Shown here: positions 1 through 64,000 of the stretch, one piece after another | How positions within the stretch are numbered: the stretch's first letter is position 1 | Layout: each line of letters opens with the position of its first letter | Assembly: GCA_964430265.1 (NCBI GenBank) | Contig: CAYSEI010000004.1 | Location: forward strand, 45,872-109,871 | DNA length: 64,000 nt | Direction: 5' to 3' | From: an uncultured Pseudomonadales bacterium | Lineage (GTDB): Bacteria > Patescibacteriota > Microgenomatia > UBA1400 > CAYXSR01 | Position numbers and translations under genes: made by a program | The notes under the pieces: model-generated | Seen by the model: the letters and a program-made list of their open reading frames with translations, nothing else | Database searches by the model: none | Told to the model about the DNA's origin: nothing

Positions 1-311
1 GGGCTTGTAAGCAGTCTGACTCCGCAGTTAATATCCATTCCAACGGCTCCGGCGCTGATAAGTCCTTTAGTGGCCATGACTCCTCCGATTGGTAGCCCAT
101 ATCCTTGATGAAAGTCAGGCATGGCTACTATTGGAGAAACAACGTCAGGTAGGTGTGCAGCATCTTTAAGCTGATTTAAAGACTGGTCCTCTCCAAGGCT
201 TTCAATGATCTTTTTTGTGGCATAGATTACCACGTCTGCATTCATTTTCCCCCGACGAGGATACTGGTATTTGTTTGTGGAAAGTTTTTTTATTTCTTTC
301 ATTACTTTCAT
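1..311 (-). CDS. rtcB: RNA-splicing ligase RtcB, N-terminal part (gene continues beyond window start)
   Basis: Reverse-strand translation from ATG at 311 gives [34 protein letters not shown]...[49 protein letters not shown]. This matches the conserved RtcB N-terminal core (MPDxHxGYGxPIGGV, [10 protein letters not shown]). Not in the ORF track because it is truncated by the window edge. Confidence 0.7.
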
Positions 312-345
312 TATATATCAATCTTCATGATATAATTACTACGTT

Positions 346-843
346 ATGATGCTCAAACATTTTATCAGCCCTACCAGAGGAAAATTAAACATAAACTCTT
401 TAATTAAAGAAATTATTGCTTTTATAGACGAAAGGCCGGAAAGTACTTATAGGCTTGTAATTGGTAGTGATTCCCAGGAAAGAAGAATTGATAATAAAAA
501 AGAATTAAGTTTGGTGTCTGCTATAGTAATTTACAGAGAAGGAAATGGTGGCAGATATTTTTATCAAAGGCTTAAACAGGGAGAAGCCCATTCTTTAAGG
601 GATAAGATTTACAGAGAGGCTATATATTCAATCGAAGTAGCGCATAAACTTCTTCCAAAAATAGACAAGGCATTGAATGGTAAGAAACCGTATGAATTGG
701 AAATCCACTTGGATGTTGGTCAAAATGGTGAAACAAAAGAAATGATTAAGGAAGTAGTAGGAATGGTAAATGGAAACGGTTATCCAGCTAAAACAAAGCC
801 AAGTTCTTATTGTGCTTCTAAGGTAGCGGATAAATACGCTTAA
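346..843 (+). CDS. hypothetical protein, possibly DUF458/YkuK-like RNase H-fold protein
   Basis: 165-aa ORF immediately downstream of, and divergent from, rtcB. The translation (LVIGSDSQ..., RYFYQRL...) recalls the DUF458 family only weakly from memory. No search was run. Confidence 0.4.
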   Translation: MMLKHFISPTRGKLNINSLIKEIIAFIDERPESTYRLVIGSDSQERRIDNKKELSLVSAIVIYREGNGGRYFYQRLKQGEAHSLRDKIYREAIYSIEVAHKLLPKIDKALNGKKPYELEIHLDVGQNGETKEMIKEVVGMVNGNGYPAKTKPSSYCASKVADKYA

Positions 844-920
844 TGAGTACAATATATACTTGGGTATAAATTGTATACTAATAACAATTATAAAAAATAA
901 AACGAAAGTTTGAGTATAAA

Positions 921-1505
921 GTGACAACAAAGACAAACCGAAAAGAATGGAAAGTTTTGAGTAGTAAAATTGTTCACAAAAATCCGTTTTTTAAAATAGT
1001 TAAAGAGAAAATACAAAAACCAAGCGGATATGTTGGCCCCTACTATATTTTAAAAAGGCCGCAAAAGTTTGTTGCAGTAGTTCCTATTGACCATAATAAT
1101 AACTTTGTTTTAATTAAACAGTTTCGTACTACCCTAAAAAAAATTATCTGGGAATTTCCCATGGGAGGAATTGATAAGAATGAAACTCCTTTACAAGCTG
1201 CACAAAGAGAGTTATTAGAAGAAACAGGCCTAAAAGCAGATAAATGGGTTAATCTCGGAGAATTTTATGTTGGACCAGGGCATACTGATCAAGCAGGCAT
1301 TGTTTTTATTGCTCAAAAGCTTAAAAAAGCAAAAGGTTCTTCTTTTGGTGATCATTTAGAAGATGGGGAAGAAATATATGAATTAAAAAAATTTACCTGT
1401 GAAGAATTTGAGAATAAAACAGTTCATGGTAAAATCAAAGATGGACCATCAATGACTGCTTACTATCTTGCAAAACATCATCTAGAAAGGAAAGTAAATG
1501 AATAA
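921..1505 (+). CDS. NUDIX hydrolase, candidate nucleotide-sugar or ADP-ribose pyrophosphatase
   Basis: Clear Nudix box GGIDKNETPLQAAQRELLEETGL (GX5EX7REUXEEXGU). GTG start at 921. Its stop overlaps the rmlB start. Confidence 0.8.
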   Translation: MTTKTNRKEWKVLSSKIVHKNPFFKIVKEKIQKPSGYVGPYYILKRPQKFVAVVPIDHNNNFVLIKQFRTTLKKIIWEFPMGGIDKNETPLQAAQRELLEETGLKADKWVNLGEFYVGPGHTDQAGIVFIAQKLKKAKGSSFGDHLEDGEEIYELKKFTCEEFENKTVHGKIKDGPSMTAYYLAKHHLERKVNE

Positions 1506-2514
1506 ACTTCTTGTTACCGGCGGTGCGGGATTTATTGGGGCAAATTTTATTCACTATTGGATGGAAAACCATCCTGAGGATGAAATTATCAACCTTGACA
1601 AGCTGACTTATGCAGGCAACCTCAAGAACTTAAAAAGTATTGAAGATAAAGCAAACTACACTTTTATTAAAGGAGATATTGCAGATGATAAAATAGTTGA
1701 TGAGGCAATGAAGGATGTGGATATTGTGGTCAATTTTGCCGCAGAAACCCATGTTGACCGGTCAATAATGGGACCGGCTGCTTTTATCCTTACCAATGTA
1801 GTGGGAACCCAGGTTCTTTTGGATGCGGCAAAAAAACATAATGTAAATCATTTTCACCATATTTCAACTGACGAAGTTTTTGGTTCCTTGGATTTAAAAA
1901 GTGATCAAAAGTTTGATGAGAATACCAAGTTTCAACCTAATTCACCTTATTCAGCTTCCAAAGCTGCTTCAGACCATCTGATTAGGGCGTGGAATAAAAC
2001 TTACGGGTTAAAAACCACGATTACAAACACTTCAAATAATTATGGTCCATACCAGTTTCCGGAGAAATTTATACCGTTGGCAATAACCAACTTAATGCAG
2101 GGGAAAAAGATTCCTGTTTATGGAGACGGTAAAAATATCAGGGACTGGGTATATGTAAAAGACCACTGCCGGGCAATTGATTTGGTTTTACAAAAAGGTA
2201 AAAATGGTGAAACATATTGTATTGGTGGAATGACTAATGATGTTAACAACCTGGATGTGGCAGAAAAAATTTGCAAGCTTATGAACAAAAATGCAGATGA
2301 ATGCTTGGAGTTTGTCAAAGACAGGCCGGCACACGACCGTAAATATGCAGTTGACTGGACAAAGGCAAGAAATGAATTAGGGTATGAACCTGAGCATGAC
2401 TTTGATTCTTGGCTTGAAAAAACAGTTGAATGGTATAAAGAAAACAAATGGTGGTGGCAGCCTTTAAAAGAAAAAGAAGGAAAATATTTCAAAGAATGGT
2501 ATGAAGATAGATAA
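1498..2514 (+). CDS. rfbB: dTDP-glucose 4,6-dehydratase
   Basis: N-terminal [13 protein letters not shown] Rossmann motif, YAGNLKNL, the STDEVFG segment and the YSASKAASDHL catalytic YxxxK. Length is 338 aa. Overall collinear with RmlB. Confidence 0.85.
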   Translation: MNKLLVTGGAGFIGANFIHYWMENHPEDEIINLDKLTYAGNLKNLKSIEDKANYTFIKGDIADDKIVDEAMKDVDIVVNFAAETHVDRSIMGPAAFILTNVVGTQVLLDAAKKHNVNHFHHISTDEVFGSLDLKSDQKFDENTKFQPNSPYSASKAASDHLIRAWNKTYGLKTTITNTSNNYGPYQFPEKFIPLAITNLMQGKKIPVYGDGKNIRDWVYVKDHCRAIDLVLQKGKNGETYCIGGMTNDVNNLDVAEKICKLMNKNADECLEFVKDRPAHDRKYAVDWTKARNELGYEPEHDFDSWLEKTVEWYKENKWWWQPLKEKEGKYFKEWYEDR

Positions 2515-2568
2515 AGAGTGAACAGCAGTGAATTGAATTAAAAAATTATTATTAAATTAAAAATTAAT

Positions 2569-3120
2569 ATGGAATTAAACTTTTTCACATTAGATAAAAT
2601 TAAAACCTACCCATTAATTAAAGATGTTATTATAAGGCCTTTAAAAGTTAACCGCGATGACAGAGGAATTTTAGTGGAAACATTAAAAATAACCTGGAAA
2701 GATGTATATGGTAAAAATTTGCAATTTGCACAAACATATTATTCAATTACCGAACCCGGAGTTGCCAGGGATGAAGACAGATGGCATCTACATCCAACCA
2801 AACAAACAGACAGATTTGTAGTCATCAGCGGAGAAATTGTGGTTGCTTTAGCTGATCCAAGAAAGGATTCGCCAACCTATCAGGAGCTTAACCTTTTTAA
2901 AATGGGAGATGTAAACGGGGATAATGGCAGGTATCTGCTTTTAATTCCGCAGGGGGTTTTGCATTGTTTTTTAGTTACCGGAGATAAAAAAGCTACTTTA
3001 ATGAATTATCCGAACCAAGTTTATGATCCTGAAGAAGAAGGCCGTGTACCTTTTAAAGAATTTGAGTTTAAAAACAAGAAAAACTTTAATTGGGACTTAG
3101 TTCGAAAGGAGCTTAAGTAA
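2569..3120 (+). CDS. dTDP-4-dehydrorhamnose 3,5-epimerase-like cupin (RmlC family, divergent)
   Basis: 183 aa. Segments DDRGILVE, RWHLH, VVALADPRKDSPTYQE, LLIPQGVLHCF and YDPEEEG align with the RmlC blocks GDERGFF.E / RGLHFQ / VAVDLRRGSPTFG / WIPAGFAHGF / YSPEHERG. Confidence 0.6.
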   Translation: MELNFFTLDKIKTYPLIKDVIIRPLKVNRDDRGILVETLKITWKDVYGKNLQFAQTYYSITEPGVARDEDRWHLHPTKQTDRFVVISGEIVVALADPRKDSPTYQELNLFKMGDVNGDNGRYLLLIPQGVLHCFLVTGDKKATLMNYPNQVYDPEEEGRVPFKEFEFKNKKNFNWDLVRKELK

Positions 3121-4020
3121 ATGACTAAAATAATTGGAACAGGTTTATCTGGTTTAGTAGGTTCAAGAATTGTTGAATTATTACAGGATAAGTATGAATT
3201 TGTTGACTTTAGCTTGGATACGGGAGTGGACATTACTGATAAAAAGCTTCTTAAAAACAAGTTTATAGAGCATGAAGATGCAGAAGTTATTCTGCATTTG
3301 GCTGCTTTTACTAATGTTAATGCAGCCTGGGAGCAAAAAGGTGATGAGGATGGATTATGTTATCAGGTAAATGTTATTGGAACCAGAAACATTGCGCAGC
3401 TGGCAGCAAAATTTAAAAAATATTTAATTTATGTTTCAACTGATTTTGTTTTTGACGGTAGAAGAAAAACACTATATACGGAAAGAGATAAGCCCAGTCC
3501 CATTGAATGGTATGGTAAAACAAAATATTTGGGTGAAAAAGAAGTACGTAAGGCTGAAGGTGAATTTTCAATTGCCAGGCTTTCTTTTCCTTTTAAAGCA
3601 CAAAAGTCTTCTGAAGAACTTGAACCAAAACACAAAATGGATTTGGTAAGGAAAATAATTAAGAAGCTTGAAAGCGGAGAAGAATTTCATGGTTTCCATG
3701 ATCAAATAATTACCCCAACTTTCATAGATGATTTTGTAAAAATGATGGACTCTTTTTTTCAAAGAAAACCGGAAGGAGTTTATCATACGGTCGGTTCAAC
3801 AGCTCTTTCTCCTTATGAGTTGGCATTAAGGTTAGCTGAGATTTTTAATCTACCTAAAAGTTTAGTTAAAGAAAGCAGTTTGTCTGACTATTTGAAAAAA
3901 GAAAAAAGGCCCAGACAGCGGTATTTGGCAGTATCCAATCGAAAGATAAAAGATAAATTGGGAATATATCCTTTAAGCATTCGAAAAGCTTTGGTAAAGA
4001 TTAAAAGCCAAAGGGAGTAA
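3121..4020 (+). CDS. dTDP-4-dehydrorhamnose reductase-like SDR (RmlD family)
   Basis: N-terminal GTGLSGLVGSRI and DITD, VILHLAAFTNVNAAW, and the VSTDFVFDG block typical of RmlD. Follows the rmlB and rmlC-like genes. Confidence 0.6.
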   Translation: MTKIIGTGLSGLVGSRIVELLQDKYEFVDFSLDTGVDITDKKLLKNKFIEHEDAEVILHLAAFTNVNAAWEQKGDEDGLCYQVNVIGTRNIAQLAAKFKKYLIYVSTDFVFDGRRKTLYTERDKPSPIEWYGKTKYLGEKEVRKAEGEFSIARLSFPFKAQKSSEELEPKHKMDLVRKIIKKLESGEEFHGFHDQIITPTFIDDFVKMMDSFFQRKPEGVYHTVGSTALSPYELALRLAEIFNLPKSLVKESSLSDYLKKEKRPRQRYLAVSNRKIKDKLGIYPLSIRKALVKIKSQRE

Positions 4021-4031
4021 GAGGAACTTAA

Positions 4032-4703
4032 TCAATCCAGGTCTGGTCTTCTTGTTTTGGTTCTTTGTTTAGCTTTTTTTTGCCGCCATTCTTTTATTTT
4101 TTTATGGTCTCCAGATAAGAGGATCTCCGGAACTTTGTGACCTTTAAAATCACGCGGTCTTGTATAATGCGGGTATTCTAAAAGTGATTGATCTGAAAAA
4201 GATTCTTTTTCTACGGCATCTGTTTTTTCAAATACTCCCGGTAAAAGCCTGACAACTGCATCAGATAAAACCATAGCGGGTATTTCACCGCCGGTAAGAA
4301 TGTAGTCACCAATAGATATTTCTTCATCTACCAAATGTTTTCTGATTCTTTCATCTACACCTTCGTAATGGCCGCAGATTAAGACTAGATGTTTTAATCC
4401 GGAAAACTGTTTTACCTTTTTTTGTTTTAATTTTTCACCTTGCGGGGTTAATAAAACCACATGGGCTTTTTTATCAGGATTTAATTCTTTAACAGCTCTA
4501 AATATTGGACCGCATTGTAAAATCATTCCCGGGCCACCACCATAAGGTCTGGCATCCACTTTATTGTGTTTGTCCTGAGACCAGTCCCTTAAATTATGGA
4601 TATTGATTTTTGTAATATCTTCTGCTTGAGCGCGTTTTATTATGCTGTGGTCAAAAGGACCGGTAAACATTTCCGGGAATAGGGTAATAATATCTATTTT
4701 CAT
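4032..4703 (-). CDS. trmD: tRNA (guanine37-N1)-methyltransferase
   Basis: MKIDIITLFPEMF...ARPYGGGPGMIL...LICGHYEGVDERI...SIGDYILTGGEIPAMV...SLLEYPHYTRP is a textbook TrmD sequence of 223 aa. Confidence 0.9.
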   Translation of the reverse strand: MKIDIITLFPEMFTGPFDHSIIKRAQAEDITKINIHNLRDWSQDKHNKVDARPYGGGPGMILQCGPIFRAVKELNPDKKAHVVLLTPQGEKLKQKKVKQFSGLKHLVLICGHYEGVDERIRKHLVDEEISIGDYILTGGEIPAMVLSDAVVRLLPGVFEKTDAVEKESFSDQSLLEYPHYTRPRDFKGHKVPEILLSGDHKKIKEWRQKKAKQRTKTRRPDLD

Positions 4704-4792
4704 ATTTGTATTTTAACATACCTTATTTGAATATTTTCTGATATGTTTTAGTTTTGAATAATAGTTAATAATAAGCAGCCAGAATCAACCTT

Positions 4793-4825
4793 GCAAAAAA
4801 AAAAAGATTTAAATATACTGGTTTA
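4793..4825 (+). promoter_or_regulatory. candidate sigma70-type promoter (TTGCAA-N18-TATACT) in the trmD/ugd divergent intergenic region
   Basis: ttgcaa aaaaaaaaagatttaaa tatact read directly. It lies upstream of the small SD-preceded ORF and of ugd. Spacing is slightly long. Confidence 0.2.
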
Positions 4826-4918
4826 GATCCAAACTTCTTCCCGCGTTGGAAAATCAAAGTATCTTAAACAAATATTAATAGGGTTAGCTAAAACATATAA
4901 TAAAGAAAGGAGGTTTTT

Positions 4919-5083
4919 ATGGAAGAAAAAAGAGGTGAAAAAATCACTGGTACTGAAAACGAATCCAGAACAATAGAGATTGACGATGCAATAAATAAGC
5001 GTTTAAACGAGTTTAAAAAAAGAAGAAGTTCCCTAAACATCAGTGGTTTGGATAAACATATTGATTCCAGAAAAGAAAAGTAA
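4919..5083 (+). CDS. small hypothetical protein (54 aa) with canonical Shine-Dalgarno
   Basis: AAGGAGGT at 4907-4914, 5-6 nt before ATG 4919. ORF MEEKRGEKITGTENESRTIEIDDAINKRLNEFKKRRSSLNISGLDKHIDSRKEK. It is below the 60-aa cut-off of the ORF track. This is the strongest SD in the window. Confidence 0.35.
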   Translation: MEEKRGEKITGTENESRTIEIDDAINKRLNEFKKRRSSLNISGLDKHIDSRKEK

Positions 5084-5168
5084 GATAAAGAAATAGGAAA
5101 CTTTAGTTTTAATAAGAAAGTATATTTAAAACTTCATAAATTAATCATTTCTTGATATACTCTTACAT

Positions 5169-6455
5169 ATGAAAATTACTGTAGTGGGGACCGGTTATGT
5201 TGGCTTGGTTACAGCCGCTATATTTGCCAGTTTTAACAACCAGGTATATGGTCTAGATATAGACCAGGAAAAAATTGATACTTTAAAAAAAGGTAAAGTG
5301 TTTTTTTATGAACCCGGACTTGAGGAATTGGTCCAATCAGGAATAGATAAAGGAAATCTTCATTTTACGACTTCATACAAAAAAGCAGTGCCTGAATCAG
5401 AAGTCATTTTTATCTGTGTTGGCACTCCGCCAAAGAAAAATGGTGATTATGATTTAAAATATGTTTTATCTTCTGCAGAATCAATTGCCAAGAATTTAAA
5501 AAAATATTCAGTAGTGACAGTTAAAAGCACAGTTCCGCCAGGTACAAATGACAAAGTCAAAGAGGTTATGGATAAAAATACAAGTGTTTCTTATGACTTG
5601 GCAGCCTGTCCTGAGTTTTTAAGGGAGGGTAGTGCAGTAGAAGATTCTCTTAATCCTTCCAGGATTGTAATTGGTACGGATTCTGAAAAGGCTAAAGAAA
5701 AGCTTCTTAAGCTGCACAAACAAATTAAAGGTCCGCGATTAGTAACTGATGTTTCTAGTGCACAGTTAATCAAATATGCAAGTAATGCATTTTTAGCCAC
5801 AAAAATTTCATATATCAACTTCCTTGCCCGGCTTTGTGATAAAGTTGGTGCTGATATTAATGAAGTAAGCAAGGGATTGGGAATGGATCCCCGGATCAGC
5901 TCCTCATTTTTAAGGGCAGGCATTGGCTATGGAGGTTCTTGTTTTCCCAAAGACACTTGGGCACTAATCCGATTTGCTAAAAGAAAAGGTGAAGAGTTTA
6001 CTTTTTTAAAGCAGGTTGATAATGTCAACAAAACTCAGGTGGAATACTTTTTAAACAAAGCTGAAAAACTGGCTGATGATAGCTTACAAAGCAAAAAAGT
6101 AACTGTTTTGGGGTTATCTTTTAAACCGGAAACAGATGACATGCGTGAAGCTCAGTCAATTCCATTAATTAATGGTTTAAATAAAAGAGGGGCTAAAGTT
6201 ACTGCAACCGATCCGGTGGCAATTAAAAACGCCCAAAATTTGATTGAAGGGATAAAATATGAAAAAGATGTTTACAAAGCACTTGAAAACAGTGAGATGC
6301 TGATTTTAGTTACGGAGTGGGATAAATACAAAAACCTTGATTTTAAAAAAGTCAAAAAATTAATGAATAAACCAGTTGTTCTTGACGGCAGAAATATTTA
6401 CAATCCGGATAAAATGAAAAAATTGGGGTTTGTTTATAAAGGAGTCGGTCAATAA
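5169..6455 (+). CDS. ugd: UDP-glucose 6-dehydrogenase / nucleotide-sugar dehydrogenase
   Basis: N-terminal VVGTGYVGLV NAD-binding motif, catalytic-Cys motif GGSCFPKDT, 428 aa. Confidence 0.85.
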   Translation: MKITVVGTGYVGLVTAAIFASFNNQVYGLDIDQEKIDTLKKGKVFFYEPGLEELVQSGIDKGNLHFTTSYKKAVPESEVIFICVGTPPKKNGDYDLKYVLSSAESIAKNLKKYSVVTVKSTVPPGTNDKVKEVMDKNTSVSYDLAACPEFLREGSAVEDSLNPSRIVIGTDSEKAKEKLLKLHKQIKGPRLVTDVSSAQLIKYASNAFLATKISYINFLARLCDKVGADINEVSKGLGMDPRISSSFLRAGIGYGGSCFPKDTWALIRFAKRKGEEFTFLKQVDNVNKTQVEYFLNKAEKLADDSLQSKKVTVLGLSFKPETDDMREAQSIPLINGLNKRGAKVTATDPVAIKNAQNLIEGIKYEKDVYKALENSEMLILVTEWDKYKNLDFKKVKKLMNKPVVLDGRNIYNPDKMKKLGFVYKGVGQ

Positions 6456-7411
6456 TGAAAACTGCATTAATTACTGGAGTTACAGGCCAGGACGGATCAT
6501 ATCTAGCAGAATTGCTTTTAAAAAAAGAATACAAAGTGATTGGCATGATTAGGGAAAACAATGGAATCGATGATGAGAATATTAAGCATATAAAAAAAGA
6601 ATTGGTAATTGAAAGTGGTGATCTTTTAAATAAAGAATCACTTTTAAATATTTTTAAAAAACATAAAATTGATGAGGTTTACAATCTTGGTGGAATTACT
6701 TTTATACCTGCATCCTGGGAAAATCCCACAAAAACGTTTAATGTAAATACGCTTGGATATACAAGATTATTAGAATTAATTAAGGATAAATACCCCAATG
6801 TGAGAATATTTCAGGCAAATTCAGCAAAAATATTTGGCAAGCCTGACAAATCACCTCAGGATTTGGAAACAAAAATTAATCCGCAGGATCCTTATGGCAC
6901 CTCAAAAGCAGCAGCGCATTTGTTAACTAACAATATGCGAAAACAATTTGGCATTTATGCTGTTTCTGGTATTATGTATAATCATGAATCTGAAAGAAGA
7001 GGAGAGCAGTTTGTTACGCGTAAAATTACCAGGGGTGCGGTTAAAATAAAAAGGGGAATGCAAAAAGAGCTTAAGCTGGGTAATTTGGATGCACAAGTTG
7101 ACTGGGGTTATGCACCTGATTTTGTTAAAGCAATGTGGCTTTCACTACAGCAGGAAAAAGCAGACGACTATATTTTTGCTACAGGCAAGGTGCATAAAGT
7201 AAAAGATATTTGTAAAACAGCTTTTTCCTATCTTGATTTGGACTGGCAGGATTATGTTAAAGTGGATAAAAAGTTTTATAGGGAACAAAAAGGAAAATTG
7301 TTTACCGGTGATATCAGCAAAGCAAAAGAAAAACTTGGTTGGGAGCCGGAAACTTCTTTTGAAGAAATGATAGAAAAAATGGTTGAGTTTGATTTAAAAA
7401 ATATTAACTAG
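6455..7411 (+). CDS. GDP-mannose 4,6-dehydratase family protein (divergent paralog)
   Basis: [19 protein letters not shown] at the N-terminus, [17 protein letters not shown] (Gmd signature NHES.RRG..FVTRKI), 318 aa. Confidence 0.65.
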
Positions 7412-7427
7412 ATTAAAGGAGAAAAGA

Positions 7428-8390
7428 ATGAAAAAAGCATTAATCACTGGAATTACAGGACAAGACGGTTCATATTTGGCAGAACTTTTGTTAGAAAAAG
7501 GTTACGAAGTATATGGTTTAGTAAGAAGGACATCTCTGCCTAATAATGAAAGAATTGCACATATATTAGAAAAAGTTAATCTTGTATCAGGTGATTTAGC
7601 AGACCAGCATTCATTAACCAGGGCAGTAGAGGAAGTTCAGCCGGATGAAGTATATAATTTAGCTGCACAAAGCTTTGTTTCAACTTCCTTTAAGCAGCCT
7701 GTTTTAACCGGGGATATTACCGGATTGGGTGTAGCAAGAATGCTTGAAGCTTTAAGAATGGTTAAGCCGGATGCGAAATTTTATCAGGCTTCTTCTTCTG
7801 AAATGTTTGGCAAGGTAACAGAAACACCGCAGACGGAAAAAACTTTTTTTCATCCACGCAGTCCTTACGGAGTGGCTAAGGTTTATGGTCACTGGATAAC
7901 TATTAATTACCGTGAGTCTTATGATATGTTTGCAGTTTCGGGAATTCTTTTTAACCATGAATCACCTAGAAGAGGAACAGAATTTGTCACCCGGAAAATT
8001 AGCAAAGCTGCTGCAAGAATCAAGCTGGGCAAGCAGGAAAAGCTTTATCTTGGCAATATGGAAGCAAAAAGGGACTGGGGGTTTGCAAAAGATTATGTGG
8101 AAGCAATGTGGCATATGATGCAGCTGCCGGAACCGGAAAATTTTGTTATAGGAACCGGGGAAACACATTCGGTTAGGGATTTCTGCCAAAGAGCTTTTGC
8201 AGTAGTTGACCTTGACTATACAAAATATGTAGAAACTAAAAAAGAATTTTTACGTCCGGCTGAAGTTGACTATTTAAAAGCAGATTATTCCAAAGCTAAA
8301 GAAAAACTTGGCTGGGAGCCAAAAACCAGTTTTGATGAGTTGGTAAAAATTATGGTGGAAAAAGATTTGGAAAGGGAAAAAAATAAATGA
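7428..8390 (+). CDS. gmd: GDP-mannose 4,6-dehydratase
   Basis: [44 protein letters not shown] and [10 protein letters not shown]. Closer to canonical Gmd than the upstream paralog. Confidence 0.75.
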
Positions 8391-9319
8391 AAGTTTTAGT
8401 AACCGGAGGCGCAGGGTTTATTGGCAGTCATTTGTGTAAAGACCTTTTAAATCAAGGTCATTTTGTATACTGTGTTGACAACCTTTTAACCGGAAGAAGA
8501 GAAAATATCCTGGAACTTGAAGGGAATAAGAATTTTTGTTTTATTAGCGCAGACGTTTCCAAGGCAAAAATTGATCTGGAAGTTAAATATATTTTTCATC
8601 TTGCTTCGCCGGCAAGTCCAGTGGATTACCAAAACCTGCCTTTGGAAACAATGTTTGCTAACTCTAATGGGACAGAAAACATGCTGCGGCTTGGAGTAGA
8701 TAATAAAGCACGCTTTGTTTTAGCATCCACTTCCGAGGTTTATGGAGATCCTCTAGAGCACCCGCAAAAGGAAACATATAACGGAAATGTAAGTACAACC
8801 GGTCCTAGGGCCTGTTATGACGAAAGTAAAAGATATGCAGAAACATTAACCAAAATATTTGAAAAAAAATATGCTTTGGATGTCAGAATTGTCAGGATAT
8901 TTAATACATACGGTCCTAACATGAGAAAAGATGACGGAAGGGTAGTTTCCAATTTTATTAATCAAGCAATTGCAAACCAGCCGTTAACCGTATACGGCAA
9001 GGGAGAGCAAACGCGTTCATTTTGTTATGTTGATGATATGGTTAAAGGTTTAAACAAACTAATGTTTAATCCGGATATAAAGGGAGAGATTGTTAATATC
9101 GGCAACCCGCATGAAGTAACTATCTTGGAATTGGCGGAATTGATTCGAAAACTAGTCGGAAGCAGTTCAGAGATTATATTTAAACCATTACCACAAAATG
9201 ATCCGCAAAAAAGGTGTCCGGATATAACTAAGGCAAAAGAAATTTTAAAATGGGAACCGCAGATTGAATTAAAACAAGGATTACAAGAAACTATAAAATA
9301 TTTTAAAGGATTAAAATGA
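8387..9319 (+). CDS. UDP-glucuronate decarboxylase (UDP-xylose synthase)-like SDR
   Basis: [39 protein letters not shown] and [11 protein letters not shown]. The architecture and length (310 aa) match UXS/ArnA-decarboxylase-like enzymes. Sits with ugd, which would supply UDP-GlcA. Confidence 0.65.
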
Positions 9320-10467
9320 AGATTGTAGTTGTAATGCCGACTTACAATGAAGAAGACAACATTGGCAAAATGATTGATGTTCTGCATGAAGAGATTTTTC
9401 CGCAGCTGAAAAAGCATGATTTGGAATTATTGGTTGTTGATGATAATTCACCAGATAAAACACAAGAAATTGTTAAAAAGAAAACAAATAAATATGAAAA
9501 TATTCATCTTTTTACAGGAGAAAAAAAAGGTTTGGGAGTAGCTTATGTCAGGGGAATAAAATATGCAATGGAAAATCTGGATGCAGAATGGGTTGTGGAA
9601 ATGGATGCTGATTTTCAGCACAACCCAAATGACCTTGTGCCAATGATCTTAGCAGCAGAGGAAGGTTATGACTATATTATCGGTTCCCGCTACATAGAAG
9701 GCGGTTCAATACCCAAAGAATGGGCTTTAATACGCAAACTTCAATCAGTTTTAGGCAATTTGCTTGCCAGGATTGTTCTTTGGCTGCCACAAATTCATGA
9801 TGTTACCAGTGGGTTTAAAATGAGTAAGGTCAAAGAGTATTTGGATAAAATAGATATTGATGAAATTGTCAAGGAAGAATATTCCCGTAATTATGCTTAC
9901 AAAATATTTCTGCTTTTTAAAATGATTAAACAGGGAGCGAAAGTAAAAGAAGTTCCAATTAATTTTCAATCCCGCGAAGAAGGGGACTCAAAAATGCCCA
10001 AAAATAATATTAAGGATTCTTTACGCATGGTTCTGACTCTTAGATGGTTGGAGTCGCAGCGGTTTATAAAAGTCTGTGCAGTTGGAACTATTGGAGCGGC
10101 CATTCAGTTTACTATTTTTAATATCCTAAGAAGGACACTTAATCCGGAAATTGCCAATGTGATTGCAGTAGAGTTTGCAATTATTGGCAACTTTATTATT
10201 AATAATTCATGGACTTTTAAAGATAAAAAGCTCAAGATTGAAAAAGGATTGCAAAAGATCATTCTTAAATTTGCCCAATTCAACCTTTTTTCATTAGGTT
10301 CCTTATTAATTCAGTACATAGTAATGAAAATCGGCACTAACATTCTGGGTCGCGGCTTTATAATTGAAAATGGGTTAGTAGTAGTTGGAATTTTATTGGG
10401 TTTAATTTACAATTTTACAATCTACACCAAACTGATTTGGAAAACAACAAATAAAAAAGAAAAATGA
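9316..10467 (+). CDS. polyprenyl-phosphate sugar synthase (DPM1/GtrB-like GT2) fused to C-terminal GtrA-like membrane domain
   Basis: N-terminal VVMPTYNEEDNI...VVDDNSPDKT...EMDADFQHNP (GT2 DPM1-like DxD region). C-terminal KVCAVGTIGAAIQFTIFNILRR...GNFIINNSWTFKDKK is the GtrA-family signature. Confidence 0.75.
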   Translation: MKIVVVMPTYNEEDNIGKMIDVLHEEIFPQLKKHDLELLVVDDNSPDKTQEIVKKKTNKYENIHLFTGEKKGLGVAYVRGIKYAMENLDAEWVVEMDADFQHNPNDLVPMILAAEEGYDYIIGSRYIEGGSIPKEWALIRKLQSVLGNLLARIVLWLPQIHDVTSGFKMSKVKEYLDKIDIDEIVKEEYSRNYAYKIFLLFKMIKQGAKVKEVPINFQSREEGDSKMPKNNIKDSLRMVLTLRWLESQRFIKVCAVGTIGAAIQFTIFNILRRTLNPEIANVIAVEFAIIGNFIINNSWTFKDKKLKIEKGLQKIILKFAQFNLFSLGSLLIQYIVMKIGTNILGRGFIIENGLVVVGILLGLIYNFTIYTKLIWKTTNKKEK

Positions 10468-12653
10468 TTAAAGAACTTTCTGTTTTTTTCCCTGCCTACA
10501 ATGAAGAGAAAAATATTTCAAAAACTGTTAAAGATACTGTCAAAGTTCTTGAAGACAAGGGAATAAAATACGAGGCACTTGTAATTGATGACGGGTCCAA
10601 AGATAAAACAGCAGAAATTGTAAAAAAGCTTCACAAAGAGAATGAAAAAGTAAAACTTGTTTCCCACAATGAAAATAAAGGATACGGCGCTGCAATAAAA
10701 ACCGGTATGAAAAACTCCCAATATGAGTGGGTATGTTTTACAGACTCAGATGGGCAGTTTGATTTTAAGCAAATCAAAAGGTTTTTAAAACATACTGATG
10801 AAAATGATTTGATCATTGGATACAGGGAGAAGAGGTCCGATAGCTTAGTAAGAAGGTTTATTGCTAATGTTCTTTTAAGAATCTGGAATCTGATTTTGTA
10901 TGGTGTTTGGTTTAAGGATGTGGATTGCGGGTTTAAACTCTTTAAAAAGCAAGTGGTTGATAAGGTTTATCCTAAATTAGTTACAGAAAGTGCTATTACT
11001 GAAACTGAATTTATGGTCCGTAGCAAAAGAAATGGATTTAAAATAAACGAAGTGCCGGTAACCCACCATGCACGAACCGGAGGCGACCAGACGGGTGGAA
11101 ATTTTAAAGTTGTGAGTAAAGCTGTTTTACAAGGTATAAAACTATATTTATCTTTTTTAAAGGAATTCTTTTCCCAGTGGCAAAATATTTTGTTTTTTAT
11201 AATTCTTGTTTTAGGAGCTTTTTTAAGGTTTTTTAAATTAAGAGCTTATATGACTTTTTTAGGTGATCAAGGAAGGGATGCTTTGGTAGTTTGGAAGATG
11301 TTAAAAGAGGGGGACATTACTTTTTTGGGTCCGGTTGCATCTATGGGCGGTTTTTACTTAGGTCCAATCTATTATTATTTTATGGTCCCTTTTTTATTTC
11401 TTTGGAACTACAATCCGGTTGGTCCCGCTGTGATGGTGGTTTTGTTTGATTTAGCTACTATTGTTTTAATTTACAAATTTTGCAATGAGTTTATTAACAA
11501 AAAAGTTGCACTTTTATCAACATTTCTTTATGCAATTTCAAACCTTGTAATTGTCTATTCCCGTTTTTCCTGGAACCCCAATATCTTGCCTTTTTTCTCT
11601 TTTCTTGTGTTTTATTCTTATGCCAAGGCAATAATTAAAAAGCAAAAATTCTTTTATTTAATTGCAGGTTTATCTACCGGAGTAATTGTCCAGCTGCATT
11701 ATATGGCAGTTTTAATGTTTCCTTTTATGATTTTGGCTTACTTTCTTTTGGATAATAAAAAGGAGATAAAAGATATATTTCAGCTTATTGGCGGATTTTT
11801 AATTACTTTTTCACCTTTTTTACTTTTTGAGATCAGGCATGGATTTCCCAATTTCAATACTATTTTTAATTTTGTTTTAAAAGGTGAAGAAGTTGGCCTT
11901 CTTACAGGAGGTAAGCAGGTGGTTAACAATACTTTTATTAGTTTAGGCACCCAATTGTTTTCTGGGATTCTGACACCTGGATATAAATTACTGGGTAAAA
12001 TTTTACTTATATTTTCTTTAATTGGAATCTTTTTTGAATATCTGACGCCAAGAATTATGAAAAGAAAACAAACTATGTTATTGTTTTTTTTAATTAGCTT
12101 GATATTTATTTCTTCAATATACAATAATCCTATTCATGATCACTATTTGACATTTTTGTTCTTCTTGCCGCCATTGATTTTTAGTATTGCTTTTTTCAAG
12201 TTTGTTGATAATAGAAAGCTTCTTTTTATTCCCGGAGCAATATTAATCTTTTTACTAGTAAGAGCTAATTTTCAAGAGAATCTCTTACATGGAGAACCAA
12301 ATAGACAGCTAGCACAGCTTAACCGGGTAACTAATATAATAATTGATAAAGCTCAGAATAATAAATTCAACTTTGCCATGGCAACACCGGGCAATTCAGA
12401 TCATGCATACCGTTATTTTTTAACCAAAAAAGGATATGAACCTGTAAAAATTGAAAATCGAATTGAGGAAGAGTTAATGGTTGTATGTGAAGTCCAAGAT
12501 TGTAACCCTATAGATAAGAGTCTTTGGGAGATTAGGGAATTTGGAGATGCTAAAATAGAAGGCAAGTGGAGTGATGATGAAGTGATTTTTGTTTACCGTC
12601 TAGTACACACTAAAAAATCAGAAGATTTAATTGGACAACCTGCTAAAAAATAG
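10464..12653 (+). CDS. fusion protein: DPM1/GtrB-like GT2 domain plus GT-C-like polytopic membrane domain (D-x-G-R-D family)
   Basis: Residues 1 to about 230 are SVFFPAYNEEKNI...VIDDGSKDKT...FTDSDGQFD (GT2). The remainder is a roughly 500-aa multi-TM domain with LGDQGRDALVVWKML...LGPVASMGGFYLGPIYYYFM, homologous to ORFs 14572, 47452, 49065 and 59337. Confidence 0.65.
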   Translation: MIKELSVFFPAYNEEKNISKTVKDTVKVLEDKGIKYEALVIDDGSKDKTAEIVKKLHKENEKVKLVSHNENKGYGAAIKTGMKNSQYEWVCFTDSDGQFDFKQIKRFLKHTDENDLIIGYREKRSDSLVRRFIANVLLRIWNLILYGVWFKDVDCGFKLFKKQVVDKVYPKLVTESAITETEFMVRSKRNGFKINEVPVTHHARTGGDQTGGNFKVVSKAVLQGIKLYLSFLKEFFSQWQNILFFIILVLGAFLRFFKLRAYMTFLGDQGRDALVVWKMLKEGDITFLGPVASMGGFYLGPIYYYFMVPFLFLWNYNPVGPAVMVVLFDLATIVLIYKFCNEFINKKVALLSTFLYAISNLVIVYSRFSWNPNILPFFSFLVFYSYAKAIIKKQKFFYLIAGLSTGVIVQLHYMAVLMFPFMILAYFLLDNKKEIKDIFQLIGGFLITFSPFLLFEIRHGFPNFNTIFNFVLKGEEVGLLTGGKQVVNNTFISLGTQLFSGILTPGYKLLGKILLIFSLIGIFFEYLTPRIMKRKQTMLLFFLISLIFISSIYNNPIHDHYLTFLFFLPPLIFSIAFFKFVDNRKLLFIPGAILIFLLVRANFQENLLHGEPNRQLAQLNRVTNIIIDKAQNNKFNFAMATPGNSDHAYRYFLTKKGYEPVKIENRIEEELMVVCEVQDCNPIDKSLWEIREFGDAKIEGKWSDDEVIFVYRLVHTKKSEDLIGQPAKK

Positions 12654-12661
12654 GAGATAAA

Positions 12662-13426
12662 ATGAATAAAAAATATCTATCAGTAATTATCCCGGCGTTT
12701 AATGAAGAGGAAAATTTCAAACGCGGGGCTTTAAAACAAGTAAGCGAGTATTTAGAAAAACAAACTTATGAATATGAGGTTTTATTGGTTGATGACGGTT
12801 CAATTGACAAGACATATGACCTTCTTAAAGACTATATTAAAAACAAGAAAAATTGGAAATTAGTTAAAATTCCTCATCAAGGTAAGTATAAGGCAATAAA
12901 AAAAGGTGTTCAAAAAGCAAGTGGTGAGCTGGTACTCTTTACCGACTTTGACCAATCCACTCCCTTGTATGAATCGGAAAAATTAATTAAAGCAGTTAAA
13001 AACGGAAGTGACTTGGCAATCGGTTCCAGGGAAATTATTGGTGCCAAAAGGGAAGAGGAACCTTTTTACCGTCATTTAATGGGAAAAGGATTTAATTTTG
13101 TTGTCAGAATTATTACAGGACTTTCTTATCATGATACGCAATGCGGATTTAAACTGTTTAAAAAAGAACCGATAAAAAAGATCATAGAAAATGTATCTGT
13201 TGCAGAGAAAAGAAAGGTTGCGGATGCATATACAGGTGCTTTTGACGTGGAAATTCTTTATTTAGCCCAAAAGATGGGTTATAAATCAAAAGAAGTTCCT
13301 GTTGACTGGAAGCATTTTAAAACCCAGCGTGTAAATCCGATTAAAGATTCTTTAAGGATGTTTATAGATATTCTCAAAATTAGGGTTGCTGATTTATTGG
13401 GGGAATATAGAAAAAGTGATGAATAA
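12662..13426 (+). CDS. DPM1/GtrB-like GT2 polyprenyl-phosphate glycosyltransferase
   Basis: SVIIPAFNEEENF...LLVDDGSIDKT...FTDFDQSTP. 254 aa and soluble. Confidence 0.75.
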   Translation: MNKKYLSVIIPAFNEEENFKRGALKQVSEYLEKQTYEYEVLLVDDGSIDKTYDLLKDYIKNKKNWKLVKIPHQGKYKAIKKGVQKASGELVLFTDFDQSTPLYESEKLIKAVKNGSDLAIGSREIIGAKREEEPFYRHLMGKGFNFVVRIITGLSYHDTQCGFKLFKKEPIKKIIENVSVAEKRKVADAYTGAFDVEILYLAQKMGYKSKEVPVDWKHFKTQRVNPIKDSLRMFIDILKIRVADLLGEYRKSDE

Positions 13427-14561
13427 AAAGATCAAACTGGTAATAGGTTTATACTTTCTTTACTTATTTGTTTTAAATATTTTTTCATATACCCAGGTAG
13501 ATTTAAATTTAACCTTGTTCGGTTTTGGTCCGTATTTAAAAGTACAAGAAAAACTTACTCAACTGGGCTATTTTAACAGGCCGTTGAATACCGCTATTTT
13601 ACTTGTTTTATTAATTTTGTCTTTTATTTTCTGGCTGTTTTTTGTTAGGAACAATAAAAAATTTAGTTTAAGCCAAACTAAAAAAATAATTTTAATTACG
13701 GGGTTATTGCTGGTTTTTGCCTATCCGATTTTTTCCCATGACATATTCAATTATATTTTTGATGCCCGCATTTTTACCAAATACAGATTAAATCCATACC
13801 AGTATAAAGCTTTGGATTTTTCAAATGACCCTTGGACAAGGTTTATGCACTGGACGCATCGTACTAATCCTTATCCTGTATTCTGGACTTTATATACCTT
13901 TATTCCTTCAATTTTAGGTCTGCAGATATTTTCTTTTACTTTTTATCTTTTTAAGTTATTTGTTGGAATTATACCTTATTATCTTGCCTGCTTTTTTATT
14001 TACAAAATCAGTAAAAAATACTTCAATACAAAAAAAGCTTTGTTTTTATTTGCTTTCTCACCTTTAGTAATTTTTGAATTTTTAATAAACAGCCATAATG
14101 ATTTATTAATGGTTTCTGTTATGCTTTTTTCTTTATATAAGCTGATGCAAAACAAAAAAATACAATCTTTTTTTGGATTAACAACTTCTGTTTTAGTAAA
14201 ATATGCAACTGCAGCATTAATACCAGTCTATGTTTTAAAGTTTTTTAAAAGGAATCTTAAAAAAGAAAATATTTTAAAAATCTCCTTTTGGCTAATGTTT
14301 TTAATAATGGCAGTTTATTCGTATATAAATGAACTGCAGATTTGGTATTTGATTTGGATATTTCCTTTATCAGTATTGTTATTTAAAAATACCTTTTATC
14401 TTGCAATTTCTTTCCTTATACAACTGATGCTTTTTTTCTACCACGGGTATTTATACTTTGGTGAGTGGAAGTATGGGAGTTTAAGACTTTTGTTTTTTCT
14501 AGTACTTTTAATATTAGCTTTGGGATATAAGACAATTAAAGAAAAATATATTACCAAATAA
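13419..14561 (+). CDS. polytopic membrane protein, PIG-M/GT87(DUF2029)-like mannosyltransferase candidate
   Basis: ATG 13419 overlaps the upstream stop (ATGAATAA). The first-loop motif SHDIFNYIFDARIF...NPY resembles the PIG-M/GT87 motif TDIDYxVFTDAAR...SPY. About 10 predicted TM segments. Confidence 0.4.
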   Translation: MNKKIKLVIGLYFLYLFVLNIFSYTQVDLNLTLFGFGPYLKVQEKLTQLGYFNRPLNTAILLVLLILSFIFWLFFVRNNKKFSLSQTKKIILITGLLLVFAYPIFSHDIFNYIFDARIFTKYRLNPYQYKALDFSNDPWTRFMHWTHRTNPYPVFWTLYTFIPSILGLQIFSFTFYLFKLFVGIIPYYLACFFIYKISKKYFNTKKALFLFAFSPLVIFEFLINSHNDLLMVSVMLFSLYKLMQNKKIQSFFGLTTSVLVKYATAALIPVYVLKFFKRNLKKENILKISFWLMFLIMAVYSYINELQIWYLIWIFPLSVLLFKNTFYLAISFLIQLMLFFYHGYLYFGEWKYGSLRLLFFLVLLILALGYKTIKEKYITK

Positions 14562-14571
14562 AAGCACAAAA

Positions 14572-16134
14572 ATGAATAAAAATATCAAAAAATATATGAT
14601 ATTAACATCTATATTAATCTTGGCATTTTTGCTAAGGCTTAAACCTTTTGTAACCAAAGAAATTCCTTTTATATTTGATACCGGCAGGGACATGGTTTGG
14701 ACACGGGATATTGTTGTACTTAAGGACTTTACTTTAATCGGTCCCTGGACTTCATTAACCGGAGTTTTTTTTGGTCCGCTTTGGTATTATTTGTTGGCAT
14801 TATTTTTTATTCCTTTGGGTGGACATCCAATTACGGGAACGGCTCTTTCAACTTTTATTAGCTTGGCAACAGTTTTACTCTTATATATTGTCGGCAAGAA
14901 AACTAAAAATCATTATTTAGGTCTAATTTTGGCTTTTTTAGGGGCTGTTTATCCAATAATGATTGGAACTTCAGTGACCTCTTTAAATCCAAACCCGATT
15001 ATTTTTCTTTCACCTTTAATAATTTATCTTTTGTATATCCTTCCCAAAAGTAAAAATAATAAATTCTGGAAGTATCTGGCCGCTTTGTTTTTTACTGTCA
15101 GTCTAATTTTTCATTTTTCCACACCAACGGCTTTATACTTTACGCTTTTGTTAATTTTTTATTTAATTTATCTTTTTATTAAAACCAAACAATTTAAAAT
15201 AAAAAAATTTTTAATCAGTGGAATCTTTTTTATTATTCCTTTTGCACCTCAGATATTGTTTGAATTAAGAAATAACTTTTTACAAATCCGCTCATTTGCA
15301 AGCTTTTTGACTGGAAAATCTAATTCTTTACAAGGTTATCTGCCTATATTTGAAAGAACACTTAACCGCTGGGGAATTTTATGGGGCTTTTTTAAAAAAA
15401 TGCTTCCTTTAAACCAAAGTGTGATTGTGCAAATATTTTTTAGCTTATTAATTATTTATGCATATTATCTTGTTTACAAAAAAAAGGACAAATTAAAAAG
15501 CCTTTATGACCTTTGCTTTTTACTTTTAATCAGTTCATTTTTTGTTTTTAATTTTCTTTTTAAAGCAGCGCTCAGACCTTGGTATGTTTTTCATATTCCA
15601 ATGACCTTCATAATCTTACTGGGTACAAGCTTTTGGGTTGTGTTAAAAGAGCATAAGTTTTTAAAATATTTAATGCCAATATTAATTATTGGCTTTTTAT
15701 TAAATGTAAACTTTATTGCTTCACTTAAATTTAAACAGACAACACCGGATATCAGTGAGTACAGGAGCCAGAAAAAAGTAATTGAATATATTTACAATGA
15801 TGCAAATAAAACACCTTTTAATGTATATGTATTTACACCGGCTTTATATGATTTCCATTATCAGTACAGTTTTTGGTGGATCGGTCGCAAAAGAAACTTC
15901 TGGCCGGTTGAGTATGCGTATTTACCAGGTAAGGTAGAATATGTTCCAAATAAACAAAGGTATTATGACAGGCAAAAGCAGATTATGGGGGATAAAAAAG
16001 CAGAAATAACCTATTTAATAATTGAAACCAAAGATAATCCCAATTTCCCCGGATGGCACGGATATTTTGAAGAATTAGATCTGATTTCAGAAAAAGAGTT
16101 TGAAAGTGGTATAATTTTGGAGAAAAGGCATTAA
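14572..16134 (+). CDS. GT-C-like membrane protein, D-x-G-R-D family, with C-terminal soluble domain
   Basis: IFDTGRDMVWTRDIVVLKDFTLIGPWTSLTGVFFGPLWYY is shared with ORFs 10464(C-term), 47452, 49065 and 59337. Multi-TM N-terminal region and roughly 130-aa hydrophilic C-terminus. Confidence 0.5.
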   Translation: MNKNIKKYMILTSILILAFLLRLKPFVTKEIPFIFDTGRDMVWTRDIVVLKDFTLIGPWTSLTGVFFGPLWYYLLALFFIPLGGHPITGTALSTFISLATVLLLYIVGKKTKNHYLGLILAFLGAVYPIMIGTSVTSLNPNPIIFLSPLIIYLLYILPKSKNNKFWKYLAALFFTVSLIFHFSTPTALYFTLLLIFYLIYLFIKTKQFKIKKFLISGIFFIIPFAPQILFELRNNFLQIRSFASFLTGKSNSLQGYLPIFERTLNRWGILWGFFKKMLPLNQSVIVQIFFSLLIIYAYYLVYKKKDKLKSLYDLCFLLLISSFFVFNFLFKAALRPWYVFHIPMTFIILLGTSFWVVLKEHKFLKYLMPILIIGFLLNVNFIASLKFKQTTPDISEYRSQKKVIEYIYNDANKTPFNVYVFTPALYDFHYQYSFWWIGRKRNFWPVEYAYLPGKVEYVPNKQRYYDRQKQIMGDKKAEITYLIIETKDNPNFPGWHGYFEELDLISEKEFESGIILEKRH

Positions 16135-16137
16135 AAA

Positions 16138-17634
16138 ATGAAAATCAACAAAAGAGCAGTTATTACCAGTATTGGTATTTTGGCATTATTTGCACTTACC
16201 CGTCTTATTGGGATCCTAAAAATTCCTATTTTTACTGATGAGGCAATTTATCTGCGCTGGAGCCAGGTTGCTTCTTATGATGCATCCCAGCGTTTTATAT
16301 CCTTAATCGACGGCAAACAGCCCTTATATATGTGGGTGACAATGTTTGTTATGAAAATAATGGATGCGCCTTTGCTAGCAGGTAGGCTGGTGTCTGTATT
16401 TTCCGGTCTGGGTGCTTTAGCTGGCATGTTTTTGCTGACAAAAGAACTTTTCAATAAGAAAACAGCTTTTTTAAGCAGCTTTTTTTATGTTATATTTCCG
16501 CTTTTTATTTTATATGACAAAATGGCGCTTGTTGATGCCATGCTGACAATGTTTGGCTTCTGGAGCCTCTGGCTGGCAATTAAAATGGCTAAAAAAAGAA
16601 AACTGGTTTATGCACTGCTTTTGGGCGGAACATTGGGCGGTGCTTATCTGACAAAGTCTCCTGCTGTATTTTTTACTATCTTAAGCCTTTTATCGGGAAT
16701 ATTTATTAATTTTACAAAAGAGAAAAAAAGTAATCTAAAAAAAGCAGGACAGTTTATCGGCTTGTTTTTAATTGCTTTTGTTATTTCACAAGGTTTTTAT
16801 AATATCCTCAGGTTATCGCCGATGATGCATATGATTGCCAGGAAGAATTCTACATTTGTCAGAAGCTTTTCTGAGGTATTAAAAGATCCCTTTTTCAATT
16901 TCTGGGGTAATTTCAAAGGAGTAGGCAAGTGGATAATTGGTTATGTTTCAATACCTTTAATTATTACTGCAGTCTTTGGAATTTTTTACAAACCAGTGAA
17001 AAAATGGCGGGAGAAAATGTTTTTGTCAGCCTGGTTTTTTGGCCCGCTTCTTGCCTATTCATTATTTGGAAAGGTTTTGTACCCAAGATATATTTTGTTT
17101 TTTACTCCTTCACTGGTAATTTTTGTTAGCTACACGCTTATGCAGATGAAAAACAAGCTTAAAAATAAATTGTTTTATGTTTTGCTTTTCTTGTTGTTGC
17201 TTCCCAATATTTATACTTCATTTAAGTTGATAACCGATCCTTTAAATGCGCCTATACCTACAGCTGACAAGGGCCAATTTTTTAACAGCTATTTTGCCGG
17301 ATACGGAGTGGAAGAGGTAAATAATTATTTTAAAGAGGAAATAAAGAATGAGGAAGTTGTTTTGTATACGGAGGGGACATTTGGCCTTCTTCCTTATGCA
17401 GTTGAATTATATTTTTATAATAATCCTAATATCCGTGTTATTGGAATCTGGCCATTAGAAGAAGTTCCCGGTAAAAAAGTTAAATATATTCCAGGTAAAG
17501 AAAACTATCTGGTAACTAATGAAACACAGGAAATTCCCCAGCAGTGGCCCTTAGAGAAAATATTTGAAGTGCAAAAAGGTAAAAGTGAGGACAGATTAAG
17601 GTTATTTAAAATAATTGCTGATGAGAATAAATAA
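16138..17634 (+). CDS. PMT_2/ArnT-like (GT39/GT83-type) GT-C glycosyltransferase
   Basis: First-loop DE motif IFTDEAIYLRW, multi-TM N-terminal region and soluble C-terminal domain. 498 aa. Confidence 0.55.
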   Translation: MKINKRAVITSIGILALFALTRLIGILKIPIFTDEAIYLRWSQVASYDASQRFISLIDGKQPLYMWVTMFVMKIMDAPLLAGRLVSVFSGLGALAGMFLLTKELFNKKTAFLSSFFYVIFPLFILYDKMALVDAMLTMFGFWSLWLAIKMAKKRKLVYALLLGGTLGGAYLTKSPAVFFTILSLLSGIFINFTKEKKSNLKKAGQFIGLFLIAFVISQGFYNILRLSPMMHMIARKNSTFVRSFSEVLKDPFFNFWGNFKGVGKWIIGYVSIPLIITAVFGIFYKPVKKWREKMFLSAWFFGPLLAYSLFGKVLYPRYILFFTPSLVIFVSYTLMQMKNKLKNKLFYVLLFLLLLPNIYTSFKLITDPLNAPIPTADKGQFFNSYFAGYGVEEVNNYFKEEIKNEEVVLYTEGTFGLLPYAVELYFYNNPNIRVIGIWPLEEVPGKKVKYIPGKENYLVTNETQEIPQQWPLEKIFEVQKGKSEDRLRLFKIIADENK

Positions 17635-20005
17635 ATATAAAAAAGCTTTAAGCAGAATTCTTCCCTTTTTAATTATTATTCTATATGTGGTTATAGTATT
17701 TCAAAAGTATATTTTTAAAGGGCAATTACCGATTTCTGTTAATCTGTTAATGGCTTTTTATTTCCCTTTTTTCCTAGGCGGATTTAAAGAATACTCACCC
17801 TGGGTCAGGTATAAGGGTTTTTTAAATTCGGATGTAGTGAGACAAGGCCTCCCTTGGAAAATACTAGCTTTTGAACAAATTAAAAATTTAAAGCTTCCAG
17901 TTTGGAACCCCTATACTTTTTGCGGTAATCCTTTAATGGCTAATATACAGTCAGCAGTATTTTATCCGCTTAATTTTATATTTTTAATATTTTCAATGCC
18001 GGTTGCCTGGAGTTTGTTAGAGATAATAGGTTTGTTTTTAATGCTTTTGTTTATGTACCTCTTTTTAAGAGAATTAAAAATTTCCAAAACTTCAGCTTTG
18101 TGGGGTGCAATTGTATTTGCCAGTACCCAGTTTCTTATTGTTTGGCTGCAGTTGAATATTGTTATTCATACTTTGTTATGGCTGCCTCTTGCTTTATTTG
18201 CTTTTGAGCGTTTTAAAAAAAATTCAAAAAAACGGTTTCTTTTCTTATTTGCTTTATGCTTTTTTATGTCGATTTTGGGCGGACATCCGCTGTCTTTTAT
18301 TTATGTTTCATTAATTAGTCTTTCTTATATTCTTTTTACGTCTAATAAAAGAAATTTTTTGACTTTTTTGTTTTTAGTATTTGTTGTTGTGTTATTAGCT
18401 AGTTTTCAACTTCTTCCAAGTATAAAAATATATCAGCATGCAGTAACCGGTGGAGAGTTTGGCAAAGAGGTTTTTAAGATTTTAACCATTCCTTGGAAAA
18501 ATCTGCCAACATTTTTAGCTCCTGACTATTTTGGAAATAATGCTACATGGAATAAGCGGGGGCATGGAGGTACAGGAGACATGACACCGTTTATGGGGGT
18601 AATTACCTTGGCCTTAGCACCTTTGGCTTTTTTCAAAAAAAATAAGAAAAAAGTCTGGTATTTTACAGCTATTTCTTTATTTGGTTTTCTGCTTGCTTTT
18701 GATAGTCCGTTAAATTGGATAATTAGGGAGGCAAGGATTCCTATGCTTTCAAGTACTGCTCCTGCTAGAGCGTTAATTGCGACGTACTTTGGTTTTGCAG
18801 TTCTTTCAAGCTATGGTCTGGATTTAATTTTGAAAAAGAAAATACCACTTAAAAAAGTCTTGATATCTATAGGAATCTTGACATTAACGTTTGGATTACT
18901 TTTTCTTTTAACTGTTAATAAGGCTTTTTTTATTGAGAATCCGGATGTAAAAAGCAAGTTTTATATTAGTTTCAGAAATATGATTTTGCCTGGAGGAACA
19001 TTATTTGCATCTTTTCTGTTTATACTGGCTTATTACAAATGGAAGAAAAAGTTTCTGGTTTATTTATTAATTCTTTTTAATAGCTTGTTTTTCCTTTATA
19101 ACTTTGACAAGATTCTAACTTTTGGTTCCAAAAAGTTTTTTTATCCCCAACATAAGCTGATTACTTTTTTACAAAAACAAAATAATTGGCGTTTTCATGG
19201 TTCTGATGCTGGAAAAATTGATACAAATTTTCAAATTCCATATAAAATATACACTCCTGTCGGATATAATGTTTTGCGTATTAAATATTATGCGCAGTTA
19301 GCAGATGCAGCCTTTAATACTGAACTTGAATATTCAGATGCTTTTTCTCGCGCCGATGCTTTTTTCCCTTCACAAAACGATCCCAATCGCGATAAATTCT
19401 TTAATCTTACAGGAGTTAAATACATAACTAACAAACTGGAAAACCCCAAACCGGATAACACATGGGAACAAGATGTTGCAAAATTTCCCGAAGATAAATA
19501 CAAGCTTGTATGGCAGGAAGAGCATTTCCAAGTATATGAACGTAGAAATGTGTATCCCCGTAGTTTTATTGCAACGCAGTCAGCATTAATCAATAATCCG
19601 CAAAAAGCAATTGAAAAATTTTATGATCCTGATTTTGATGTGCGCAATACTTTAATTTTATCTGACATTGCGGAAAAACCGCATTTAAATGCAAAAGAAG
19701 GTAAAGCAGAAATTATTGATTACCAGCCTAATAAGGTAACTATTAAAATCCAAACAGACGGAAAAGCCTTGCTTTTCTTGTCAGATGCCTATTATCCTAA
19801 CTGGCAGGCAAGAGTTGATGATAAAAAAGTTGAAGTTATACGCACCCACCATGCTTTCCGTAGTGTTGTAGTTCCAAAAGGTGAACACACAGTGGAATTT
19901 TTTTATTATCCTAAAGAGTTTTATTATGGAGTTGGAGTTAGTTTTTCTGTTTTACTAAGCTTAGGTATATATTTTGTTATTAGCTGGAAAAAAGGCCAAT
20001 GGTAA
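17621..20005 (+). CDS. YfhO-like large membrane glycosyltransferase (GT-C)
   Basis: ATG 17621 (track start TTG 17615). 795 aa, N-terminal polytopic region with WNPYTFCGNPLMAN and FYPLNFIF. C-terminal module YYPNWQARVDDKKVEVIRTHHAFRSVVVPKGEHTVEFFYYP is typical of the YfhO family. Confidence 0.55.
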   Translation: MRINKYKKALSRILPFLIIILYVVIVFQKYIFKGQLPISVNLLMAFYFPFFLGGFKEYSPWVRYKGFLNSDVVRQGLPWKILAFEQIKNLKLPVWNPYTFCGNPLMANIQSAVFYPLNFIFLIFSMPVAWSLLEIIGLFLMLLFMYLFLRELKISKTSALWGAIVFASTQFLIVWLQLNIVIHTLLWLPLALFAFERFKKNSKKRFLFLFALCFFMSILGGHPLSFIYVSLISLSYILFTSNKRNFLTFLFLVFVVVLLASFQLLPSIKIYQHAVTGGEFGKEVFKILTIPWKNLPTFLAPDYFGNNATWNKRGHGGTGDMTPFMGVITLALAPLAFFKKNKKKVWYFTAISLFGFLLAFDSPLNWIIREARIPMLSSTAPARALIATYFGFAVLSSYGLDLILKKKIPLKKVLISIGILTLTFGLLFLLTVNKAFFIENPDVKSKFYISFRNMILPGGTLFASFLFILAYYKWKKKFLVYLLILFNSLFFLYNFDKILTFGSKKFFYPQHKLITFLQKQNNWRFHGSDAGKIDTNFQIPYKIYTPVGYNVLRIKYYAQLADAAFNTELEYSDAFSRADAFFPSQNDPNRDKFFNLTGVKYITNKLENPKPDNTWEQDVAKFPEDKYKLVWQEEHFQVYERRNVYPRSFIATQSALINNPQKAIEKFYDPDFDVRNTLILSDIAEKPHLNAKEGKAEIIDYQPNKVTIKIQTDGKALLFLSDAYYPNWQARVDDKKVEVIRTHHAFRSVVVPKGEHTVEFFYYPKEFYYGVGVSFSVLLSLGIYFVISWKKGQW

Positions 20006-21648
20006 GGGGAAAAATAAAAGATATAATTGCTTTTTTACTTATTTCTTCAGTTAGTTTACTAATCTTATTGCCCCTTTTTAAAAAAGGATTTTTAATAACT
20101 GATGACGGTGATCTACTTTTGATAAGGCTGGGTGGAGTTATTCGTGCAATCAGGAATTTACATTTTCCTGTCAGAATGCTTGATCTATACCATGGCTATG
20201 GTTATCCAGTAATGAATTTTTTATATCCACTGCCCTTTTATTTTGCTTCATTAATATATTTTTTTCTGCCTATAGGTTTGATTGCTACATTTAAGCTGTC
20301 AATTTATTTGTTTAGTGTTTTAGCAGGTATAGGCGCTTATTTGCTAGTCAACCAGGTTTCAAAGAATAGAATGTTGGCTTTTCTAGCTTCTGTTTTGTAT
20401 TTATCCGCTCCCTACCGGTTAATAGCAATTTTTTATCGGGGTTCAATAGGAGAAGTTTTAGCACATTCTTTACTGCCATTTCTTTTTTACTGGATTTATT
20501 TATACAAAGAAGAAAATAAAAACATTTATTTAATAATTTTTAGTTTTTTTGTTTTCTTATTAATTATTTCACATAACGTTATTGCTCTGTTAAGTTTGCT
20601 ATTTTTAGTCTTTTATAATTTTTTTGTTTTAAAAAACAAAAAAGTATGGAAGTATTTAATTCTAGGAATTTTATTAAGTGCATTTTTTTCTGTTCCCGCA
20701 CTAGTGGAAAGAAAGTATACACATGCAGTAAATATTAGTTTATCAGACGCCGGCAGCAGGCTGATTTTATTAAAAGATCTATTTCTTAATACATTTAGCT
20801 TAAAAAAATATTTACCCAATATTGAAAAAGTATTTTATTTAAATATTTCATATCTGTTTATTTTAGTTTTTTCATTGACTGCTTTGTTTTTAATAAAAAG
20901 AAAAAAAAAGAAACAAACAAAAAATATTATTTTTATTTCAGCTTTAATTTTTTTAATTATCTTTTATGTTTCTACTTTTTCCCAATCATTCTGGAGACTG
21001 GCTAAGCCATTGGTTCCATATATTCAGTTTCCTTGGAGGCTTTTAAGTTTATTGGGATTACTGTTTATTCTTTTAATGAGTCATGTATATAAATTTTATA
21101 TGAATAATAAAATAAACAATGATAAAAAAAAGATTATATTCTGGATTTCAATCATATTTTTGTTTTTAAGTTCTGTTTTTTCTATTTACAAAAGCTGGCA
21201 AATGCTTAGGTACAAACAGGTTGATGATGCATATTATTTAACCAACCAGTCAAGTAGTACTACCCAAAATGAATACACGCCGATATGGGTAAAAGAATTT
21301 CCTAAAGAAATGCCTCAGAATTTGATTGAAACAAGTCCAGAAGCAAAAATTAATATTTTAAAAAGAAAAACTCAAAAAATTGTTTTCAGGATTGATGCAA
21401 AAGAAAAAACCTTAATTGCAATCAACAAACATTATTTTCCGGGTTGGACATTATATGTTGAGAATGAAAAAAAAGAATTTAACAAAAAGAATGCTCAAGG
21501 TATAATTAATTTTCAGTTAAACAAAGGGAAGCATCAAGTTGAATTAATTTTTAAAGAAACCAAATTAAGACTTTTTGCTGATTTGATTTCAATTATTGTC
21601 TTTGTTTATTTGTTAAAATTAGGTTGGCAAAAAAATGAAAATTCTTAA
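19999..21648 (+). CDS. YfhO-related membrane protein, short form
   Basis: HFPVRMLDLYHGYGYPVMNFLYPLPFYF N-terminal loop and C-terminal FPGWTLYVENEKKEF...KGKHQVELIF module, homologous to the YfhO-like C-terminus. Paralog of ORF 21635. Confidence 0.45.
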   Translation: MVRGKIKDIIAFLLISSVSLLILLPLFKKGFLITDDGDLLLIRLGGVIRAIRNLHFPVRMLDLYHGYGYPVMNFLYPLPFYFASLIYFFLPIGLIATFKLSIYLFSVLAGIGAYLLVNQVSKNRMLAFLASVLYLSAPYRLIAIFYRGSIGEVLAHSLLPFLFYWIYLYKEENKNIYLIIFSFFVFLLIISHNVIALLSLLFLVFYNFFVLKNKKVWKYLILGILLSAFFSVPALVERKYTHAVNISLSDAGSRLILLKDLFLNTFSLKKYLPNIEKVFYLNISYLFILVFSLTALFLIKRKKKKQTKNIIFISALIFLIIFYVSTFSQSFWRLAKPLVPYIQFPWRLLSLLGLLFILLMSHVYKFYMNNKINNDKKKIIFWISIIFLFLSSVFSIYKSWQMLRYKQVDDAYYLTNQSSSTTQNEYTPIWVKEFPKEMPQNLIETSPEAKINILKRKTQKIVFRIDAKEKTLIAINKHYFPGWTLYVENEKKEFNKKNAQGIINFQLNKGKHQVELIFKETKLRLFADLISIIVFVYLLKLGWQKNENS

Positions 21649-23347
21649 TTTTTTTAAAAAACACTATTACTTATTTTTCTTGTTGTTGCTTGCAATATTA
21701 GCTGGCCGGCCCCTTTTTCAAGCTGGTTATTTTTCTTATCATGATTATCAGCATCTTGCCAGGTTTGCGGAGTTGGATAAAGCAATTAAATCCGGTCATT
21801 TTCCAGTTCGCTGGAGTGAAAATTTAGGGTTTGGTTACGGTTATCCGATTTTTGTCTTTTATCCGCCTTTAATTTATTATTTGGCAGAAATTTTTCATTT
21901 AATAGGGTTTTCATTTATTGTTTCTTTTAAAATGATGCTCTTTTTAGGCTTTTTGCTGTCTGCTTATTTTATGTATTTATTGGTCAAAGAATTATTAGGA
22001 AAGCATGCAGGTTTTTTGTCTAGTGCATTGTATCTTTTTGTTCCCTATAGGGCAGTAACTATCTATGTCAGGGGAGCAATGGCGGGATTTTTTTCTTTTG
22101 TTTGGATTCCGGCTGTTTTTTGGTCCCTCATAAAGTTTGACAAAACCAAAAAAAGAAAATTCCTTTTTTTGTCTGCTTTATTTACCAGCCTAGTTATTAT
22201 TACTCATAGTTTAATTGCTCTACCTTTTGCTTTTTTTCTTGCTTGTTTTGTTTTTTACTTATTTTTTAAAAGTGAGTTTAAGAATATAAAAGAGTATTTG
22301 ATTTATGGACTGCTGACTTTAGGAATGAGCTGTTTTTTCTGGCTGCCTTCTCTGGCATTAAAAGAATACACTTTAGTGGACAGGATTCTTACAACTGAAT
22401 TAGCAAATTATAAAATCCATTTTGTATACCCTCAGCAGTTGTGGGATTCACTATGGGCTTTTGGTGGTTCAGTAGAAGGCTTATTGGATGGAATGTCTTT
22501 TAAGATTGGAAAGTTACATATTATTTTTGCAGGGCTTTCCATAATCTTATTAGTATTTGCCAATAAAACTAAAAAGAAAATAAAAAAATATATGTATATA
22601 TTTTCAATCTTTTTAATTGTATCGATATATTTAACTTTGAAAATCAGCAAACCTGTTTGGGATATATTCAAACCTTTATGGTATCTGCAGTTTCCCTGGC
22701 GTTTTTTACTTTTTATCAGCCTTTTTATTTCAATACTATCAGGCTTCTGGCTGACTTTTATTAAGAAAAAAAAGATAAGAATTTTATTTTTAATCTTAGT
22801 TATTACTTTGCTTTTGCAGTATAATTTAAAACTTTTTTGGCCCCAGTTTATCTTTCCTGAAAAAAAAGATGCAGACTATATAAACCAAGAACGGATTAAA
22901 TGGGAAGTAAGTAAGTCTTCTTTTGAATACCTTCCCAAAGGAGTAGAACTAAAAATAGGGGAAAACAATACTTCTACAGTAGCAATTTCAAAAGATGAAG
23001 TGGCAAAAGGAATAGGGAATATTGTATCAGGTAAAGGAAGTGTTAAAATAGTAATGGATAAGCCACATAATAATTTACTGGAAGTCAAAGCAGAGGAACC
23101 GCTTGTTTATCGTTTTAACACCACTAATTTTATCGGCTGGAAAGCATATTTAAACGGAAAGCGGATTTCTATTCAGGATGATAATAAGTTAAAATTAATA
23201 ACTGTTAGTGTTCCAAAAGGCGAATACAGGCTTAAACTGGTTTTCAAAAATAGGATTATACAGATGTCTAATTACATATCATTATTAAGTTATTTGATTT
23301 GGGGTTATCTTTTTTATGGACTCCTCCGAAACAAGAGAATACACTAA
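21635..23347 (+). CDS. YfhO-related membrane protein, short form (paralog of 19999)
   Basis: HFPVRWSENLGFGYGYPIFVFYPPLIYY and C-terminal FIGWKAYLNGKRISIQDDNKLKLITVSVPKGEYRLKLVF. Confidence 0.45.
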   Translation: MKILNFFKKHYYLFFLLLLAILAGRPLFQAGYFSYHDYQHLARFAELDKAIKSGHFPVRWSENLGFGYGYPIFVFYPPLIYYLAEIFHLIGFSFIVSFKMMLFLGFLLSAYFMYLLVKELLGKHAGFLSSALYLFVPYRAVTIYVRGAMAGFFSFVWIPAVFWSLIKFDKTKKRKFLFLSALFTSLVIITHSLIALPFAFFLACFVFYLFFKSEFKNIKEYLIYGLLTLGMSCFFWLPSLALKEYTLVDRILTTELANYKIHFVYPQQLWDSLWAFGGSVEGLLDGMSFKIGKLHIIFAGLSIILLVFANKTKKKIKKYMYIFSIFLIVSIYLTLKISKPVWDIFKPLWYLQFPWRFLLFISLFISILSGFWLTFIKKKKIRILFLILVITLLLQYNLKLFWPQFIFPEKKDADYINQERIKWEVSKSSFEYLPKGVELKIGENNTSTVAISKDEVAKGIGNIVSGKGSVKIVMDKPHNNLLEVKAEEPLVYRFNTTNFIGWKAYLNGKRISIQDDNKLKLITVSVPKGEYRLKLVFKNRIIQMSNYISLLSYLIWGYLFYGLLRNKRIH

Positions 23348-24764
23348 AAATACTGTCAAAGGAATTACTGCTTTAGCTGGAAGAACCTTGTTTTCGCAAG
23401 TAGTGGCGGTCCTTGCTACTTTTGGTCTGACTATATTTCTTTCTCCGGCTGAATACGGTGTGTTTTTTGCAGTATCCGCTTTAATTAACTTTTTAGTTTA
23501 TTTTTCCGATATTGGCCTGGCAGCTGCCTTGGTGCAGAAAAAAAAGATAACTGATAAGGAAATTTCAACAACCTTTGTTATACAGCAAATTCTGGTTGTA
23601 TTACTTAGCGCGGTTTCTTTGCTTTTAACCTCAAGAATTGCCCAGTTTTATAACCTTGGGGAGGCAGGGAAATATCTAATTATGGCTTTAATTGCCAGTT
23701 TTTTCCTTTCTTCTTTAAAAACAATTCCCACGATACTCTTGGAGAGGGAACTTAAATTTCACAGGCTGGTAATACCCCAAATTTTGGAGCAGGTGGTTTT
23801 TTATTCAGTGGCAGTATTTCTTGCTTGGAAGGGAAAGGGCATTAGTTCTTTTACTTATGCTGTTTTATTAAGAGGGATTATTGGAGTAGTTTCAATCTAT
23901 ATTATTAAACCGTATATTCCTAGACTACATATACAAAAAAGTGTAGCTAAAAACTTAATTGGAACTGGTGCATTTTTTCAAGCCAACTCAATACTTGCGC
24001 TTCTAAAAGATGACTTAATGGTGCTTTTTCTGGGTAAAATTTTGCCTATGACTCAAGTAGGATATATTGGATGGGGGCAGAAGTGGGCCTTTTTCCCGTT
24101 AAAATTTGTACTTAACAATGTGAATAAAGTTTCTTTTCCCGCTTATTCCCGCGTACAAAATACAAAAGAATTGCTTAAAAAAGCATTGGAAAAAACTATT
24201 TACTGGATGTCAGTTTTAATATTTCCAATGATGACGGGTATGATTCTTAGTGTGCCTTTGTTTATTGAATTTTTCCCCCAATACAGTAAATGGCAGCCGG
24301 CAGTGATTATACTTGTATTTTATTGTTTGAACGGTATTTTTGGATCCTTGTCCAATATATTTACTAACATGCTTAATGCAACGGGAAGAATTAAAACTAC
24401 TTTAAAGATTATGGTTGGAATGACGATTTTAAACTGGGTATTAACCTTAACAGGCATTGAAGTTTTTGGCTATACGGGTGTAGCGGTTGCTTCCTGGCTG
24501 GTGGCTGTTTTTGGCATGGTTGCAGGTATTCATGTTAAAAAGTTTTTGGAATTCAGTTTTTGGAAGCATATTTTTCCTGCCATTGTAAGCACCTTACTGA
24601 TGATTCTGGTTTTTCTGGGATTAAAACATATTTTAATCAGCAATTTAATAACTCTTTTTATGGGAATTGCTCTAAGTGCAATTGTATACATATTAAGTCT
24701 GATTATCTTTTTTAAAAAAATGTTTTTAAAAGAATTGGATTTTGTGATTAAACAATGGAGATAA
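23316..24764 (+). CDS. Wzx-type polysaccharide/oligosaccharide flippase (MOP superfamily, PST family)
   Basis: 482 aa with about 12 to 14 predicted TM segments. N-terminus ITALAGRTLFSQVVAVLATFGLTIFLSPAEYGVFFAVSALINFL is typical of Wzx/RfbX. Confidence 0.65.
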   Translation: MDSSETREYTKNTVKGITALAGRTLFSQVVAVLATFGLTIFLSPAEYGVFFAVSALINFLVYFSDIGLAAALVQKKKITDKEISTTFVIQQILVVLLSAVSLLLTSRIAQFYNLGEAGKYLIMALIASFFLSSLKTIPTILLERELKFHRLVIPQILEQVVFYSVAVFLAWKGKGISSFTYAVLLRGIIGVVSIYIIKPYIPRLHIQKSVAKNLIGTGAFFQANSILALLKDDLMVLFLGKILPMTQVGYIGWGQKWAFFPLKFVLNNVNKVSFPAYSRVQNTKELLKKALEKTIYWMSVLIFPMMTGMILSVPLFIEFFPQYSKWQPAVIILVFYCLNGIFGSLSNIFTNMLNATGRIKTTLKIMVGMTILNWVLTLTGIEVFGYTGVAVASWLVAVFGMVAGIHVKKFLEFSFWKHIFPAIVSTLLMILVFLGLKHILISNLITLFMGIALSAIVYILSLIIFFKKMFLKELDFVIKQWR

Positions 24765-27163
24765 AAAAACACTGGATTATTTTTTTAATCTTAATAGTTA
24801 TAGTCCTAGTGGTTTTTCGCCAAGTTTTTTTAAATAACAGGATTCCTTTTTCTTCAAATCTATTAGTCTCTCTTTTTCAGCCTTGGTTTTCCCAGTACGG
24901 TAGTACTGTTCCTAATAAGGCAATCGGCTGGGATAACCTAAGAATTTTTTATCCTCAGAGAGTATTTGCGCAAAATTTATTAAGCAATTTTAAAATTCCT
25001 TTTTGGAATCCTTATAATTTTTCCGGAAATGTGCATTTGGGCAATTCACAGACAGCAACTTTTTATCCGCTTAATATTCTATATTTCATTTTTTCTTCAA
25101 TTAACACCTGGACAATATTGGTTATTTTAGGCTTTTTAATGACAGGATATTTTACCTATTTATTTGTGAATAGTTTATTGGACAACAAAAAAGCTGCTTT
25201 ATTATCTACTTTTGCTTTTATGTTTTCCGGCCCTTTAATGGTAAGGGTGGAGGATGGTTTGGTAATAATGCATTCTATTTTATGGCTGCCCTTGGTTTTA
25301 TATGGCATTGAAATGTTTTTCAAATTAAAAAAGAAAAAATACTTGTTCTTAGCATATCTGGGTATTTTTTCTTCTATTACTTCCGGATGGTTTCAGTTTA
25401 CCTTTTATTTACTTGCCTTGTCCTTTGTCTATTCTTTTTATAAATTATTAAAGACTAAATGGATAAAAAATAATATTAAAAGTCTGCTTATCTTCAAACT
25501 TTTCTGGATTTTTACTTTGGGGAGTACAGCTTTTCATTTTCTTCCTTCAGTTCAAGCCCTTTTTCTATCTCCAAGGGGTGGAGGAGCGCCTCAGCATTTT
25601 ATTGACCAGTTTTTATTGGGTAGAGAAGGATGGTTTACTTTAATTGCACCTGATTTTTTTGGCAACCCGACAACTTATAATTATTTTGGCAGTTCTTTTT
25701 ATAAGGAAAGAGTATTGTTTATCAGTATAGTTCCTCTATTTTTTGCCTTATTTCAAATGTTTGACAATTTTTTCAAAAATAAAAGGCTGAGCCTTTGGGC
25801 ATATATAAGTATTTTTTGCTTTTTGCTTGGATTTAGAAATCCTTTAAGCATTGTTTTACTTAAATCGGAAATACCAGTAATCTCCAGCTTTGTTCCCAGT
25901 CGTATTTTTATTGTCAGTAGTTTTAGTTTAAGTGTATTAGCTGGTTATGGACTAAAAAACTTTTTAAACTGGCTTAAAAATGCTAAAAAAGCCTCCTGGC
26001 TGTCTTTAAGCTTGACTTCAGCACTCTTTATTTTCTTTTTTCTCAGTATTTTAGCTGTTTTTTATCCGCAAGTACCTTTGAATGTTTATGATGAATTAAG
26101 AAGCGTTGGGGAAAATAACCTGAATACTGCTTTAAGAAATACAATTCTGCCATTTGCCAGCTTTTTGACTGCTTTGGGCCTGATAGGAATTGGCTTGTCC
26201 TTTAAAAAGAAAGTGACTAAATTTATCTGGCTGTCTATTACATTAATTCCTTTACTTTTCGGCATATATTATGCAGACAAATATTTATACTTTTCTGAAA
26301 GAAAATTTGTTTTCCCTCAGCATCCGGTTTGGGAGCAGCTGCAAAAATACAAAAATGATCATTACCGTTTCTGGTCATACGGAAAAGGCCATGTAGAATC
26401 TAATTTTTCCACTTATTATCAGGTCTATTCTCCTGAAGGGGTGGATGCTATGTATCCGCGCTGGTATGCACAGCTTTTTAGCGGCTGTAAGACTGAAGGA
26501 AAATTTACCGAGGAGGTAATGCGTATTGAAGCGGAAGTCTGCGGTGCAGATTCTTTTTATGAATCTGAAAACCATTATCAGCAAAGGCTTTTAGATCTTT
26601 TAAGCGTTAAATATATTACAAAGCTGACAAACAAGAAAGTTTTAGAAAATGCAAGTTTACTTTGGGAAAACGATAAATGGCAGATTTGGGAAAGACAAAA
26701 TATCCAGCCTCGTGCCTATCTGGTTTCTGACTATGTTTTAGCTGCAAATGAAAAAGACTCATTGGAAAAAACGTATTCTCAAAAACTTGATTTAAATAAA
26801 CAAATTGTTTTGCAAAAAGATCCGCAAATAGAAAAAAATGGTCAAAGCATTAAAAAAGCAGAAATAATTGAGTACAAGCCGAATAAAGTGAAAATTAAAT
26901 CTCAAGCAGAAAAAGAAGCTCTTTTATATTTATCAGACACGTATTATCCGGAATGGGAAGCCTTTGTGGACAATAAAAAAACAGAAGTTTTAAAAGCAAA
27001 CCATGCTTTCCGCGCCATAGTTGTGCCTGAGGGAAATCACGAAGTAGTTTTCAAATATACGGGAAAAGCATTTAAAAAAGGACTTGTTATTAGTTTTGTT
27101 AGTATAATAGGATTGACAATTCTGTTTATAAAAAAGGATTTTACAAATGAAAAAAAAGATTAA
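24755..27163 (+). CDS. YfhO-like large membrane glycosyltransferase (GT-C)
   Basis: 802 aa. N-terminal WNPYNFSGNVHLGNSQTATFYPLNILYFIF. C-terminal YYPEWEAFVDNKKTEVLKANHAFRAIVVPEGNHEVVFKY. Confidence 0.55.
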   Translation: MEIKKHWIIFLILIVIVLVVFRQVFLNNRIPFSSNLLVSLFQPWFSQYGSTVPNKAIGWDNLRIFYPQRVFAQNLLSNFKIPFWNPYNFSGNVHLGNSQTATFYPLNILYFIFSSINTWTILVILGFLMTGYFTYLFVNSLLDNKKAALLSTFAFMFSGPLMVRVEDGLVIMHSILWLPLVLYGIEMFFKLKKKKYLFLAYLGIFSSITSGWFQFTFYLLALSFVYSFYKLLKTKWIKNNIKSLLIFKLFWIFTLGSTAFHFLPSVQALFLSPRGGGAPQHFIDQFLLGREGWFTLIAPDFFGNPTTYNYFGSSFYKERVLFISIVPLFFALFQMFDNFFKNKRLSLWAYISIFCFLLGFRNPLSIVLLKSEIPVISSFVPSRIFIVSSFSLSVLAGYGLKNFLNWLKNAKKASWLSLSLTSALFIFFFLSILAVFYPQVPLNVYDELRSVGENNLNTALRNTILPFASFLTALGLIGIGLSFKKKVTKFIWLSITLIPLLFGIYYADKYLYFSERKFVFPQHPVWEQLQKYKNDHYRFWSYGKGHVESNFSTYYQVYSPEGVDAMYPRWYAQLFSGCKTEGKFTEEVMRIEAEVCGADSFYESENHYQQRLLDLLSVKYITKLTNKKVLENASLLWENDKWQIWERQNIQPRAYLVSDYVLAANEKDSLEKTYSQKLDLNKQIVLQKDPQIEKNGQSIKKAEIIEYKPNKVKIKSQAEKEALLYLSDTYYPEWEAFVDNKKTEVLKANHAFRAIVVPEGNHEVVFKYTGKAFKKGLVISFVSIIGLTILFIKKDFTNEKKD

Positions 27164-27992
27164 ACTATTTTCAATTGTTTTAAACTACAGCCGGCCTAAA
27201 GAGACTATCAATGCGGTAAAATCTCTACAAAAACAGGAAGGTGAATTTAAGCAACAGATTGTGGTTGTAGACAATTCAGAAAAGGGAAATATCAGTTTAA
27301 AAGAGTTTGAGGATCAGGAAGATATCCATTTGATCAAAATAGAAAAAAACCTTGGTTACAGCAAGGGAAATAATAGGGGAATAGAGTATGCCTTGGAAAA
27401 AGAAGCAGACTATGTTCTTCTTTTAAATGATGATGCATACTTAAGCAAGGATTGTATAGATAAAATGCTTAAAATAATGGAGAAAAGCAAAAATACAGGA
27501 ATTGCTTCTCCCAAAATATTTTTTGCTCCGGGATATGAGTATCACAAGAAGAAATATGAAAAAGACGATAAAGGCAAAGTTATTTGGTATGCCGGCGGAG
27601 TAATTGATTGGGATAATATACTGGCATCACACCAAGGTGTAGATAAGATTAATAAAAGCAACTTTGACAAGATAGAAAAAACTGATTTTGCTTCAGGATG
27701 CGTAATGCTGATAAAAGCGGAAGTTTTTAATAAAATCGGACTACTGGATCCCAAGTACTTTATGTACTGGGAGGACGTTGATTTTTGCCAGCGTGCAAAA
27801 CAAGCGGGCTACAAAGTTATATATATTGGTAAAGCAGAGGCTTGGCACAAGAACTTGGGAACAGTCAAAGGAGAAGAAAATGAGTTAAAAGAAAAATATA
27901 TGGCTTGGTCACGTCTATTGTTTGCTTTTAAATACGCACCTCTTAAAACAAAACTTCTTTTAATGAAAAAGTTTCTATCTACCTGGGTTTAA
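27147..27992 (+). CDS. GT2 family glycosyltransferase
   Basis: FSIVLNYSRPKETINAVKSL...VVVDNSEKG...LLNDDAY (GT-A fold DxD). 281 aa and soluble. Confidence 0.7.
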   Translation: MKKKIKLFSIVLNYSRPKETINAVKSLQKQEGEFKQQIVVVDNSEKGNISLKEFEDQEDIHLIKIEKNLGYSKGNNRGIEYALEKEADYVLLLNDDAYLSKDCIDKMLKIMEKSKNTGIASPKIFFAPGYEYHKKKYEKDDKGKVIWYAGGVIDWDNILASHQGVDKINKSNFDKIEKTDFASGCVMLIKAEVFNKIGLLDPKYFMYWEDVDFCQRAKQAGYKVIYIGKAEAWHKNLGTVKGEENELKEKYMAWSRLLFAFKYAPLKTKLLLMKKFLSTWV

Positions 27993-29604
27993 GCATGCGA
28001 ATGTTATCAAAGTTTGTATTGCTGACAGGAGTATATTTTTCTTCCAGTTCCGTAAGAATTTCTTGGTATGATCCTGGAAATTTATTCTGATAATTATCGT
28101 ATGCAGACTGATTAAACAAAAAAATGTCCGCCTTTTTATTTCTAATAGTATCAAGCATTGCATTATTCAGACGCTTTGGCCAATCCATCCAGGGATAGTA
28201 ATAGATGAGAATGTTTGCGGGTATGCGATCCGGGAAGTAGAATACTGAAGTTGTTAAATTAACCTGAGTGATTTTTGCGTTCTTGTCAGTGTTTTCTTTA
28301 ATATATTGGGTAACTTTTGGGTATGGGTCTTTAAGAATAAAAGAAGTGCTGAACTTAAATTCAGGTCTGTTTTTTGTATAGTAAGCAAATAAAAGAAAGC
28401 ACAAGAATAAAAAGGGGAGGATTTTTTTCTTTTTTAGCTGTTTTATTGCATACACGGCAAAAAAACCCGCCAGCCAGAAGCTGTAGATATAAAAAGCGGT
28501 GATATGAAACTTTTCTCCAAAGCGCAGCCTAGCGGAAAAAAGAAAGAATGCACTTAATGCAAGTGCTTGTAATTTCTTTTTTTTAAGAAAAACAAACAAT
28601 CCTAGAAGGATAAAAACAAATACAAAAAATTCAAATGTAAACAGCTGATTGTAGTTTTGTTCGTTTATCATAAATAAATGCTTTTTAAAGGTTTGAAAAT
28701 CAAGGGTTTTTATAAAGTCTAAGCTGATTCCCTTGAGTGCTTTTAAATAGGTTGACCCCACAATTACAAGCGTTTTAGATAACTGGTAAAAATGGTTAAG
28801 AAAATCAATGATAAACTTTTTTATTAGACCAGGGAATTTAGGACCGGTTATACCGTATCTAATTGCATAAAATTCAGCGTTGAAAACAAATAAGGACCAG
28901 AATGCAGGATAAAGCGCATTTTTTAAAAGATAATAAAAAATAAATACAGCGGTTCCAATTATATTGGGAAGGAAAAAATATTTTAAATTAGTTTTGTTTA
29001 AGGAGTCCTTTTTGTTTTGGTAAAAATATATTGCGAAAAAAGGTAAAAAGGAAAGCGAATAAATTATTGAATTGGCAATAGTGGTAAACATAAAATATGC
29101 CAATAAAAGAAGTTCGGGTTTGGAAAAACTAAGTTTTTTATCCTGCCAAAGCTTGTTTATAAACATTAAATAAAAACCCAGTAATGAGTAAGCAAAAAAA
29201 GTTTCCGAAGAAAACTGCTGGCCCCCAAACAATATTAGACTCCAAGAAATTAAAGGCAGGCAAATAATTGTAGCCTTACGGATTTCCTTGTCCAGAATTT
29301 TAATCATTAATATCCAGAATATTAAGGCGTAGAAAACCATAAAATATCTGTAAATAATAAGTTTATGCACAAAAAGTTCAATAAAAGCACTGATGTAATA
29401 CATCAAAGGGAAATGGTGTGAGAAAATATCCTTATAAAGGATACGTCCTTTGGTAATCAGCCATCCAATGGCAAAATTATCCATTTCGTCAGGATAGAAA
29501 CCCTTGTCAAAAGTTATCAGTCTGATTTTCATCCAGATGCCCAAAAACAATAAGGGGAGAACTAGCGGAAATAATTTGTTTTTTATCTTATTTTGCATTA
29601 TCAT
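27979..29604 (-). CDS. polytopic membrane protein, putative GT-C-type glycosyltransferase
   Basis: 541 aa with at least 12 hydrophobic segments. First-loop FYPDEMDNFAIGW (acidic D/E motif). Only minus-strand gene within the 5-45 kb plus-strand block. Confidence 0.4.
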   Translation of the reverse strand: MIMQNKIKNKLFPLVLPLLFLGIWMKIRLITFDKGFYPDEMDNFAIGWLITKGRILYKDIFSHHFPLMYYISAFIELFVHKLIIYRYFMVFYALIFWILMIKILDKEIRKATIICLPLISWSLILFGGQQFSSETFFAYSLLGFYLMFINKLWQDKKLSFSKPELLLLAYFMFTTIANSIIYSLSFLPFFAIYFYQNKKDSLNKTNLKYFFLPNIIGTAVFIFYYLLKNALYPAFWSLFVFNAEFYAIRYGITGPKFPGLIKKFIIDFLNHFYQLSKTLVIVGSTYLKALKGISLDFIKTLDFQTFKKHLFMINEQNYNQLFTFEFFVFVFILLGLFVFLKKKKLQALALSAFFLFSARLRFGEKFHITAFYIYSFWLAGFFAVYAIKQLKKKKILPFLFLCFLLFAYYTKNRPEFKFSTSFILKDPYPKVTQYIKENTDKNAKITQVNLTTSVFYFPDRIPANILIYYYPWMDWPKRLNNAMLDTIRNKKADIFLFNQSAYDNYQNKFPGSYQEILTELEEKYTPVSNTNFDNIRMLKPR

Positions 29605-29640
29605 CTAATTTAGTACCTGATATAATATTTTATCAAAAAG

Positions 29641-30711
29641 ATGAATAAGATTGGAATATTCAGTCCCTACTTAGACAGTTTAGGCGGCGGGGAAAAGTAT
29701 TTTTTAACTCTTGCAGAGTGTCTTTCAGGCGAATATGCTGTGGAAATTTTTTGGAAAGACAAGCAAATTATTAAGCAAGCTGAAGAGCGTTTTAATCTTG
29801 ATTTAAGCGGAGTTACTATAAACAAAAACAATTACCGCTTATTCAAAAAAAGGAATTTTTTAAATAAGCTAAAAGAGATAAGACAATACAATTCCCTTTT
29901 TTTTCTTTCGGACGGAAGCATACCCTTTTTATTTGCAAAGAATAACTTTATTCATTTTCAGGTTCCTTACCAAAATTTAAGGACTAGTTTATTAACTAAA
30001 GCCAAGCTGTCACTGGTAAATACACTTTTTTGCAACTCGAAATTTACCAAAAAACACATTGACACAAAACTTGGAGTTAATAGCAAAGTAATATATCCTC
30101 CAGTTAATGTCAATGATTTTAGTCCCTTGGAAAAAGAAAATATAATTTTGTCGGTGGGAAGATATGACAATTTGGAACAGAATAAAAATCAAGCACTAAT
30201 GATTGACGTTTTTAAGCAAATGCAAAAAAAAGAAAACAACAATTGGAAATTTATTTTAGCCGGAGGAGTGAGTACGCCTGAAGGAGAAAGGAATTTTAAA
30301 AAATTGCAAGAAAATGCTGTAGAAGAAGAAATTGAGCTCTACAAAAATATTGGATTTAAGAAGCTTAAAGAGCTGTATGGGAAAGCCAAAATATATTGGC
30401 ATGCGGCCGGACACGGACAAGATTTAAGAATTAATCCGCAAAAAGCAGAGCATTTTGGCATAACAACCGTTGAAGCAATGGCCTCGGGATGTGTTCCTGT
30501 AGTTATTAATGCAGGCGGCCAAAAAGAGATTGTAAAACATAATTTAAACGGGTTTCTATGGAAAACTGAAAAGGATTTAATAACAATGACATTAAAATTG
30601 ATCAAAGACAAGAATTTGTGCAAAAGCATGAGTAAACAAGCATTACAGGATAGTAGAAAATATAGTAAAGACAGGTTCTGTCAACAAATAAAAGAACTAT
30701 TAGCTAAATAA
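29641..30711 (+). CDS. GT4 (Glycos_transf_1) glycosyltransferase
   Basis: EHFGITTVEAMASGCVPVVINAGGQKEIV matches the GT4 EX7E region. 356 aa. Confidence 0.75.
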   Translation: MNKIGIFSPYLDSLGGGEKYFLTLAECLSGEYAVEIFWKDKQIIKQAEERFNLDLSGVTINKNNYRLFKKRNFLNKLKEIRQYNSLFFLSDGSIPFLFAKNNFIHFQVPYQNLRTSLLTKAKLSLVNTLFCNSKFTKKHIDTKLGVNSKVIYPPVNVNDFSPLEKENIILSVGRYDNLEQNKNQALMIDVFKQMQKKENNNWKFILAGGVSTPEGERNFKKLQENAVEEEIELYKNIGFKKLKELYGKAKIYWHAAGHGQDLRINPQKAEHFGITTVEAMASGCVPVVINAGGQKEIVKHNLNGFLWKTEKDLITMTLKLIKDKNLCKSMSKQALQDSRKYSKDRFCQQIKELLAK

Positions 30712-30727
30712 TTATATAAATAAACTA

Positions 30728-32965
30728 ATGATTATAAATAAAAAAAACATCTGGATTATTATATCCCTAGCTGCAGTAATTTTATTTTTTAGTTTTTTGT
30801 TAATTAAAAAAGGAGTACCTTTACCAGCAGATGCTTTAGTTGGCATGTATCATCCCTGGAGGGACTTGTATAAAAAGGAATTTCCAGTAGGTTATCCTTA
30901 TAAAAACTTCTTAATTACAGATCCGGTTAGGCAGCAGTATCCCTGGAAAACTGCAGTCATAAACCAGTTTAAACAAAAACAACTGCCGCTTTGGAACCCT
31001 TATTCTTTTTCCGGTTATCCTTTGCTGGCAAATTTTCAATCAGGTGCTTTTTATTTTATTAATATACTTTTTTTGACATTTAATTTTAATTTAGGATGGA
31101 GTTTGTATATTATTTTGCAGCCAGTTCTTGCGCTTCTTTTTATGTATTTGTTTTTAAAAGATAAAGTTGATAGATTTTCAGCATTAATAGGGAGTATTGC
31201 TTTTTCTTTTTCCGGGTTTATAGTTGCGTGGTTTGAGTGGGGGAATGTTGGTCATACATTTATTTGGCTACCATTGATTTTTTATACATTAGAAAAGATT
31301 ATTAGAAAAAAAAGTTGGAAATACGCCCTTTTGTTTATTTTTGCTTTAAGCAGCAGCTTTTTTGCCGGCCATTTACAAACCGCTTTTTATGTTATTTTAG
31401 TTAGTGTTTTATATAGTTTATCAATGATTTTTAAGCTAAAAAAGACAAGCAAAATATTAGCTATAAAAAGAATTTCAATTGCTTTTTTATTCTTCACAAT
31501 CTTAACTTCAATCCAATGGTTGCCAACATTAAATTTAATCCAAAAAAGCACCCGCGGATTAAATGTGCCCAAACTACTTTTTCTGCCGTTTAAACACTTG
31601 ATACAGATGTTTTTTCCTGACTTTTTTGGTAATCCGGCTACTTTGAATTATTGGGGTGAATGGAATTATTTAGAATATATTTCCTATATTGGTATTATTC
31701 CAATATTTTTTGCACTTTATTATATTTTCAGTAGTTCTTTTAGTAAAAATCGCTTTTTTAAAATAACATTAATAATAAGTATTTTATTTGCGACCAATAA
31801 TCCCATTGCTAAACTTCCATTTGCTTTAAACATTCCTTTTATATCCACATCTTCGCCAGCAAGACTTGTATCATTAATATGTTTTTCCAGTGCAGTTTTG
31901 TCAGCATATGGAGCCAAGAAATTTTTAAAACAAAAAAAGATAAAAGCCCTTTTAATTTTTACACTTTTTATATTTATATCCTGGGTAGTTGTATATTTTC
32001 TTGATGCAAGACCTCACAGCAAATATTTACGCTACAACGTAACCAAAAGAAATCTGATCCTGCCAACGGCAATATTTTTAACTTTTGCTTGCGGATTTTT
32101 TATTAAAAATATCTTAAAAAAGTTTTTAAACAAAAAAATAGCAAAATATCTTGAATATTTATTTTTGCTGGGAATATTAATTATTGTTTTATTTGACGGA
32201 TTTAGGTTTTTATCTAAATTCAACCCCTTTATTAAAAAAGATTTAATTTATCCGGATACAAAAATTTTAAGTTATCTGCAGGAAGATAAAGAAAAATTTA
32301 GAGTTATTGCTCCGGATGAAAGAATCTTAATACCTAACAGCGCAATTCCATACAAAATAGAAACTGTACAAGGATATGATCCTTTAATGCTTAAAAATTA
32401 TGTTTCTCTTGTCCAATACTCTGAAACAGGTGAGTTTAATAAAAAGTACCCTAGAAGCAGGATAGTACAACCGCAGAATATAGAAACTGGATTAATAGAT
32501 ATCTTAAATGTCAAATATTTACTTACATTTGATGAATTTGGAGAAGAATTTGAAAAAATAATGGAGGAAGGAGAAACCAAGCTTTATAAAAACCCCAATT
32601 ATCTTCCGCGAATATATTTTGCAAACGAATTGCAGTTTTTAGAAAATAAAGAAGAAATATACAAAAAAATTATTAATGAACAAAAAACAACTACTGACAG
32701 GATAGTCTATAAAATAGGACAGCAAGAGAATAAAGTATGTGATCAAGCTGAGATCCTGGAAAGTAATATTAAAGCAAATCAAATAACTGTCAAAACAAAT
32801 AACAGCAATGATTGTTATTTAGTTGTTTCTCAAGTTTATTATCCGACTTGGAGTGTAATTGTGGACAATAAAAAGAAAAAAATTGAACAAGTAAACTCAA
32901 TATTTCCTGCAGTTAAACTTAATAAGGGAGAACACGAAGTGACATTTAAAAATAATTTGCTATAA
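30728..32965 (+). CDS. YfhO-like large membrane glycosyltransferase (GT-C)
   Basis: 745 aa. WNPYSFSGYPLLANFQSGAFYFINILF. C-terminal YYPTWSVIVDNKKKKIEQVNSIFPAVKLNKGEHEVTFKN. Confidence 0.55.
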   Translation: MIINKKNIWIIISLAAVILFFSFLLIKKGVPLPADALVGMYHPWRDLYKKEFPVGYPYKNFLITDPVRQQYPWKTAVINQFKQKQLPLWNPYSFSGYPLLANFQSGAFYFINILFLTFNFNLGWSLYIILQPVLALLFMYLFLKDKVDRFSALIGSIAFSFSGFIVAWFEWGNVGHTFIWLPLIFYTLEKIIRKKSWKYALLFIFALSSSFFAGHLQTAFYVILVSVLYSLSMIFKLKKTSKILAIKRISIAFLFFTILTSIQWLPTLNLIQKSTRGLNVPKLLFLPFKHLIQMFFPDFFGNPATLNYWGEWNYLEYISYIGIIPIFFALYYIFSSSFSKNRFFKITLIISILFATNNPIAKLPFALNIPFISTSSPARLVSLICFSSAVLSAYGAKKFLKQKKIKALLIFTLFIFISWVVVYFLDARPHSKYLRYNVTKRNLILPTAIFLTFACGFFIKNILKKFLNKKIAKYLEYLFLLGILIIVLFDGFRFLSKFNPFIKKDLIYPDTKILSYLQEDKEKFRVIAPDERILIPNSAIPYKIETVQGYDPLMLKNYVSLVQYSETGEFNKKYPRSRIVQPQNIETGLIDILNVKYLLTFDEFGEEFEKIMEEGETKLYKNPNYLPRIYFANELQFLENKEEIYKKIINEQKTTTDRIVYKIGQQENKVCDQAEILESNIKANQITVKTNNSNDCYLVVSQVYYPTWSVIVDNKKKKIEQVNSIFPAVKLNKGEHEVTFKNNLL

Positions 32966-32973
32966 TTGCAAAA

Positions 32974-33882
32974 ATGAAATACAGCATAATAATTCCAAAC
33001 TATAACGGAAAAGAACTATTAAAAAAGAACCTTCCCTCTCTTATTAATCTGTTAAAAAGAGACGACAACTTACTTGAAATAATAGTTGTTGATGACGCTT
33101 CAAATGACCAAAGTATAGAATTTGTTAAAAAAAAATACCCTGATATTAAACTTTTAATTAATAAAGAAAACAAAGGTTTTGCATATTCTTGTAATCGTGG
33201 TGTAGAAAAAGCAAAAGGAGAGGTGGTTATTCTTTTAAATACGGATGCGGTATTTAAAAACAAAACAATAACCGACAAAATAGATACCTATTTCAAAAAT
33301 GATGATGTATTTGCAGTCGGTTTTTTGGATATTGTGAAAGAAAAAGGGGAAATTCAAGAGCATGGTAGAGGAATCGGCTATTTTAAAAAAGGCTGGTTCT
33401 TTCATAAAAAGGCAAGCCTGAAAAAAGGATATTCTTTATGGGCTTCTGGAGGAAGTTCAGCTTTTTGCAAAGAAAAATGGGACAAACTAAACGGATTTGA
33501 CACAATATATTCGCCTTTTTACTGGGAAGATGTTGATCTGGGATTTAGAGGCTGGCTTAATGGTTACAAAATATATTTTGATCCGGATATTAAAGTTGCA
33601 CACAATCATGAAAAAGGAAGTATTAAGAGCAATTACGAAAAAAAACAGATTGAAATAATTTCTTACAGAAATCAGTTTTTATTCAACTGGAAATATTTTA
33701 ATCGGGGTAAATATTTACTCAAACAAATTTTAGGATTTTTTTATTACTCGTTTTTTGCACTTATGGCCAATGAATGGACGTTTTTTAAAGGATTTTTTTC
33801 TGCATTGAAAAAAATAAAGCAGCTGAATAAAAAAAAGTTTGATCCAAACAAATTTCAAGATAAAAACATATTGGAAATATGA
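32974..33882 (+). CDS. GT2 family glycosyltransferase
   Basis: YSIIIPNYNGKELL...IIVVDDASNDQS...LLNTDAV. 302 aa. Confidence 0.7.
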   Translation: MKYSIIIPNYNGKELLKKNLPSLINLLKRDDNLLEIIVVDDASNDQSIEFVKKKYPDIKLLINKENKGFAYSCNRGVEKAKGEVVILLNTDAVFKNKTITDKIDTYFKNDDVFAVGFLDIVKEKGEIQEHGRGIGYFKKGWFFHKKASLKKGYSLWASGGSSAFCKEKWDKLNGFDTIYSPFYWEDVDLGFRGWLNGYKIYFDPDIKVAHNHEKGSIKSNYEKKQIEIISYRNQFLFNWKYFNRGKYLLKQILGFFYYSFFALMANEWTFFKGFFSALKKIKQLNKKKFDPNKFQDKNILEI

Positions 33883-35513
33883 AGATAAATTTAAAACTTC
33901 TGGGCATTTTTATATTAGGACTTTTGTTAAGAATTATTTTATTAAGCCAGATTCCTTCTGGTTTACACCGGGATGAAGTTTCTACTGGGTATAATGCCTA
34001 CAGCATAATAAAGACAGGAAAAGATGAGTATCAAAGAAGTGTGCCCTTAGTATTTGAAGCTTTTGGCGACTGGAAAAGGCCTTTAAATATTTATTTATCT
34101 GTTCCTTTTATTTTTATATTTGGCTTAAATGCCTTATCTGTAAGACTGCCTATTACAATTTTGGGTGCTTTAAGTGTTTTGTTAACCTACTTGATTGTTA
34201 AAAAACTTTTTCCTGTTAAAAGATCCTTGGCTTTAATTAGTGCCCTGGTTTTTGCTATTTCCCCATGGCATGTGTTTATGTCACGGACCGGGCTGGGTTG
34301 GAATGTTGTTGGCTTGTTTTTTACATTGATTGCTTTTTTGTTTTTATTAAAATCGTTTAAAAAGGATTACTGCTTAGTAATATCCAGTTTTTTATGGGGG
34401 GTAACCTTATTTACCTACGCCAGCAACCAGATACTTACACCTATTTTTCTTGTGCTTCTTTTATTTTTATATTTTAAAAAAATAATTAAAAATAAATATT
34501 TTTTTATTAGTCTAGTCGTTTTTATACTTTTGTTTGCAGTTTTTCTTAAAGTTTATGTACCTGTATTTCAGGTCAATGCAGTAGGTTCTAGTTTTATTAA
34601 TCCGCTTTATACTTTTACGCATATTGAACAAAAAAGAGTTCAATCTGGTAGGCCAAATTCTATCTTAATAAGGCTTGTTTACAACCGCCTCACTGTTTAT
34701 TCAGTTAAATTTATAAAAAACTTTTTTACTGCTTTTTCTCCTAAAACGCTATTTTTACCATTAAAATCAAATAAAGCTTATAGTTTAAAAAACCATGGGA
34801 ATCTTTATTTAATTGAGATATTCTTTTTAATATTAGGATTATTTGCCTTGAGAAAGCAAAAGATAAAAAAAATCTTTTTGCTTTTAGGATGGTTTTTTAT
34901 TTCCTTTGTACCGGCAGCATTAACTATTGACCCTCAGGCCAGTACCCGCTCAATAACAGCATTATTCCCTATATCAGTTTTAATTGCTATGGGTATAAAT
35001 AAAATAATGGATATTTTTAAGAGCAAAAATAGTCAAAAAATAGTAGAAATAGTAATTATTCTAGGATACCTTACTGTATTTAGCTATTTTATAAAAGCAT
35101 ATTTTATTGATTTTCCTAATAATAGAGCAGAAGTACATGGATACGGATGGAAAAAAATTATTGCTTATGAAAACAAACTTAATCCGGAAAATGTGTATGT
35201 AGCAACACCGGAAGATCAATATTACATTTATTTTCTTTTTTATAATAAGATAAAACCACAAGTTTTTTGGGATACTGTTAATAGGGGAGAAATGACCAGA
35301 GACGGATTCCAGAGGGTAACAGATTTTTCAGATTACCATTTTATTGGTAAAATAGACTGGCAAAACCTGGGGAAATACAAAAACAGCCTTTTAATAAAAA
35401 AGATTGATAACAAAAAACTGGAGGAATTAAGAAAGTATTATTCGGAAGCTGAGGAAAAAAAGATTATAAAACTACCTAATGGAGAACCAGAATGGCTATT
35501 AATAAAAACATAA
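33879..35513 (+). CDS. PMT_2/ArnT-like GT-C glycosyltransferase (tandem array member 1)
   Basis: LHRDEVSTGYNAYSI (DE loop), ISPWHVFMSRTG, and a soluble C-terminal domain. Paralogous to 35492, 37186, 39290 and 40983. Confidence 0.6.
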   Translation: MKINLKLLGIFILGLLLRIILLSQIPSGLHRDEVSTGYNAYSIIKTGKDEYQRSVPLVFEAFGDWKRPLNIYLSVPFIFIFGLNALSVRLPITILGALSVLLTYLIVKKLFPVKRSLALISALVFAISPWHVFMSRTGLGWNVVGLFFTLIAFLFLLKSFKKDYCLVISSFLWGVTLFTYASNQILTPIFLVLLLFLYFKKIIKNKYFFISLVVFILLFAVFLKVYVPVFQVNAVGSSFINPLYTFTHIEQKRVQSGRPNSILIRLVYNRLTVYSVKFIKNFFTAFSPKTLFLPLKSNKAYSLKNHGNLYLIEIFFLILGLFALRKQKIKKIFLLLGWFFISFVPAALTIDPQASTRSITALFPISVLIAMGINKIMDIFKSKNSQKIVEIVIILGYLTVFSYFIKAYFIDFPNNRAEVHGYGWKKIIAYENKLNPENVYVATPEDQYYIYFLFYNKIKPQVFWDTVNRGEMTRDGFQRVTDFSDYHFIGKIDWQNLGKYKNSLLIKKIDNKKLEELRKYYSEAEEKKIIKLPNGEPEWLLIKT

Positions 35514-37189
35514 TAAATAATAAGATCATAAAAAAAGTAAGAAATCTTTTTAAAAACAGGAAATTATTACTAATAATAATCTTGTTTATTGCAGCATTTT
35601 TACGTTTTTATAAGCTGGGTAAAATACCGCCGGCATTGCAATGGGATGAAATTTCCATGGGCTATGAATCCTACAGCATTCTTAAAACCGGCAAGGACCA
35701 GTTTGGTAATTTTTTACCTGTATTTTTCCGCTGTTTAGATGATTGGAAGCCGGGAATGTATATGTATATTTCTGTAATTCCAATAGCTTTATTTGGACTA
35801 AATGCTTTTTCCGTCCGCTTTGGGGTAGCTTTTTTTGGTGTTCTTTCTGTTTATTTTACTTACCTTTTGTTTAAGGAAATATTTAAAAACAATAAAAATA
35901 AAGAAATAATTGCTTTGTTAACCAGTTTCTTGCTTGCGGTTTCTCCTTGGCATCTGCAAGTTACTCATGCTTTGTATCAGGTGAGTATTTCAATTTTTTT
36001 ATTAATACTTGCAGTGTATTTATTTTTTAAAGGATTAGAAAAAAATAAATATCTCTGGTTTTCTTCATTTCTTTTTGGGCTGGGATTTTACTCATATACC
36101 AGTGCAAGAATTGTTTTACCCTTAATGTGGTTATCTATGATTTTGATCCATAACCACAAAATCCTATTCAAGAAAAAGAAAATGCTTGCATTTTTTATCC
36201 CTTTTTTAGTTTTGCTTTTTTTATACATTCCGCATTTAAATGAGCCGGGTGCAAAGATCCGTTTTGAAGCTACTAATATTTTGCAAATGGAAGAATATGC
36301 AGATAATTCTATACTTGAAGTTTTAGAAGATAAAAAAAGAGGTGCTTATTTAGGGGGCAGGATATTTCATAACCGCAGATTTGCTTTTATCAACTGGGAA
36401 AACACAGGAGAAGTAATCAGGAACTATTTTTCACATTTCAGGCCGGAATTTTTATTTATTAAAGCGGATGTGCCTCTACACCATGCACCAAATATGGGTT
36501 TATTGTATGCTGTAGAAATACCTTTTGTTGTTTTAGGATTTTTATTATTTCTTAAAAACAAACTAAACAGAAAAACATTAATAATTTTAGCGTGGTTTTT
36601 AATTGCTCCTATTCCTGCATCAGTGACCCGACAGGTGCCGCACACTATTAGGACTGCACTTTTTTTGCCTACGTTCCAGTTTTTTACGGCTTTCGGATTT
36701 ATAAAAACATTTGAATTTATTAAAAGGGAAAGAAAATTGTTTGCTTATCTGTTTACAGGAATTGTTATATTTTTGCTAACATACAATATTGGTTACTACT
36801 TGCATCAGTTTTATGTGCATCTGCCATATGAATATTCCCAATTTTGGAAATATGCGAGGAAGCAGGCTGTTGAATATACTGAAGAAAACAAGCATAAGTA
36901 TGATCAAGTTCTTGTTTCTACAGATTTGGAATTTCCTTGGATTTTCTGGCTCTTTTATGCAAAGTATCCGCCTCAAGAATATTTAGAGGATGGTGGCACA
37001 GTCAGTGGTGGTTTTGCAGCCCAGGAAAATAGTTTTGATAAATATGATTTTCGTAAGTTTGATTATGATGCAGAAAAAAGCCAGAACTTTTTATTTGTGG
37101 GGAATCCGAAAGAATTTCCGCATTTTGCTGATGTTGTTAAAGAGATTGAATATAAAAATGGAGAAAAAGCAATTATAATTGCCAAATGA
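35492..37189 (+). CDS. PMT_2/ArnT-like GT-C glycosyltransferase (array member 2)
   Basis: LQWDEISMGYESYSIL, VSPWHLQVTHA, FHNRRFAFINW, VPHTIRTALFLPTFQ and C-terminal YPPQEYLEDGGTVSGGF. Confidence 0.6.
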   Translation: MAINKNIINNKIIKKVRNLFKNRKLLLIIILFIAAFLRFYKLGKIPPALQWDEISMGYESYSILKTGKDQFGNFLPVFFRCLDDWKPGMYMYISVIPIALFGLNAFSVRFGVAFFGVLSVYFTYLLFKEIFKNNKNKEIIALLTSFLLAVSPWHLQVTHALYQVSISIFLLILAVYLFFKGLEKNKYLWFSSFLFGLGFYSYTSARIVLPLMWLSMILIHNHKILFKKKKMLAFFIPFLVLLFLYIPHLNEPGAKIRFEATNILQMEEYADNSILEVLEDKKRGAYLGGRIFHNRRFAFINWENTGEVIRNYFSHFRPEFLFIKADVPLHHAPNMGLLYAVEIPFVVLGFLLFLKNKLNRKTLIILAWFLIAPIPASVTRQVPHTIRTALFLPTFQFFTAFGFIKTFEFIKRERKLFAYLFTGIVIFLLTYNIGYYLHQFYVHLPYEYSQFWKYARKQAVEYTEENKHKYDQVLVSTDLEFPWIFWLFYAKYPPQEYLEDGGTVSGGFAAQENSFDKYDFRKFDYDAEKSQNFLFVGNPKEFPHFADVVKEIEYKNGEKAIIIAK

Positions 37190-38703
37190 AAAAAACAATA
37201 ATTATTCTTATTTTGATCTTAGCCTTAGCAGCTTTTTTACGTTTTTATAAAATTTCAATTTATCCGCCTGGCTTGTATATTGACGAAGTATCAATTGGCT
37301 ATAATGCATATACAATTTTGCAAAAAGGGGTGGACCAGCATGGTGTTAAATATCCTATATGGTTTAAAGCGTTTGGAGAATACAAGCTGCCGGTTTATAT
37401 ATATCTAACCAGTCTGACAATGTTTGTTTTTGGTAAAAGTGTTTTTAGTGTGAGGTTTTTTTCTGCTTTTTTTGGCATTTTAACAATACTTTTCTTCTAT
37501 TTGTTTGTAAAGGATTTATTAAAAAAAGAGTTTAAAAATGAAAGTAAATCAATTGCTTTATTATCTACCTTTTTGTTAACTATTTCCCCTTGGCATTTAC
37601 AGCTTTCAAGGGCAGGTTTTGAAGTAAATGTTGCACTTTTCTTTTTTGTTTTGGGTTCTTGGCTGTGTTTAGTATTTTATCAGCAGAAAAAGTTAAGATA
37701 TCTAATTTTTGGGTATCTTAGTTTCGTATTAACTTTTTATACTTACAACAGCTTTAGATTAATAACACCATTAGTTTTAACATTTTTATCTGTATATTTT
37801 TATGTTAAAAAATTTATTAAAAGAAAAAAATTAGTTATTGTTTACTTGCTGTTTTTTATACTCAGTATCCCAATGCTGTTTTTTTCATTATCAACTGAAG
37901 GCGGAAGAAGGCTAACACAAATTTCTGCTTTTAATAAAGAAGGGATTAATACACCGTTGCAAAAAGCTTTACATTATCCTTTAATTTATTTTAATAAATA
38001 TATTCTGCATTTTTCTAATAATTTTTTGTTTAATTACGGTGACGGAATAAAAAGACATGTAATGAGGGATTTTGGTGTTTTACCCCGCTGGCAGTTACCT
38101 ATAATAATTATTGGAGCTGTTTTTGTTTTTAAAAATATAAAAAAAACATGGAGTAAAGTTTTAGTTGGTTTGATATTAATTGCTCCTATGGCTTCTTCTT
38201 TAACAGATTTAAGTCCACACGCTCTTCGATCTTATTTACTGGTTATCCCATTTATATCCTTGGTATCTTTAGGTTTGTATTTTATTTACAAGAAATTTAA
38301 GGGAATAAAAATGTGGTTTATTTTAACAATAATTAGTTTAGTTGCTTTGTATGAATTTGTTTTTCACCAGCATTTTTATTATGTGCATTATCCGCAGGCA
38401 AGAGTTCTTGACTGGGGCGCTGGATATAAACAAACTGTTGATAAAACAGCTGAACTGGGCAAAAATTATTCAAAAATTTATGTTAGTGAGAAAATTGGTG
38501 GTGAAATATATTTTCAATTTTATAATGATAAATTAGAAGTTGAATTTGTAGAACCGGGAAAAAACAAGCCGGAAGATCTAAAAGGAACAGATATTTTATA
38601 TGTTACCGGTCCAGTTGAAAAACCATCAGATAAAAAGCTAGATGAAGTTTATTTTCCATATAAATTAAATAAAGACGTTTTTGCAACTTTTTGGGAAATA
38701 TAG
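37186..38703 (+). CDS. PMT_2/ArnT-like GT-C glycosyltransferase (array member 3)
   Basis: LYIDEVSIGYNAYTIL, ISPWHLQLSRAGFEVN and SPHALRSYLLVIPF. Confidence 0.6.
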   Translation: MKKTIIILILILALAAFLRFYKISIYPPGLYIDEVSIGYNAYTILQKGVDQHGVKYPIWFKAFGEYKLPVYIYLTSLTMFVFGKSVFSVRFFSAFFGILTILFFYLFVKDLLKKEFKNESKSIALLSTFLLTISPWHLQLSRAGFEVNVALFFFVLGSWLCLVFYQQKKLRYLIFGYLSFVLTFYTYNSFRLITPLVLTFLSVYFYVKKFIKRKKLVIVYLLFFILSIPMLFFSLSTEGGRRLTQISAFNKEGINTPLQKALHYPLIYFNKYILHFSNNFLFNYGDGIKRHVMRDFGVLPRWQLPIIIIGAVFVFKNIKKTWSKVLVGLILIAPMASSLTDLSPHALRSYLLVIPFISLVSLGLYFIYKKFKGIKMWFILTIISLVALYEFVFHQHFYYVHYPQARVLDWGAGYKQTVDKTAELGKNYSKIYVSEKIGGEIYFQFYNDKLEVEFVEPGKNKPEDLKGTDILYVTGPVEKPSDKKLDEVYFPYKLNKDVFATFWEI

Positions 38704-39293
38704 TGAAAAAAAAGTATATTTTTTTACTAGTGTTAATAATTATTTTACAATTAATAACACTTAGACCTGTATTTAGATGCAGTCGTTGGGATAATCAATT
38801 CCATTTTAGTAGCCTGAATTTAAAACTGCAGATAAATTCAGCCATTTTTGCAGATCAAAATGTGCCTAACTTGTTAACCCGCGCTATGCATAACAAGATA
38901 ACCTATTTTGTGCTAGATGTTTTTCGCAGATATATGTACTTTACTGATTTTAAATTTTTATTAAGCTATTTATTACCTGTTGGATTAATTGGTTTTTTAA
39001 CTGCTATTTATTTTATTTTTAAAAATAAAATATTTAAATGTAAATATAGAGATTTCTGGGTAATTATTTTTTCTTTTTCAATACTGACACATTTATTTGA
39101 AATTATATTTAATCCCGGATTGTCTTTTATCTTAAAAACAACAATCTTATTATTACCCCATTATTTATTGTCCAGTTATGGAATTTATAAACTGTTGGAG
39201 AAAAGAACTATTTTAGTTATTTTACTGCTTATTATAAGTGTAATGTGGCTACAGGTTTATTCCCAAGAGATACTTAATTTTTGTATGGTATGA
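38703..39293 (+). pseudogene. truncated remnant of a PMT_2/ArnT-like paralog (middle TM portion only)
   Basis: GTG 38703 (track gives TTG 38691). The 197-aa product ...TRAMHNKITYFVLDVFRRYMYFTDFKFLLSYLLPVGLIGFLTAIYFIFKNK aligns with the HNRR...F...G..Y...K mid-section of its neighbours. It lacks both the N-terminal DE loop and the C-terminal domain. Confidence 0.35.
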
Positions 39294-40993
39294 AATTCTT
39301 ATATAATACACTTATGAATTTAAAACTTGATAAATCTAAAGAATTAGTAATTTTTTTAGCGATTCTGATTTTAGCTGCATTTTTACGCTTTTATAAGCTG
39401 GGAAAAATACCACCGGCGCTTAACTGGGATGAAACAGCACAGGCATACAATGCTTATTCAATCTTAAAAACAGGGAAGGATGAACATCAGAAATCTTTTC
39501 CGCATGTATATTTAACTTCATTTGGAGATTATAAGCCGCCTTTATATACCTATTTGACAGTGCCTAGTCTTTATTTTTTTGGCAATAACGCTTTTGCAGT
39601 CCGCTTTGTCTCCTCTTTATCCGGATTGATAACAGTTGGAGCAACTTATTATCTTGTAAAAGAGATTTTTAAAGATAGAAAAAAAATCAAAAACAATTTG
39701 GCTTTAATAGTTTCTTTTTTATTAGCAATCTCACCTTGGCATATCCAGCTGTCCAGAGCTGCATATGAAGCTAACTTGGCAACTTTGTTAACAACAACGG
39801 GAGTTTTATTTCTTTTAAAAGGTATTAAAAAGAAGAAATATTTATATTTATCTGCAATTTTATTTGCACTCAGTTTTTATACTTTTAACACGCCAAGGGT
39901 TTTTGTTCCTTTACTAGGGTTAAGCTTTGTTGTTACGCATTTTAAAAAGATTTGGCAAAATAAAAAGCATTTTATATTAGCAGCCGGTTTATTTATTTTA
40001 ATTGTTGCACCCCTTGTACCGCATATGTTATCTGAAGAAGGAAGACTGCGTTACCGTGAGGTTAACATCTTTTCCAATATCAAGCCTTTACAACAAGCTA
40101 ATCAGAGGATGCAGATTGATAATAATACCTGGTGGTCAAGAATCTTACATAACCGCAGGTTTGTTTACAGCCGTTTGTTTTTAAAACACTACTTTGATCA
40201 TTTTAAAGCTAAATATCTTTTTTTTACAGGTGATAGAAATCCACGTTTTTCCTCACAGGATGTTGGCCAGCTATATTTATTTTCTTTACCGTTTTTAGTT
40301 ATGGGTATTATTTATTTAATAAAAGCAATTAATAAAAAAGAGCATTCAATAAAAGAAACTAATAATAAAATAATATTTGTTTTTCTCTGGTTTTTTACAG
40401 CCATTATTCCTGCAGCAACAGCCAGAGAAACTCCTCATGCTTTAAGAACAGAAGTAATATTGCCTACATTTCAGATTTTTATTGGCTACGGCATTATTAT
40501 GTTTTGGGACAAGATAAAGAAAGCAAAAAAGAATAAGAAATTTAAAAAGTATCTGCAGATATCTACAATTTCAGTTTATTTGCTGTTTCTTTTTTATTTT
40601 TTACATAATTACTTTGTTCATTACCCAATTAAATATGCTTCAGAATGGCAGTATGGATACAAAGAAGCTTTTGAATATACAGCTCAAGTTGAAGATGAAT
40701 ATGAGAAAATTATTGTTAGCAAAAACTTGGGCCGGCCTTATATTTATTTCCTTTTTTATAACCAATATCCGCCGCAAAAATATTGGGAGGACAAAAGAGA
40801 AAATATTAAACCTTTTGGGGTACGGGAGGTTAATGGTTTTGGCAAATACTATTTTGTTGACAAAGGTGATGATATTGATGCGCCAAATGCATTATGGATT
40901 ATGCCTCCATCACAAAAACCTAAAAATGCAAAAATAATAAAAGAGATTGTGCAGCCAGATAAAAAGGTGGTTTTTTATATTTATGAAACTTAA
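39290..40993 (+). CDS. PMT_2/ArnT-like GT-C glycosyltransferase (array member 4)
   Basis: ATG 39290 overlaps the upstream stop as ATGA (alternative ATG at 39314). LNWDETAQAYNAYSIL, ISPWHIQLSRAAYEAN, LHNRRFVYS, TPHALRTEVILPTFQ and YPPQKYWED. Confidence 0.6.
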   Translation: MKFLYNTLMNLKLDKSKELVIFLAILILAAFLRFYKLGKIPPALNWDETAQAYNAYSILKTGKDEHQKSFPHVYLTSFGDYKPPLYTYLTVPSLYFFGNNAFAVRFVSSLSGLITVGATYYLVKEIFKDRKKIKNNLALIVSFLLAISPWHIQLSRAAYEANLATLLTTTGVLFLLKGIKKKKYLYLSAILFALSFYTFNTPRVFVPLLGLSFVVTHFKKIWQNKKHFILAAGLFILIVAPLVPHMLSEEGRLRYREVNIFSNIKPLQQANQRMQIDNNTWWSRILHNRRFVYSRLFLKHYFDHFKAKYLFFTGDRNPRFSSQDVGQLYLFSLPFLVMGIIYLIKAINKKEHSIKETNNKIIFVFLWFFTAIIPAATARETPHALRTEVILPTFQIFIGYGIIMFWDKIKKAKKNKKFKKYLQISTISVYLLFLFYFLHNYFVHYPIKYASEWQYGYKEAFEYTAQVEDEYEKIIVSKNLGRPYIYFLFYNQYPPQKYWEDKRENIKPFGVREVNGFGKYYFVDKGDDIDAPNALWIMPPSQKPKNAKIIKEIVQPDKKVVFYIYET

Positions 40994-42632
40994 AAAAATA
41001 TTATTTGTTCTAATACTGTTTTTATCAATTATATTAAGGTTTGCAAATTTTCCCAATGTTCCTCCAAGCCCGGACTGGGATGAAGCGGCAATTGGCTGGA
41101 ATGCTTATTCTTTAATAGAGACAGGAAGAGACGAGTTTAATCAAAAATTTCCTCTTACATTTAGATCTTTTGATGATTATAAACCCCCCTTGTACTTTTA
41201 TTTAACAGTACCTGCCGTTAAAGTGTTTGGAATAAATATCTTTGCTGTACGTTTACCTTCGGCTGTTTTTGGGGTTATATCTGTTATAGGAACCTACCTT
41301 TTAGTAAAAAATTTGTTCAATAACAAAAATCTAGCTTTGTTGTCAATGTTTTTTATGGCAGTTTCGCCCTGGCACTTGCAGTTTTCAAGAATTGCTTTTG
41401 AAGCAAATGTAGCTTTAGCTTTTAAGATTTGGGCCACTTATTTGTTTTTAGTTTCTATGAGTAATAAAAAATCAGAGAAGTTTTTTAATAAAGGATTATT
41501 AATTGTTTTGTCAGCAATTTTATTTGGACTGGCTTTGTACACCTATCATAGTGCAAGGGTGTTTGTTCCAGTTTTAGTTCTATTATTAACTTTATTTAAC
41601 TGGAAAAAATTATTAAAAATACGTAAAAAAGTTTTAATCGGATTCTTAGTTGGTATGATTTTTGTTATACCCTTAGTAAGGATAATGACCAGCAAGCAAG
41701 GCCAGATGCGTTTAAAAGGGGTAAGTTCTTTTTCCAATACTGTTGAATTATTAAAAGAAGACAGCTTAAGAATTCAAGCTGACTTGGAAAATGGTTTTAG
41801 ATTGGGAAGATTAATCCACAACCGCAGAATAAGATATGTTTTAAGATTTATGGAAAGCTATTTTGCGCATTGGGATTTGAATTGGCTGTTTCTAAATACT
41901 GAAGGTGATGTACAGCGCCATCATGCACCAGATATGGGGTTGTTGTATTTATGGGAGCTTCCTTTTGTATTGATTGGTATTTATCAATTATTTTTCTCCA
42001 AAAAGAAAAGAGCAAAAAGAGATGTATTTGCATGGTTTTTAATTGCTCCTTTGGCTTCTTCAGTTTCTGCTGATGTGCCGCATGCTGTTAGAACCTTATG
42101 CTTTTTACCCACCTGGCATATATTTACCTCATTGGGTGTTTTAAAAACTTATGACTATTTAAAAGATAAAAACAAAATACTAAAAACAACGGCTTTCGTT
42201 TTTCTATCAAGTGCATTTGTTTTCAATTGCATATTTTATCTACACCAGTATCATGTGCATCAGCGGATTGAGTATTCAAAATATTGGCAATATGGGTATA
42301 AAGAATTGTACAAGGAGCTGAAAGAAATTGAAGATGAATATAGTCAGGTTCGCGTCTCCATAGAAGCAGAACAGCCTTACATGTTTTATCTTTTTTATGC
42401 TCAATACCCGCCCCAAAAATATCTAAAACAAGGAGGGACTCCTTCAGGCGGTTTTTGGGAGGAACACACAATTGGCAAATATCATTTTGTCAGGTTTAAC
42501 TGGAATGAGGAGTCTAAGAAGAATGATATAGTTTGGGCAGTGGTTGACAAGGAATTGCCTGCAAATGTTGATGTGATTAAAACTATTAATTTGTTAAATG
42601 GGGAACCATATTTACATATATTTAAATTATAA
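40983..42632 (+). CDS. PMT_2/ArnT-like GT-C glycosyltransferase (array member 5)
   Basis: ATG 40983 (track TTG 40947). PDWDEAAIGWNAYSLIETGRDEF, VSPWHLQFSRIAFEAN, IHNRRIRYV, VPHAVRTLCFLPTWH and YPPQKYLKQGGTPSGGF. Confidence 0.6.
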   Translation: MKLKKILFVLILFLSIILRFANFPNVPPSPDWDEAAIGWNAYSLIETGRDEFNQKFPLTFRSFDDYKPPLYFYLTVPAVKVFGINIFAVRLPSAVFGVISVIGTYLLVKNLFNNKNLALLSMFFMAVSPWHLQFSRIAFEANVALAFKIWATYLFLVSMSNKKSEKFFNKGLLIVLSAILFGLALYTYHSARVFVPVLVLLLTLFNWKKLLKIRKKVLIGFLVGMIFVIPLVRIMTSKQGQMRLKGVSSFSNTVELLKEDSLRIQADLENGFRLGRLIHNRRIRYVLRFMESYFAHWDLNWLFLNTEGDVQRHHAPDMGLLYLWELPFVLIGIYQLFFSKKKRAKRDVFAWFLIAPLASSVSADVPHAVRTLCFLPTWHIFTSLGVLKTYDYLKDKNKILKTTAFVFLSSAFVFNCIFYLHQYHVHQRIEYSKYWQYGYKELYKELKEIEDEYSQVRVSIEAEQPYMFYLFYAQYPPQKYLKQGGTPSGGFWEEHTIGKYHFVRFNWNEESKKNDIVWAVVDKELPANVDVIKTINLLNGEPYLHIFKL

Positions 42633-42647
42633 TAGAGAAGAGGACAT

Positions 42648-43385
42648 ATGAAAAAAACTAAAGTTGTAGTTGTAATGCCTGCTTACAATGCAGAACAAAC
42701 TTTGGAAAAAACATATAAAGATATCCCCAAAAGAAAAGTTGATGAAATAATTCTTGTTGATGATAAATCAAATGACAATACTGTGAAAAAAGCAAAAGAG
42801 CTTAAAATTAAAACATTCAGCCACAAGAAAAACAAAGGATATGGCGGGAACCAGAAAACCTGCTATAAAAAAGCTTTAAAAGAAGGAGCAGACATTATTG
42901 TAATGCTGCATCCTGATTATCAGTACGATCCGAAATTAATAGGCGAAATGATTGAACCTATTAAAAAGAATAAGTACGACATAATTCTTGGTAATAGGAT
43001 TAGGTCCAGAAAAGAAGCTTTTGAAGGAGGAATGCCAAAAACAAAGTATTTTTTAAACAGAATGCTGACTTTTATTGAAAACGTTGTTTTGGGGACAAAC
43101 CTCCGTGAACACTTATCTGGATACAGAGCATACACAAAGGAAGTTTTAAAAACTTTGCCTTTAAAGAAAATGAGTGATGACTTTGTATTTGATCAGCAGT
43201 TTACTATTTCAGCAACATACTCAGGCTTTGATATTGGCCATATTGAAGTGCCGGTAAGATATTTTGATGAAGCATCTTCAATCCAGTTTATCCGGGGGAC
43301 AAAGTTTATGCTGCAGACTTTCTGGACATTATTTTTATTTACTCTAGCAAAAAATGGTATTTATAAAGCTAAAGTATTTAAATGA
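42648..43385 (+). CDS. DPM1/GtrB-like GT2 polyprenyl-phosphate glycosyltransferase
   Basis: VVVVMPAYNAEQTL...ILVDDKSNDNT...MLHPDYQYDP. 245 aa. Confidence 0.75.
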   Translation: MKKTKVVVVMPAYNAEQTLEKTYKDIPKRKVDEIILVDDKSNDNTVKKAKELKIKTFSHKKNKGYGGNQKTCYKKALKEGADIIVMLHPDYQYDPKLIGEMIEPIKKNKYDIILGNRIRSRKEAFEGGMPKTKYFLNRMLTFIENVVLGTNLREHLSGYRAYTKEVLKTLPLKKMSDDFVFDQQFTISATYSGFDIGHIEVPVRYFDEASSIQFIRGTKFMLQTFWTLFLFTLAKNGIYKAKVFK

Positions 43386-44161
43386 GCAAAATATCTGCAA
43401 TCATATTATTCGGTAACCGTGAAAATGAAATAGAAAAATGCTTGAAAAGCATTAAATGGGTGGATGAAATTATTGGGGTAAATATTGGATCCAATGACAG
43501 GACACAAGAGCTGATTAAAAAGTTTCGCAAGGATGCAAGGATAGTTAAAGGAGGGGAAGGCTTTTTTTCTAAATGGAGAAACATTGGGGCAAATAAAGCA
43601 AAAAGCGACTGGCTTTTTTACATTGACACTGACGAAAGTGTGACCGACAAGTTGAGAAAAGAGATTTTAAAAAAAATCAAAGTTGAAAAATATTCAGCTT
43701 TTCAGATACCTAGGAAAAACTTCTTTTTAGGCAAGGAATTCAAATCTGAATGGCCCGATTATGTAACCCGGTTAATAAAAAAAGATAAATTAAAAAAATG
43801 GGAAGGTTCCATTCATGAACAGCCAATAATTGAGGGTAAGATAGGAAGGCTGAAAAATCCTTTGATTCACGTAACCCACCGTAATTTAGGCCAGATGCTT
43901 GAAAAAACAATTAAATGGTCCTGGCTGGAGGCTGAAAACCGCTATAAAGCAGGTCATCCGCCTATGAAGGTCTGGCGCTTTTTCCGGGTGATGTTTACAG
44001 AATTTATTAATCAATTTTTTAAAAAGAAAAGATATATTGATGGTGTTGAGGGCTGGATTGAAGGAATTTATCAGATGTTTTCTGTTTTTATAACCTACGT
44101 TCGTTTATGGCAGCTGCAGAATAAAAAAGGGTTGACTAAAGAGGAGGAAAAATATTTATGA
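43382..44161 (+). CDS. GT2 glycosyltransferase (WaaE/KdtX-like, about 260 aa class)
   Basis: SAIILFGNRENEIEKCLKSIKWVDEIIGV...YIDTDE. Tandem paralog of 44158. Confidence 0.6.
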   Translation: MSKISAIILFGNRENEIEKCLKSIKWVDEIIGVNIGSNDRTQELIKKFRKDARIVKGGEGFFSKWRNIGANKAKSDWLFYIDTDESVTDKLRKEILKKIKVEKYSAFQIPRKNFFLGKEFKSEWPDYVTRLIKKDKLKKWEGSIHEQPIIEGKIGRLKNPLIHVTHRNLGQMLEKTIKWSWLEAENRYKAGHPPMKVWRFFRVMFTEFINQFFKKKRYIDGVEGWIEGIYQMFSVFITYVRLWQLQNKKGLTKEEEKYL

Positions 44162-44937
44162 GCAGTCTATCAGTTTGCTGGGCAGTGCACAATGAAGAGG
44201 AAAATATTAAAAAATCAATGGAGTCTGTTAAGGATATAGCAGATGAGATTGTTATTGTTGATGGAGCCTCTACAGACTCAACAATAGGCAAAATTGAAGA
44301 ATTTAAAAAAGAGAATCCGCGCATTGAGTATAAAATAATAGTTACCAGTAACAAGGAAATGTTTCATATTAATAAGCAAATGGCTGTAGACAATTGTTCT
44401 AAGGAATGGATTCTGCAGCTGGATGCAGACGAAGAAGTTTCTGATAAGCTGGGGAAGGAAATAATTAACAGGATCAAGCAAAAACAAACTAAAGCAGGCT
44501 ATTATCTGCCCAGAAAAAATTACTTTTTAGGCAGATTTTTAAAAAAAGGCGGTGCTTATCCTGATTATGTAATCAGGCTTTTCCAAAACGGCAAAGGAAA
44601 ATTTCCCTGTGAAACTGTTCACGAACAAATTGAAATTGATGGAGAAGTAGGTTACTTAGAAAATGATTTGCTTCACTGGGCAGACCCGAACTTTAAACGC
44701 TATTGGAAGCGCTTTCAAAGGTATACAAAAGAGACTGCATATAAACTAAGTAAAAAAGGTGTAAAACAAAACCCGCTGTATTTTTTCATATACGTAATTT
44801 ATATGCCTTTGAAGACTTTTCTATCAATTTATATCCGTCACAAGGGTTTTATGGACGGATGGCAGGGATTTGTCTGGGCGTTTTTTTCCGGACTGCACTG
44901 GAGCGCGGCCTATATAAAATTATTAGAAAATGCATAA
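44158..44937 (+). CDS. GT2 glycosyltransferase (paralog of 43382)
   Basis: SVCWAVHNEEENIKKSMESVKDIADEIVIVDGASTDST...QLDADEE. Same length and C-terminal W/Y-rich tail as 43382. Confidence 0.6.
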   Translation: MSSLSVCWAVHNEEENIKKSMESVKDIADEIVIVDGASTDSTIGKIEEFKKENPRIEYKIIVTSNKEMFHINKQMAVDNCSKEWILQLDADEEVSDKLGKEIINRIKQKQTKAGYYLPRKNYFLGRFLKKGGAYPDYVIRLFQNGKGKFPCETVHEQIEIDGEVGYLENDLLHWADPNFKRYWKRFQRYTKETAYKLSKKGVKQNPLYFFIYVIYMPLKTFLSIYIRHKGFMDGWQGFVWAFFSGLHWSAAYIKLLENA

Positions 44938-44942
44938 CACAT

Positions 44943-46391
44943 TTAATTAATAAATTTTTTTGCTTTAAGAACAAGATATTCACCTTCAGGTTTTCCATCT
45001 GTTAAATCTTGGAAATATACTTTCATGTTATTATTGGGAAATAGATAATTAAACCCCTTTTCTTCAAACATTGCGAGAGCAATCTGCTTTGATTCTCCTC
45101 TCCAGTGAGGATTAACAAATTCTGAATTTACAAAATATATTTTATTGTTATTCAATTCTGAATAATTGCTTTTAAAATATGTATAGATATTTTTGCTGAT
45201 TTTTCCGCGTTTAAATATCCAGTGGTGCTGGTAATTAAAAGAGTTTGTGACGAAAAAGAGGGAAATATAAACAAAAAGGAATAAAATACTTTTAAAATTA
45301 AATTTTAAGAGTAAAAGACCTAAAAATAAAGACATAAAAAAATGGGGGAGGGTGAGGGAATAAGCAAATTTATGCCAGGGGAGAGTGAGTACCGGAGAAA
45401 GAAAAACAATGTATCCAAAAATAGCAAAAATTATTAATCTTACATTATTTTTTTTAAAGTATTCTTTTCTATTTTTTAAAATATTAAAAATAAATAAGAC
45501 AAACATCAATATTAAACTAATAGCTGTTGTGTAAGTTAAAAATCTGAATTCATTTAGCAAGCGAGGATTAATTCTTATACCCGGCCCGATAAAGTCCACA
45601 AAGCTTTCTGCTACGTTTAATGACCATAAACTATACCAAAAGGTGTTGTTTAAGAGCTTAGACAAGCTTAGAGAGACTTGGTATACATATCCACCCGGTG
45701 TTCCCATAACAATTATTCTTAAATAAAGATAAGTTATTAAAAGAATAAAAGATAAAAGAAAATATAAATAAATATCCTTTGAGTATTTTTTCTTTTTTTG
45801 CTTAAAAAAGAAAAACAGTATTAAAAGCAAAAAAGGTATAATAATTGCGGTTTCTTTGCTTAAAAAAGATAAAATTAAAGCAATAAAGCTGATAATTAAG
45901 TTAATATTTTTCTCTTTTTTCAGATATTGTATAAAAAACCAGATTGAAGACATAGCAAAAAAAGCAAGCATGTTTTCCTGGATCTGTGTAATCCAAGCAA
46001 CGCGTAAAATGTGGTGTGAAGAAAAAGTATAGATTAAAGTTGCCAGGATTGAAACGGATTTTCTTCTGGTTAACAGACTGATTATATGATAGCATAAGTA
46101 TATTGATCCCAGATAAAAAGCAAAAGAGGTTAGGTGATAGAAATATGCATGAGTTGATAATATTTTGTTAGCTAAAAAATAAAAGCTTTGTAAAGGTAGT
46201 GGGCGGTAAAAAGGCAGCTCTTTGTTTTTAAAAGTAAAAAAATTGGCAAACTGTTTTAAGTTTTTTGCCTGCGAAATGGAAAAATTATAAAAGTCATCAC
46301 TTAAAAAGAAATTTGACAAGGCCGGCTGAAAAAGAAGAAATAAAAATAAAACAAAGAATATTAAAAATACCTTTTTTGAACTTATAAACAT
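44943..46391 (-). CDS. polytopic membrane protein (possible GT-C, polymerase or ligase-like), function unknown
   Basis: 482 aa, highly hydrophobic N-terminal two-thirds with acidic loop FFLSDDFYNF, and a soluble C-terminal roughly 100 aa. Confidence 0.35.
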   Translation of the reverse strand: MFISSKKVFLIFFVLFLFLLFQPALSNFFLSDDFYNFSISQAKNLKQFANFFTFKNKELPFYRPLPLQSFYFLANKILSTHAYFYHLTSFAFYLGSIYLCYHIISLLTRRKSVSILATLIYTFSSHHILRVAWITQIQENMLAFFAMSSIWFFIQYLKKEKNINLIISFIALILSFLSKETAIIIPFLLLILFFFFKQKKKKYSKDIYLYFLLSFILLITYLYLRIIVMGTPGGYVYQVSLSLSKLLNNTFWYSLWSLNVAESFVDFIGPGIRINPRLLNEFRFLTYTTAISLILMFVLFIFNILKNRKEYFKKNNVRLIIFAIFGYIVFLSPVLTLPWHKFAYSLTLPHFFMSLFLGLLLLKFNFKSILFLFVYISLFFVTNSFNYQHHWIFKRGKISKNIYTYFKSNYSELNNNKIYFVNSEFVNPHWRGESKQIALAMFEEKGFNYLFPNNNMKVYFQDLTDGKPEGEYLVLKAKKFIN

Positions 46392-46418
46392 TATTTATAT
46401 ATAATAACAAATAATTTA

Positions 46419-47462
46419 ATGAAAATTGCAGTATCTTTTAAAAACCACAAAAACGAAGCTAAAAGAGGCATAGATTTTTATACTGATAAAATAGTGGAAG
46501 GAATTAAATCAAGGGAAAAAATTGAACTGGTTAAAGAAGATGCAGCAGATTTAATTCACTTGACCAGTGCAGATTTTTTTAACAACCCCAGATTTGATCT
46601 GCTGAATAAAAAATATATTTACACAATTCACGACTTAATTCCGATTAAGTTCTCCGAGCATTTTCCTAAAGGAATAAAAGGAAGCACAAAATGGATGTTT
46701 AACCGGATTATTATGAAAAAAGCAAAATTTATGATAACCGATTCCGTAAGCTCAAAAAACGATATTGTAAAGATTATTAAATATCCTGAAGAAAAGATTA
46801 CAGTTATTCCATTAGCTCCAAGAGAAAATTTTAAATTAATGACAAAAGAAGAAAAGGAAAAGTTTTCCTCTGTCAAGGAAAAATATAATATTGCTGATGA
46901 TTTTGTATTATATGTGGGTGACGTAAACTGGAATAAAAACTTGCCTGGACTAGCAAAAGCATGTATTGAACTTGAATATCCGCTAGTTGTTGTTGGATCT
47001 AAAGCAGATAAAGAAAAATTCAATTCCAAACATCCAGAAAACAAGCCGCTTAAGGAATTCAAACAAATCCAAAAGAAAAACCCTGAATTAATCATTACAA
47101 CAGGATTTATACCTGAACGCTATTTAGTTTATATATACAATATTGCCAGACTATACTGCCAGCCGTCATATTATGAAGGATTTGGATTACCTGTTCTTGA
47201 AGCAATGGCATGCGGATGTCCGGTTTTATCTTCAAATCAGGGAAGTCTGCCTGAAGTAGGCAATAAAGCAGCAGTATATTTTAATCCCTATTATAAAGAA
47301 GAAATCAAAAGAAAACTTAAAAAATTTTGGAAATTAAAAGATAATCAGGTAAAATATCAAGAGTTAAGCAAAAATTGTCTGCAAAATGCAGACCAATATT
47401 CTTGGGAACAAACATTGGAAAAGACATTTAATGTTTATAGAAAGGCACTAAATGAAAATTGA
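46419..47462 (+). CDS. GT4 (Glycos_transf_1) glycosyltransferase
   Basis: YYEGFGLPVLEAMACGCPVLSSNQGSLPEV. 347 aa. Confidence 0.7.
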   Translation: MKIAVSFKNHKNEAKRGIDFYTDKIVEGIKSREKIELVKEDAADLIHLTSADFFNNPRFDLLNKKYIYTIHDLIPIKFSEHFPKGIKGSTKWMFNRIIMKKAKFMITDSVSSKNDIVKIIKYPEEKITVIPLAPRENFKLMTKEEKEKFSSVKEKYNIADDFVLYVGDVNWNKNLPGLAKACIELEYPLVVVGSKADKEKFNSKHPENKPLKEFKQIQKKNPELIITTGFIPERYLVYIYNIARLYCQPSYYEGFGLPVLEAMACGCPVLSSNQGSLPEVGNKAAVYFNPYYKEEIKRKLKKFWKLKDNQVKYQELSKNCLQNADQYSWEQTLEKTFNVYRKALNEN

Positions 47463-49068
47463 TAAACATAAAATCCTTTTGATTTTTATTATTTTAATAG
47501 CGGTTTTTTTCCGTTTTTATAATTTAAAAGATAATTTTAATTTTACTTATGATGCAGGCCGGGACCATATCCGCATAAACAACATATATGAAAATAAAGA
47601 TATAAAAATTGTTGGAACAGAAACTGATATTCCAGGTGTTTTTAGCGGTGCTTTTTATTATTATATGCTTATTCCTGGTCAAATAATTACTAAGGGAAAC
47701 CCGAATGCATCTATTTATCTTTTAGCATTTATAAATTTATTAGCTGTCCCCTTTATATATTTAATAACTAAAGAGTTATTTGATAATAAAACTACAGCCT
47801 TGATCGCTTCTTTTATTTCTGCAGTTTCATATTTTTTAGTCAACTATTCCCGTTTTCTTTCCAATGCTTCGCCCTTGCCTTTATCTATTGCTGTTTTCTT
47901 TTATGGTTTGCTTTTATGGAAGAAAGGCAAAAAAAACGGTTTTCCCTTAGCAATGCTGGGGCTTGGATTATCTACGCAATTTGACTATTTATATATTTAC
48001 TTATTTGTATACCTGCTGATAATCAAACTTTTATATAATCCTAAATTAAATAAAAAAGAACTTTTAAAGGGTTTTGTTGCAGGTTTAATAACTTTTAGCA
48101 CTTATATAATCGCAGAAATTAAATTTAAGTTTTTAGGAACAAGAGAACTGATAAGTTTTATTGCTGAGGGAGTAAATGAAGTTTCAGCTCAAGCAGCAAT
48201 TGATAAATATATTAATAAAATTGTAAGAATTACGGGGTATAACTTTTTCCATTTTAATTTTTTCCTTTCTTTATTAATTTTTGTTTTTATGATTTATTTT
48301 TCTTTTACAAGAACCAAGAAGAAAAAATATATAGAAAACCTTGAATTTGTTTTGTTGTGGTTTTTTTCATCTCTTTTAGTTCTTGGATTTAATACTGGAG
48401 GAGTAAATCTGCCGTTGATTATTAATAGCGGAATAATTTTTCCAGCAATTATTTTAGTTGCCTATTTTGGGCAAAAAGTTTATGCCAAAAATAAATTATT
48501 ATTTGCTTTAATGATTGTTATGATTTTCACAAGCAATCTTATTCTATATTTTGAAAGCAACTGGGTACCTTCAGATCTGAATAATCCCGGAAATAAAATG
48601 CTTTTGAAATATCAAAAACAAGCGCTTGATTATATGTATCAAGAAGCAGATGGAAAGGACTTTGCTTTTTGTGGGCTTACTCAGCCTCTTTTTATCAACT
48701 CGACATGGGCACACTTATTTGAATGGTATGGCAAAAGCAAATATGGATATCTTCCATACTGGTCTGGCCCAAAGCAAAATCCGCAATTTGGAGCATCTGA
48801 TATTCAAAAAGAAGAAGAGTTCAAGGAAACAAGATTTATTATCTATGAACCACCCTATGGGTTAAAAGAGGAAATGTATACTCATACGAGGATTGTTGCT
48901 GACAGAACTACAGAGGTTGTTGAAAAAAAGAACTTTGGTGCAATTGAAGTGGAAAAAAGACGAATCTTAAAAGGAGAGGAAAGAGAACAAGCGGAAAAAG
49001 AATTTCAATTAAAAAGCAAACAATACAAAGATGTTCTAGATAGTGATATTCGCTACAATTGCTTATGA
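47452..49068 (+). CDS. GT-C-like membrane protein, D-x-G-R-D family (tandem duplicate A)
   Basis: YDAGRDHIRINNIYENKDIKIVGTETDIPGVFSGAFYYYMLIPGQ. C-terminal soluble domain ends RRILKGEEREQAEKEF. Confidence 0.5.
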   Translation: MKIDKHKILLIFIILIAVFFRFYNLKDNFNFTYDAGRDHIRINNIYENKDIKIVGTETDIPGVFSGAFYYYMLIPGQIITKGNPNASIYLLAFINLLAVPFIYLITKELFDNKTTALIASFISAVSYFLVNYSRFLSNASPLPLSIAVFFYGLLLWKKGKKNGFPLAMLGLGLSTQFDYLYIYLFVYLLIIKLLYNPKLNKKELLKGFVAGLITFSTYIIAEIKFKFLGTRELISFIAEGVNEVSAQAAIDKYINKIVRITGYNFFHFNFFLSLLIFVFMIYFSFTRTKKKKYIENLEFVLLWFFSSLLVLGFNTGGVNLPLIINSGIIFPAIILVAYFGQKVYAKNKLLFALMIVMIFTSNLILYFESNWVPSDLNNPGNKMLLKYQKQALDYMYQEADGKDFAFCGLTQPLFINSTWAHLFEWYGKSKYGYLPYWSGPKQNPQFGASDIQKEEEFKETRFIIYEPPYGLKEEMYTHTRIVADRTTEVVEKKNFGAIEVEKRRILKGEEREQAEKEFQLKSKQYKDVLDSDIRYNCL

Positions 49069-50678
49069 ATAAAAAAACAAAAAATATATTACTAATAATT
49101 ATTTTAATAATTGCAGTATTTTTCCGTTTTTATAACCTCGAGGATAATTTTAATTTTTCTTATGACCAGGGAAGAGATCATTTAAGGGTAAATAACATGA
49201 TTGATAACTTAGAGGTAAAAATTGTTGGAACGGAGACAGATATTCCAGGAATTTTTAGCGGGTCTTTATATTACTACATGTTGATCCCCGGGCAAATAAT
49301 CAGTAATGGCAGTCCCAATGCTTCAATATATTTATTAGCCTTTTTGAACTTATTGAGCATTCCTTTAGTTTATTTAATAACCAAGGAGTTGTTTAAAAGT
49401 AAGATAACGGCTTTAATTGCTTGTTTTATTGCTACTTTTTCATATTTCCTGGTGAACTATTCACGTTACCTTTCAAATGCTTCTCTTTTACCTTTAACAA
49501 CTGCAATTTTCTTTTATGGTTTGCTTTTGTGGATAAAAGAAAAGAAAAACGGTTTTCCGCTTGCTATTTTAGGATGGGGATTGTCAACGCAAGCTGATTT
49601 TTTCTATATCTATCTTTTTGTATTTATACTTTTAATTAAGGTAATGTATAATCCCAGAATAAAAAAGAAAGAACTTTTAAAAGGATTTATTGCGGGTTTA
49701 ATTACTTTTAGCACATTTATTGTAGCAGAAATTAAATTTAAATTTTTGGGAATAAAAGAGCTAACAAAATATATTAGTCAGTCATCAACTCAAGTTAGCG
49801 TAGCTTCTGCAATAGATAAGTTTATAAATAAAATGGGGGTAGTGACAACTCATTCCTTTTTTAAGTTTAATCTTTTTTTGTCCTTATTAATTTTAGGATT
49901 TATGATTTATTTTTCTTTTACAAGAACAAAAGATAAGAAAAATATAAGAAGTCTTGAGTTTGTTATGTTTTGGCTTTTATCTTCAAGCTTACTTTTTGGT
50001 TTTGATACTGGTGCGGTTAACGTAGCAATAATTATTAATGGAGCACTGGCCTTTCCAATCATAATATTGTTAGCTTTTTTTGCTAAAAAAGTTTATGAAA
50101 AGAATAAATTCTTATTTATAACAATGATACTATTAGTTTTTATCAGCAATTTAAGCTTGTATTTTGAAAGCAATTGGGTGCCCAATGAATTGTCTTATCC
50201 GGGAAATCACTTTCTTTTAAAATATGAAAAGCAAGTTTTGGATTATATGTATAAAGAAGCTGATAATCAGGAGTTTTCTTTTTGTGCAGTTACTCAGCCT
50301 GCATTTATAAATTCTACCTGGGCATATTTGTTTGAATGGTATGGTGAAAATAAGTATGGGTATTTGCCGTATTGGTCAGGAACTGAACAAAATCCACAGT
50401 TTAGCGATACAGAAATTCAAAAAGAAGGAGAATTTAAAGAAACCAGGTTTATAATTTATGAACCACACATAAGTAAAGATAGTGAGTTATATGTTTCCAC
50501 AAAATTATTTGCAGATAGAACTACAGAGTTGATTGAAAGTAAACAAATTAATGAATTTATTATTGAAAAAAGAAGAATCTTGAAAGGTGAAGAAAGAGAA
50601 AAAGCGGAAAAAGTATTTAAGAAAAAAATTAAACAAAACCAGAATTTTATTTATGATCACAGATATAACTGCTTATGA
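49065..50678 (+). CDS. GT-C-like membrane protein, D-x-G-R-D family (tandem duplicate B)
   Basis: ATG 49065 (ATGA overlap; track TTG 49059). YDQGRDHLRVNNMIDNLEVKIVGTETDIPGIFSGSLYYYMLIPGQ. Collinear and highly similar to 47452 along its full length. Confidence 0.5.
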   Translation: MNKKTKNILLIIILIIAVFFRFYNLEDNFNFSYDQGRDHLRVNNMIDNLEVKIVGTETDIPGIFSGSLYYYMLIPGQIISNGSPNASIYLLAFLNLLSIPLVYLITKELFKSKITALIACFIATFSYFLVNYSRYLSNASLLPLTTAIFFYGLLLWIKEKKNGFPLAILGWGLSTQADFFYIYLFVFILLIKVMYNPRIKKKELLKGFIAGLITFSTFIVAEIKFKFLGIKELTKYISQSSTQVSVASAIDKFINKMGVVTTHSFFKFNLFLSLLILGFMIYFSFTRTKDKKNIRSLEFVMFWLLSSSLLFGFDTGAVNVAIIINGALAFPIIILLAFFAKKVYEKNKFLFITMILLVFISNLSLYFESNWVPNELSYPGNHFLLKYEKQVLDYMYKEADNQEFSFCAVTQPAFINSTWAYLFEWYGENKYGYLPYWSGTEQNPQFSDTEIQKEGEFKETRFIIYEPHISKDSELYVSTKLFADRTTELIESKQINEFIIEKRRILKGEEREKAEKVFKKKIKQNQNFIYDHRYNCL

Positions 50679-51829
50679 AAAAAATCAAAAAGTATTTGAA
50701 TAAAAAAAGAATATTAGTTTGGCTGCTGCTTTTATTTGGAGTTGCATTAATGGGTACCCTTTTTCCCTTAAAAACCGGTTATCTTGCTGGAGGAAATATG
50801 GATGCATACAAATCCAAGCCTTGGCTTTACTGGCTGGCAAATTTTGACGGCGACCACTATATTTCCATTGCCAAAAGGGGATATGTCCAGTTTCAGCAAG
50901 CCTTTTTCCCTTTATATTCCTATTTAATTTCGCGTATTGCTTCTTTTTTTAAAAATTCTTTTCAGACGTACTTTTTTTCCGGAATAGCTTTATCTTTTGT
51001 TTGCTTCCTTTTATTCTTCCGCTATTTAAAAAGACTTATAAAAAAGGATTTTAAAAAATTTAGTTTTAAAAAAACAAAGTTAATCTATCTTTTATATCCT
51101 ACCGCTTTCTTTTTAATTTCCATTTATACAGAATCATTGTTTTTGTTTTTAGCAGTTGCAGCTTTTTATTTTTACAGCAAGAAAAGAAAAATTCTATATA
51201 TCTTTTTCAGCAGTCTGGCAACAGCTACCAGGTTAATTGGTGTATTTATTCCTTTTTCAATATTTTTAGAATATTTAATTAAAGCTTTTGATGACGAAAC
51301 AAACAAAAAAATATTTTCAGTTGAAACACTAAAAAAAGGTTTAACATCAATTTTAGCTTCCAGCGGTCTTTTATATTACATGAACTATCTTTGGCAGACA
51401 AAAAATGATCCTTTATATTTTTTTCATGTCCAGCCTGAGTTTGGCGCCAACCGCAGCGGGGGAAAGTTAATTCTTCCCTACCAGGTTTTATGGCGTTACA
51501 TTAAAATTATTTTTACTGCCAACCCACGTACTGTAGAATATTTTGTTGCTGTTCAGGAGATTGCTTTAACAGTACTTTTTATTGCAGTATTTTTCTGGGC
51601 AATTAAAAAGGTAAAATCCAGGTACCTGATTTATTCCGGGGCAGTAATTATTTTACCCACTTTAACCGGAACTCTTTCTTCTATGCCAAGATATATTATG
51701 GCGGCTTTTCCTTTGTTTATAGTTCTTAGCAAACTTAAAAAAAGAAAGAAAAAAATTCTTTTGGCGGTATTTGCAATTCTTTTAATTATTAACCTGATAT
51801 TATTCAGCCGCGGATATTTTGTAAGTTAG
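50675..51829 (+). CDS. polytopic membrane protein, PIG-V/GT76-like mannosyltransferase candidate
   Basis: N-terminal loop WLANFDGDHYISIAKRGY resembles the WD..HY..IA..GY motif of GPI mannosyltransferase 2-like (Mannosyl_trans2) proteins. 384 aa, multi-TM. Confidence 0.35.
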   Translation: MKKIKKYLNKKRILVWLLLLFGVALMGTLFPLKTGYLAGGNMDAYKSKPWLYWLANFDGDHYISIAKRGYVQFQQAFFPLYSYLISRIASFFKNSFQTYFFSGIALSFVCFLLFFRYLKRLIKKDFKKFSFKKTKLIYLLYPTAFFLISIYTESLFLFLAVAAFYFYSKKRKILYIFFSSLATATRLIGVFIPFSIFLEYLIKAFDDETNKKIFSVETLKKGLTSILASSGLLYYMNYLWQTKNDPLYFFHVQPEFGANRSGGKLILPYQVLWRYIKIIFTANPRTVEYFVAVQEIALTVLFIAVFFWAIKKVKSRYLIYSGAVIILPTLTGTLSSMPRYIMAAFPLFIVLSKLKKRKKKILLAVFAILLIINLILFSRGYFVS

Positions 51830-52202
51830 AAGAATGCTGTTTAAGCCATTGGCTTATGTTCCCAACATCCATTTGTTTACTTTCAATGCTTAAAACCAAT
51901 TCAATAAATTCGTTTTTTTCTGCTTTAATATTCACGCTATTTATATTTAAAAAATATAAACACGCAGCTAAAGCGGTTCTTTTATTGGCGTCAACAAAAG
52001 CATGGTTCAAGATTAAAGTTTGCAGTAAAACTGCAGCTTTTGAAAAAATACTGGAATATAAATCTTTTCCAGCGAAAGTGGATTTAGGTTTTTCCACTGC
52101 TGAGTAAAGAAGCGATAGGTCACGAATTCCCTTACTTCCCTTACTTTTTTCAAGTATTTTCTGGTGGAGAAAAACAACTTCCTCAACAGTTGGGTATTTC
52201 AT
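51804..52202 (-). CDS. doc: Doc (death-on-curing) Fic-fold toxin
   Basis: HAFVDANKRTALAA matches the Doc-type Fic motif HxFx(D)ANKRTA. 132 aa. The 4-nt overlap with the upstream antitoxin gene is typical of TA operons. Confidence 0.8.
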   Translation of the reverse strand: MKYPTVEEVVFLHQKILEKSKGSKGIRDLSLLYSAVEKPKSTFAGKDLYSSIFSKAAVLLQTLILNHAFVDANKRTALAACLYFLNINSVNIKAEKNEFIELVLSIESKQMDVGNISQWLKQHSSNLQNIRG

Positions 52203-52435
52203 TTTTCAGCAAGCTCATCAAGAAGGCTTTGGTTTTTGCTAATAAAGGTTTCCGCCCATGTTTTTATATTTTCTTTATTGAAAGAGCTATCTTTGGGCTT
52301 AATAATAATAGTCTGGGATTGAATATCAGTATCAACTTTAACTTTTTTACCTATCTTAAGATCAGTTGATTCTAAAAAGTCTTTTGGAATCGTGACGGCA
52401 GCTGAATTGCCGACTTTAATTATTTTTTGAAACAT
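52199..52435 (-). CDS. AbrB/MazE-type (SpoVT-AbrB fold) antitoxin
   Basis: MFQKIIKVGNSAAVTIPKDF matches the swapped-hairpin antitoxin N-terminus (compare MazE/PemI). 78 aa and first gene of the pair. Confidence 0.7.
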   Translation of the reverse strand: MFQKIIKVGNSAAVTIPKDFLESTDLKIGKKVKVDTDIQSQTIIIKPKDSSFNKENIKTWAETFISKNQSLLDELAEK

Positions 52436-52451
52436 GAGTACTTTTCAATTT

Positions 52452-52472
52452 AGTTATAACTAAATTATAACT
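52452..52472. promoter_or_regulatory. candidate TA operator: palindrome AGTTATAACT plus second TTATAACT half-site one helical turn away
   Basis: AGTTATAACTAAATTATAACT read directly, 17 to 37 nt upstream of the antitoxin start codon. TTATAACT at 52454-52461 and 52465-52472. Confidence 0.3.
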
Positions 52473-52520
52473 GAAAATAATAGATTGTCAACAATAAATG
52501 TATTCTGATAGACTAGGGGT

Positions 52521-53234
52521 ATGAAAAAGTTTAAAAAACTTTCCATAATTATCCCCGTATACAATGAAGAAAAAACAATTAAACAGGTAATAAAAGAAGT
52601 AAAAAAATCCAAAACATTAGGTTTAAAAAAAGAAATTGTAATCATTGACGACGGATCAAATAAAGCAACAAAAAGTATTCTTAAAAAATACAAAAACGAA
52701 AAGAATATTATTCTTTTAAATAATAAAAAAAATAAAGGAAAAGGATATTGTATTAAAAGAGGATTTAAACAGAGTACAGGTGATATAGTTTTGATACAGG
52801 ATGCTGATTTAGAATATTCTCCAAAAGAATACCCCGAACTTATATCTCCCATTTTGCAAAACAAAGCAGATGCGGTAATCGGTTCCCGCTTTATGACTCA
52901 AAAAGCACACAGAACCTTGTATTTTCACCACTACCTATTTAACAAAATGCTGACTTTTTTTTCCAATATTTTAACCAATCTCAATCTTTCGGACATGGAA
53001 TGCGGATATAAAGTGTTTAAAGGTGAATTTGCAAGAAAAATTGTACCCAAGCTTAAATCCAATTCCTTTACTATTGAACCGGAGCTAATTGCCAAAGTGG
53101 CAAAAAACAACCTTTCAGTATATGAAGTTGGTGTTTCATATAGGGGAAGGACATATGCAGAAGGCAAAAAAATCACCTGGGTTGATGGAATAAAAGCATT
53201 TTTTGGAATTATATATTTTAACCTACTTGCCTAA
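52521..53234 (+). CDS. DPM1/GtrB-like GT2 polyprenyl-phosphate glycosyltransferase
   Basis: LSIIIPVYNEEKTI...VIIDDGSNKAT...IQDADLEYSP. 237 aa. Confidence 0.75.
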   Translation: MKKFKKLSIIIPVYNEEKTIKQVIKEVKKSKTLGLKKEIVIIDDGSNKATKSILKKYKNEKNIILLNNKKNKGKGYCIKRGFKQSTGDIVLIQDADLEYSPKEYPELISPILQNKADAVIGSRFMTQKAHRTLYFHHYLFNKMLTFFSNILTNLNLSDMECGYKVFKGEFARKIVPKLKSNSFTIEPELIAKVAKNNLSVYEVGVSYRGRTYAEGKKITWVDGIKAFFGIIYFNLLA

Positions 53235-53254
53235 GGTCCTTCCCAATTTCTTTT

Positions 53255-53276
53255 CCCGAGACGGACAACTTTCGGG
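53255..53276. terminator. candidate bidirectional stem-loop between convergent GT2 gene and metK
   Basis: CCCGAG-acggacaact-TTCGGG (5 bp plus a G.U pair). It sits immediately 3' of both stop codons. There is no U-tract on either strand, so weak as an intrinsic terminator. Confidence 0.2.
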
Positions 53277-54383
53277 CTATACTACAATTTGCTCCCAGGG
53301 ATAAGTTTTATTTCCAAAATGTCCGTATCTAGCTGTTTTTTGGTAAACTGGTTTTTTTAAATCCAAGCCTTTAATAATTCCATTAACAGATAAATCCAAA
53401 AGATTCCAAGCAAAATTATTTATTTTATTCATACTCTTTTTCTCAGTTCCAAAAGTATTTATAGATTTTGCAATCGGCTGGACATGGCCGATTACATAAG
53501 CAAGCTGAACTTCACATCTTTCTGCCAATCCGGCAGCAACAATGTTTTTAGCAATGTATCTTGCTGCATATGCACCGCTTCTATCAACTTTAGTTAAGTC
53601 TTTTCCAGAAAAGCATCCGCCGCCAACTCTTGCCATGCCTCCATAAGAATCAACAATTATTTTTCTGCCAGTTTCACCAGTGTCAGAAGCAGGCCCGCCG
53701 ATTTCCCATTTTCCTGTTCCATTAATTATTAAGTCTTTTGTTTTAATAATTTTCTGCTTGTATTTTTCAAGGATTGGAACAACAGCTTTTTTGTACAAAT
53801 CATTTTTAAGCTGTTTTACACTTACATTCTGGTTGTGAGGTGCAGCTAAAACTATTTTAGCCACATTCTCTGGTCTTCCATTGCGGTAATTAACAATTAC
53901 TTCGCTCTTTCCGTCAGGACGCAGATAGTTTAGTTTAGACAGTCTTAATGTATCTATTTTTTCTGTAAGTTTGTGAGCAAGCATTATTGGCAAAGGCATC
54001 AGCTCCGGTGTTTCATTACAAGCATATCCAAACATCATACCCTGGTCACCTGCGCCACCATTGTCTACACCTTGAGAAATATCAGCAGATTGTTTGTTTA
54101 CTTTAACAAGGATAGGGGATTTGTCTGAATATCCCCATTCAGGGTGTGTGTATCCCAGTTCTTTTATCTTTTTTTTGGCAATATGTTTGTAATCAATTTC
54201 TTTTTTGCAGGTCACTTCACCTGCAATAGTGGTATGGTTTTTAGTTGCCAAACATTCTACTGCCACTCTGGATTCAGGATCAGCAGTATAGGCTGCATCT
54301 AAAACAGCGTCAGAAATTTGGTCACAGATCTTGTCCGGGTGACCGGCACAAACAGATTCGGAAACAAATACGGGGTATTTCAT
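53277..54383 (-). CDS. metK: S-adenosylmethionine synthetase
   Basis: SESVCAGHPDKICDQISDAVLDA, the GGGCFSGKDLTKVDRSGAYAARYIAKNIVAAGLA block and 368 aa. All are hallmark MetK motifs. Confidence 0.9.
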   Translation of the reverse strand: MKYPVFVSESVCAGHPDKICDQISDAVLDAAYTADPESRVAVECLATKNHTTIAGEVTCKKEIDYKHIAKKKIKELGYTHPEWGYSDKSPILVKVNKQSADISQGVDNGGAGDQGMMFGYACNETPELMPLPIMLAHKLTEKIDTLRLSKLNYLRPDGKSEVIVNYRNGRPENVAKIVLAAPHNQNVSVKQLKNDLYKKAVVPILEKYKQKIIKTKDLIINGTGKWEIGGPASDTGETGRKIIVDSYGGMARVGGGCFSGKDLTKVDRSGAYAARYIAKNIVAAGLAERCEVQLAYVIGHVQPIAKSINTFGTEKKSMNKINNFAWNLLDLSVNGIIKGLDLKKPVYQKTARYGHFGNKTYPWEQIVV

Positions 54384-54391
54384 TTTCCCTC

Positions 54392-54512
54392 CTAGAAATT
54401 ATATATATAGTTGGGCGTGTCATTCCCTTTTTGGTCTGGTATTAGCACCGTGCAAATGTCGGTTGCTGAATGGCTCAAACGGGCCAGTTCCCTTGCCACT
54501 GCTCTAGACAAC
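54392..54512 (-). ncRNA. SAM-I (S-box) riboswitch in the metK 5' leader
   Basis: Minus-strand read: CTAGAGCAGTGGCAAGGGAACTGGCCCGTTTGAGCCATTCAGCAACCGACATTTGCACGGTGCTAATACCAGACC...TTTCTAGGAGGGAAAATG. This matches the SAM-I core (GGCAGAGGGACUGGCCCGACGAAGCUUCAGCAACC ... GGUGCUAAAUCCAGCA). The 3' strand of P1 (TTCTAG) abuts or overlaps the SD AGGAGGG. Confidence 0.75.
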
Positions 54513-54556
54513 TAACCCCATTATATTTCCCAAAATTAGATTCTGTCAATTGTAAT

Positions 54557-55432
54557 ATGCTAAAATTATTAGCAATGAAAGATTTAGCAATCATAATTGT
54601 CTCTTACAATACCAAAGATTTATTAGACCAGTGTATAAACTCCATATACAAACACACCCGGGATATAGATTTTGAAATTATTATTGTTGACAATAATTCA
54701 TCAGACGGCACAAAAGAGATGATAAACAAGAAATATCCTAATATTTATTTAATTGAAAACAAAGAAAATATTGGCTATGGAAACGCAAACAACCAGGGGA
54801 TGAAAAAAGCTGATGCCAAATATTTATGTCTTTTAAATTCGGATACATATATTCATTCAAATGTTTTTAAAAAGATGTATGATTTTATGCAGGAGAATAA
54901 ACAGGTTGATGTTTTGGGTCCAAAGCTATTGCATCAGAACGCGCATGCTCAAAGGTCAGTGGGAAAAGACTACACACTCCCAATTGTTTTTATAATGCTT
55001 TTTGGCGGAGACAAAATCTTAAGAACCGCACCTAAAAGAACAAAAAAGGTTGATTGGATTATGGGTGCCTGTTTTATGCTTAAAAGCAAAGTATTTGAAA
55101 ATACCAAGGGATTTGATCCGGACTTTTTTATGTATGTTGAAGAAGTGGAATGGTGTAAAAGGATCCGCCAGTCTGGCTTTAATATCTTTCACAACCCCAA
55201 TTTTTCACTTTACCATTTAGAAAGAGGTAGTTCAGGAGGTAAAAAAACAAACGCAATTGTGGGCATTTACAAAGGAATAATGCTTTATTATAAAAAGCAT
55301 TATTCAAAAGTAGGGCAGAGGACTGCCAAATTCCTTCTTAAACTCAAAGCCCAAATTTCAATCATAATCGGCAAATTAATAAAAAGCGATTATTTAATTG
55401 AAACTTACACTAGAGCTTTGGAAGTTTTCTAA
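54557..55432 (+). CDS. GT2 family glycosyltransferase
   Basis: Start trimmed to ATG 54557 (alternative ATG 54575). The track start at 54470 would read through the antisense riboswitch. MKDLAIIIVSYNTKDLL...IIIVDNNSSDGT...LLNSDTY. Confidence 0.65.
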   Translation: MLKLLAMKDLAIIIVSYNTKDLLDQCINSIYKHTRDIDFEIIIVDNNSSDGTKEMINKKYPNIYLIENKENIGYGNANNQGMKKADAKYLCLLNSDTYIHSNVFKKMYDFMQENKQVDVLGPKLLHQNAHAQRSVGKDYTLPIVFIMLFGGDKILRTAPKRTKKVDWIMGACFMLKSKVFENTKGFDPDFFMYVEEVEWCKRIRQSGFNIFHNPNFSLYHLERGSSGGKKTNAIVGIYKGIMLYYKKHYSKVGQRTAKFLLKLKAQISIIIGKLIKSDYLIETYTRALEVF

Positions 55433-56131
55433 TTCTTCTGGAGTTCCTAAAATATTACATTTATCAGCAGTATCAAGAATAAATTTCTTGCCTTTTTTAA
55501 TTAAATCGTTATACATCGGAGCAATATAAAATTCACCTTTTGTTTTTTTGTCTTTTTGAATATGCTTGCTGCCAGTACTAAAAAAATCAGCTGCTTTTTT
55601 AAAATGATACAAGCCTGTTAAGGCTTTGTTTGAAATTGGCTCTTTTTCAGTTAGTCTTTTCACAAAGCCTTTTGCATTAGTTTGGGCAAAACTATAACGC
55701 TTTTTTGTTGATTGAAAAGAGCCGATTACACCGTCAATATTGTTTTTTTTAAGGTTGTCAACTAAGCTTTTTGATTGAAAACAAGTATCAATATTAAAAA
55801 TTAAAAGTGGTTCATCGGGATTAATTTTAGAATGCGCTTTTAAAACAGTTTCTGCTTGGCCCTGGGTGTATTTGGAGATATAAACAAATTCTATTTTATC
55901 TGTAAATTTCTTGTACCATTGATAAACTTTTTTAGAAATATTCAGTTCTTTTTCTTGTTTTTCTAAAGCTACAAAGATAATTTTTGTAGCCAAATCTATT
56001 GGCAGAGAATTTACACTCAATTGTAAAAGAGTTTTATCATGTACTTTAATTAAAGGTTTTGCTGTTTTATAACCAGCTTTTTTAAAACGACTTCCCTTCC
56101 CAGCCATTGGTATTATAATATTAAGCTTCAT
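55394..56131 (-). CDS. sugar-phosphate/phospho-alcohol nucleotidyltransferase (NTP_transferase fold, LicC/MurU/HddC-like)
   Basis: MKLNIIIPMAGKGSRFKKAGYKTAKPLIKV carries the G-x-G-x-R nucleotide-binding loop at the N-terminus. 245 aa. Confidence 0.55.
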   Translation of the reverse strand: MKLNIIIPMAGKGSRFKKAGYKTAKPLIKVHDKTLLQLSVNSLPIDLATKIIFVALEKQEKELNISKKVYQWYKKFTDKIEFVYISKYTQGQAETVLKAHSKINPDEPLLIFNIDTCFQSKSLVDNLKKNNIDGVIGSFQSTKKRYSFAQTNAKGFVKRLTEKEPISNKALTGLYHFKKAADFFSTGSKHIQKDKKTKGEFYIAPMYNDLIKKGKKFILDTADKCNILGTPEELENFQSSSVSFN

Positions 56132-57728
56132 TTAATAGTTTTAATCCGTGAAAATACATAATTTTTTGTTTATGATATGAATCATGATGCAGAGGAGTCA
56201 TGGAGATAAATAATAAGCCGACAATAAACTTGATATCGTTTTTATTATATGACATTTTTTTAATTAAATTTGCGCATAATTTTTTAATCAGTTTGTTTTC
56301 TTTTCTATAATTCAACCGATATTTAATATTTTGCTTTCCAGTTTCAATTTCAAATAGGTTATTAACAATGTAGTCATAACCATAGATTGCAGAATGGGCA
56401 AGTTTGGCAATATCATATTTTTGGTCTCCATAAATACCCGGACATGATCTGCCTAAGCTGCCTCTTTGATCAATTAGTCTAATGATACCGGTTTTTAAAT
56501 CATAAAGAATGTTATTAAAACAAAAATCTCCGTGCATAATGCACAAATGTTTTTTAGCATATAATTTTTCTATACGTGAATCAATTTTATTAGATAAATT
56601 GTCAAGCGGTTGACATTGCAGGTTGTTAATTTGTATTTCTTTTTTATAGAGTTCTTTTTCTTTAACGGGAATCTGTTTTAAGAATTCCTTTATCCTTTTT
56701 TTTGTTTTATGCAAATAAAATTTTTGATAGGTTTTTTTGTCAATTATTGGTTTCTCTTTTTGAAAATGTTTCAGTATTTCTTCTAGATAAGAAAATATTT
56801 TATGCCAATGTGCTGGGTCAATGTCCCAGTAAAGCATATATTCAGCCAGGTTGGGGTAACCGTAGTATTCTATTTTATATCTGTCTTTATTATTGTAAGT
56901 TTTTATCAGCCTGGGAAAATATATGCGGTATTTTTCAGGCAGCTTTTCTAAAAAATTAGCTTCGTTTGCAAGCTTTTTATTGTTTTTTGATTTTTTTGTC
57001 AGTACTCCTGCAGGAAGATTAACACTAATCTGGTTAAATACGCGTGATGCAAGTAATTTGTTTCTTGCTTCAAAATAGTTGATTTCGTGTCCGCAGTCGA
57101 TCCAGTTGACTTTTTTAAATTTCAAGTTAATTTGCTGATTTAATCTTTTAATTAATTCCAAAAGGTCCTGTTGGTTTTCAATTTTAGTTAAGGTCTTTTT
57201 TAATGCCGCAGTTTTTGTATAAAAAAGACCAGTAAATGGATAAGCATGGTTTAAAAAGGATTTGTTTTTAGTCAAAAAAATGGGTTTGTTGTTTTTAAAT
57301 TGGATGCCGGCGCCAACGCGGTAGTTGCGCTGCTTGGATGAAATTTGTACTTCGTTTAATAAGGGAAGACGTGTGGGAATTGTTGTAACTAAATTTACGA
57401 TTATATTTTTTTTAGGTTTTATTTTTTTGATACTTTGCGCTAAGGAGTCATTTACACCGGAAGAGTTTTTTAAAGCGATAAGTGAATAATTGTGTAATGA
57501 CTGATTAAGTTCATTACTTACATTTTGTGCTTGTTTCTGAGAGACAACGACATTTATTGGGAAATTTGTTTTATTTCTGTAAAAGTCCAGCAGGTACCAG
57601 AGCAGGGGTCGGTTATTAACCGGTATTAAAGCTGGCGAAGCAAATTTACTCCTAATATAAGGCAGTTTTTTGCTTATATCACCAGCTGCCAATATTATAA
57701 TTTCAGTTGTAGTTTTATTCTCTGCCAT
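56121..57728 (-). CDS. bifunctional protein: N-terminal nucleotidyltransferase-like domain plus C-terminal APH/choline-kinase-fold kinase
   Basis: N-terminus IIILAAGDISKKLPYIRSKFASPALIPVNNRPLLWYLL is an NTP_transferase-like start. C-terminus HGDFCFNNILYD...IRLIDQRGS matches the Brenner motif HGDxxxxN and the DxxG of APH/ChoK-like kinases. 535 aa. Confidence 0.5.
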   Translation of the reverse strand: MAENKTTTEIIILAAGDISKKLPYIRSKFASPALIPVNNRPLLWYLLDFYRNKTNFPINVVVSQKQAQNVSNELNQSLHNYSLIALKNSSGVNDSLAQSIKKIKPKKNIIVNLVTTIPTRLPLLNEVQISSKQRNYRVGAGIQFKNNKPIFLTKNKSFLNHAYPFTGLFYTKTAALKKTLTKIENQQDLLELIKRLNQQINLKFKKVNWIDCGHEINYFEARNKLLASRVFNQISVNLPAGVLTKKSKNNKKLANEANFLEKLPEKYRIYFPRLIKTYNNKDRYKIEYYGYPNLAEYMLYWDIDPAHWHKIFSYLEEILKHFQKEKPIIDKKTYQKFYLHKTKKRIKEFLKQIPVKEKELYKKEIQINNLQCQPLDNLSNKIDSRIEKLYAKKHLCIMHGDFCFNNILYDLKTGIIRLIDQRGSLGRSCPGIYGDQKYDIAKLAHSAIYGYDYIVNNLFEIETGKQNIKYRLNYRKENKLIKKLCANLIKKMSYNKNDIKFIVGLLFISMTPLHHDSYHKQKIMYFHGLKLLNEA

Positions 57729-58522
57729 AATCTTATTAAAGCTTGTTCAAGTTTCCAGCGGTATTTGTTTATTTTCAGTTTATCTTTTCCAACGCGTAAA
57801 ATATAGCAGTACATGGAAAAAGTTTTTGTTTTTATTTTAGCTTTATTTAGGTGATATCTCATTAATCTTTGCTCGACACGGTAATTTACCCATTGGCCAT
57901 TGCCAAGAGGATTTTTCCAGTAGGAAGGTAATTTTTCCCAGACAGAAGTATAATAATCCATATTAGAGGAATTAGACACGGCAAACTTATCACTTGCCAT
58001 ATACAAAGGAACTGTTCCATATTTATCAACCCAAAGTATATCGAAATTATTTTTTACTATGTTTGGAATTTCCTCCATCAGCATCAAATCCGGTCTAATT
58101 CTAATAACCATATCATAGACAAAATTATTTTCAGCCTCGTAGTTTTTTTTTAGTTGATTGCAAGCATACATTTTATAAAAGAGGGGCAGGTTTGACTTAG
58201 AGTGTAGAGGGCTTTTTTTTCTTAATATTTCAGGTCTGCGGATACCTTTTAATTCATTAAAATATTCTTTTTTAAAAGGCTCGATTACAACTGCTACAGG
58301 AGAATAAAGATCATTCAGAAGTGCATCAGTTACTTTATATGCAGATTTTTTCTTTTTTTGTTTATTTTGAACTCTTTGACCGGTTCTTTCCCAGGTATGA
58401 ATAAAAATGTCAGGCTGCAAAGGCTGCAACATATATTTCTTTAGATTACCGTAACAGCGTTTATAAGTACGCATTTGTCCGGAAATGCAGAGTGCAGTCT
58501 TTAGTTTGCGCTTTTTCTTCAT
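57695..58522 (-). CDS. hypothetical protein (possible GT-A-like transferase), Lys-rich
   Basis: 275 aa and soluble, with no motif I can place confidently. Co-oriented with and overlapping the kinase gene. Confidence 0.35.
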   Translation of the reverse strand: MKKKRKLKTALCISGQMRTYKRCYGNLKKYMLQPLQPDIFIHTWERTGQRVQNKQKKKKSAYKVTDALLNDLYSPVAVVIEPFKKEYFNELKGIRRPEILRKKSPLHSKSNLPLFYKMYACNQLKKNYEAENNFVYDMVIRIRPDLMLMEEIPNIVKNNFDILWVDKYGTVPLYMASDKFAVSNSSNMDYYTSVWEKLPSYWKNPLGNGQWVNYRVEQRLMRYHLNKAKIKTKTFSMYCYILRVGKDKLKINKYRWKLEQALIRLWQRIKLQLKL

Positions 58523-58661
58523 GAATTTAATTATACAACAGATTTTTTCCCCGATTCGGACATTCTTCGAATTTTAGGCAAGTGGAAGCGGACGAAAAAG
58601 CTATGCTGTGAAATGATAAATTAGCAATAATTAAATTTTTTTGTGCTATTATAAAATTATT

Positions 58662-59315
58662 GTGAAAAAGAAACATATTATTACTTCTTTTCTTCTTTTA
58701 ATCTTTTCTATTTTGAGTATTTTTCTTATCTATAAAAATAAAATTCTGCAGAAAGATGCAGATACTTTTCTTGTCCGTGAAGTTTTTGACGGAGATTCTT
58801 TTTTGATTGAGTTGAATGAAGATGTCCGCCTAGTTAACTTAGACGCGCCGCAACTAAAATATTGCATGGGAAAAGAGGCAAAAGAGCGTTTGGAAGAATT
58901 AATCCTTCATAAAGAAATACGTTTGGAAGAGGCAGGAATGGGTGAGTTTAATAGAATCTTGGTTTTTGTATATGTAGATGATTTATTTATTAATGAAATA
59001 ATGGTCAAAGAAGGTTATGCAAGATACCGGCCTTTAAAAACAAATAAAAAAGAAATTATTAAAGAAGCAGATGCATATGCTAGGGAAAATAATTTAGGAA
59101 TTTGGGGCAAATGTAGACAAAGACAAAATCCTGATAATCCGAACTGTAATATAAAGGGAAATATTGAGATCCGCTCAAAAGAAAAAAGATACTTTTTCCC
59201 GGGATGTACAAACTATACTAATGTAATTATAGATAAAGATCTTGGAGAAGAGTGGTTTTGTACAGAAAAAGAAGCACAAGAGGCAGGTTTTGAAAGATCC
59301 GGTGATTGTCCTTAG
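58662..59315 (+). CDS. membrane-anchored thermonuclease (SNase-like) with Cys-containing C-terminal extension
   Basis: GTG 58662 gives MKKKHIITSFLLLIFSILSIFLI as an N-terminal anchor (track TTG 58641). VREVFDGDSFLIELNEDVRLVNLDAPQ matches the SNase motif V.DGDT...RL.GIDAPE. C-terminal NCNIKGN...PGCTNYT...FCTEKEA...GDCP. Confidence 0.6.
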   Translation: MKKKHIITSFLLLIFSILSIFLIYKNKILQKDADTFLVREVFDGDSFLIELNEDVRLVNLDAPQLKYCMGKEAKERLEELILHKEIRLEEAGMGEFNRILVFVYVDDLFINEIMVKEGYARYRPLKTNKKEIIKEADAYARENNLGIWGKCRQRQNPDNPNCNIKGNIEIRSKEKRYFFPGCTNYTNVIIDKDLGEEWFCTEKEAQEAGFERSGDCP

Positions 59316-59336
59316 TCATATAGTATAATCATATTT

Positions 59337-60797
59337 ATGAAAAAAAGATATATATTTCTGCTTGCACTAATTACTCTTCTTGGTTTTTGGTTGCGTTTTA
59401 ATTCAGTTTTTGAAACGGCAATCTATAATGGGGATGAAGGCAGAGATTATTTAAATGCATACCGAATTTGGAATGGTAAGTTAACTCTTTTGGGTCCAGC
59501 TATTTCTACTGTAAGATTTTTTCTGCCTCCTACATGGTATTATTTAGTTTCCATTCCTCTAAAAATCGGCGGTTGGAAAATAGAGGCCGCTCTACTTTTT
59601 ATTAACCTTCTTTATGCAGCCGGAACAGTTATCTACTATTTGCTGGGAAAAGAAGCCACTAATAAGGAAATTGGAGGAATAATATCTGCTGCTCTTTTTA
59701 CATTTTCTCCTTATATGACTAAAGCAGGCAGGTTTACAGGCAACCATATTGTAATTCCTGTTTTTACAGCTGCTTATTTATTGTTTTTAGTCCGTTATTG
59801 GGAAAATAAAAGGAAAAAGGATCTTTTATTAAGTTCTATTCTTTTGGGATTTACTTTTTCATTTCATTTTTCCATGTACTTATTTGTCATAATACAGATG
59901 GGGTTTCTTTTGTATTATTGGCTAAAACAAAAAATTATTAATTGGCAAGAATATATTTTAAATAACATTTCATTGTTTTTCTTCTGGCTGCCCATATTAA
60001 TTTTTGATCTCAGGCACGGATTTATTAATGTAAAGGGATTCTGGTATTACATGAATGAAGGCAGAACAGACCAGTTAAGAGAAACTGTGGGGCAGGGGGC
60101 TTGGTCTGTTAAGAACAACTTACAAGTAGTTGCAGATATTTTTCAGCAATATTTTAGAATAGGGGAAATATGGCCCTGGATTTATTTAATATTGGGAATT
60201 ATTGGACTTTTTCTGGTTATTAAAAAGAATGATAAAAAGGTTATAGTTTTAAGAATTCTAGGAATAATTTTTTTGTTTTTTATAAATGTTTTAATTTACA
60301 ACGGGTATATTGCCTACCACTTCTTTTTTGTCATTGTTCCATTTTATTTTCTGCTTATCAGTATTGGTTTATCAAAAATTATTAAAAGCTATATATTCTT
60401 AACTATTTTTCTTTTAATTATTACTCCTTTTTCTTTGATCTCTAAACAAGCTTATGCAAAAAAACCTAAAAGAGTTTTAAAAGTAAAAAAAGTAAGCAAT
60501 ATCATAATTAATGATTTAAAAAATTCACCAGAAAAGAAATACTCAATTTTTCTTAAAAAGAAAGAGGATTTCTGGGCGTTGGCAAAAGAATACAAATATC
60601 TAGTAGAAATAAAGACAAATAAGGAATTAGTTTCTGATCATCATTATGAGAATGCCGAGGTATTATATGTCGTTTCAGAAATAGAGGCTCCTAATCCTAT
60701 GGATTATGCAAATATTGAATTAGAGAATTTTAATCCCAAAGAAATTGTTTGGGAAAAAGAAGTTGATGACTACAAAATATACAAGCTGAAAAATTAA
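59337..60797 (+). CDS. GT-C-like membrane protein, D-x-G-R-D family
   Basis: YNGDEGRDYLNAYRIWNGKLTLLGPAISTVRFFLPPTWYYLVSIP. Multi-TM with a roughly 110-aa hydrophilic C-terminus. Confidence 0.5.
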   Translation: MKKRYIFLLALITLLGFWLRFNSVFETAIYNGDEGRDYLNAYRIWNGKLTLLGPAISTVRFFLPPTWYYLVSIPLKIGGWKIEAALLFINLLYAAGTVIYYLLGKEATNKEIGGIISAALFTFSPYMTKAGRFTGNHIVIPVFTAAYLLFLVRYWENKRKKDLLLSSILLGFTFSFHFSMYLFVIIQMGFLLYYWLKQKIINWQEYILNNISLFFFWLPILIFDLRHGFINVKGFWYYMNEGRTDQLRETVGQGAWSVKNNLQVVADIFQQYFRIGEIWPWIYLILGIIGLFLVIKKNDKKVIVLRILGIIFLFFINVLIYNGYIAYHFFFVIVPFYFLLISIGLSKIIKSYIFLTIFLLIITPFSLISKQAYAKKPKRVLKVKKVSNIIINDLKNSPEKKYSIFLKKKEDFWALAKEYKYLVEIKTNKELVSDHHYENAEVLYVVSEIEAPNPMDYANIELENFNPKEIVWEKEVDDYKIYKLKN

Positions 60798-60841
60798 ATT
60801 TAATAGATATAAGGAAAACAATTTTTAGTATAATTAATTAT

Positions 60842-62089
60842 ATGAAAAAACAAGAAAATAGAGTAATTTTTAAAATATTTATTTTAGGAATTCTATTACG
60901 TCTTATATTAATGCCTTGGTTTGCTCATGGTGATATTATTGCCGTACATAGAAGAGTAGAAACAATTATTTGCGGAAACAGAAGCCTGCTTAGCTATAGT
61001 GCGATAGGTGTCCATTTTATGGAATCTCTGTTTGCTAAAATATATTCTCCTTTTGTTAACTGCTCAATGCTTTCTGGGATTCAGGAGAGTTATTACAATG
61101 CGCCTTTTATCAACAGGATGCTTTTCTTTTTTAAGTTGCCATATCTTTTGTTTGAAATAGGGTATTGGTATTTAATGTGGATTTTTGCAAAAGATAAGGA
61201 TATAAAATGGAGAAAAATATTTGCTTATTTACTTGCATTTAATCCAGTGGTTATTTTTGCTGTCTATATTTTTGGCCGTTTTGAAGCATATAACCTGTTT
61301 CTTTCTGCTGCTATTTTATATTTATTTAAAAAATACGAAAATCAAAAGCTTGATTTTAAAAAAATCTTTTTATTAACAATTCTTTTTGCGGTTTTACTTC
61401 TATTTAGAAAATCATATGCAATAATTTTCCCTGCGCTTTTACTGGCTTTTGGCTTTCCTAAACTGAAAAGCTTGTATGCAATCTTTATTTCAATTGCTGG
61501 ATATTTTCTTTTTAAGCTATTCAATTTCGTATCCGGGCACGGATTTGATTTAACCAAAGAAATTGACTGGCTAAAAACAGGAACGCATACCCAGTATTTC
61601 TTTGATGCAAAAATATATTTAGGTAATGGCAGATTTATTTATCTTTTCTTTTTAGTATTAGGGCTTGTATTTTTATGGTGGTTGTTTAATAGGAAGAAAT
61701 TATTAGAGTTGGGTAGGGTAGAGGTGTTTTCTCTATTTTCCTTTCTTTTGTTTATGACATATTTTACAACCTCAACATTTCATCCCCACTATTTTTCCTG
61801 GGTTATTCCTTTTCTATTAGTTTTAATAATAAAAAAGAAGGATAAAATCCTTTTAAAATCATTTTATTTAATCATTCCTTTTTACATTCTCTACTTTCTT
61901 AATTGGGGTCCGCATATTACTTTTGGGCTTCTTTTCCCAATTTCTCCTGCATTTAGACAAATTAGCCCTGCTTGGTTTCTTCCATTTTTTTCTTTAAGCA
62001 CTTGGGCAGATATTGGCAGGTACACTTTTTCTGGGATTGGGTTTTTAAATATGCTTTATCTAGCAAGAAAATATGCAAAAAATAATTAA
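60842..62089 (+). CDS. polytopic membrane protein, function unknown (possibly GT-C related)
   Basis: 415 aa with about 11 hydrophobic segments. N-terminal loop PWFAHGDIIAVHRR. Confidence 0.35.
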   Translation: MKKQENRVIFKIFILGILLRLILMPWFAHGDIIAVHRRVETIICGNRSLLSYSAIGVHFMESLFAKIYSPFVNCSMLSGIQESYYNAPFINRMLFFFKLPYLLFEIGYWYLMWIFAKDKDIKWRKIFAYLLAFNPVVIFAVYIFGRFEAYNLFLSAAILYLFKKYENQKLDFKKIFLLTILFAVLLLFRKSYAIIFPALLLAFGFPKLKSLYAIFISIAGYFLFKLFNFVSGHGFDLTKEIDWLKTGTHTQYFFDAKIYLGNGRFIYLFFLVLGLVFLWWLFNRKKLLELGRVEVFSLFSFLLFMTYFTTSTFHPHYFSWVIPFLLVLIIKKKDKILLKSFYLIIPFYILYFLNWGPHITFGLLFPISPAFRQISPAWFLPFFSLSTWADIGRYTFSGIGFLNMLYLARKYAKNN

Positions 62090-62651
62090 AACACTTGTTA
62101 TTATTACAGTTTTGTTTTTTAGCAGTATCAAATCTGCTGATGCTTTAATGGAGCAGGTATTGGTTGTTGAGGATCAAGAGAGTAACAAAGTTACTGTTCA
62201 AGCAGGGGAGAAAATAGAACAGGCGTTTGTCATGCCAACTGACAGTTTTGGAATTGTCACAGTTAACTTTATCCTGCCGGAAAGAGAGAGCAAGGTAAAG
62301 GTGGAGTTTAAAATAAAGGAAAAAGGAGAGGATGGATGGATTTTTGAAGGCAGTAATTTTGTGCATGCACTAGACTTTTACCAGGATAACGGGATACCTT
62401 TCCCTTTTGGGTTTCCTACTATCCAAAACGCAAAAGGTATAGAATATGTGTTTGAAATCCAACCGGAGGAAGAAATAACAATTCTTGAAACTAATGGTAA
62501 AATATTTTTTAGTGTAGCCAGAGAAAAACCTGCAAAAGAGTTAGTATTAAATGATTTACAAAGAAAAATTTATGAAGATGGTATTTTTATTTTTATATGG
62601 TTAATAATTTGTACTGTATTTTTATTTAAATATCTGAAATTAAACAAATGA
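62073..62651 (+). CDS. secreted protein with signal peptide and C-terminal TM anchor, hypothetical
   Basis: MQKIIKTLVIITVLFFSSIKSADA signal-like N-terminus and hydrophobic C-terminal IFIFIWLIICTVFLF. 192 aa. Confidence 0.4.
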   Translation: MQKIIKTLVIITVLFFSSIKSADALMEQVLVVEDQESNKVTVQAGEKIEQAFVMPTDSFGIVTVNFILPERESKVKVEFKIKEKGEDGWIFEGSNFVHALDFYQDNGIPFPFGFPTIQNAKGIEYVFEIQPEEEITILETNGKIFFSVAREKPAKELVLNDLQRKIYEDGIFIFIWLIICTVFLFKYLKLNK

Positions 62652-63559
62652 AAAAAGTTTTATTAACCGGCGGAGCCGGATTTATTGGTTCACATATTGC
62701 AGAAACATACCTTAATAAGGGGTATAAAGTTGTTGTAATTGATAATCTTTCTTCAGGTAAGAAGAAAAACATTCCCAGCAAAGCAAAGTTCTATAAAATA
62801 GATATTTTGAATAAAAATATAATAAAGGTGATTAAAGAAGAAAACCCAGACATTATTAATCATCATGCAGCACATATTAATGCTGTTGAAGCTGTTGAAA
62901 AGCCTTTAAAAGACGGGAAAATAAATGTTTTGGGACTTTTAAATATACTAGAGGGTGCAAAAAACACAAATGTAAAAAGAATCATATTTGCTTCAAGTGG
63001 AGGAGCAATATGCGGAGAAACAAAAAAAGCTGCAAACGAGTCTATTTTGCCAAAGCCTTTATCTCCATATGGTATTAACAAACTAATAGGCGAGTTTTAT
63101 ATAAAAAATTTTTCAGATAGATTAAATATACCCAGTATTTGTTTAAGGTATTCAAATGTATACGGACCAAGACAAAGAGCTGATGGAGAAGGCGGAGTAG
63201 TGGCAATATTTACAAAAAATATGCTAAAAAACAAAAAAGTTAAAATATATGGAGATGGAAAACAAACAAGAGATTTTGTCTATGTTAAAGATGTTGCTGA
63301 GGCAAATATATTAGCTACTGAAAGTAACAAACAAGGAATTTTTAATATATCAAAAGGAGAAGATATTTCAGTAAACGATTTATTTAATAAAATAGCAAAA
63401 ATTTGTAATTATAATTTAAAACCAGAATATGCAGAAAAAAGAAAGGGAGATATTAAATACAGCTGTTTGGATAACAAAAAAGCCAAGAATATATTAAATT
63501 GGCAAGCAGAAACTTCCTTAGATAAAGGATTAAGAGAGACAGTTCAATTTTTTAGTTAA
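62648..63559 (+). CDS. NAD-dependent epimerase/dehydratase family protein (GalE/WbpP-like)
   Basis: [34 protein letters not shown], catalytic YGINK (YxxxK) and SSGGAICG. 303 aa. Confidence 0.75.
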   Translation: MKKVLLTGGAGFIGSHIAETYLNKGYKVVVIDNLSSGKKKNIPSKAKFYKIDILNKNIIKVIKEENPDIINHHAAHINAVEAVEKPLKDGKINVLGLLNILEGAKNTNVKRIIFASSGGAICGETKKAANESILPKPLSPYGINKLIGEFYIKNFSDRLNIPSICLRYSNVYGPRQRADGEGGVVAIFTKNMLKNKKVKIYGDGKQTRDFVYVKDVAEANILATESNKQGIFNISKGEDISVNDLFNKIAKICNYNLKPEYAEKRKGDIKYSCLDNKKAKNILNWQAETSLDKGLRETVQFFS

Positions 63560-63581
63560 ATAATGTTAAGATATTAAAGTA

Positions 63582-64000
63582 TGGATAAAAAACATATTTT
63601 CTTTGCAATTACTGTCGGGTTGGAAACATTTATCTTCTATACCCTATTTATTATCCCTTTTGAATATTTTTTAACCGAAAAGTATCCAATCATGCATTTT
63701 ATCAGTTCTGATTTAAAATCAATTATATTTTTAGTTTTTTTTATTATATTTTTTTCACTTAACTATTCTTTTAAAAAAATAAGATTAAAATCAGAAAAAA
63801 TCATTATTCCTTTAAGCTTGCTTTTTATAATTACTATTTTTGGATTTAAAAAATATACTAGTTTTTATTCAGACTTACGCAAAGGACCACGTATATATGA
63901 AGTTAATGTTGTTAATAACCACAGGCGCTGGGGTATACAAGGAGACAAAATAGAAATTTATGGAACAAATTTCGGTGATATAAAAAAAGGTTCTGTCTAT
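63582..64000 (+). CDS. membrane protein, N-terminal part (continues beyond window end)
   Basis: ATG 63582. MDKKHIFFAITVGLETFIFYTLFIIPFEYF... has several hydrophobic segments. Open to the window edge. Confidence 0.35.

Follow-up and report, generated by a model that had tools for sequence, protein, structure and literature searches.

In the model proposed for lactococcal PSP, priming on C55-P by WpsA/B (a GT2 with a small TM protein) is followed by extension through cytoplasmic glycosyltransferases; the Wzx-type WpsG then flips the glycan, and the GT-C enzymes WpsH and WpsJ polymerise and ligate it, respectively (PMC10821137). In vitro proof exists only for the WpsA/B and WpsC steps (PMC10821137), and general systems of such glycosylation have been reviewed (PMC8035078). 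The locus described here, known from sequence alone, has a pathway logic like that of lactococcal PSP, streptococcal GAC and CsbB-YfhO, and its GT-C expansion is of a scale similar to that of the mycobacterial LM/LAM/arabinogalactan GT-C network. The locus lies in a 64-kb stretch of DNA (the window) from an uncultured Patescibacteria (Microgenomates-like) bacterium, probably one with a small genome. We hold, with slightly better than even confidence, that it forms the core of a conserved pathway for a complex glycoconjugate of the cell surface, most of which would be assembled at the membrane's outer face. All of its parts come from known families, and relatives share the block; it is the number of enzymes that is unusual.

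Layout and extent of the locus

The sequence-only reading had described about 40 genes, nearly all on the plus strand and joined by overlaps of 1-4 nt, between ugd (5169) and a PIG-V-like gene (51829). Taking the longest ORFs of at least 100 aa, we counted 34 in this densely packed block of about 47 kb. The dense, plus-strand character was borne out, as 32 of the 34 ORFs lie on the plus strand and only 27979-29604 and 44943-46391 on the minus strand. Overlaps occur at 22 of the 33 junctions; exactly 1 or 4 nt are shared in 9 of these 22, and no gap exceeds 36 nt. Some longer overlaps arise because the longest ORF was taken; in the database, for instance, 40947 (genes are named by their first coordinate) begins 12 codons later. 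The proposed limits were too narrow, since glycan genes extend past both ends and the locus with its flanks covers about 62 kb. RmlB/C/D lie upstream (1498-4020), and downstream are two GT2s (52521, 54470), a minus-strand nucleotidyltransferase (55394), two GT-Cs (59337, 60842) and a GalE-like gene (62648). In the block itself, Pfam identified Ugd and three SDR enzymes for sugar nucleotides, eight GT2s, two GT4s and one MOP/Wzx flippase. The sugar-nucleotide enzymes of the window are:

1498-2514 (+): RmlB, dTDP-glucose 4,6-dehydratase; Pfam, NCBIfam TIGR01181 477 bits (above the 365 cut-off); outside 5169-51829
2569-3120 (+): RmlC-like 3,5-epimerase; Pfam dTDP_sugar_isom 63 bits, NCBIfam rmlC 51.8 bits (below cut-off)
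3121-4020 (+): RmlD-like reductase; Pfam RmlD_sub_bind 171 bits, NCBIfam rmlD 167.8 bits (below the 224 cut-off)
5169-6455 (+): Ugd, UDP-glucose/GDP-mannose dehydrogenase family; all three UDPG_MGDP_dh domains, E 1e-35 to 6e-65
6455-7411 (+): GDP-mannose 4,6-dehydratase-like SDR; Pfam GDP_Man_Dehyd 353 bits, NCBIfam gmd 326 bits (below the 415 cut-off)
7428-8390 (+): Gmd, GDP-mannose 4,6-dehydratase; NCBIfam TIGR01472 444.6 bits (above the 415 cut-off)
8387-9319 (+): SDR sugar-nucleotide epimerase, decarboxylase or reductase; Pfam Epimerase 175 bits; top NCBIfam matches dehydratase, ArnA C-terminal domain and UXS-like, each below its own cut-off
55394-56131 (-): sugar-1-phosphate nucleotidyltransferase; NTP_transferase 39 bits, NCBIfam GlmU-like or RmlA-like (below cut-offs)
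62648-63559 (+): GalE-like SDR epimerase; Pfam Epimerase 192 bits, NCBIfam galE 188 bits (below the 262 cut-off)

GT-C membrane glycosyltransferases

Two families recur among the membrane proteins, family A with a DE loop and family B with the motif D-x-G-R-D:

10464-12653 (+): GT2 synthase-like domain (residues 1-230, Glycos_transf_2 101 bits) fused to a family B GT-C (PMT_2 36 bits)
13386-14561 (+): MptA/MptB-like (GT87-type) GT-C, about 10 TM segments; NCBIfam TIGR03459 E 5e-15, MptB E 1e-6 (both below cut-offs)
14572-16134 (+): family B GT-C; invariant motif, blastp E 1e-19 to 1e-21 to 10464, 47452 and 49059; PMT_2 20.6 bits (below threshold)
16138-17634 (+): PMT_2/PMT GT-C with DE loop, distant family A relative; PMT_2 61.2 bits, PMT 32.6 bits
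17615-20005 (+): YfhO-family GT-C; YfhO 63 bits, 33% identity to 24755
19999-21648 (+): PTPS_related GT-C with YfhO-like C-terminus; 63.3 bits
21635-23347 (+): PTPS_related (42.2 bits)/weak PMT_2 GT-C; 27% identity to 19999
24755-27163 (+): YfhO-family GT-C; YfhO 64.9 bits
27979-29604 (-): orphan polytopic protein, probably GT-C; hhalign against family A
30728-32965 (+): YfhO-family GT-C; YfhO 114.9 bits
33879-35513 (+): family A GT-C, variable slot; PMT_2 40.6 bits
35492-37189 (+): family A GT-C; PMT_2 50.9 bits
37186-38703 (+): family A GT-C; PMT_2 39.5 bits
39281-40993 (+): family A GT-C; PMT_2 53.8 bits, PMT 37.8 bits
40947-42632 (+): family A GT-C; PMT_2 64.2 bits, PMT 40.6 bits
44943-46391 (-): divergent PMT_2 GT-C, DD after TM1, variable slot; PMT_2 33.7 bits
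47452-49068 (+): family B GT-C; PMT_2 39.1 bits, 67% identity to 49059
49059-50678 (+): family B GT-C, recent duplicate of 47452; PMT_2 34.8 bits
50675-51829 (+): PIG-V-like (Mannosyl_trans2) GT-C; PF04188 35.4 bits (above the 22.4 threshold)
59337-60797 (+): family B GT-C, fifth member; PMT_2 41.3 bits, motif alignment; outside 5169-51829
60842-62089 (+): unannotated GT-C, ALG3/ALG6/PIG-M/PimE type; outside 5169-51829

About 20 GT-C-type enzymes of several families had been proposed, and 19 candidates were found in the block. Pfam, NCBIfam and hhalign comparisons gave GT-C families, supporting the view that these polytopic proteins are GT-C enzymes and not transporters. Sixteen of the 19 scored above Pfam gathering thresholds: ten for PMT_2 or PMT (10464, 16138, 33879, 35492, 37186, 39281, 40947, 44943 on the minus strand, 47452, 49059), three for YfhO (17615, 24755, 30728), two for PTPS_related (19999, 21635) and one for PIG-V (50675); three (14572, 13386 and the minus-strand 27979) had no support at these thresholds. 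An acidic residue lies within about 25 residues past the end of TM1 in all candidates except 17615, where it comes further along the loop, and 13386, which has distant ones only.

The six DE-loop, PMT_2/ArnT-like proteins of the sequence-only reading were recovered as five tandem genes (33879-42632) and 16138, in which FTDEAIY comes after TM1. The family A profile matches ArnT (5ezm, E 6.6e-4). Because this family also matches the PMT (protein O-mannosyltransferase) model, a part of the GT-C set may act on proteins and not on a polymer. The gene 40947 has 2693 homologs at E <= 1e-10, the named ones being GT39 proteins of Gottesmanbacteria, Levybacteria or Patescibacteria. Five D-x-G-R-D proteins had likewise been counted; all five carry the invariant motif, but the fifth (59337) lies outside 5169-51829. 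Families A and B are homologous (hhalign 99.5%, E 4e-23); in their alignment, the D-x-G-R-D motif falls with its first Asp in the region of the DE motif. Among the five proteins called YfhO-like, three are true YfhO and the other two are PTPS_related, whereas the PIG-V-like assignment of 50675 was confirmed; this protein also matches the NCBIfam model 'cell surface glycopolymer formation protein' (E 9e-8, below cut-off).

Two of the proteins below threshold were placed by other means. No match to 13386 appeared in the Pfam search of the window ORFs, and its positional counterparts in two relatives (L092, L090) carry Pfam MptA_B_family. The minus-strand 27979 has no Pfam or NCBIfam family match and only 4 homologs, in which P-D-E-x-D-N-F after TM1 is invariant; hhalign aligned it with family A over 375 columns (75% probability, E 2.6e-5), whereas its AF2 model, at a pLDDT of 47.7, was too poor for use. 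We tentatively consider that it is probably a GT-C enzyme.

Donor synthases, other glycosyltransferases and the flippase

The remaining glycosyltransferases and the flippase are:

9316-10467 (+): GT2, polyprenyl-P-sugar synthase-like, with fused GtrA/DPMS membrane domain; Glycos_transf_2 102.8 bits, GtrA_DPMS_TM 65.5 bits (above the 26.1 Pfam threshold)
12662-13426 (+): GT2, polyprenyl-P-sugar synthase-like, without TM segment; Pfam, NCBIfam best PgfS, ArnC
23316-24764 (+): MOP-family (Wzx-type) flippase; Polysacc_synt_3 170 bits, NCBIfam MOP flippase 118 bits and O-glycosylation flippase 110 bits (both below cut-offs)
27147-27992 (+): GT2, rhamnosyltransferase-like (Leloir type); NCBIfam rhamnosyltran E 1e-25 (below cut-off)
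29641-30711 (+): GT4; Glycos_transf_1 100.8 bits
32974-33882 (+): GT2, EpsD-like, Leloir type; Pfam, NCBIfam, GT2 clustering
42648-43385 (+): GT2, DPMS-like polyprenyl-P-sugar synthase candidate; NCBIfam best AglJ, PpgS
43382-44161 (+): GT2, subfamily III, paralog of 44158; Pfam, NCBIfam, GT2 clustering
44158-44937 (+): GT2, subfamily III; counterpart in relative L091 joined to a family B GT-C
46419-47462 (+): GT4; Glycos_transf_1 90.3 bits
52521-53234 (+): GT2, polyprenyl-P-sugar synthase-like; Glycos_transf_2 121 bits, NCBIfam AglJ 107 and ArnC 75 bits; outside 5169-51829
54470-55432 (+): GT2, rhamnosyltransferase-like; Pfam, NCBIfam; outside 5169-51829

The flippase and the GT4s had been predicted correctly, but the claim of at least seven DPM1/GtrB-like synthases was too high. 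In the block, only 9316, the N-terminal domain of 10464, 12662 and 42648 resemble polyprenyl-P-sugar synthases. Together with 52521 they form one GT2 cluster, whose top matches are PgfS, AglJ, ArnC, PpgS, Dol-P-hexose synthases and Pyrococcus DPMS; the first four are also the top NCBIfam matches of 9316 itself, and the closest solved structure to 42648 is the Pyrococcus Dol-P-Man synthase 5mlz (E 7e-12). Every NCBIfam match of a window protein to a characterised synthase or GT-C fell far below the equivalog cut-off. The GT2 27147 groups with 54470, and both 27147 and 32974 resemble ordinary rhamnosyl- or hexosyltransferases.

For 43382 and 44158, it is a single domain fusion in a relative that points to lipid-sugar synthesis. 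L091:18752-21049 is a 765-aa ORF whose N-terminus shares 47% identity with 44158 (E 8e-76) and whose C-terminal part matches PMT_2 (27.6 bits). The nearest solved structures to these GT2s are GmaR and SunS, which carry out cytoplasmic glycosylation of proteins or peptides, and this speaks against a role of the two in lipid-sugar synthesis. A second, independent fusion is 10464, in which D-x-G-R-D lies directly behind the first TM segment of its GT-C portion; its GT2::GT-C architecture recurs in about 9 of the best 150 representative clusters and in L092. These two kinds of GT2::GT-C fusion tie donor synthesis to GT-C use and directly support the proposed scheme, in which a GT2 lipid-sugar synthase works with a flippase and a GT-C.

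It had further been suggested that each GT-C uses a lipid-sugar donor for a decoration. A pairing of one GT2 with each GT-C is not supported: with 19-21 GT-Cs against 4-7 candidate synthases, donors must be shared. Nor was a decoration-only view supported, since several GT-Cs belong by sequence to families that elongate lipid-linked glycans: 13386 (MptA/B-like), 50675 (PIG-V-like), 60842 (ALG3/PIG-M/PimE-like) and 19999, whose ortholog in L087 additionally matches Pfam GT-C_AftD.

Conservation in relatives

About 27 kb (17615-44937) shows gene-by-gene colinearity with two related uncultured genomes (L083/L087 and L081/L089). Each gene from 17615 to 44158 has its one-to-one ortholog at the corresponding place in both, with the sole exception of 33879, whose slot in L083, L087 and L089 holds an opposite-strand YfhO gene. 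Even the 27979 gene holds its place in both genomes, likewise on the opposite strand. The slot of 44943 also varies, being occupied in L081 by two different plus-strand PMT_2 genes.

Orthologs share 42-82% identity, compared with 29-38% for paralogs in the window. The flippase is the most highly conserved in the block (77% and 67%), and the ortholog of 42648 in L083 is 82% identical. Among the GT-Cs, values were 60% (L087) and 42% (L089) for 17615, 64% for 35492 and 66% for 37186 (both L083), and 67% (L083) and 46% (L086) for 39281. Since colinear one-to-one orthologs are more alike than paralogs, the block looks like an old, fixed pathway with few variable slots, rather than the combinatorial machine that had been envisaged. 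Partial conservation was seen in four more relatives with similar clusters (L086, L090, L091, L092). The description of the locus as far beyond characterised loci thus stands against studied organisms, but similar clusters occur in every relative inspected and the locus is typical of its clade.

Proposed pathway

By analogy with described systems, our best reading is a surface glycopolymer primed on polyprenyl monophosphate. Judged by family resemblance, the Rml enzymes would supply dTDP-rhamnose, Ugd UDP-glucuronate, and Gmd with an SDR a GDP-6-deoxyhexose, in addition to UDP-hexoses. Four to seven GT2s would put single sugars on polyprenyl monophosphate; some of these lipid-sugars would serve as donors, and at least one may be a primer, to which the two GT4s and the rhamnosyltransferase-like GT2s would add further sugars in the cytoplasm. 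Passage of lipid-linked sugars or oligosaccharide across the membrane would fall to the MOP/Wzx flippase and to the GtrA-like domain of 9316. On the outer side, about 20 non-redundant GT-Cs would draw on few lipid-P-sugar donors, each probably with its own linkage or acceptor, and would jointly elongate, branch and possibly polymerise the glycan and lastly attach it to its carrier, which could be a cell-wall polymer, a lipoglycan or proteins.

Profile searches found no WbaP/WecA, Wzy, Wzz, LCP or STT3 family member in any window ORF of at least 100 aa, as the sequence-only reading had noted for WbaP/WecA, Wzy and Wzz. A WecA/WbaP primer, LCP ligase, ABC exporter or oligosaccharyltransferase could lie outside the window and alter the scheme. 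If, however, the glycan is primed on polyprenyl monophosphate and GT-Cs polymerise and ligate it, the absence of WbaP/WecA and Wzy leaves no gap; like the lactococcal model, the scheme needs neither.

One further gene holds a conserved position among the family A genes:

38691-39293 (+): small membrane protein, 200 aa, 4-5 TM segments

It has no Pfam or NCBIfam match, and an ortholog of 197 aa with 51% identity occupies the equivalent position in L083 and L084. We speculate that it might be a membrane partner or activator of soluble GT2s.

Organization of the block

We found 34 ORFs of at least 100 aa between 5169 and 51829. All but two (32/34) lie on the plus strand, the exceptions being 27979-29604 and 44943-46391. 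The ORFs overlap at 22 of the 33 junctions, the overlap is exactly 1 or 4 nt at nine, and the largest gap is at most 36 nt; the choice of the longest ORF inflates some of the longer overlaps, as for 40947, whose database copy begins 12 codons downstream. The sequence-only reading had described about 40 tightly packed genes almost all on the plus strand, and its description of the layout was correct, but its gene count was too high. Promoter and terminator scans of the window gave no excess over shuffled controls, and we infer the operon structure solely from gene spacing.

The block holds eight GT2s, two GT4s, Ugd and three SDR sugar-nucleotide enzymes, and GT-C genes fill about 70% of its 47 kb (about 32.5 kb when ORF lengths are summed). 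Counted over the AT-rich window (GC 0.28-0.36), there are 21 GT-C candidates, 10 GT2s and 2 GT4s. Glycan genes extend beyond the block on both flanks:

1498-4020, upstream: RmlB (above the NCBIfam cut-off), RmlC-like and RmlD-like genes
52521, downstream: synthase-like GT2
54470, downstream: rhamnosyltransferase-like GT2
55394, minus strand, downstream: sugar-1-phosphate nucleotidyltransferase
59337, downstream: GT-C with a D-x-G-R-D motif (family B)
60842, downstream: GT-C candidate of 415 aa
downstream: GalE-like gene

Only trmD, metK, a nuclease gene and a toxin-antitoxin pair (Doc-MazE) interrupt the co-directional block. Which sugars are available is hinted at by the candidates for sugar supply, namely RmlB/C/D, Ugd, two enzymes of the Gmd type, further SDRs and the nucleotidyltransferase. 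A recently acquired island was considered and rejected: no tRNA or integrase was seen, the GC content is like that of the flanks, and synteny is kept in relatives. Rfam and tRNA scans of the window returned no matches.

Identity of the GT-C enzymes

We scanned every ORF with Pfam and let the gathering thresholds decide GT-C membership. Sixteen polytopic proteins in the locus exceeded the thresholds for PMT_2/PMT, YfhO, PTPS_related or PIG-V, families that we take to belong to the GT-C clan:

10464, plus strand: PMT_2/PMT (C-terminal part)
16138, plus strand: PMT_2/PMT
17615, plus strand: YfhO
19999, plus strand: PTPS_related
21635, plus strand: PTPS_related
24755, plus strand: YfhO
30728, plus strand: YfhO
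33879, plus strand: PMT_2/PMT
35492, plus strand: PMT_2/PMT
37186, plus strand: PMT_2/PMT
39281, plus strand: PMT_2/PMT
40947, plus strand: PMT_2/PMT
44943, minus strand: PMT_2/PMT
47452, plus strand: PMT_2/PMT
49059, plus strand: PMT_2/PMT
50675, plus strand: PIG-V/Mannosyl_trans2

The YfhO model PF09586 (threshold 28.5 bits) scored 63.0 for 17615, 64.9 for 24755 and 114.9 for 30728 (profile 27-614). The two PTPS_related proteins lie outside that family, 19999 scoring 24.6, below the threshold, and 21635 giving no match. The PMT model PF02366 (threshold 22.7) was exceeded by 16138 (32.6), 39281 (37.8), 40947 (40.6) and 47452 (24.6).

All-against-all blastp and alignments recovered the paralog groups that had been proposed from the sequence. 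Family A consists of five tandem genes (33879-42632) that are 29-38% identical and carry W/R/I-D-E directly after the first transmembrane segment (TM1); 16138, which also has a DE loop, is distantly related. D-x-G-R-D is invariant in family B, whose members are the C-terminal part of 10464, 14572, 47452, 49059 and 59337; of these, 14572 does not reach the PMT_2 threshold and was placed here by blastp (E 1e-19 to 1e-21) and by the motif. Two details had to be corrected: the fifth family B member, 59337, lies outside the range first given, and the "five YfhO-like" proteins are three true YfhO members, 29-33% identical, and two PTPS_related proteins. The adjacent family B pair at 47452-50678 (plus strand), 67% identical, represents the block's one recent duplication; no other paralog pair reaches 40% identity.

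An hhalign comparison (99.5%, E 4e-23) shows that families A and B share homology across their N-terminal GT-C module, and it aligns the first Asp of the family B motif in the DE region of family A. The family A profile also matches ArnT 5ezm (E 6.6e-4). The catalytic Asp/Glu of GT-C enzymes sits just past TM1, and in all candidates but 13386 and 17615 an acidic residue follows the end of TM1 at a distance of no more than about 25 residues. Family A and 16138 conserve the DE motif, but ArnT-type enzymes share both this motif and the PF02366 match, so that neither discriminates between the two types. ArnT-type modification of lipid A was itself rejected, as no LPS genes were seen in the window; CPR bacteria are not known to have LPS.

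Some candidates are more divergent. 13386 resembles MptA/MptB (NCBIfam E 5e-15, below the cut-off), and genes at the same position elsewhere carry the Pfam MptA_B_family. The minus-strand gene 27979 has four homologs, in which P-D-E-x-D-N-F after TM1 is invariant. Pfam scans of this protein and its homologs gave no family match; one homolog carries a precomputed PF27757 annotation. Its profile aligned with that of family A at 75% probability (hhalign, E 2.6e-5, 375 columns), and an AF2 model built from the 4-sequence alignment had a pLDDT of 47.7. We tentatively regard 27979 as a GT-C enzyme. The GT-C fold was confirmed for one protein, 60842, whose closest solved folds are ALG3 and ALG6, at 9-16% identity to ALG proteins. 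27979 and 60842 represent at least two GT-C lineages without a family model.

Could the polytopic proteins be transporters or unrelated membrane proteins, or their clustering an annotation artefact? Four of them, 13386, 27979, 38691 and 60842, have no match in the Pfam copy used, and sequence searches of solved structures found nothing for family B, for the YfhO-type 30728 or for 13386. On the other hand, 16 proteins pass curated GT-C thresholds, profile-profile links connect families A, B and 27979, and fusions of GT2 to GT-C (described below) are functionally sensible only for glycosyltransferases. We therefore give the transporter explanation almost no credence, and the original assignment of these proteins to GT-C holds.

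Candidate donor synthases and natural GT2::GT-C fusions

The GT2s fall into three groups. Group I is a single blastp cluster (9316, the N-terminal domain of 10464, 12662, 42648 and 52521) whose top NCBIfam hits, none of which reaches its equivalog cut-off, are PgfS, AglJ, ArnC, PpgS and Dol-P-hexose synthases; the best solved relative of 42648 is the Pyrococcus Dol-P-Man synthase (E 7e-12). Group II (27147, 32974 and 54470) is rhamnosyl-/hexosyltransferase-like, and group III is the pair 43382/44158, whose best solved relatives are GmaR and SunS. A GtrA_DPMS_TM domain is fused to 9316 (65.5 bits, threshold 26.1), and the window contains no stand-alone GtrA gene. 23316 is a MOP/Wzx flippase (Polysacc_synt_3, 170 bits). 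[quoted passage not shown]

Gene 10464 encodes a group I GT2 fused to a family B GT-C, and its predicted topology is consistent, with a cytoplasmic GT2 leading through TM1 to D-x-G-R-D outside. Of the top 150 clusters retrieved when 1.8 billion representative proteins were searched, about 9 had this full-length architecture; the remaining ones consisted of a GT-C (about 500 aa) or a GT2 (about 240 aa) standing alone. A homologous fusion in the more distant locus L092 sits in the gene order of the window (fusion, GT2, MptA_B-family, PMT_2). A second kind of fusion occurs in another distant relative, L091, where the 765-aa ORF 18752-21049 joins a 44158-type GT2 (E 8e-76, 47% identical) to a GT-C of the family B type (motif GGDNARD; 27.6 bits for PMT_2). 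Because of this fusion, group III is tied to GT-C function as well.

The putative synthases between 5169 and 51829 thus number four that are well supported by direct similarity and two more connected through fusion, while the group I member 52521 lies outside. The sequence-only reading had counted at least seven DPM1/GtrB-like GT2s, which is an overcount by direct similarity. Its central idea, that the GT-Cs use lipid-linked sugars made by the GT2s, finds its strongest in-silico support in the two independent kinds of fusion, which would also speak indirectly for transfer from a C55-P-sugar to an acceptor outside the membrane.

Conservation in relatives

Related loci were reached through homologs of 40947 and 27979. 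Apart from variable slots, two relatives match the segment between 17615 and 44158 gene by gene and in the same order, one represented by three contigs of a Logan/JGI assembly (L083, L087 and L088) and the other by two contigs of GCA_964467735.1 (L081 and L089). Even the opposite-strand placement of the 27979 homolog is kept in both. Colinear orthologs are 42-82% identical, the Wzx flippase being the most conserved (77% and 67%), whereas paralogs within the window are 29-38% identical, which indicates that the arrays are older than the split of these genomes. Since every paralog has been kept, we argue that the paralogs are non-redundant. Two slots vary: 33879 is replaced by an opposite-strand YfhO gene in the relatives, and 44943 by two other PMT_2 genes in L081.

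The more distant loci L086, L090, L091 and L092 have a similar make-up and a partly conserved order, with PMT_2 arrays, YfhO, PTPS_related, MptA_B, GT2::PMT_2 fusions, GT4s and MOP flippases. Here the 40947 homolog is 44-47% identical and the 10464 fusion homolog 45% (L092). Within its clade, the locus is therefore typical and not an exception. Its GT-Cs are unusual in number and diversity, as the description "far beyond characterised loci" implied, but that description does not apply within its own clade. One-to-one orthology and fixed order across relatives likewise give no support to the suggestion of a combinatorial machine.

Named homologs of 40947 are GT39 proteins of Gottesmanbacteria, Levybacteria and Patescibacteria (44-46% identity), and the host is probably a Microgenomates-like bacterium within the Patescibacteria.

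Assembly pathway, decoration or protein glycosylation

In the scheme that we propose, a polyprenyl-linked primer would be built in the cytoplasm by GT2 and GT4 enzymes and flipped by the MOP flippase. About 20 specialized GT-Cs would then elaborate it outside, drawing on a handful of polyprenyl-P-sugar donors, and the GT2::GT-C fusions would make and use the donor within one protein. An assembly pathway of this kind appears to fit better than a set of independent one-sugar decoration modules, because 4-7 synthases face 19-21 GT-Cs, because GT4s, rhamnosyltransferase-like GT2s and a MOP flippase lie within the block, because glycan-elongating families are present (MptA/B, AftD-type, PIG-V, and ALG3/PimE-like), and because paralogs are kept one-to-one across genomes.

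If the locus were instead a collection of decoration modules, each GT-C with its own GT2 would add one type of sugar to a polymer or protein made elsewhere, giving combinatorial surface variation. This is how the CsbB/YfhO, GtlA/GtlB, Csd and GacI/L systems work (PMC8035078), and the fusion 10464, the adjacency of 12662 to 13386 and of 42648 to 40947, the variable slots 33879 and 44943 and the recent 47452/49059 duplication (67% identical) are all consistent with it. Such modules would, however, leave most of the GT-Cs without a synthase of their own, and one-to-one orthologs in a fixed order for most genes are unlike a rapidly shuffling repertoire. The in-block GT4s, rhamnosyltransferase-like GT2s and flippase point to lipid-linked oligosaccharide synthesis too, and the elongating families speak against this explanation as well. 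We consider it rather doubtful.

The third explanation is that the locus serves mainly protein O-glycosylation. With polyprenyl-P-sugars as donors, the PMT-like (DE-loop) and YfhO-like enzymes would glycosylate Ser/Thr residues in proteins that are secreted or belong to the S-layer or pili, and the other GT-Cs would extend these O-glycans, as modeled by actinobacterial Pmt and the Streptococcus mutans Pgf system. Matches above the PF02366 threshold in family A and 16138, together with the DE motif after TM1, agree with this, as do the best NCBIfam names of the GT2s (PgfS and AglJ, an S-layer glycoprotein glycosyltransferase) and of one YfhO (PgfM1), although these matches are far below the family cut-offs. 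Furthermore, flippase 23316 resembles an "O-glycosylation flippase", 44158 is like the protein glycosyltransferases GmaR and SunS, and protein glycosylation in Caldicellulosiruptor is reported to need a GT39 enzyme (PMC6151902). Against it, teichoic acids and polysaccharides are substrates of PMT_2/YfhO enzymes too (PMC8035078), the window revealed neither a candidate acceptor protein nor an oligosaccharyltransferase (STT3, PglL), and the known homologs of the MptA/B-, PimE/ALG3- and PIG-V-like members act on lipid-linked glycans. As the main function of the locus it seems unlikely to us; as an activity of the PMT-/Pgf-like members, protein O-glycosylation would be a live alternative or an added function.

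We return to the assembly pathway. Its fullest form would be a clade-wide, two-sided, ER-like glycan assembly in Microgenomates-type Patescibacteria, its product a large, ordered lipoglycan or glycoprotein coat mediating host attachment, and we put this form forward tentatively, as a possibility short of a probable one.

Primer, polymerase and ligase

Among ORFs of at least 100 aa in the window, no protein had a Pfam match to a priming phosphoglycosyltransferase (WecA/MraY family or WbaP/Bac_transf), nor did any window protein match Wzy_C, O-antigen ligase or Wzz, in agreement with the original observation that WbaP/WecA, Wzy and Wzz are not recognizable there. The flippase of a Wzx/Wzy pathway is present as 23316, and its primer, Wzy and Wzz were not found in the window. 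Sub-threshold traces of polymerases were seen, namely EpsG in 49059 (E 0.0017) and 13386 (E 0.51) and a repeat-unit polymerase in 50675 (E 0.026). For a transferase of the STT3/PglB or PglL/O-antigen-ligase type, no window protein matches STT3 or Wzy_C; weak STT3 traces consist of a match of the family A profile to an OST chain (E 0.014) and weak PF02516 marks on some family A relatives.

Comparison with known systems

Corynebacteriales make LM/LAM and arabinogalactan with Ppm1, PimE, MptA/B/C, AftA-D, EmbA-C and Pmt. In scale, this mycobacterial GT-C network would be the closest analogue of the locus: more than 15 non-redundant GT-Cs assemble a branched glycan outside the membrane from a very small set of polyprenyl-P-sugar donors, and MptA/B-like, PimE-like and (via an ortholog) AftD-like members are shared with the window. 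The mycobacterial genes, however, are scattered over the genome whereas those of the window form one block, and the dominant families of the window (DE-loop PMT_2, D-x-G-R-D PMT_2 and YfhO) are not mycobacterial. The window showed no sign of Emb proteins, of genes for a PI anchor or of a pathway to decaprenyl-P-arabinose.

The ER pathway for lipid-linked oligosaccharides (ALG1/2/11, DPM1/ALG5, Rft1, ALG3/9/12/6/8/10 and OST) is likewise two-sided, with GT4-type enzymes inside, a MOP-superfamily protein implicated in flipping, Dol-P-sugars made by GT2s, and GT-C extension on the far side. It differs in that the window has no STT3/OST homolog and no sign of an N-glycan or a pyrophosphate-linked carrier.

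Of the pathways worked out so far, that of the lactococcal PSP, a rhamnose-rich polysaccharide of the cell wall, comes nearest to the proposed scheme, priming included. In its proposed model, the GT2 WpsA and the small membrane protein WpsB prime C55-P, cytoplasmic glycosyltransferases extend the chain, the Wzx-type WpsG flips it, and the GT-Cs WpsH and WpsJ polymerize and ligate it, with in-vitro support for the WpsA/B and WpsC steps (PMC10821137). The PSP system (WpsA/B, WpsC-F, WpsG, WpsH, WpsI and WpsJ) would share with our scheme monophosphate priming without WbaP/WecA, Leloir extension, Wzx-type export, GT-Cs in place of Wzy and WaaL, and nearby rhamnose genes, a likeness at the level of the scheme. 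It differs in having only two GT-Cs, and in a chain-length regulator (WpsI) and a rhamnan ABC exporter that have no counterpart in the window. A PSP-type scheme that dispenses with WbaP/WecA and Wzy would account for their absence here. A further, speculative parallel to the small PSP membrane protein working with a soluble GT2 is the 200-aa membrane protein at 38691-39293 (plus strand), which lies inside the family A array and has homologs of 51% identity at the same position on two contigs of one related assembly (L083:7766-8359 and L084:473-1066). We speculate that 38691 might be a WpsB/GacJ-like membrane partner of the GT2s that have no transmembrane segments.

The predicted operating logic matches that of the transmembrane glycosylation systems of Gram-positive bacteria, which have three or four components (CsbB-GtcA-YfhO, GtlA-GtlB, CsdAB/CD/EF-CflA and GacI/J-GacK-GacL; PMC8035078). 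They share a C55-P-sugar made by a GT2, a GtrA/Wzx-type flippase, transfer outside by a PMT_2- or YfhO-type GT-C, and adjoining GT2 and GT-C genes. The Gram-positive systems, however, have one GT-C per locus and 1-3 per genome, each for a single sugar, whereas the window has 19-21 GT-Cs of at least six subfamilies, far fewer synthases, GT2::GT-C fusions and a Patescibacteria-type host. With PMT (GT39) enzymes and the S. mutans PgfS/PgfM1/PgfE/PgfM2 system, the locus shares the DE motif past TM1, the PMT-model match of family A, top NCBIfam names (a PgfS-like GT2 and a PgfM1-like YfhO) and an epimerase. Its scores are far below the equivalog cut-offs, MIR domains are lacking, no acceptor protein was identified, and its number of paralogs is far above that of any known protein O-glycosylation system.

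Significance

Patescibacteria have small genomes, typically about 1 Mb, with few biosynthetic pathways. A block conserved gene for gene is a large investment for a small genome, and its glycan probably has a central part in the envelope of a major uncultured lineage and may have one in its attachment to hosts. Every component can be placed in a known superfamily, and the analysis demonstrates no new chemistry or mechanism; what is unusual is that one conserved block has so many and such diverse GT-Cs, together with the fusions of GT2 to GT-C, the 27979 and 60842 lineages, and the host lineage. The literature that we searched contained no description of such clusters in Patescibacteria or Microgenomates, an absence that is not proof of novelty. 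The natural fusions are tractable test cases for donor-acceptor coupling, and the locus may be another glycan pathway that dispenses with a WbaP/WecA primer and Wzy. If the ER-like assembly is real, it would build the principal envelope structure of ultrasmall cells and would be the densest known GT-C assembly line, a bacterial counterpart of the luminal ALG pathway.

Other genes in and around the locus

In two distant relatives, a SAM-dependent methyltransferase gene lies inside the PMT_2 array (L090:7744-8379 and L091:6130-6729), and there is none in the window. These genes hint at methylated glycans in some lineages.

The relatives of MetK in genome contigs are distant (52-66% identity). 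The two closest (66% and 60%; GC about 0.41; L001 and L002) are on MAG contigs labelled "uncultured Gammaproteobacteria", and the next are from Patescibacteria and Saccharibacteria MAGs (56-58%). None of the MetK-relative contigs showed synteny with the window. Possible reasons are unreliable gammaproteobacterial labels or a transfer of metK.

The toxin-antitoxin pair adjoins the end of the locus (51804-52435, minus strand). The gene for the Doc/Fic toxin (51804-52202, minus; Pfam Fic 57.7 bits) shares the last 26 nt of the PIG-V-like gene, in opposite orientation, and the 78-aa MazE/AbrB-type antitoxin (52199-52435, minus; PF04014 40.5 bits) lies upstream of the toxin.

Directly upstream of the rml genes, 346-1505 (plus strand) codes for an RNaseH_like protein (PF04308) and for a NUDIX hydrolase, which may act on nucleotide sugars, given the 8-nt overlap of its gene with RmlB. 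Downstream, 56121-57728 (minus, 535 aa) has a weakly nucleotidyltransferase-like N-terminus and a weakly APH-type kinase-like C-terminus, and the adjoining 57695-58522 (minus, 275 aa) has a faint DUF7796 match only. Neither gave an NCBIfam match, and both, beside the nucleotidyltransferase gene 55394, may form a sugar kinase/nucleotidyltransferase salvage set. Finally, 62073-62651 (plus, 192 aa), which overlaps 60842 by 17 nt and gave no family match, has a signal-peptide-like N-terminal segment and a C-terminal transmembrane helix; its product could be a surface protein, perhaps an acceptor or a partner.

Follow-up and report, generated by a model that had tools for sequence, protein, structure and literature searches.

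The window, the whole stretch of 64,000 nucleotides analysed here, carries a gene that joins a polyprenyl-phosphate glycosyltransferase domain of family GT2 to a GT-C membrane glycosyltransferase. This fusion is real, recurrent, and uncharacterised; it combines known parts and is no new kind of system, because the two parts are encoded by adjacent genes in close relatives. We consider it probable that the product is a two-module enzyme in which a donor synthase and its cognate donor user are joined for anchoring and coupling.

A GT2 and a GT-C domain share one reading frame

The ORF at 10464–12653 (+) forms a single uninterrupted frame of 729 aa plus stop, and its start codon shares the sequence ATGA with the stop of the preceding gene. 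A preliminary description of this DNA had proposed one polypeptide from a continuous ORF, which is borne out by the uninterrupted frame and by > 100 clusters of identical architecture. The signature motifs named there are all in place, with AYNEEKNI at residue 11, DDGSKDKT at residue 42, TDSDGQ at residue 93, and the D-x-G-R-D motif, here DQGRD, at residue 268. The features of the gene are as follows.

10464–12653, +, whole fused gene: GT2 polyprenyl-phosphate glycosyltransferase domain, then GT-C membrane glycosyltransferase (continuous ORF, Pfam, AF2, homolog architecture)
10464–11099, +, predicted cytoplasmic GT-A (GT2) catalytic domain, aa 1–212, with juxtamembrane helix JM1, aa 128–146 (PDB profile, Foldseek, NCBIfam)
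10743–10757, +, D94-S-D96-G-Q98, DxD metal/nucleotide-sugar motif plus Gln (D94, D96, and Q98 invariant in 51 fused homologs)
11100–11177, +, joint: second juxtamembrane helix JM2, aa 214–236, and a linker of 2–3 residues (AF2; ends of split orthologs)
11178–12287, +, GT-C membrane domain, aa 239–608, about 11–13 transmembrane (TM) helices, predicted N-in/C-out (AF2, Foldseek, hhalign)
11265–11279, +, D268-Q-G-R271-D272 in the first extracytoplasmic loop (EL1), putative catalytic Asp and phosphate-binding Arg (invariance, ArnT alignment)
11568–11582, +, S369-W-N-P-N373, predicted second extracytoplasmic loop (invariant in 51 fused homologs; placed from AF2 helices)
12288–12650, +, C-terminal soluble α/β domain, aa 609–729, predicted extracytoplasmic (AF2 secondary structure)

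A domain HMM scan and an AlphaFold-type model, both suggested in the preliminary description, were run on the protein. The scan matched both halves: Glycos_transf_2 covers residues 6–135 (E 7.6e-29), and PMT_2 (PF13231; ArnT/PMT/Rgt-like clan) covers residues 301–454 (E 1e-8; 36.0 bits against a gathering threshold of 26.1), a span that excludes the DxGRD loop. In the AF2 model of the whole 729-aa protein (pLDDT 90.7, pTM 0.88), a GT-A domain is followed by the JM2 helix and then by a polytopic GT-C domain with DQGRD after TM1; the pTM indicates that the two modules are held in a fixed, confidently predicted arrangement. Among 51 fused homologs, 80 columns are ≥ 96% invariant, divided about evenly between the halves, and conservation places both halves of the fused form under selection. 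Both are probably active, because the catalytic-type residues of each are invariant in this set.

The N-terminal module resembles GT2 enzymes without transmembrane helices

By sequence and fold, module 1 (aa 1–236) is a polyprenyl-phosphate GT2 of the ArnC/GtrB/DPMS type and would transfer a sugar to lipid, in agreement with the DPM1/GtrB type assigned earlier to the first ~230 aa. Its family profile retrieves ArnC (1.2e-28), GtrB (3e-24), and P. furiosus DPMS (1e-21) from the PDB, with matches reaching residue about 217, and the best Foldseek matches are again ArnC, GtrB, and DPMS. The best NCBIfam models are PgfS, ArnC, AglJ, Dol-P-hexose transferase, and PpgS; since every score lies far under the equivalog cut-off, no sugar specificity is assignable.

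The invariant set of module 1 in the 51 fused homologs includes D43, D94, D96, Q98, R121, R124, R130, and D152. D94 aligns with D100 of ArnC, and in GtrB roles in metal and nucleotide-sugar coordination are described for D94, D96, and Q98 (PMC12698845). G119-Y-R121-x-x-R124-x-D126 and R130, all invariant or nearly so, are aligned with VRQNRQDSLFR of ArnC; in GtrB, R122 and R125 belong to an Arg cluster after β5 that binds polyprenyl phosphate (PMC12698845). The invariant residues match GtrB/ArnC residues with assigned functions (PMC12698845).

Two amphipathic juxtamembrane helices, of the kind through which the lipid enters polyprenyl-phosphate GT2s, are present in the AF2 model (128–146 and 214–236). 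Neither the C-terminal TM hairpin of GtrB and ArnC nor the GtrA-like 4-TM domain of DPMS is found in the N-domain, as judged from AF2 and the split orthologs. JM2 passes nearly straight into TM1 (239–256) of the GT-C half and the split GT2 orthologs stop after JM2, so the N-domain resembles the TM-less subgroup of DPM1, Ppm1-D2, GacI, and WpsA.

The C-terminal module is related to ArnT

Module 2 (aa 239–729) is by its matches a GT-C of the ArnT/PMT_2 kind, and fold and context suggest that it uses a lipid-linked donor. Foldseek aligns it to ArnT (5f15; E 4.7e-8, 569 columns, target-normalised TM-score 0.60) and further to AglB (7e9s), human STT3 of OST (8pn9), and ALG12 (9s6t), while hhalign against E. 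coli ArnT gives a probability of 94.7% (E 5.8e-8, 313 columns). Together with Pfam, these matches support the polytopic GT-C-like domain earlier proposed for the remaining ~500 aa. Sequence-profile searches of the PDB did not reach ArnT. In NCBIfam, residues 242–434 weakly match the family named “flippase activity-associated protein Agl23”, which is archaeal (29 bits; cut-off 126).

The DQGRD loop aligns on the D-E-T-R-Y-A (DExRYA) motif of E. coli ArnT, with D268 at the position of the ArnT Asp. D268, G270, R271, and D272 are invariant in the 51 fused homologs, and D268 and D272 sit 12–16 residues past TM1. In the model, the invariant polar residues D268, R271, D272, SWNPN 369–373, Q410, H412, H459, and N463 would lie on the outer face, and the short Lys/Arg-rich loops 344–345, 392–395, 430–434, 527–535, and 582–585 fit the positive-inside rule for the predicted topology. 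The soluble domain at aa 609–729, in which N636, E676, and E689 are invariant and C675 and C680 near-invariant in the fused homologs, is placed outside the cell because the TM count is odd and the C-terminal domain of ArnT is periplasmic.

Two established families were considered for module 2 and rejected. ArnT (GT83) proper has two functionally important motifs in periplasmic loop 1, DExRYA and YFEKP, both visible in the E. coli sequence; here the former is partly retained (D-Q-G-R-D-A), whereas the latter reads FYLGP. As its Glu/Lys pair is not conserved, the phosphate-binding chemistry may differ from that of ArnT. Protein O-mannosyltransferases (PMT, GT39) are marked by PF02366 with a DE motif in loop 1 and by luminal MIR domains; Pfam finds neither PF02366 nor MIR in the window protein, while some homologs have weak precomputed PF02366 matches.

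The locus holds paralogs of both modules

Neighbours and paralogs in the window are as follows.

9316–10467, +, upstream neighbour: GT2 with a GtrA/DPMS-type 4-TM domain, 383 aa, 4-nt overlap with the fused gene (Pfam Glycos_transf_2 and GtrA_DPMS_TM)
12662–13426, +, downstream neighbour: third, TM-less polyprenyl-phosphate-type GT2, 254 aa (Pfam, NCBIfam)
14572–16134, +, stand-alone DxGRD GT-C paralog, DTGRD at aa 36 (phmmer E 6e-20)
47452–49068, +, stand-alone DxGRD GT-C paralog, DAGRD at aa 34 (phmmer E 1.3e-24)
49059–50678, +, stand-alone DxGRD GT-C paralog, DQGRD at aa 36 (phmmer E 4.9e-28)
52521–53234, +, nearest N-domain GT2 paralog, TM-less, 237 aa (phmmer E 6e-32, Pfam, NCBIfam)
59337–60797, +, stand-alone DxGRD GT-C paralog, DEGRD at aa 33 (phmmer E 2.6e-22)

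D-x-G-R-D also occurs, some 35 residues from the N-terminus, in exactly four separately encoded membrane proteins of the window. A phmmer search of residues 231–729 against the window ORFs identifies them as true homologs (E 6e-20 to 5e-28), so the motif that the preliminary description saw in four stand-alone proteins reflects common descent with the C-terminal half, and on this point its proposal stands.

In related loci, the GT2-GtrA gene lies upstream in nearly all cases and the TM-less GT2 is kept immediately downstream. Just upstream, the window also encodes UDP-glucose dehydrogenase and an ArnA-C/UXS-like SDR, a further likeness to the ArnC/ArnT pathway. Two candidate flippases are the GtrA_DPMS_TM domain joined to the upstream GT2 and a Wzx-like Polysacc_synt_3 protein at 23316–24764. 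Because the GT2 genes of the window number about 10 and those of GT-C-like proteins about 19, donor–user pairs are not readable from adjacency alone.

Fused and split forms occur among related genomes

Homolog clusters were drawn from NCBI, JGI, ENA, and Logan assemblies. The best 120 show 35–66% identity, a length of about 710–750 aa (one of 689 aa), and the GT2+PMT_2 architecture, with P0041 (503 aa, PMT_2 only) as the lone exception. One fused cluster has a UniProt entry, and the fused form is present in MAGs named Daviesbacteria and Beckwithbacteria (L001 and L043). When the 150 best representatives of the C-domain family are compared, only about 8 prove to be fused.

The search for fused versus split orthologs proposed in the preliminary description found both states among related genomes. 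In related Microgenomates/Patescibacteria MAGs, the orthologs are encoded by a pair of adjacent genes that overlap, with the TM-less GT2 ahead of the GT-C, or else the GT-C stands alone behind the GT2-GtrA gene; 11 loci have a GT-C ortholog without an adjoining N-domain-type GT2 (state C). Stop/start overlaps between GT2 and GT-C occur at L012–L016, L020, and L081/L082, and less clearly at L022. The split GT2s (233–267 aa) score 195–238 bits to the N-domain, against 30–115 bits for other GT2 paralogs, and end without a TM helix at the JM2 helix, precisely at the joint (...LWRKLK, then stop). At L081, where a DedA/VTT gene is also present, the pair is 57% identical to residues 1–228 and 48% identical to residues 241–720, and its ORFs lie in different frames with 25 nt in common. 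On these comparisons, the fusion is a minority state of a mostly unfused gene pair.

A lost stop codon or a frameshift from assembly or sequencing might have joined two genes in this contig; since the split and the fused state can lie just 1 nt of frame change apart within the overlap, a single-base error could mimic the fusion. However, the architecture and the same joint recur in > 100 clusters of independent assemblies, and fused members keep the sequence of the joint (consensus ...LKLWWxL...ILxLAAFLR). Within the reach of sequence comparison, such an artefact is thus excluded, and we regard it as exceedingly improbable.

Comparison with characterised systems

Enzyme folds and pathway order agree with ArnC/ArnT (with ArnE/F) of enterobacterial lipid A aminoarabinose modification, where a GT2 loads the carrier and a GT-C of the ArnT fold then spends it. 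ArnC and ArnT are separate proteins with the ArnA and ArnD genes between them, whereas the GT2 and the GT-C are fused here; moreover, ArnC has two TM helices of its own, which the window N-domain lacks. Unlike for ArnT, lipid A cannot be assumed as the acceptor. The same logic governs the three-component systems (GtrA/GtrB/GtrC; CsbB-GtlA/GtcA/YfhO-GtlB; the Csd and Scc pairs), in which a cytoplasmic GT2 makes the C55-P-sugar, a GtrA-family flippase candidate brings it across, and outside the cell the sugar is transferred by a polytopic GT-C. The window contains all three types of part, but with GT2 and GT-C in one polypeptide and the GtrA-like domain on another GT2, while the parts are separate in characterised systems; the literature searched agrees with the earlier statement that GT2 and GT-C are apart there.

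Ppm1 of mycobacteria had been named as the nearest analogy, and aptly so. In M. tuberculosis, Ppm1 (Rv2051c) unites a polyprenyl-phosphate mannose synthase that has no TM helix with a polytopic membrane protein, while in M. smegmatis and C. glutamicum Ppm2 and Ppm1 are encoded by adjacent genes and Ppm2 has been proposed as anchor and activator of the synthase (PMC3460810). It differs in that the partner is an Lnt N-acyltransferase, forms an N-terminal membrane domain, and does not consume the lipid-linked sugar. Similarly, the TM-less polyprenyl-phosphate GT2s GacI and WpsA depend on the membrane partners GacJ and WpsB; GacJ-GacI fusions occur naturally in some species, and an engineered one is active (PMC10821137). 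In contrast to the window GT-C, GacJ and WpsB are small 3-TM proteins without a catalytic role, and they stand at the N-terminus.

Three fusions from Planctomycetota, one of them in a cultured strain, have the same order of GT2 and then GT-C (e.g., Neorhodopirellula pilleata Pla100, L044; uncharacterised) but are longer (831–881 aa). Their GT2 domain shares 34% identity with the window N-domain, while their GT-C half is of the canonical ArnT-like kind (DRDETRYAEIPREM, with PMT and PMT_2 Pfam matches) and has no BLAST similarity detectable to the DxGRD domain. Because a similar GT2 is joined to an unrelated ArnT-type GT-C, this fusion arose independently. Full-text literature searches found no description of a GT2–GT-C fusion, yet > 100 fused clusters and the Planctomycetota cases show that the arrangement is not rare in sequence databases.

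Proposed role of the fusion

The pathway would be lipid-carrier-dependent envelope glycosylation in an uncultured host described as Microgenomates-type (CPR/Patescibacteria). In the topology that we infer, module 1 would use a nucleotide sugar to load a single sugar onto polyprenyl phosphate at the inner leaflet, and module 2 would pass the sugar from the flipped polyprenyl-phosphate-sugar to an envelope acceptor on the outer face. The flip itself would still require another component, for which the upstream GtrA-like domain and the Wzx-like protein are candidates. The idea that one protein makes and consumes the donor is retained here as a likely pairing of the two activities, whereas the obligatory transbilayer flip had been left out of it. 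The fusion probably originated by joining two adjacent, overlapping genes, for which a 1-nt indel within the overlap might suffice. It would anchor the TM-less GT2 to the membrane, perhaps activate it, and set a 1:1 stoichiometry and proximity of donor maker and donor user. A kinetic benefit is not obvious, because the active sites lie on opposite membrane faces. Fusion and adjacent split pairs together give Rosetta-stone support for a functional pair, although the GT-C appears not strictly to need this GT2 next to it, since the state-C relatives lack an N-domain-type GT2 alongside.

The GT-C half may instead just anchor or activate the GT2 half, as Ppm2/Lnt does for Ppm1, GacJ for GacI, and DPM3 for DPM1, possibly being active itself with the donor of another GT2. 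The fusion would then not mark a donor maker and its user. The split GT2 orthologs, having no TM helix of their own, need a partner, and membrane partners of unrelated activity have precedents (PMC3460810, PMC10821137). Many other GT2s are present at the locus, and the state-C genomes keep the GT-C right behind GT2-GtrA, whose product may serve it. We nevertheless consider this reading rather unlikely: coupling explains more easily that in Planctomycetota the same GT2 type was independently fused to another family of GT-C, and the split state conserves both adjacency and translational coupling. A catalytically dead half, either a GT2 acting as nucleotide-sugar sensor or regulator or a GT-C acting as scaffold, is a general possibility for fused enzymes; nothing specific points to it, apart from the missing Glu and Lys of YFEKP. 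It is very unlikely, however, given that every residue to which ArnC/GtrB work assigns binding of metal, nucleotide sugar, or polyprenyl phosphate is invariant in the N-domain, and that fused, split, and stand-alone members all keep the Asp/Arg motif of EL1 and several polar motifs on the outer face of the C-domain invariant.

The cognate donor-synthase/donor-user pair could also go a step further, in that the fused protein, or a tight GT2/GT-C complex, synthesises, flips, and transfers its own lipid-linked sugar. The lipid would be handed from the GT2 juxtamembrane helices along the GT-C transmembrane surface to the outer active site, and polyprenyl phosphate would return likewise. The very short linker, the confident inter-domain geometry, the recurrence of fusion in Planctomycetota, and the Agl23 match are compatible with such a route. 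On the other hand, most C-domain family members are unfused, candidate flippases are still found beside the gene, a DedA/VTT gene is present at L081, and we know of no GT-C that has been shown to flip its own donor; we thus rate it as improbable, if a little less so than a dead half. If it were true, synthesis, translocation, transfer, and carrier recycling would be united in one polypeptide without a separate flippase, which would suit genome-reduced CPR bacteria, whose carrier-lipid pool is presumably scarce.

GT2 and GT-C domains in one uninterrupted reading frame

The gene at 10464..12653 (+) encodes a single polypeptide of 729 codons in one unbroken ORF; its start codon and the stop codon of the upstream gene overlap within ATGA. 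The motifs that had led the preliminary description to propose a polyprenyl-phosphate sugar synthase (GT2) fused to a membrane glycosyltransferase (GT-C) were found in place, namely AYNEEKNI at aa 11, DDGSKDKT at aa 42, TDSDGQ at aa 93, and DQGRD at aa 268. A Pfam domain scan agrees, assigning Glycos_transf_2 to aa 6–135 (E 7.6e-29) and PMT_2 to aa 301–454 (36 bits against a cut-off of 26.1). The best 120 database clusters, drawn from NCBI, JGI, ENA, and Logan assemblies, share 35–66% identity, a length of ~710–750 aa (one 689 aa), and the GT2+PMT_2 architecture. The lone exception, P0041, comprises 503 aa with PMT_2 only. Given this matching architecture, it is unlikely that a hidden stop or frameshift artificially joined two genes in this contig.

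The N-terminal half resembles polyprenyl-phosphate sugar synthases

A family profile derived from an alignment of 51 fused homologs (A1) matches the PDB chains of ArnC (1.2e-28), GtrB (3e-24), and dolichyl-phosphate mannose synthase of P. furiosus (1e-21), with matches reaching aa ~217, across the juxtamembrane region. Searched as a whole against PDB chains, this profile retrieves GT2 structures only and does not match the GT-C half. The same three proteins are the top Foldseek matches of the AlphaFold2 model (pLDDT 90.7, pTM 0.88). In GtrB and ArnC structures, roles have been given to the DxD motif, the next Gln, an Arg cluster holding the polyprenyl phosphate, and two juxtamembrane helices (PMC12698845). 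The functional residues are invariant in the family (D94-x-D96-x-Q98, R121/R124/R130, and D152), and the model places the juxtamembrane helices at aa 128–146 and 214–236. The N-domain has no transmembrane (TM) segment of its own; helix 214–236 is followed, after 2–3 residues, by TM1 of the GT-C half.

The best NCBIfam matches of the N-domain (PgfS, ArnC, AglJ, Dol-P-hexose transferase, and PpgS) are all polyprenyl-phosphate sugar synthases. All scores are far below the equivalog cut-offs, none of which is reached, and the sugar therefore cannot be named. The upstream nucleotide-sugar genes offer dTDP-Rha, UDP-GlcA and UXS-like products, and GDP-6-deoxyhexose as candidates, too many pathways to assign a single sugar from the neighbors.

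The C-terminal half belongs to an ArnT-like family

The preliminary description had linked the C-terminal half to four membrane proteins through a shared D-x-G-R-D (DxGRD) loop. Exactly four stand-alone polytopic proteins of the window carry this motif ~35 residues from the N-terminus.

Stand-alone DxGRD membrane proteins in the window
14572–16134, polytopic protein, motif ~35 aa from the N-terminus
47452–49068, polytopic protein, motif ~35 aa from the N-terminus
49059–50678, polytopic protein, motif ~35 aa from the N-terminus
59337–60797, polytopic protein, motif ~35 aa from the N-terminus

All four are homologous to the C-terminal half (phmmer E 6e-20 to 5e-28). They are real paralogs, and the kinship of the C-domain to them thus stands.

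The plain profile yields GT2 structures only; the GT-C half is found solely by fold or profile–profile comparison. Foldseek retrieves ArnT (5f15; 569 columns, target-normalized TM-score 0.60), archaeal AglB, human STT3, and ALG12. A profile of the C-domain family, built from fused, split, stand-alone, and paralogous members, was compared with one of E. coli ArnT and the C-terminal domains of three Planctomycetota fusion proteins, giving a probability of 94.7% (E 5.8e-8, 313 columns). Here, G-D268-Q-G-R271-D272-A aligns over P-D-E-T-R-Y-A of ArnT, making the DxGRD loop the counterpart of the loop-1 DExRYA motif. In contrast, YFEKP of ArnT is replaced by FYLGP, so that the Glu/Lys pair of ArnT is absent from the DxGRD family. 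By these comparisons, the C-domain is of ArnT-like fold and part of the PMT_2 clan, yet it represents a distinct family and is no ArnT.

Lys/Arg-rich short loops occur at 344–345, 392–395, 430–434, 527–535, and 582–585. Together with the AlphaFold2 helices, they point to an N-in topology with 11–13 TM helices and the C-terminus outside. All invariant polar residues of this half (D268, R271, D272, SWNPN 369–373, Q410, H412, H459, and N463) are predicted to lie on the outer face. The C-terminal alpha/beta domain (609–729) with its near-invariant Cys pair C675/C680 would likewise be outside.

Fused, split, and stand-alone forms in related loci

ORFs were called in related loci and scored against the proteins of the window. 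Both fusions and split genes are present, and the same genes occur in three states.

States of the GT2 and GT-C genes
Fused: the window, L001 (Daviesbacteria), L043 (Beckwithbacteria), L002 (partial), L003 (C-domain broken)
Split, a GT2 of 233–267 aa directly followed by a GT-C of ~430–530 aa with overlapping stop and start: L012–L016, L020, less clearly L022
GT-C alone, ortholog directly after the gene fusing a GT2 to a GtrA domain (GT2-GtrA), no adjoining N-domain-type GT2: 11 loci

In L003:5974–8150, the C-domain of the fused gene is distributed over two abutting ORFs (462 + 262 aa), which points to a pseudogene or else to a frameshift in the assembly.

The split GT2s score 195–238 bits against the N-domain, compared to 30–115 bits for other GT2 paralogs. 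They lack a TM helix and terminate in '...SFVDLFRLWRKLK*', while in the fused proteins the helix that ends them continues into TM1 ('...SFLDLLRLWWKLKDQKILFIALVG'). P0041, the nearest relative of the window protein in the unfused state, sits in locus L081, whose gene order is that of the window. The L081 GT2 is 57% identical to aa 1–228 and the GT-C 48% identical to aa 241–720. With a 25-nt overlap between the two ORFs, which lie in different frames, a single-base indel would fuse the pair. Between the GT2-GtrA gene and this pair, L081:3658–4290 (+) encodes a 210-aa VTT/DedA-domain protein, of a family (DedA) implicated in the recycling of polyprenyl phosphate; the window ORFs of 150 aa or more include no homolog.

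A neighbor-joining tree of the C-domains, a rough, distance-based tree without support values that was used for the interleaving of states only, intermingles fused, split, and stand-alone forms in one orthogroup, apart from the four paralogs of the window. This suggests repeated fusion or fission. An exhaustive phmmer search of 1.84 billion representatives with the C-domain retrieved 6261 relatives at E≤1e-3, of which 3197 remain at E≤1e-10 and 503 at E≤1e-30. Only 8 (perhaps 9) of the 150 best carry an N-terminal extension of ~240 residues; the others stand alone at ~480–530 aa. On these counts, the GT2–GT-C fusion is real and recurrent, yet a minority state. The cluster representative P0132 (706 aa) is a DxGRD-family GT-C (match aa 16–524) with ~180 extra residues at the C-terminus in place of an N-terminal GT2.

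Near-universal fusion in Microgenomates, hinted at by ~20 tblastn loci with full-length (1–720) matches, was rejected because ORF analysis resolves most of these loci into a GT2-GtrA gene and a separate GT-C, or a split pair. An ancestral fusion, with the split forms explained as sequencing frameshifts, was rejected for two reasons. In at least eight independent assemblies, split GT-Cs begin with a start codon of their own and a Lys/Arg-rich N-terminus, and the split GT2s end in clean stops; moreover, stand-alone proteins dominate the representative set.

Nine loci (L003, L008, L009, L011, L015, L016, L022, L053, and L060) derive from MAGs titled 'uncultured Gammaproteobacteria bacterium' and L014 from one titled 'uncultured Pseudomonadales'. 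Their gene order and proteins are of Microgenomates type, as in Daviesbacteria, Gottesmanbacteria, and Levybacteria MAGs, and these co-assembly MAGs appear to be taxonomically mislabeled. For the window protein itself, named homologs are the basis of the assignment to Microgenomates.

Gene neighborhood

The fused gene lies within a long same-strand block that starts with nucleotide-sugar genes.

Gene order around the fused gene
Block start: RmlB, RmlD, UDP-glucose 6-dehydrogenase, two GDP-mannose-4,6-dehydratase-like genes, UXS/ArnA-C-like SDR
9316–10467, GT2-GtrA, followed by the fused gene
12662–13426, third GT2, after the fused gene and before an MptA/B-like GT-C
Farther along: PMT_2, YfhO, and PTPS_related membrane proteins and a Wzx-like protein

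Related MAGs conserve the order epimerases, GT2-GtrA, [GT2]-GT-C, GT2, MptA/B-like, PMT_2. The whole 64-kb window holds ~19 GT-C-like genes (PMT_2, YfhO, PTPS_related, MptA/B-like, and PIG-V-like), ~10 GT2, and 2 GT4 genes. In this genome-reduced CPR bacterium, lipid-carrier glycosylation genes are exceptionally dense in 9316–62089, nearly all on one strand and accompanied by a Wzx-like flippase. Of the tandem dehydratase-like genes (6455–7411 and 7428–8390, both +), the second scores 444.6 against the NCBIfam equivalog cut-off of 415 and the first, at 325.9, falls below it; the first may have diverged in specificity. Three further predicted membrane proteins of the locus have no Pfam match at E≤0.01 or 0.001 and may represent unrecognized GT-C families or flippases.

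Predicted membrane proteins without a Pfam match
27979–29604 (−), 541 aa, ~7 TM
38691–39293 (+), 200 aa, ~6 TM
60842–62089 (+), 415 aa, ~10 TM

Discussion

We consider it probable, if by no means settled, that the window protein joins two cognate enzymes covalently. Its GT2 half, in the cytoplasm, would place a monosaccharide onto polyprenyl phosphate, the lipid-linked sugar would be flipped across the membrane, and the GT-C half would pass it to an envelope acceptor. Because the two active sites would lie on opposite membrane faces, a flip is still needed, for which the GtrA-like domain of the adjoining gene and the Wzx-like protein are candidates. That the fused protein translocates its own product is unlikely. 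As the GT2 lacks a TM helix, anchoring or activation by the partner would be the simplest selective reason for fusion, with fixed stoichiometry and proximity as possible extra benefits.

The main rival, to which we give a rather low probability, holds that the GT-C half merely anchors the GT2 and spends the product of another GT2. The loci with GT-C alone and the abundance of GT2s around the fused gene are in its favor, whereas an independent fusion in Planctomycetota argues against it. Three members of this phylum encode GT2+PMT/PMT_2 proteins of 831–881 aa, whose GT-C half is of the canonical ArnT-like type (DETRYA motif).

GT2 + ArnT-like fusions in Planctomycetota
L037:5896–8439, Gemmataceae MAG
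L044:5794–8436, cultured Neorhodopirellula pilleata Pla100
L048:5974–8466, Rubripirellula MAG

In L044, the GT2 domain shares 34% identity with the N-domain of the window protein. BLAST detects no similarity between its GT-C half and the DxGRD domain, and the ArnT motif in this half is the canonical DRDETRYAEIPREM. Judged from sequence, one kind of GT2 is joined to two different GT-C families and the planctomycete fusion is independent, which argues for a functional reason. It is also unlikely that one half is catalytically dead, because the 80 columns that are at least 96% invariant among the 51 fused proteins fall in about equal shares into both halves. Mean pairwise identity in this set is 52% for the GT2 domain, 39% for the membrane domain, and 41% for the C-terminal domain, and neither half has the look of a decaying relic. 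A different GT2 fusion is found in an Anaerolineales MAG (L062:3097–5241 (+), CAZBJW010000050.1), where a 715-aa ORF combines a polyprenyl-phosphate-type GT2 with a 4Fe-4S ferredoxin motif and FrhB/FdhB N-/C-domains, the latter coenzyme F420 hydrogenase beta-subunit-like.

Both parts of the proposed pair belong to familiar types, the GT2 to that of ArnC/GtrB and the GT-C to the ArnT-like enzymes. The pathway follows the same logic as Arn and the three-component Gtr/Csb/Gtl systems, in which GT2 and GT-C are indeed separate, as initially noted. Anchoring or activation by a membrane partner, as we propose for the fused protein, has been suggested for Ppm1/Ppm2, a single protein in M. tuberculosis but two in M. 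smegmatis and C. glutamicum (PMC3460810), and for GacI/GacJ and WpsA/WpsB (PMC10821137). GacJ-GacI fusions occur in nature, and WpsB-WpsA is active when fused by engineering (PMC10821137). Both modules are already known, as is the fusing of polyprenyl-phosphate GT2s that lack TM helices to membrane partners, and no new biochemical principle is involved. The architecture is deposited under generic names such as 'Glycosyltransferase 2-like domain-containing protein' (UniRef A0A2H0W9T3). We found no description or characterization of a GT2–GT-C fusion in the full-text literature, where subscription journals are thinly covered, and this absence is weak evidence.

Matching each cytoplasmic GT2 to the extracytoplasmic GT-C that it serves is a long-standing difficulty in annotation, acute where ~10 GT2 and ~19 GT-C-like genes share 64 kb. 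A fusion alternating with a split, translationally coupled gene pair provides gene-fusion (Rosetta-stone) evidence for one such pairing. Moreover, it defines a large ArnT-like DxGRD GT-C family (503 representatives at E≤1e-30, 3197 at E≤1e-10). A single chain of donor synthase and donor user is an attractive cryo-EM target, whose structure could reveal the relative placement of the cytoplasmic and the extracytoplasmic half of lipid-carrier glycosylation, plus any hand-off or flipping path. For CPR biology, the fusion extends the picture of envelope glycosylation in Microgenomates, whose apparatus is unusually elaborate.

Follow-up and report, generated by a model that had tools for sequence, protein, structure and literature searches.

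The window analysed, a 64,000-nucleotide stretch of DNA from a Microgenomates-type CPR bacterium and not a Firmicute, carries a block of five YfhO-type ORFs of 794, 549, 570, 802 and 745 aa, named here L1, S1, S2, L2 and L3 (L, long form; S, short form); an ORF check confirmed the coordinates of all five on the plus strand (Table 1). The L1 ORF spans 17615/17621–20005 (796/794 aa), with the public gene call P0122 beginning at 17621. A Wzx-type flippase is interleaved with these genes, as an earlier sequence-only reading had noticed, and the block also encloses a GT2, a minus-strand membrane protein and a GT4. The single operon proposed by the same reading is rejected because the gene at 27979–29604 lies on the opposite strand, and the block is not one uninterrupted operon. 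A promoter and terminator scan returned a signal near that of shuffled sequence, and there were no Rfam matches (0).

Table 1. Features of the YfhO-type block and its neighbours (positions in the window)
Feature	Position	Strand	Description and evidence
GT2 + GtrA/DPMS membrane domain fusion	9316..10467	+	Candidate polyprenyl-phosphate-sugar synthase (donor supply); Pfam
GT2 + PMT_2-type GT-C domain fusion	10464..12653	+	729 aa; Pfam, NCBIfam
GT2a	12662..13426	+	Candidate polyprenyl-phosphate-sugar synthase; opens conserved cluster core; 37/40 loci
MptA/MptB-like GT-C membrane protein	13386..14561	+	391 aa, 10 membrane segments; 38/40 loci
Two PMT_2-type GT-C genes	14572-16134, 16138-17634	+	Directly upstream of L1; Pfam
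L1	17621..20005	+	Long YfhO-family GT-C, 794 aa; Pfam YfhO 63 bits
Beta-sandwich module, L1	19682..19921	+	Module HMM; strands 694-762 in model
S1	19999..21648	+	549 aa, PF10131-type GT-C core; PF10131 63 bits (63.3), YfhO tail 24.6 bits
Beta-sandwich module, S1	21307..21561	+	Module HMM; AF2 model
S2	21635..23347	+	Second short form, 570 aa; PF10131 42 bits (42.2)
Beta-sandwich module, S2	23018..23251	+	Module HMMs, E 1e-19 and 3.5e-5
Wzx-type (MOP) flippase	23316..24764	+	482 aa; Polysacc_synt_3 170 bits, Polysacc_synt 62 bits
L2	24755..27163	+	Long YfhO-family GT-C, 802 aa, terminal membrane helix; YfhO 65 bits (64.9)
Beta-sandwich module, L2	26828..27076	+	Module HMM
Soluble GT2, rhamnosyltransferase-like	27147..27992	+	Glycos_transf_2; TIGR01556 90 bits, below cut-off; 27/40 loci
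Polytopic membrane protein, accessory cluster member	27979..29604	-	541 aa; at least 7 hydrophobic segments
GT4, cytoplasmic	29641..30711	+	Glycos_transf_1 101 bits
L3	30728..32965	+	Long YfhO-family GT-C, 745 aa; YfhO 115 bits (114.9)
Beta-sandwich module, L3	32738..32956	+	Module HMM
GT2	32974..33882	+	Directly downstream of L3; then five tandem PMT_2 paralogs 33879-42632

All three long forms exceed the Pfam YfhO (PF09586) gathering score of 28.5 bits for the whole protein, a threshold missed by S1, whose 24.6 bits come from the tail only, and by S2, which has no match; the profile scan that the sequence-only reading had suggested thus bears out its ‘five YfhO-family proteins’ for L1, L2 and L3, with S1 and S2 assigned by Pfam to PF10131 (PTPS_related; gathering score 26.4 bits), of which both cover profile positions 1–324 of 621. 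The short and long forms are homologous all the same, as hhalign aligns the membrane cores of the two families at E 1e-31 over 347 columns and their tails with a probability of 99.1% (E 1.9e-18), so that on profile comparison S1 and S2 are YfhO relatives at the superfamily level, outside the family by curated threshold. PF10131, which comprises ‘6-pyruvoyl-tetrahydropterin synthase-related’ membrane proteins, is a Pfam family of unknown function in the GT-C clan. It has been counted among GT-C relatives in published work (PMC7801869). PF09586 is present in all 120 L1 homologues among the matches listed. The paralogs are mutually 27–33% identical, BLASTP relating L2 to L1 at E 7e-113 and S2 to S1 at E 7e-41 (27% identity).

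Three domain architectures are represented: a membrane core followed by an alpha/beta outer domain, a beta-sandwich and a membrane anchor in L1 and L2; the same arrangement lacking the anchor in L3; and core, beta-sandwich and anchor in S1 and S2, from which the ∼190-aa alpha/beta domain of the long forms is absent. In L1 the core occupies aa 1–498, the alpha/beta domain ∼500–690, the beta-sandwich 694–762 and the C-terminal membrane helix 765–790; in S1 the YfhO-type beta-sandwich occupies aa 443–518 and the helix 522–543. L3 stops directly after its beta-sandwich, and truncation was rejected as an explanation given that its positional orthologs, the long forms that follow the GT4 gene, share the anchorless end.

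The C-terminal beta-sandwich, of ∼80 aa, is common to all five proteins and confined to them within the window, module family HMMs matching 5 of 51 ORFs at E 1e-5 to 1e-35 with the next best at E of at least 0.05. The shared module had been proposed from the letters of the sequence, and it is recovered by MAFFT alignment, by hhalign and by pairwise BLASTP (aa 436–533 of the 19999 ORF against aa 687–785 of the 24755 ORF, E 3.6e-5); in L1, L2 and S1 it maps to positions ∼740–835 of the 835 in the Pfam YfhO profile. Structural prediction of this region, also proposed earlier, gave a beta-sandwich of eight strands plus a helix in the tails of both the L1 and S1 models. The motif first described for it, YYP.W, is less general than the module itself, S2 (ORF 21635) carrying NFIGW in its place. 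Foldseek searches with the beta-sandwich alone returned glycoside hydrolase accessory domains (GH30, PelA, fucosidase) at a weak E of ∼0.6, and these matches were set aside.

Long forms retain D71, P78 and W95, invariant in a 121-sequence alignment of the long family (L1 Asp71 codon, 17831–17833), and S1 and S2 retain the short-family invariants R43, R59, G68 and P70 together with a near-invariant D36 (S1 codon, 20104–20106); the family comprises 115 sequences, of which at least 90% have this Asp, while R59, G68 and P70 never vary. The HFPVR(M/W)...GYGYP loop of the short forms is a hallmark of that family, and the earlier suggestion that these proteins form a distinct uncharacterised clade is supported; the loop had itself been called distinct, yet hhalign of the two families aligns it with the YfhO motif IPLWNPY.FSG.P, and it is therefore a diverged YfhO motif and not a new element.

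AlphaFold (AF2) models were obtained for one long form (L1, pLDDT 94) and one short form (S1, pLDDT 94.2). Foldseek searches of the PDB gave 12 matches at E ≤1e-3 for each model, all of them GT-C enzymes, with AftD best for L1 ahead of STT3, ArnT and PglB, STT3 and PglB at the top for S1 followed by AftD and ArnT, and AftA also among the best. Foldseek does not separate users of lipid-P-sugars (ArnT, AftD) from users of lipid-PP-oligosaccharides (STT3, PglB). Sequence searches of the PDB with L3 and with the short-family profile gave no match at E up to 1. The modelled polytopic core and the conserved outer-loop Asp, a probable catalytic residue, place the proteins in the GT-C fold superfamily, and from these models and the profile comparisons all five are predicted to be polytopic glycosyltransferases with a GT-C fold, belonging to the YfhO superfamily.

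The surrounding genes are rich in glycan-assembly functions, with ∼19 GT-C genes at the conserved locus in the window and nucleotide-sugar enzymes in addition to the flippase, the GT4 and the rhamnosyltransferase-like GT2. The flippase combines its profile matches with 13 hydrophobic segments, in keeping with the ∼12–14 of MOP/Wzx proteins. For five GT2s of the window the top NCBIfam matches are polyprenyl-phosphate-sugar synthases (PgfS, ArnC, AglJ, PpgS), all below equivalog cut-offs; all four lead for the GT2 at 9316, whose fusion partner is the only GtrA-type domain in the window. The ORF at 13386 matches TIGR03459 at E 5e-15 and MptB at E 1e-6, both under cut-off. The minus-strand protein gave no match in Pfam or NCBIfam scans; homologues occur at loci L001, L002, L011, L038, L055 and L068, and hhalign relates it weakly to the PMT_2 paralogs (81% probability over 67 columns) and at 11% to the short family.

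Synteny was compared across 40 loci with full flanks in species-representative genomes other than the source genome, chosen by similarity to S1 and hence biased towards genomes having the cluster. The nearest, L001, encodes an S1 homologue of 45% identity. A common order recurs across these 40 genomes: GT2, MptA-like GT-C, PMT_2, (long form), first and second short forms, GT2, Wzx, GT2s, (GT4) and long form. S2 and Wzx are each found at all 40 loci, with Wzx downstream of S2, at least one long form at 37, adjacent S1 and S2 at 30, and orthologs of the 16138 gene at 29. On clustering, the paralog clades track gene position, S2 for instance forming a separate, positionally conserved ortholog group that follows S1 and precedes GT2/Wzx; it follows that the paralogs are old, that they are not redundant with one another, and that the locus holding them is conserved. 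Orthology is blurred for the upstream long forms of distant genomes, whose best matches vary among the three window copies, and the position of L2 directly after Wzx is common only to the closest relative, L001. Far from being a local expansion, the five copies are positionally conserved members of a cluster found in at least 40 species; a recent expansion is rejected on the low mutual identity of the paralogs and on clades that track conserved positions. Single-protein fusions of homologues occur elsewhere, among them P0245 (YfhO+PF10131+PMT_2, 3329 aa), P0243 (YfhO+PMT_2, 3051 aa) and S1+PMT_2 proteins of ∼900 aa, and such fusions suggest functional coupling.

Characterised YfhO enzymes take sugars from C55-P carriers and transfer them on the outer side of the membrane (PMC5836110, PMC8035078), and the YfhO-type enzymes of the block most likely each attach a sugar borne on lipid phosphate to a surface glycan there. 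The best overall explanation, with a probability of roughly 0.6, is that these GT-C enzymes of the YfhO superfamily perform non-redundant steps in a conserved Microgenomates envelope-glycan cluster by a four-step mechanism, for which we infer the donor type, the side of the membrane on which the reaction takes place, the step assigned to each enzyme and what the beta-sandwich does. Counting against it, the GT2 assignments score below their NCBIfam cut-offs, and Pfam scans of the window recognised neither a priming phosphoglycosyl transferase nor a Wzy or ligase domain. On the inner side of the membrane, the GT2s of the cluster would use nucleotide sugars to charge polyprenyl phosphate with sugars; a lipid-linked oligosaccharide would be built by cytoplasmic GT2 and GT4 enzymes and then flipped by Wzx; at the outer face, each YfhO-type enzyme would hand a single sugar from its lipid carrier to one defined site on the growing glycan, using the conserved Asp of the first outer loop (D71 in L1, D36 in S1); and the acceptor may be positioned by the beta-sandwich at the membrane surface, aided in the long forms by the alpha/beta domain. 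Because each paralog keeps its cluster place across species, the five would act at different, non-redundant steps and not as interchangeable decorators. A further-reaching and rather doubtful proposal, drawn by analogy, is that the cluster encodes a CPR-specific envelope polymer made largely outside the membrane by the GT-C series, with the beta-sandwich handling the acceptor, following a logic like that of mycobacterial arabinogalactan or lipoarabinomannan synthesis; if true, an uncultured bacterial lineage would have a major constituent of its cell wall that has so far gone undescribed.

Protein O-glycosylation is an unlikely alternative, in which YfhO- and PMT_2-type enzymes would attach sugars step by step to proteins that are secreted or exposed at the surface (S-layer, pili, Ser/Thr-rich regions), in the manner of the Streptococcus mutans Pgf proteins (PgfS, PgfM1, PgfM2) or of PMT enzymes. 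Cnm and WapA, both adhesins, are targets of Pgf modification (PMC5856776), PgfM1 and PgfM2 are the sole NCBIfam matches of the long forms (E 2.5e-7 to 3e-8), PgfS is among the top matches of the cluster GT2s, the window holds many PMT_2 genes, and STT3 and PglB lead the structural matches of the short form; the NCBIfam scores, however, lie far under cut-off (∼30 bits against 1400–1500), no candidate gene for an acceptor protein was seen in the window, and a Wzx gene accompanied by GT4 and rhamnosyltransferase-like genes points to a polysaccharide or lipid-linked oligosaccharide as the product.

That at least one of the five, especially S1 or S2 beside Wzx, is a polymerase, ligase or oligosaccharyltransferase moving a flipped lipid-PP-oligosaccharide en bloc appears improbable. 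The constant linkage of S2 to Wzx would fit such a role, as would the use of lipid-PP-oligosaccharide donors by STT3 and PglB, and no Wzy or ligase domain was recognised by Pfam in the window; the margin of STT3 and PglB over AftD and ArnT for S1 is nevertheless small (E 1e-5 against 3e-4 to 1e-3), and characterised YfhO relatives use lipid-P-monosaccharides. Equally hard to credit is the Firmicute-style teichoic-acid decoration favoured by the sequence-only reading, with five enzymes adding different C55-P-sugars to lipoteichoic acid, wall teichoic acid or several polymers, since the YfhO scores of the long forms and the glycosylation of LTA (B. subtilis, S. aureus) or WTA (Listeria) by characterised relatives (PMC5836110, PMC8035078) are set against a CPR host, Pfam scans free of TagF- or LtaS-type domains in 50 of the 51 window ORFs of at least 150 aa, and a combination of Wzx, GT2/GT4 and GT-C genes that looks like glycan assembly and not decoration.

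In sum, each of the five genes has a fixed place and no redundant counterpart in a cluster that recurs among many Microgenomates, the short PF10131 proteins are YfhO relatives missing one outer domain, and genes adjacent here have homologues joined in one protein elsewhere; this yields a defined candidate gene set for a conserved CPR surface glycan and a functional hypothesis for PF10131. To our knowledge, the surface chemistry of CPR bacteria (Patescibacteria) is essentially unknown; it probably governs attachment to host cells. Literature searches for arrays of GT-C genes in CPR bacteria or Microgenomates brought up no pertinent work. The constituents are ordinary known families in a notable arrangement, and no new kind of enzyme or system is involved.

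Comparison with known systems begins with YfhO itself (PF09586), represented by the LTA GlcNAc transferases of B. subtilis and S. aureus and the Listeria WTA GlcNAc transferase Lmo1079, with which the block shares a GT-C core, an outer-loop Asp, a C-terminal beta-sandwich with terminal helix, candidate GT2 lipid-P-sugar synthases at the same locus and, for the long forms, a score above the family threshold. Known YfhO systems pair one gene with csbB and have a stand-alone GtcA flippase, whereas here five paralogs share a cluster with Wzx inside the block, in a CPR host, with no teichoic-acid genes seen nearby and with one paralog group devoid of the terminal helix; no one-to-one GT2 pairing can be assigned of the kind found in the three-component system of a CsbB/GtlA-type GT2, a small GtrA/GtcA flippase and YfhO. 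S1 and S2 match only the first half of the PF10131 profile, their tail being a YfhO-type beta-sandwich and anchor, and at ∼550 aa they form positionally conserved ortholog groups in Microgenomates. The S. mutans Pgf locus (PgfS GT2, PgfM1, PgfM2 and the epimerase PgfE) likewise combines a GT2 and an epimerase with two YfhO/PMT-like paralogs, each of which has its own step, and its proteins are weakly matched, far below equivalog cut-offs, by L1–L3 and the cluster GT2s; it differs in having two GT-C genes, no Wzx and known adhesins as acceptors. In mycobacteria and corynebacteria, AftA-D, EmbA-C, MptA/B and PimE illustrate how a single envelope glycan is lengthened and branched on the outer side of the membrane by many different GT-C enzymes that draw on polyprenyl-P-sugars, a likeness reflected in the AftD structure, to which L1 is closest in the PDB, and in the MptA/MptB-like ORF at 13386; the resemblance is one of logic and fold only, at 9–15% sequence identity, between systems that differ in enzyme families (YfhO, PF10131 and PMT_2 here), in clustering with Wzx and in host.

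The block at 17621-32965 contains five plus-strand ORFs, three long (L1, L2, L3) and two short (S1, S2), with a Wzx-type flippase interleaved, as the sequence-only reading had described; L1 lengthens to 796 aa if an upstream TTG is used. That reading placed all five in the YfhO family (PF09586), an assignment that holds for the long forms, which pass the Pfam threshold of 28.5 bits, whereas S1 and S2 pass that of PF10131 (PTPS_related, 26.4 bits), a GT-C relative with no assigned function (PMC7801869). Against YfhO, S1 scores 24.6 bits, below threshold and in the tail only (profile positions 743-828 of 835), and S2 has no match to the Pfam profile. Within the window, L1, L2 and L3 align end to end by BLASTP (28-33% identity, E 3e-75 to 7e-113), S1 aligns with S2 (27% identity, E 7e-41), and the N-terminal region of S2 matches those of L1, L2 and L3 (E 4e-8 to 5e-5). 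Profile–profile comparison of the short and long families gives 99.9% probability over the membrane core (E 1.1e-31, 347 columns) and 99.1% over the tail including the terminal helix (E 1.9e-18, 96 columns); the families are homologous in both regions. The N-terminal loop proposed as distinct to the short forms is present but is not a separate element: its consensus, GQFPVRF..RLN.GYGYPV.NFLYPLP, lines up in the core alignment with the long-form G.IPLWNPY.FSG.PLLAN.QSAVFYPLN, and it is therefore a diverged version of the latter.

Features of the glycan locus in window coordinates, with their occurrence in related loci
Feature	Position	Strand	Length (aa)	Best match or character	Related loci
GT2/GT-C fusion	10464-12653	+	729	GT2 domain (aa 6-135); PMT_2-type GT-C domain (aa 301-454, ~10 membrane segments)	
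GT2a	12662-13426			GT2	37/40
MptA-like gene	13386-14561	+	391	10 membrane segments; MptA E 5e-15, MptB E 1e-6	38/40
L1	from 17621	+	794	YfhO, 63 bits	
S1	from 19999	+	549	PF10131, 63 bits	39/40
S2	from 21635	+	570	PF10131, 42 bits	40/40
Wzx-type flippase	23316-24764			Polysacc_synt_3, 170 bits	40/40
L2	from 24755	+	802	YfhO, 65 bits	
GT2 inside block	27147-27992				
Membrane protein inside block	27979-29604	-	541	no family match in profile scans	
GT4 inside block	29641-30711				
L3	from 30728	+	745	YfhO, 115 bits	
Five tandem PMT_2 paralogs	33879-42632	+		29-38% identical	
Membrane protein among PMT_2 paralogs	38691-39293	+	200	4 segments; no family match	
Two adjoining PMT_2 genes	47452-50678	+			
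Soluble protein	56121-57728	-	535	sugar-1-phosphate nucleotidyltransferase (weak, N-terminal); APH-type kinase further along	
Adjoining ORF	57695-58522	-		DUF7796-like	
Membrane protein	60842-62089	+	415	8 segments; no family match	

The C-terminal module common to the five proteins was recovered by pairwise alignment (S1 aa 436-533 against L2 aa 687-785, BLASTP E 3.6e-5) and by two HMMs, one made from 115 short-family and the other from 121 long-family sequences, which matched exactly these five of the 51 window ORFs (E 1e-5 to 1e-35; next best ORF E ≥0.05). The C-terminal pattern given in the sequence-only reading can be seen in the alignments, except that S2 has NFIGW in place of YYP.W. Since the sub-threshold YfhO match of S1 falls in the tail (profile positions 743-828), the module is the normal C-terminal end of the YfhO profile and nothing new. 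Searched as a single profile, the five modules retrieved 27,869 representatives at E ≤1e-3 from 1.84 billion proteins, and in full-length single-unit proteins within the best 150 matches the module lies ~30 residues from the C-terminus. L3 stops directly after the sandwich, an ending shared by positional orthologs in six other genomes and hence a feature of its clade; truncation of L3 was considered and rejected on that ground.

AlphaFold2 models built from the short- and long-family alignments (S1, pLDDT 94.2, pTM 0.94; L1, pLDDT 94.0, pTM 0.94) are confident and place a helical membrane core to ~aa 400 in S1, after which come a beta-sandwich of eight strands (443-518) and, at the end, a helix (522-543); L1 has a core at 1-498, an extra alpha/beta domain at ~500-690, a beta-sandwich at 694-762 and a terminal helix at 765-790. 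Each model has 12 Foldseek PDB matches at E ≤1e-3, every one a GT-C glycosyltransferase, led by STT3, PglB and AftD for S1 (E 1e-5 to 5e-4, with AftA at 1.1e-3 and ArnT at 1.4e-3 just outside) and by AftD, STT3, ArnT and PglB for L1 (E 4e-7 to 5e-4); sequence searches detected no solved structure for the short family or L3. All five proteins keep their own family's invariant residues, including the Asp that opens the first outer-loop helix, D71 of L1 (without exception in the long family) and D36 of S1 (in ≥90% of the short family), which we infer to be catalytic, the GT-C catalytic acid sitting at the start of this helix (PMC8035078).

Neighbouring plus-strand genes between 17621 and 27992 share 7-32 nt, consistent with co-transcription; the block is not the single uninterrupted operon first envisaged, because a GT2 gene, a minus-strand membrane-protein gene and a GT4 gene also lie inside it. 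Only 36 nt separate the minus-strand gene from the GT4 gene, which is transcribed divergently; the minus-strand protein has homologues in six related loci and a weak profile match to PMT_2 paralogs.

Across species-representative genomes, scanning turned up 343 loci encoding an S1 relative, of which 80 were retrieved and their ORFs mapped onto window ORFs by BLASTP; conservation was counted in the 40 with full 10-kb flanks, all collected by S1 similarity, so that S1 presence is not independent evidence. The common order runs GT2a, MptA-like, PMT_2 (of the type at 16138, upstream of L1), (long), (PMT_2), S1, S2, GT2, Wzx, GT2, GT2, (third short form or GT2), (GT4), long, with S1 and S2 adjacent in 30/40 loci and at least one long form in 37/40; one locus (L001) is collinear with window positions 10464-30728, minus-strand gene included. 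In distance clustering the short family falls into three clades, those of S1 and S2 and a third, each bound to a gene position; L3 groups with long forms located after GT4, and L2 with the L001 copy located after Wzx. The third clade, common in Microgenomates clusters and absent from the window, was seen as GT2c>S>L or PMT16>S>L in L009, L023, L030, L034, L045, L065, L074 and L076. Conserved order and clades that follow gene position mark the five genes as ancient paralogs, fixed in position, which argues for distinct, non-redundant roles.

The entire window is a single glycan locus: its 64 kb encode nucleotide-sugar enzymes (at 1.5-9.3 kb), GT2 and GT4 enzymes, and ~19 recognisable GT-C proteins (three YfhO, two PF10131, 12 PMT_2-type, one PIG-V-like and one MptA/MptB-like). 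Pfam scans of 50 of the 51 window ORFs of at least 150 aa recognised no domain for teichoic-acid synthesis and no priming transferase, Wzy or ligase. MptA and MptB are mycobacterial and corynebacterial polyprenol-phosphomannose-dependent mannosyltransferases; the MptA-like protein has no match in Pfam. Five window GT2s (at 9316, 12662, 42648 and 52521, and the N-terminal domain of 10464) have polyprenyl-phosphate-sugar synthases (PgfS, ArnC, AglJ, PpgS) as top NCBIfam matches, all below cut-off. The GT2 domain of the 729-aa fusion resembles lipid-P-sugar synthases, and the polypeptide would combine donor synthesis with transfer; most related loci have the GT2 part as a gene of its own (~240 aa) between S2 and Wzx. 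At 67% identity, the two adjoining PMT_2 genes point to a recent duplication. The 535-aa soluble protein may be a sugar kinase/nucleotidyltransferase fusion offering a salvage route to NDP-sugar, and the 200-aa membrane protein could be a GtrA-like flippase, with no supporting profile match.

Functional coupling of families that lie side by side in the window is supported by predicted proteins of other organisms in which their homologues are fused. S1 relatives of ~900 aa combine PF10131 and PMT_2, among them Chisholmbacteria homologues with an extra PMT_2-type extension (L044 9860-12676, 939 aa; L077 9944-12709, 922 aa), and predicted metagenomic proteins join YfhO, PF10131 and PMT_2 (P0245, 3,329 aa) or YfhO and PMT_2 (P0243, 3,051 aa). 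A further predicted metagenomic protein has PF10131 with DUF3105 (P0242, 1670 aa).

For both families, the homologues that carry names belong to Curtissbacteria, Levybacteria, Chisholmbacteria, Roizmanbacteria, Gottesmanbacteria, other Patescibacteria and one Pacearchaeota-labelled bin, and the named best matches of the window MetK are Shapirobacteria and Patescibacteria; the Firmicute frame of the sequence-only reading is therefore inappropriate. Many third-party-assembled MAG records with the cluster (L001, L003, L004, L006, L007 and others) are titled ‘uncultured Gammaproteobacteria’ or ‘Pseudomonadales’, which look like placeholder or wrong taxonomy.

From the observed fold, family, architecture, host and synteny we infer donor, acceptor and order of action. 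In the likeliest scheme, lipid-P-sugar synthase-like GT2s would load sugars onto polyprenyl phosphate, soluble GT2 and GT4 enzymes would build a lipid-linked oligosaccharide for Wzx to flip, and outside the membrane each YfhO-type enzyme would move one lipid-carried sugar to a defined surface-glycan position, the membrane-tethered beta-sandwich (with the alpha/beta domain in long forms) presumably handling the acceptor. Pgf-like or PMT-like protein O-glycosylation, suggested by weak PgfM1, PgfM2 and PgfS matches (PMC5856776), is unlikely, no acceptor gene being seen in the window. Less probable still is that S1 or S2 transfers the glycan flipped by Wzx en bloc; the S2–Wzx linkage and the STT3/PglB top matches of S1 favour this, although Foldseek does not separate donor types. 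Teichoic-acid decoration, to which the sequence-only reading pointed, is comparably improbable, unsupported by the Patescibacteria-type host or by the genes around the block.

The families of the five proteins are already catalogued, and these are new members of them, some homologues being publicly annotated ‘YfhO family protein’ or ‘6-pyruvoyl-tetrahydropterin synthase-related protein’. Newly added here are the status of the short forms as YfhO relatives minus one outer domain, the anchored and anchorless classes of long forms, and the placement of all five in a cluster conserved across Microgenomates, of which we found no published description in the literature on CPR/Microgenomates GT-C arrays. 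The cluster is no new kind of system and, its hosts being uncultured, is hard to test, but it is a useful starting point for work on the CPR envelope. The proposed scheme shares the established three-component logic of YfhO systems (PMC5836110, PMC8035078), and in the multiplicity of its enzymes the cluster resembles the mycobacterial Aft/Emb/Mpt pathways.
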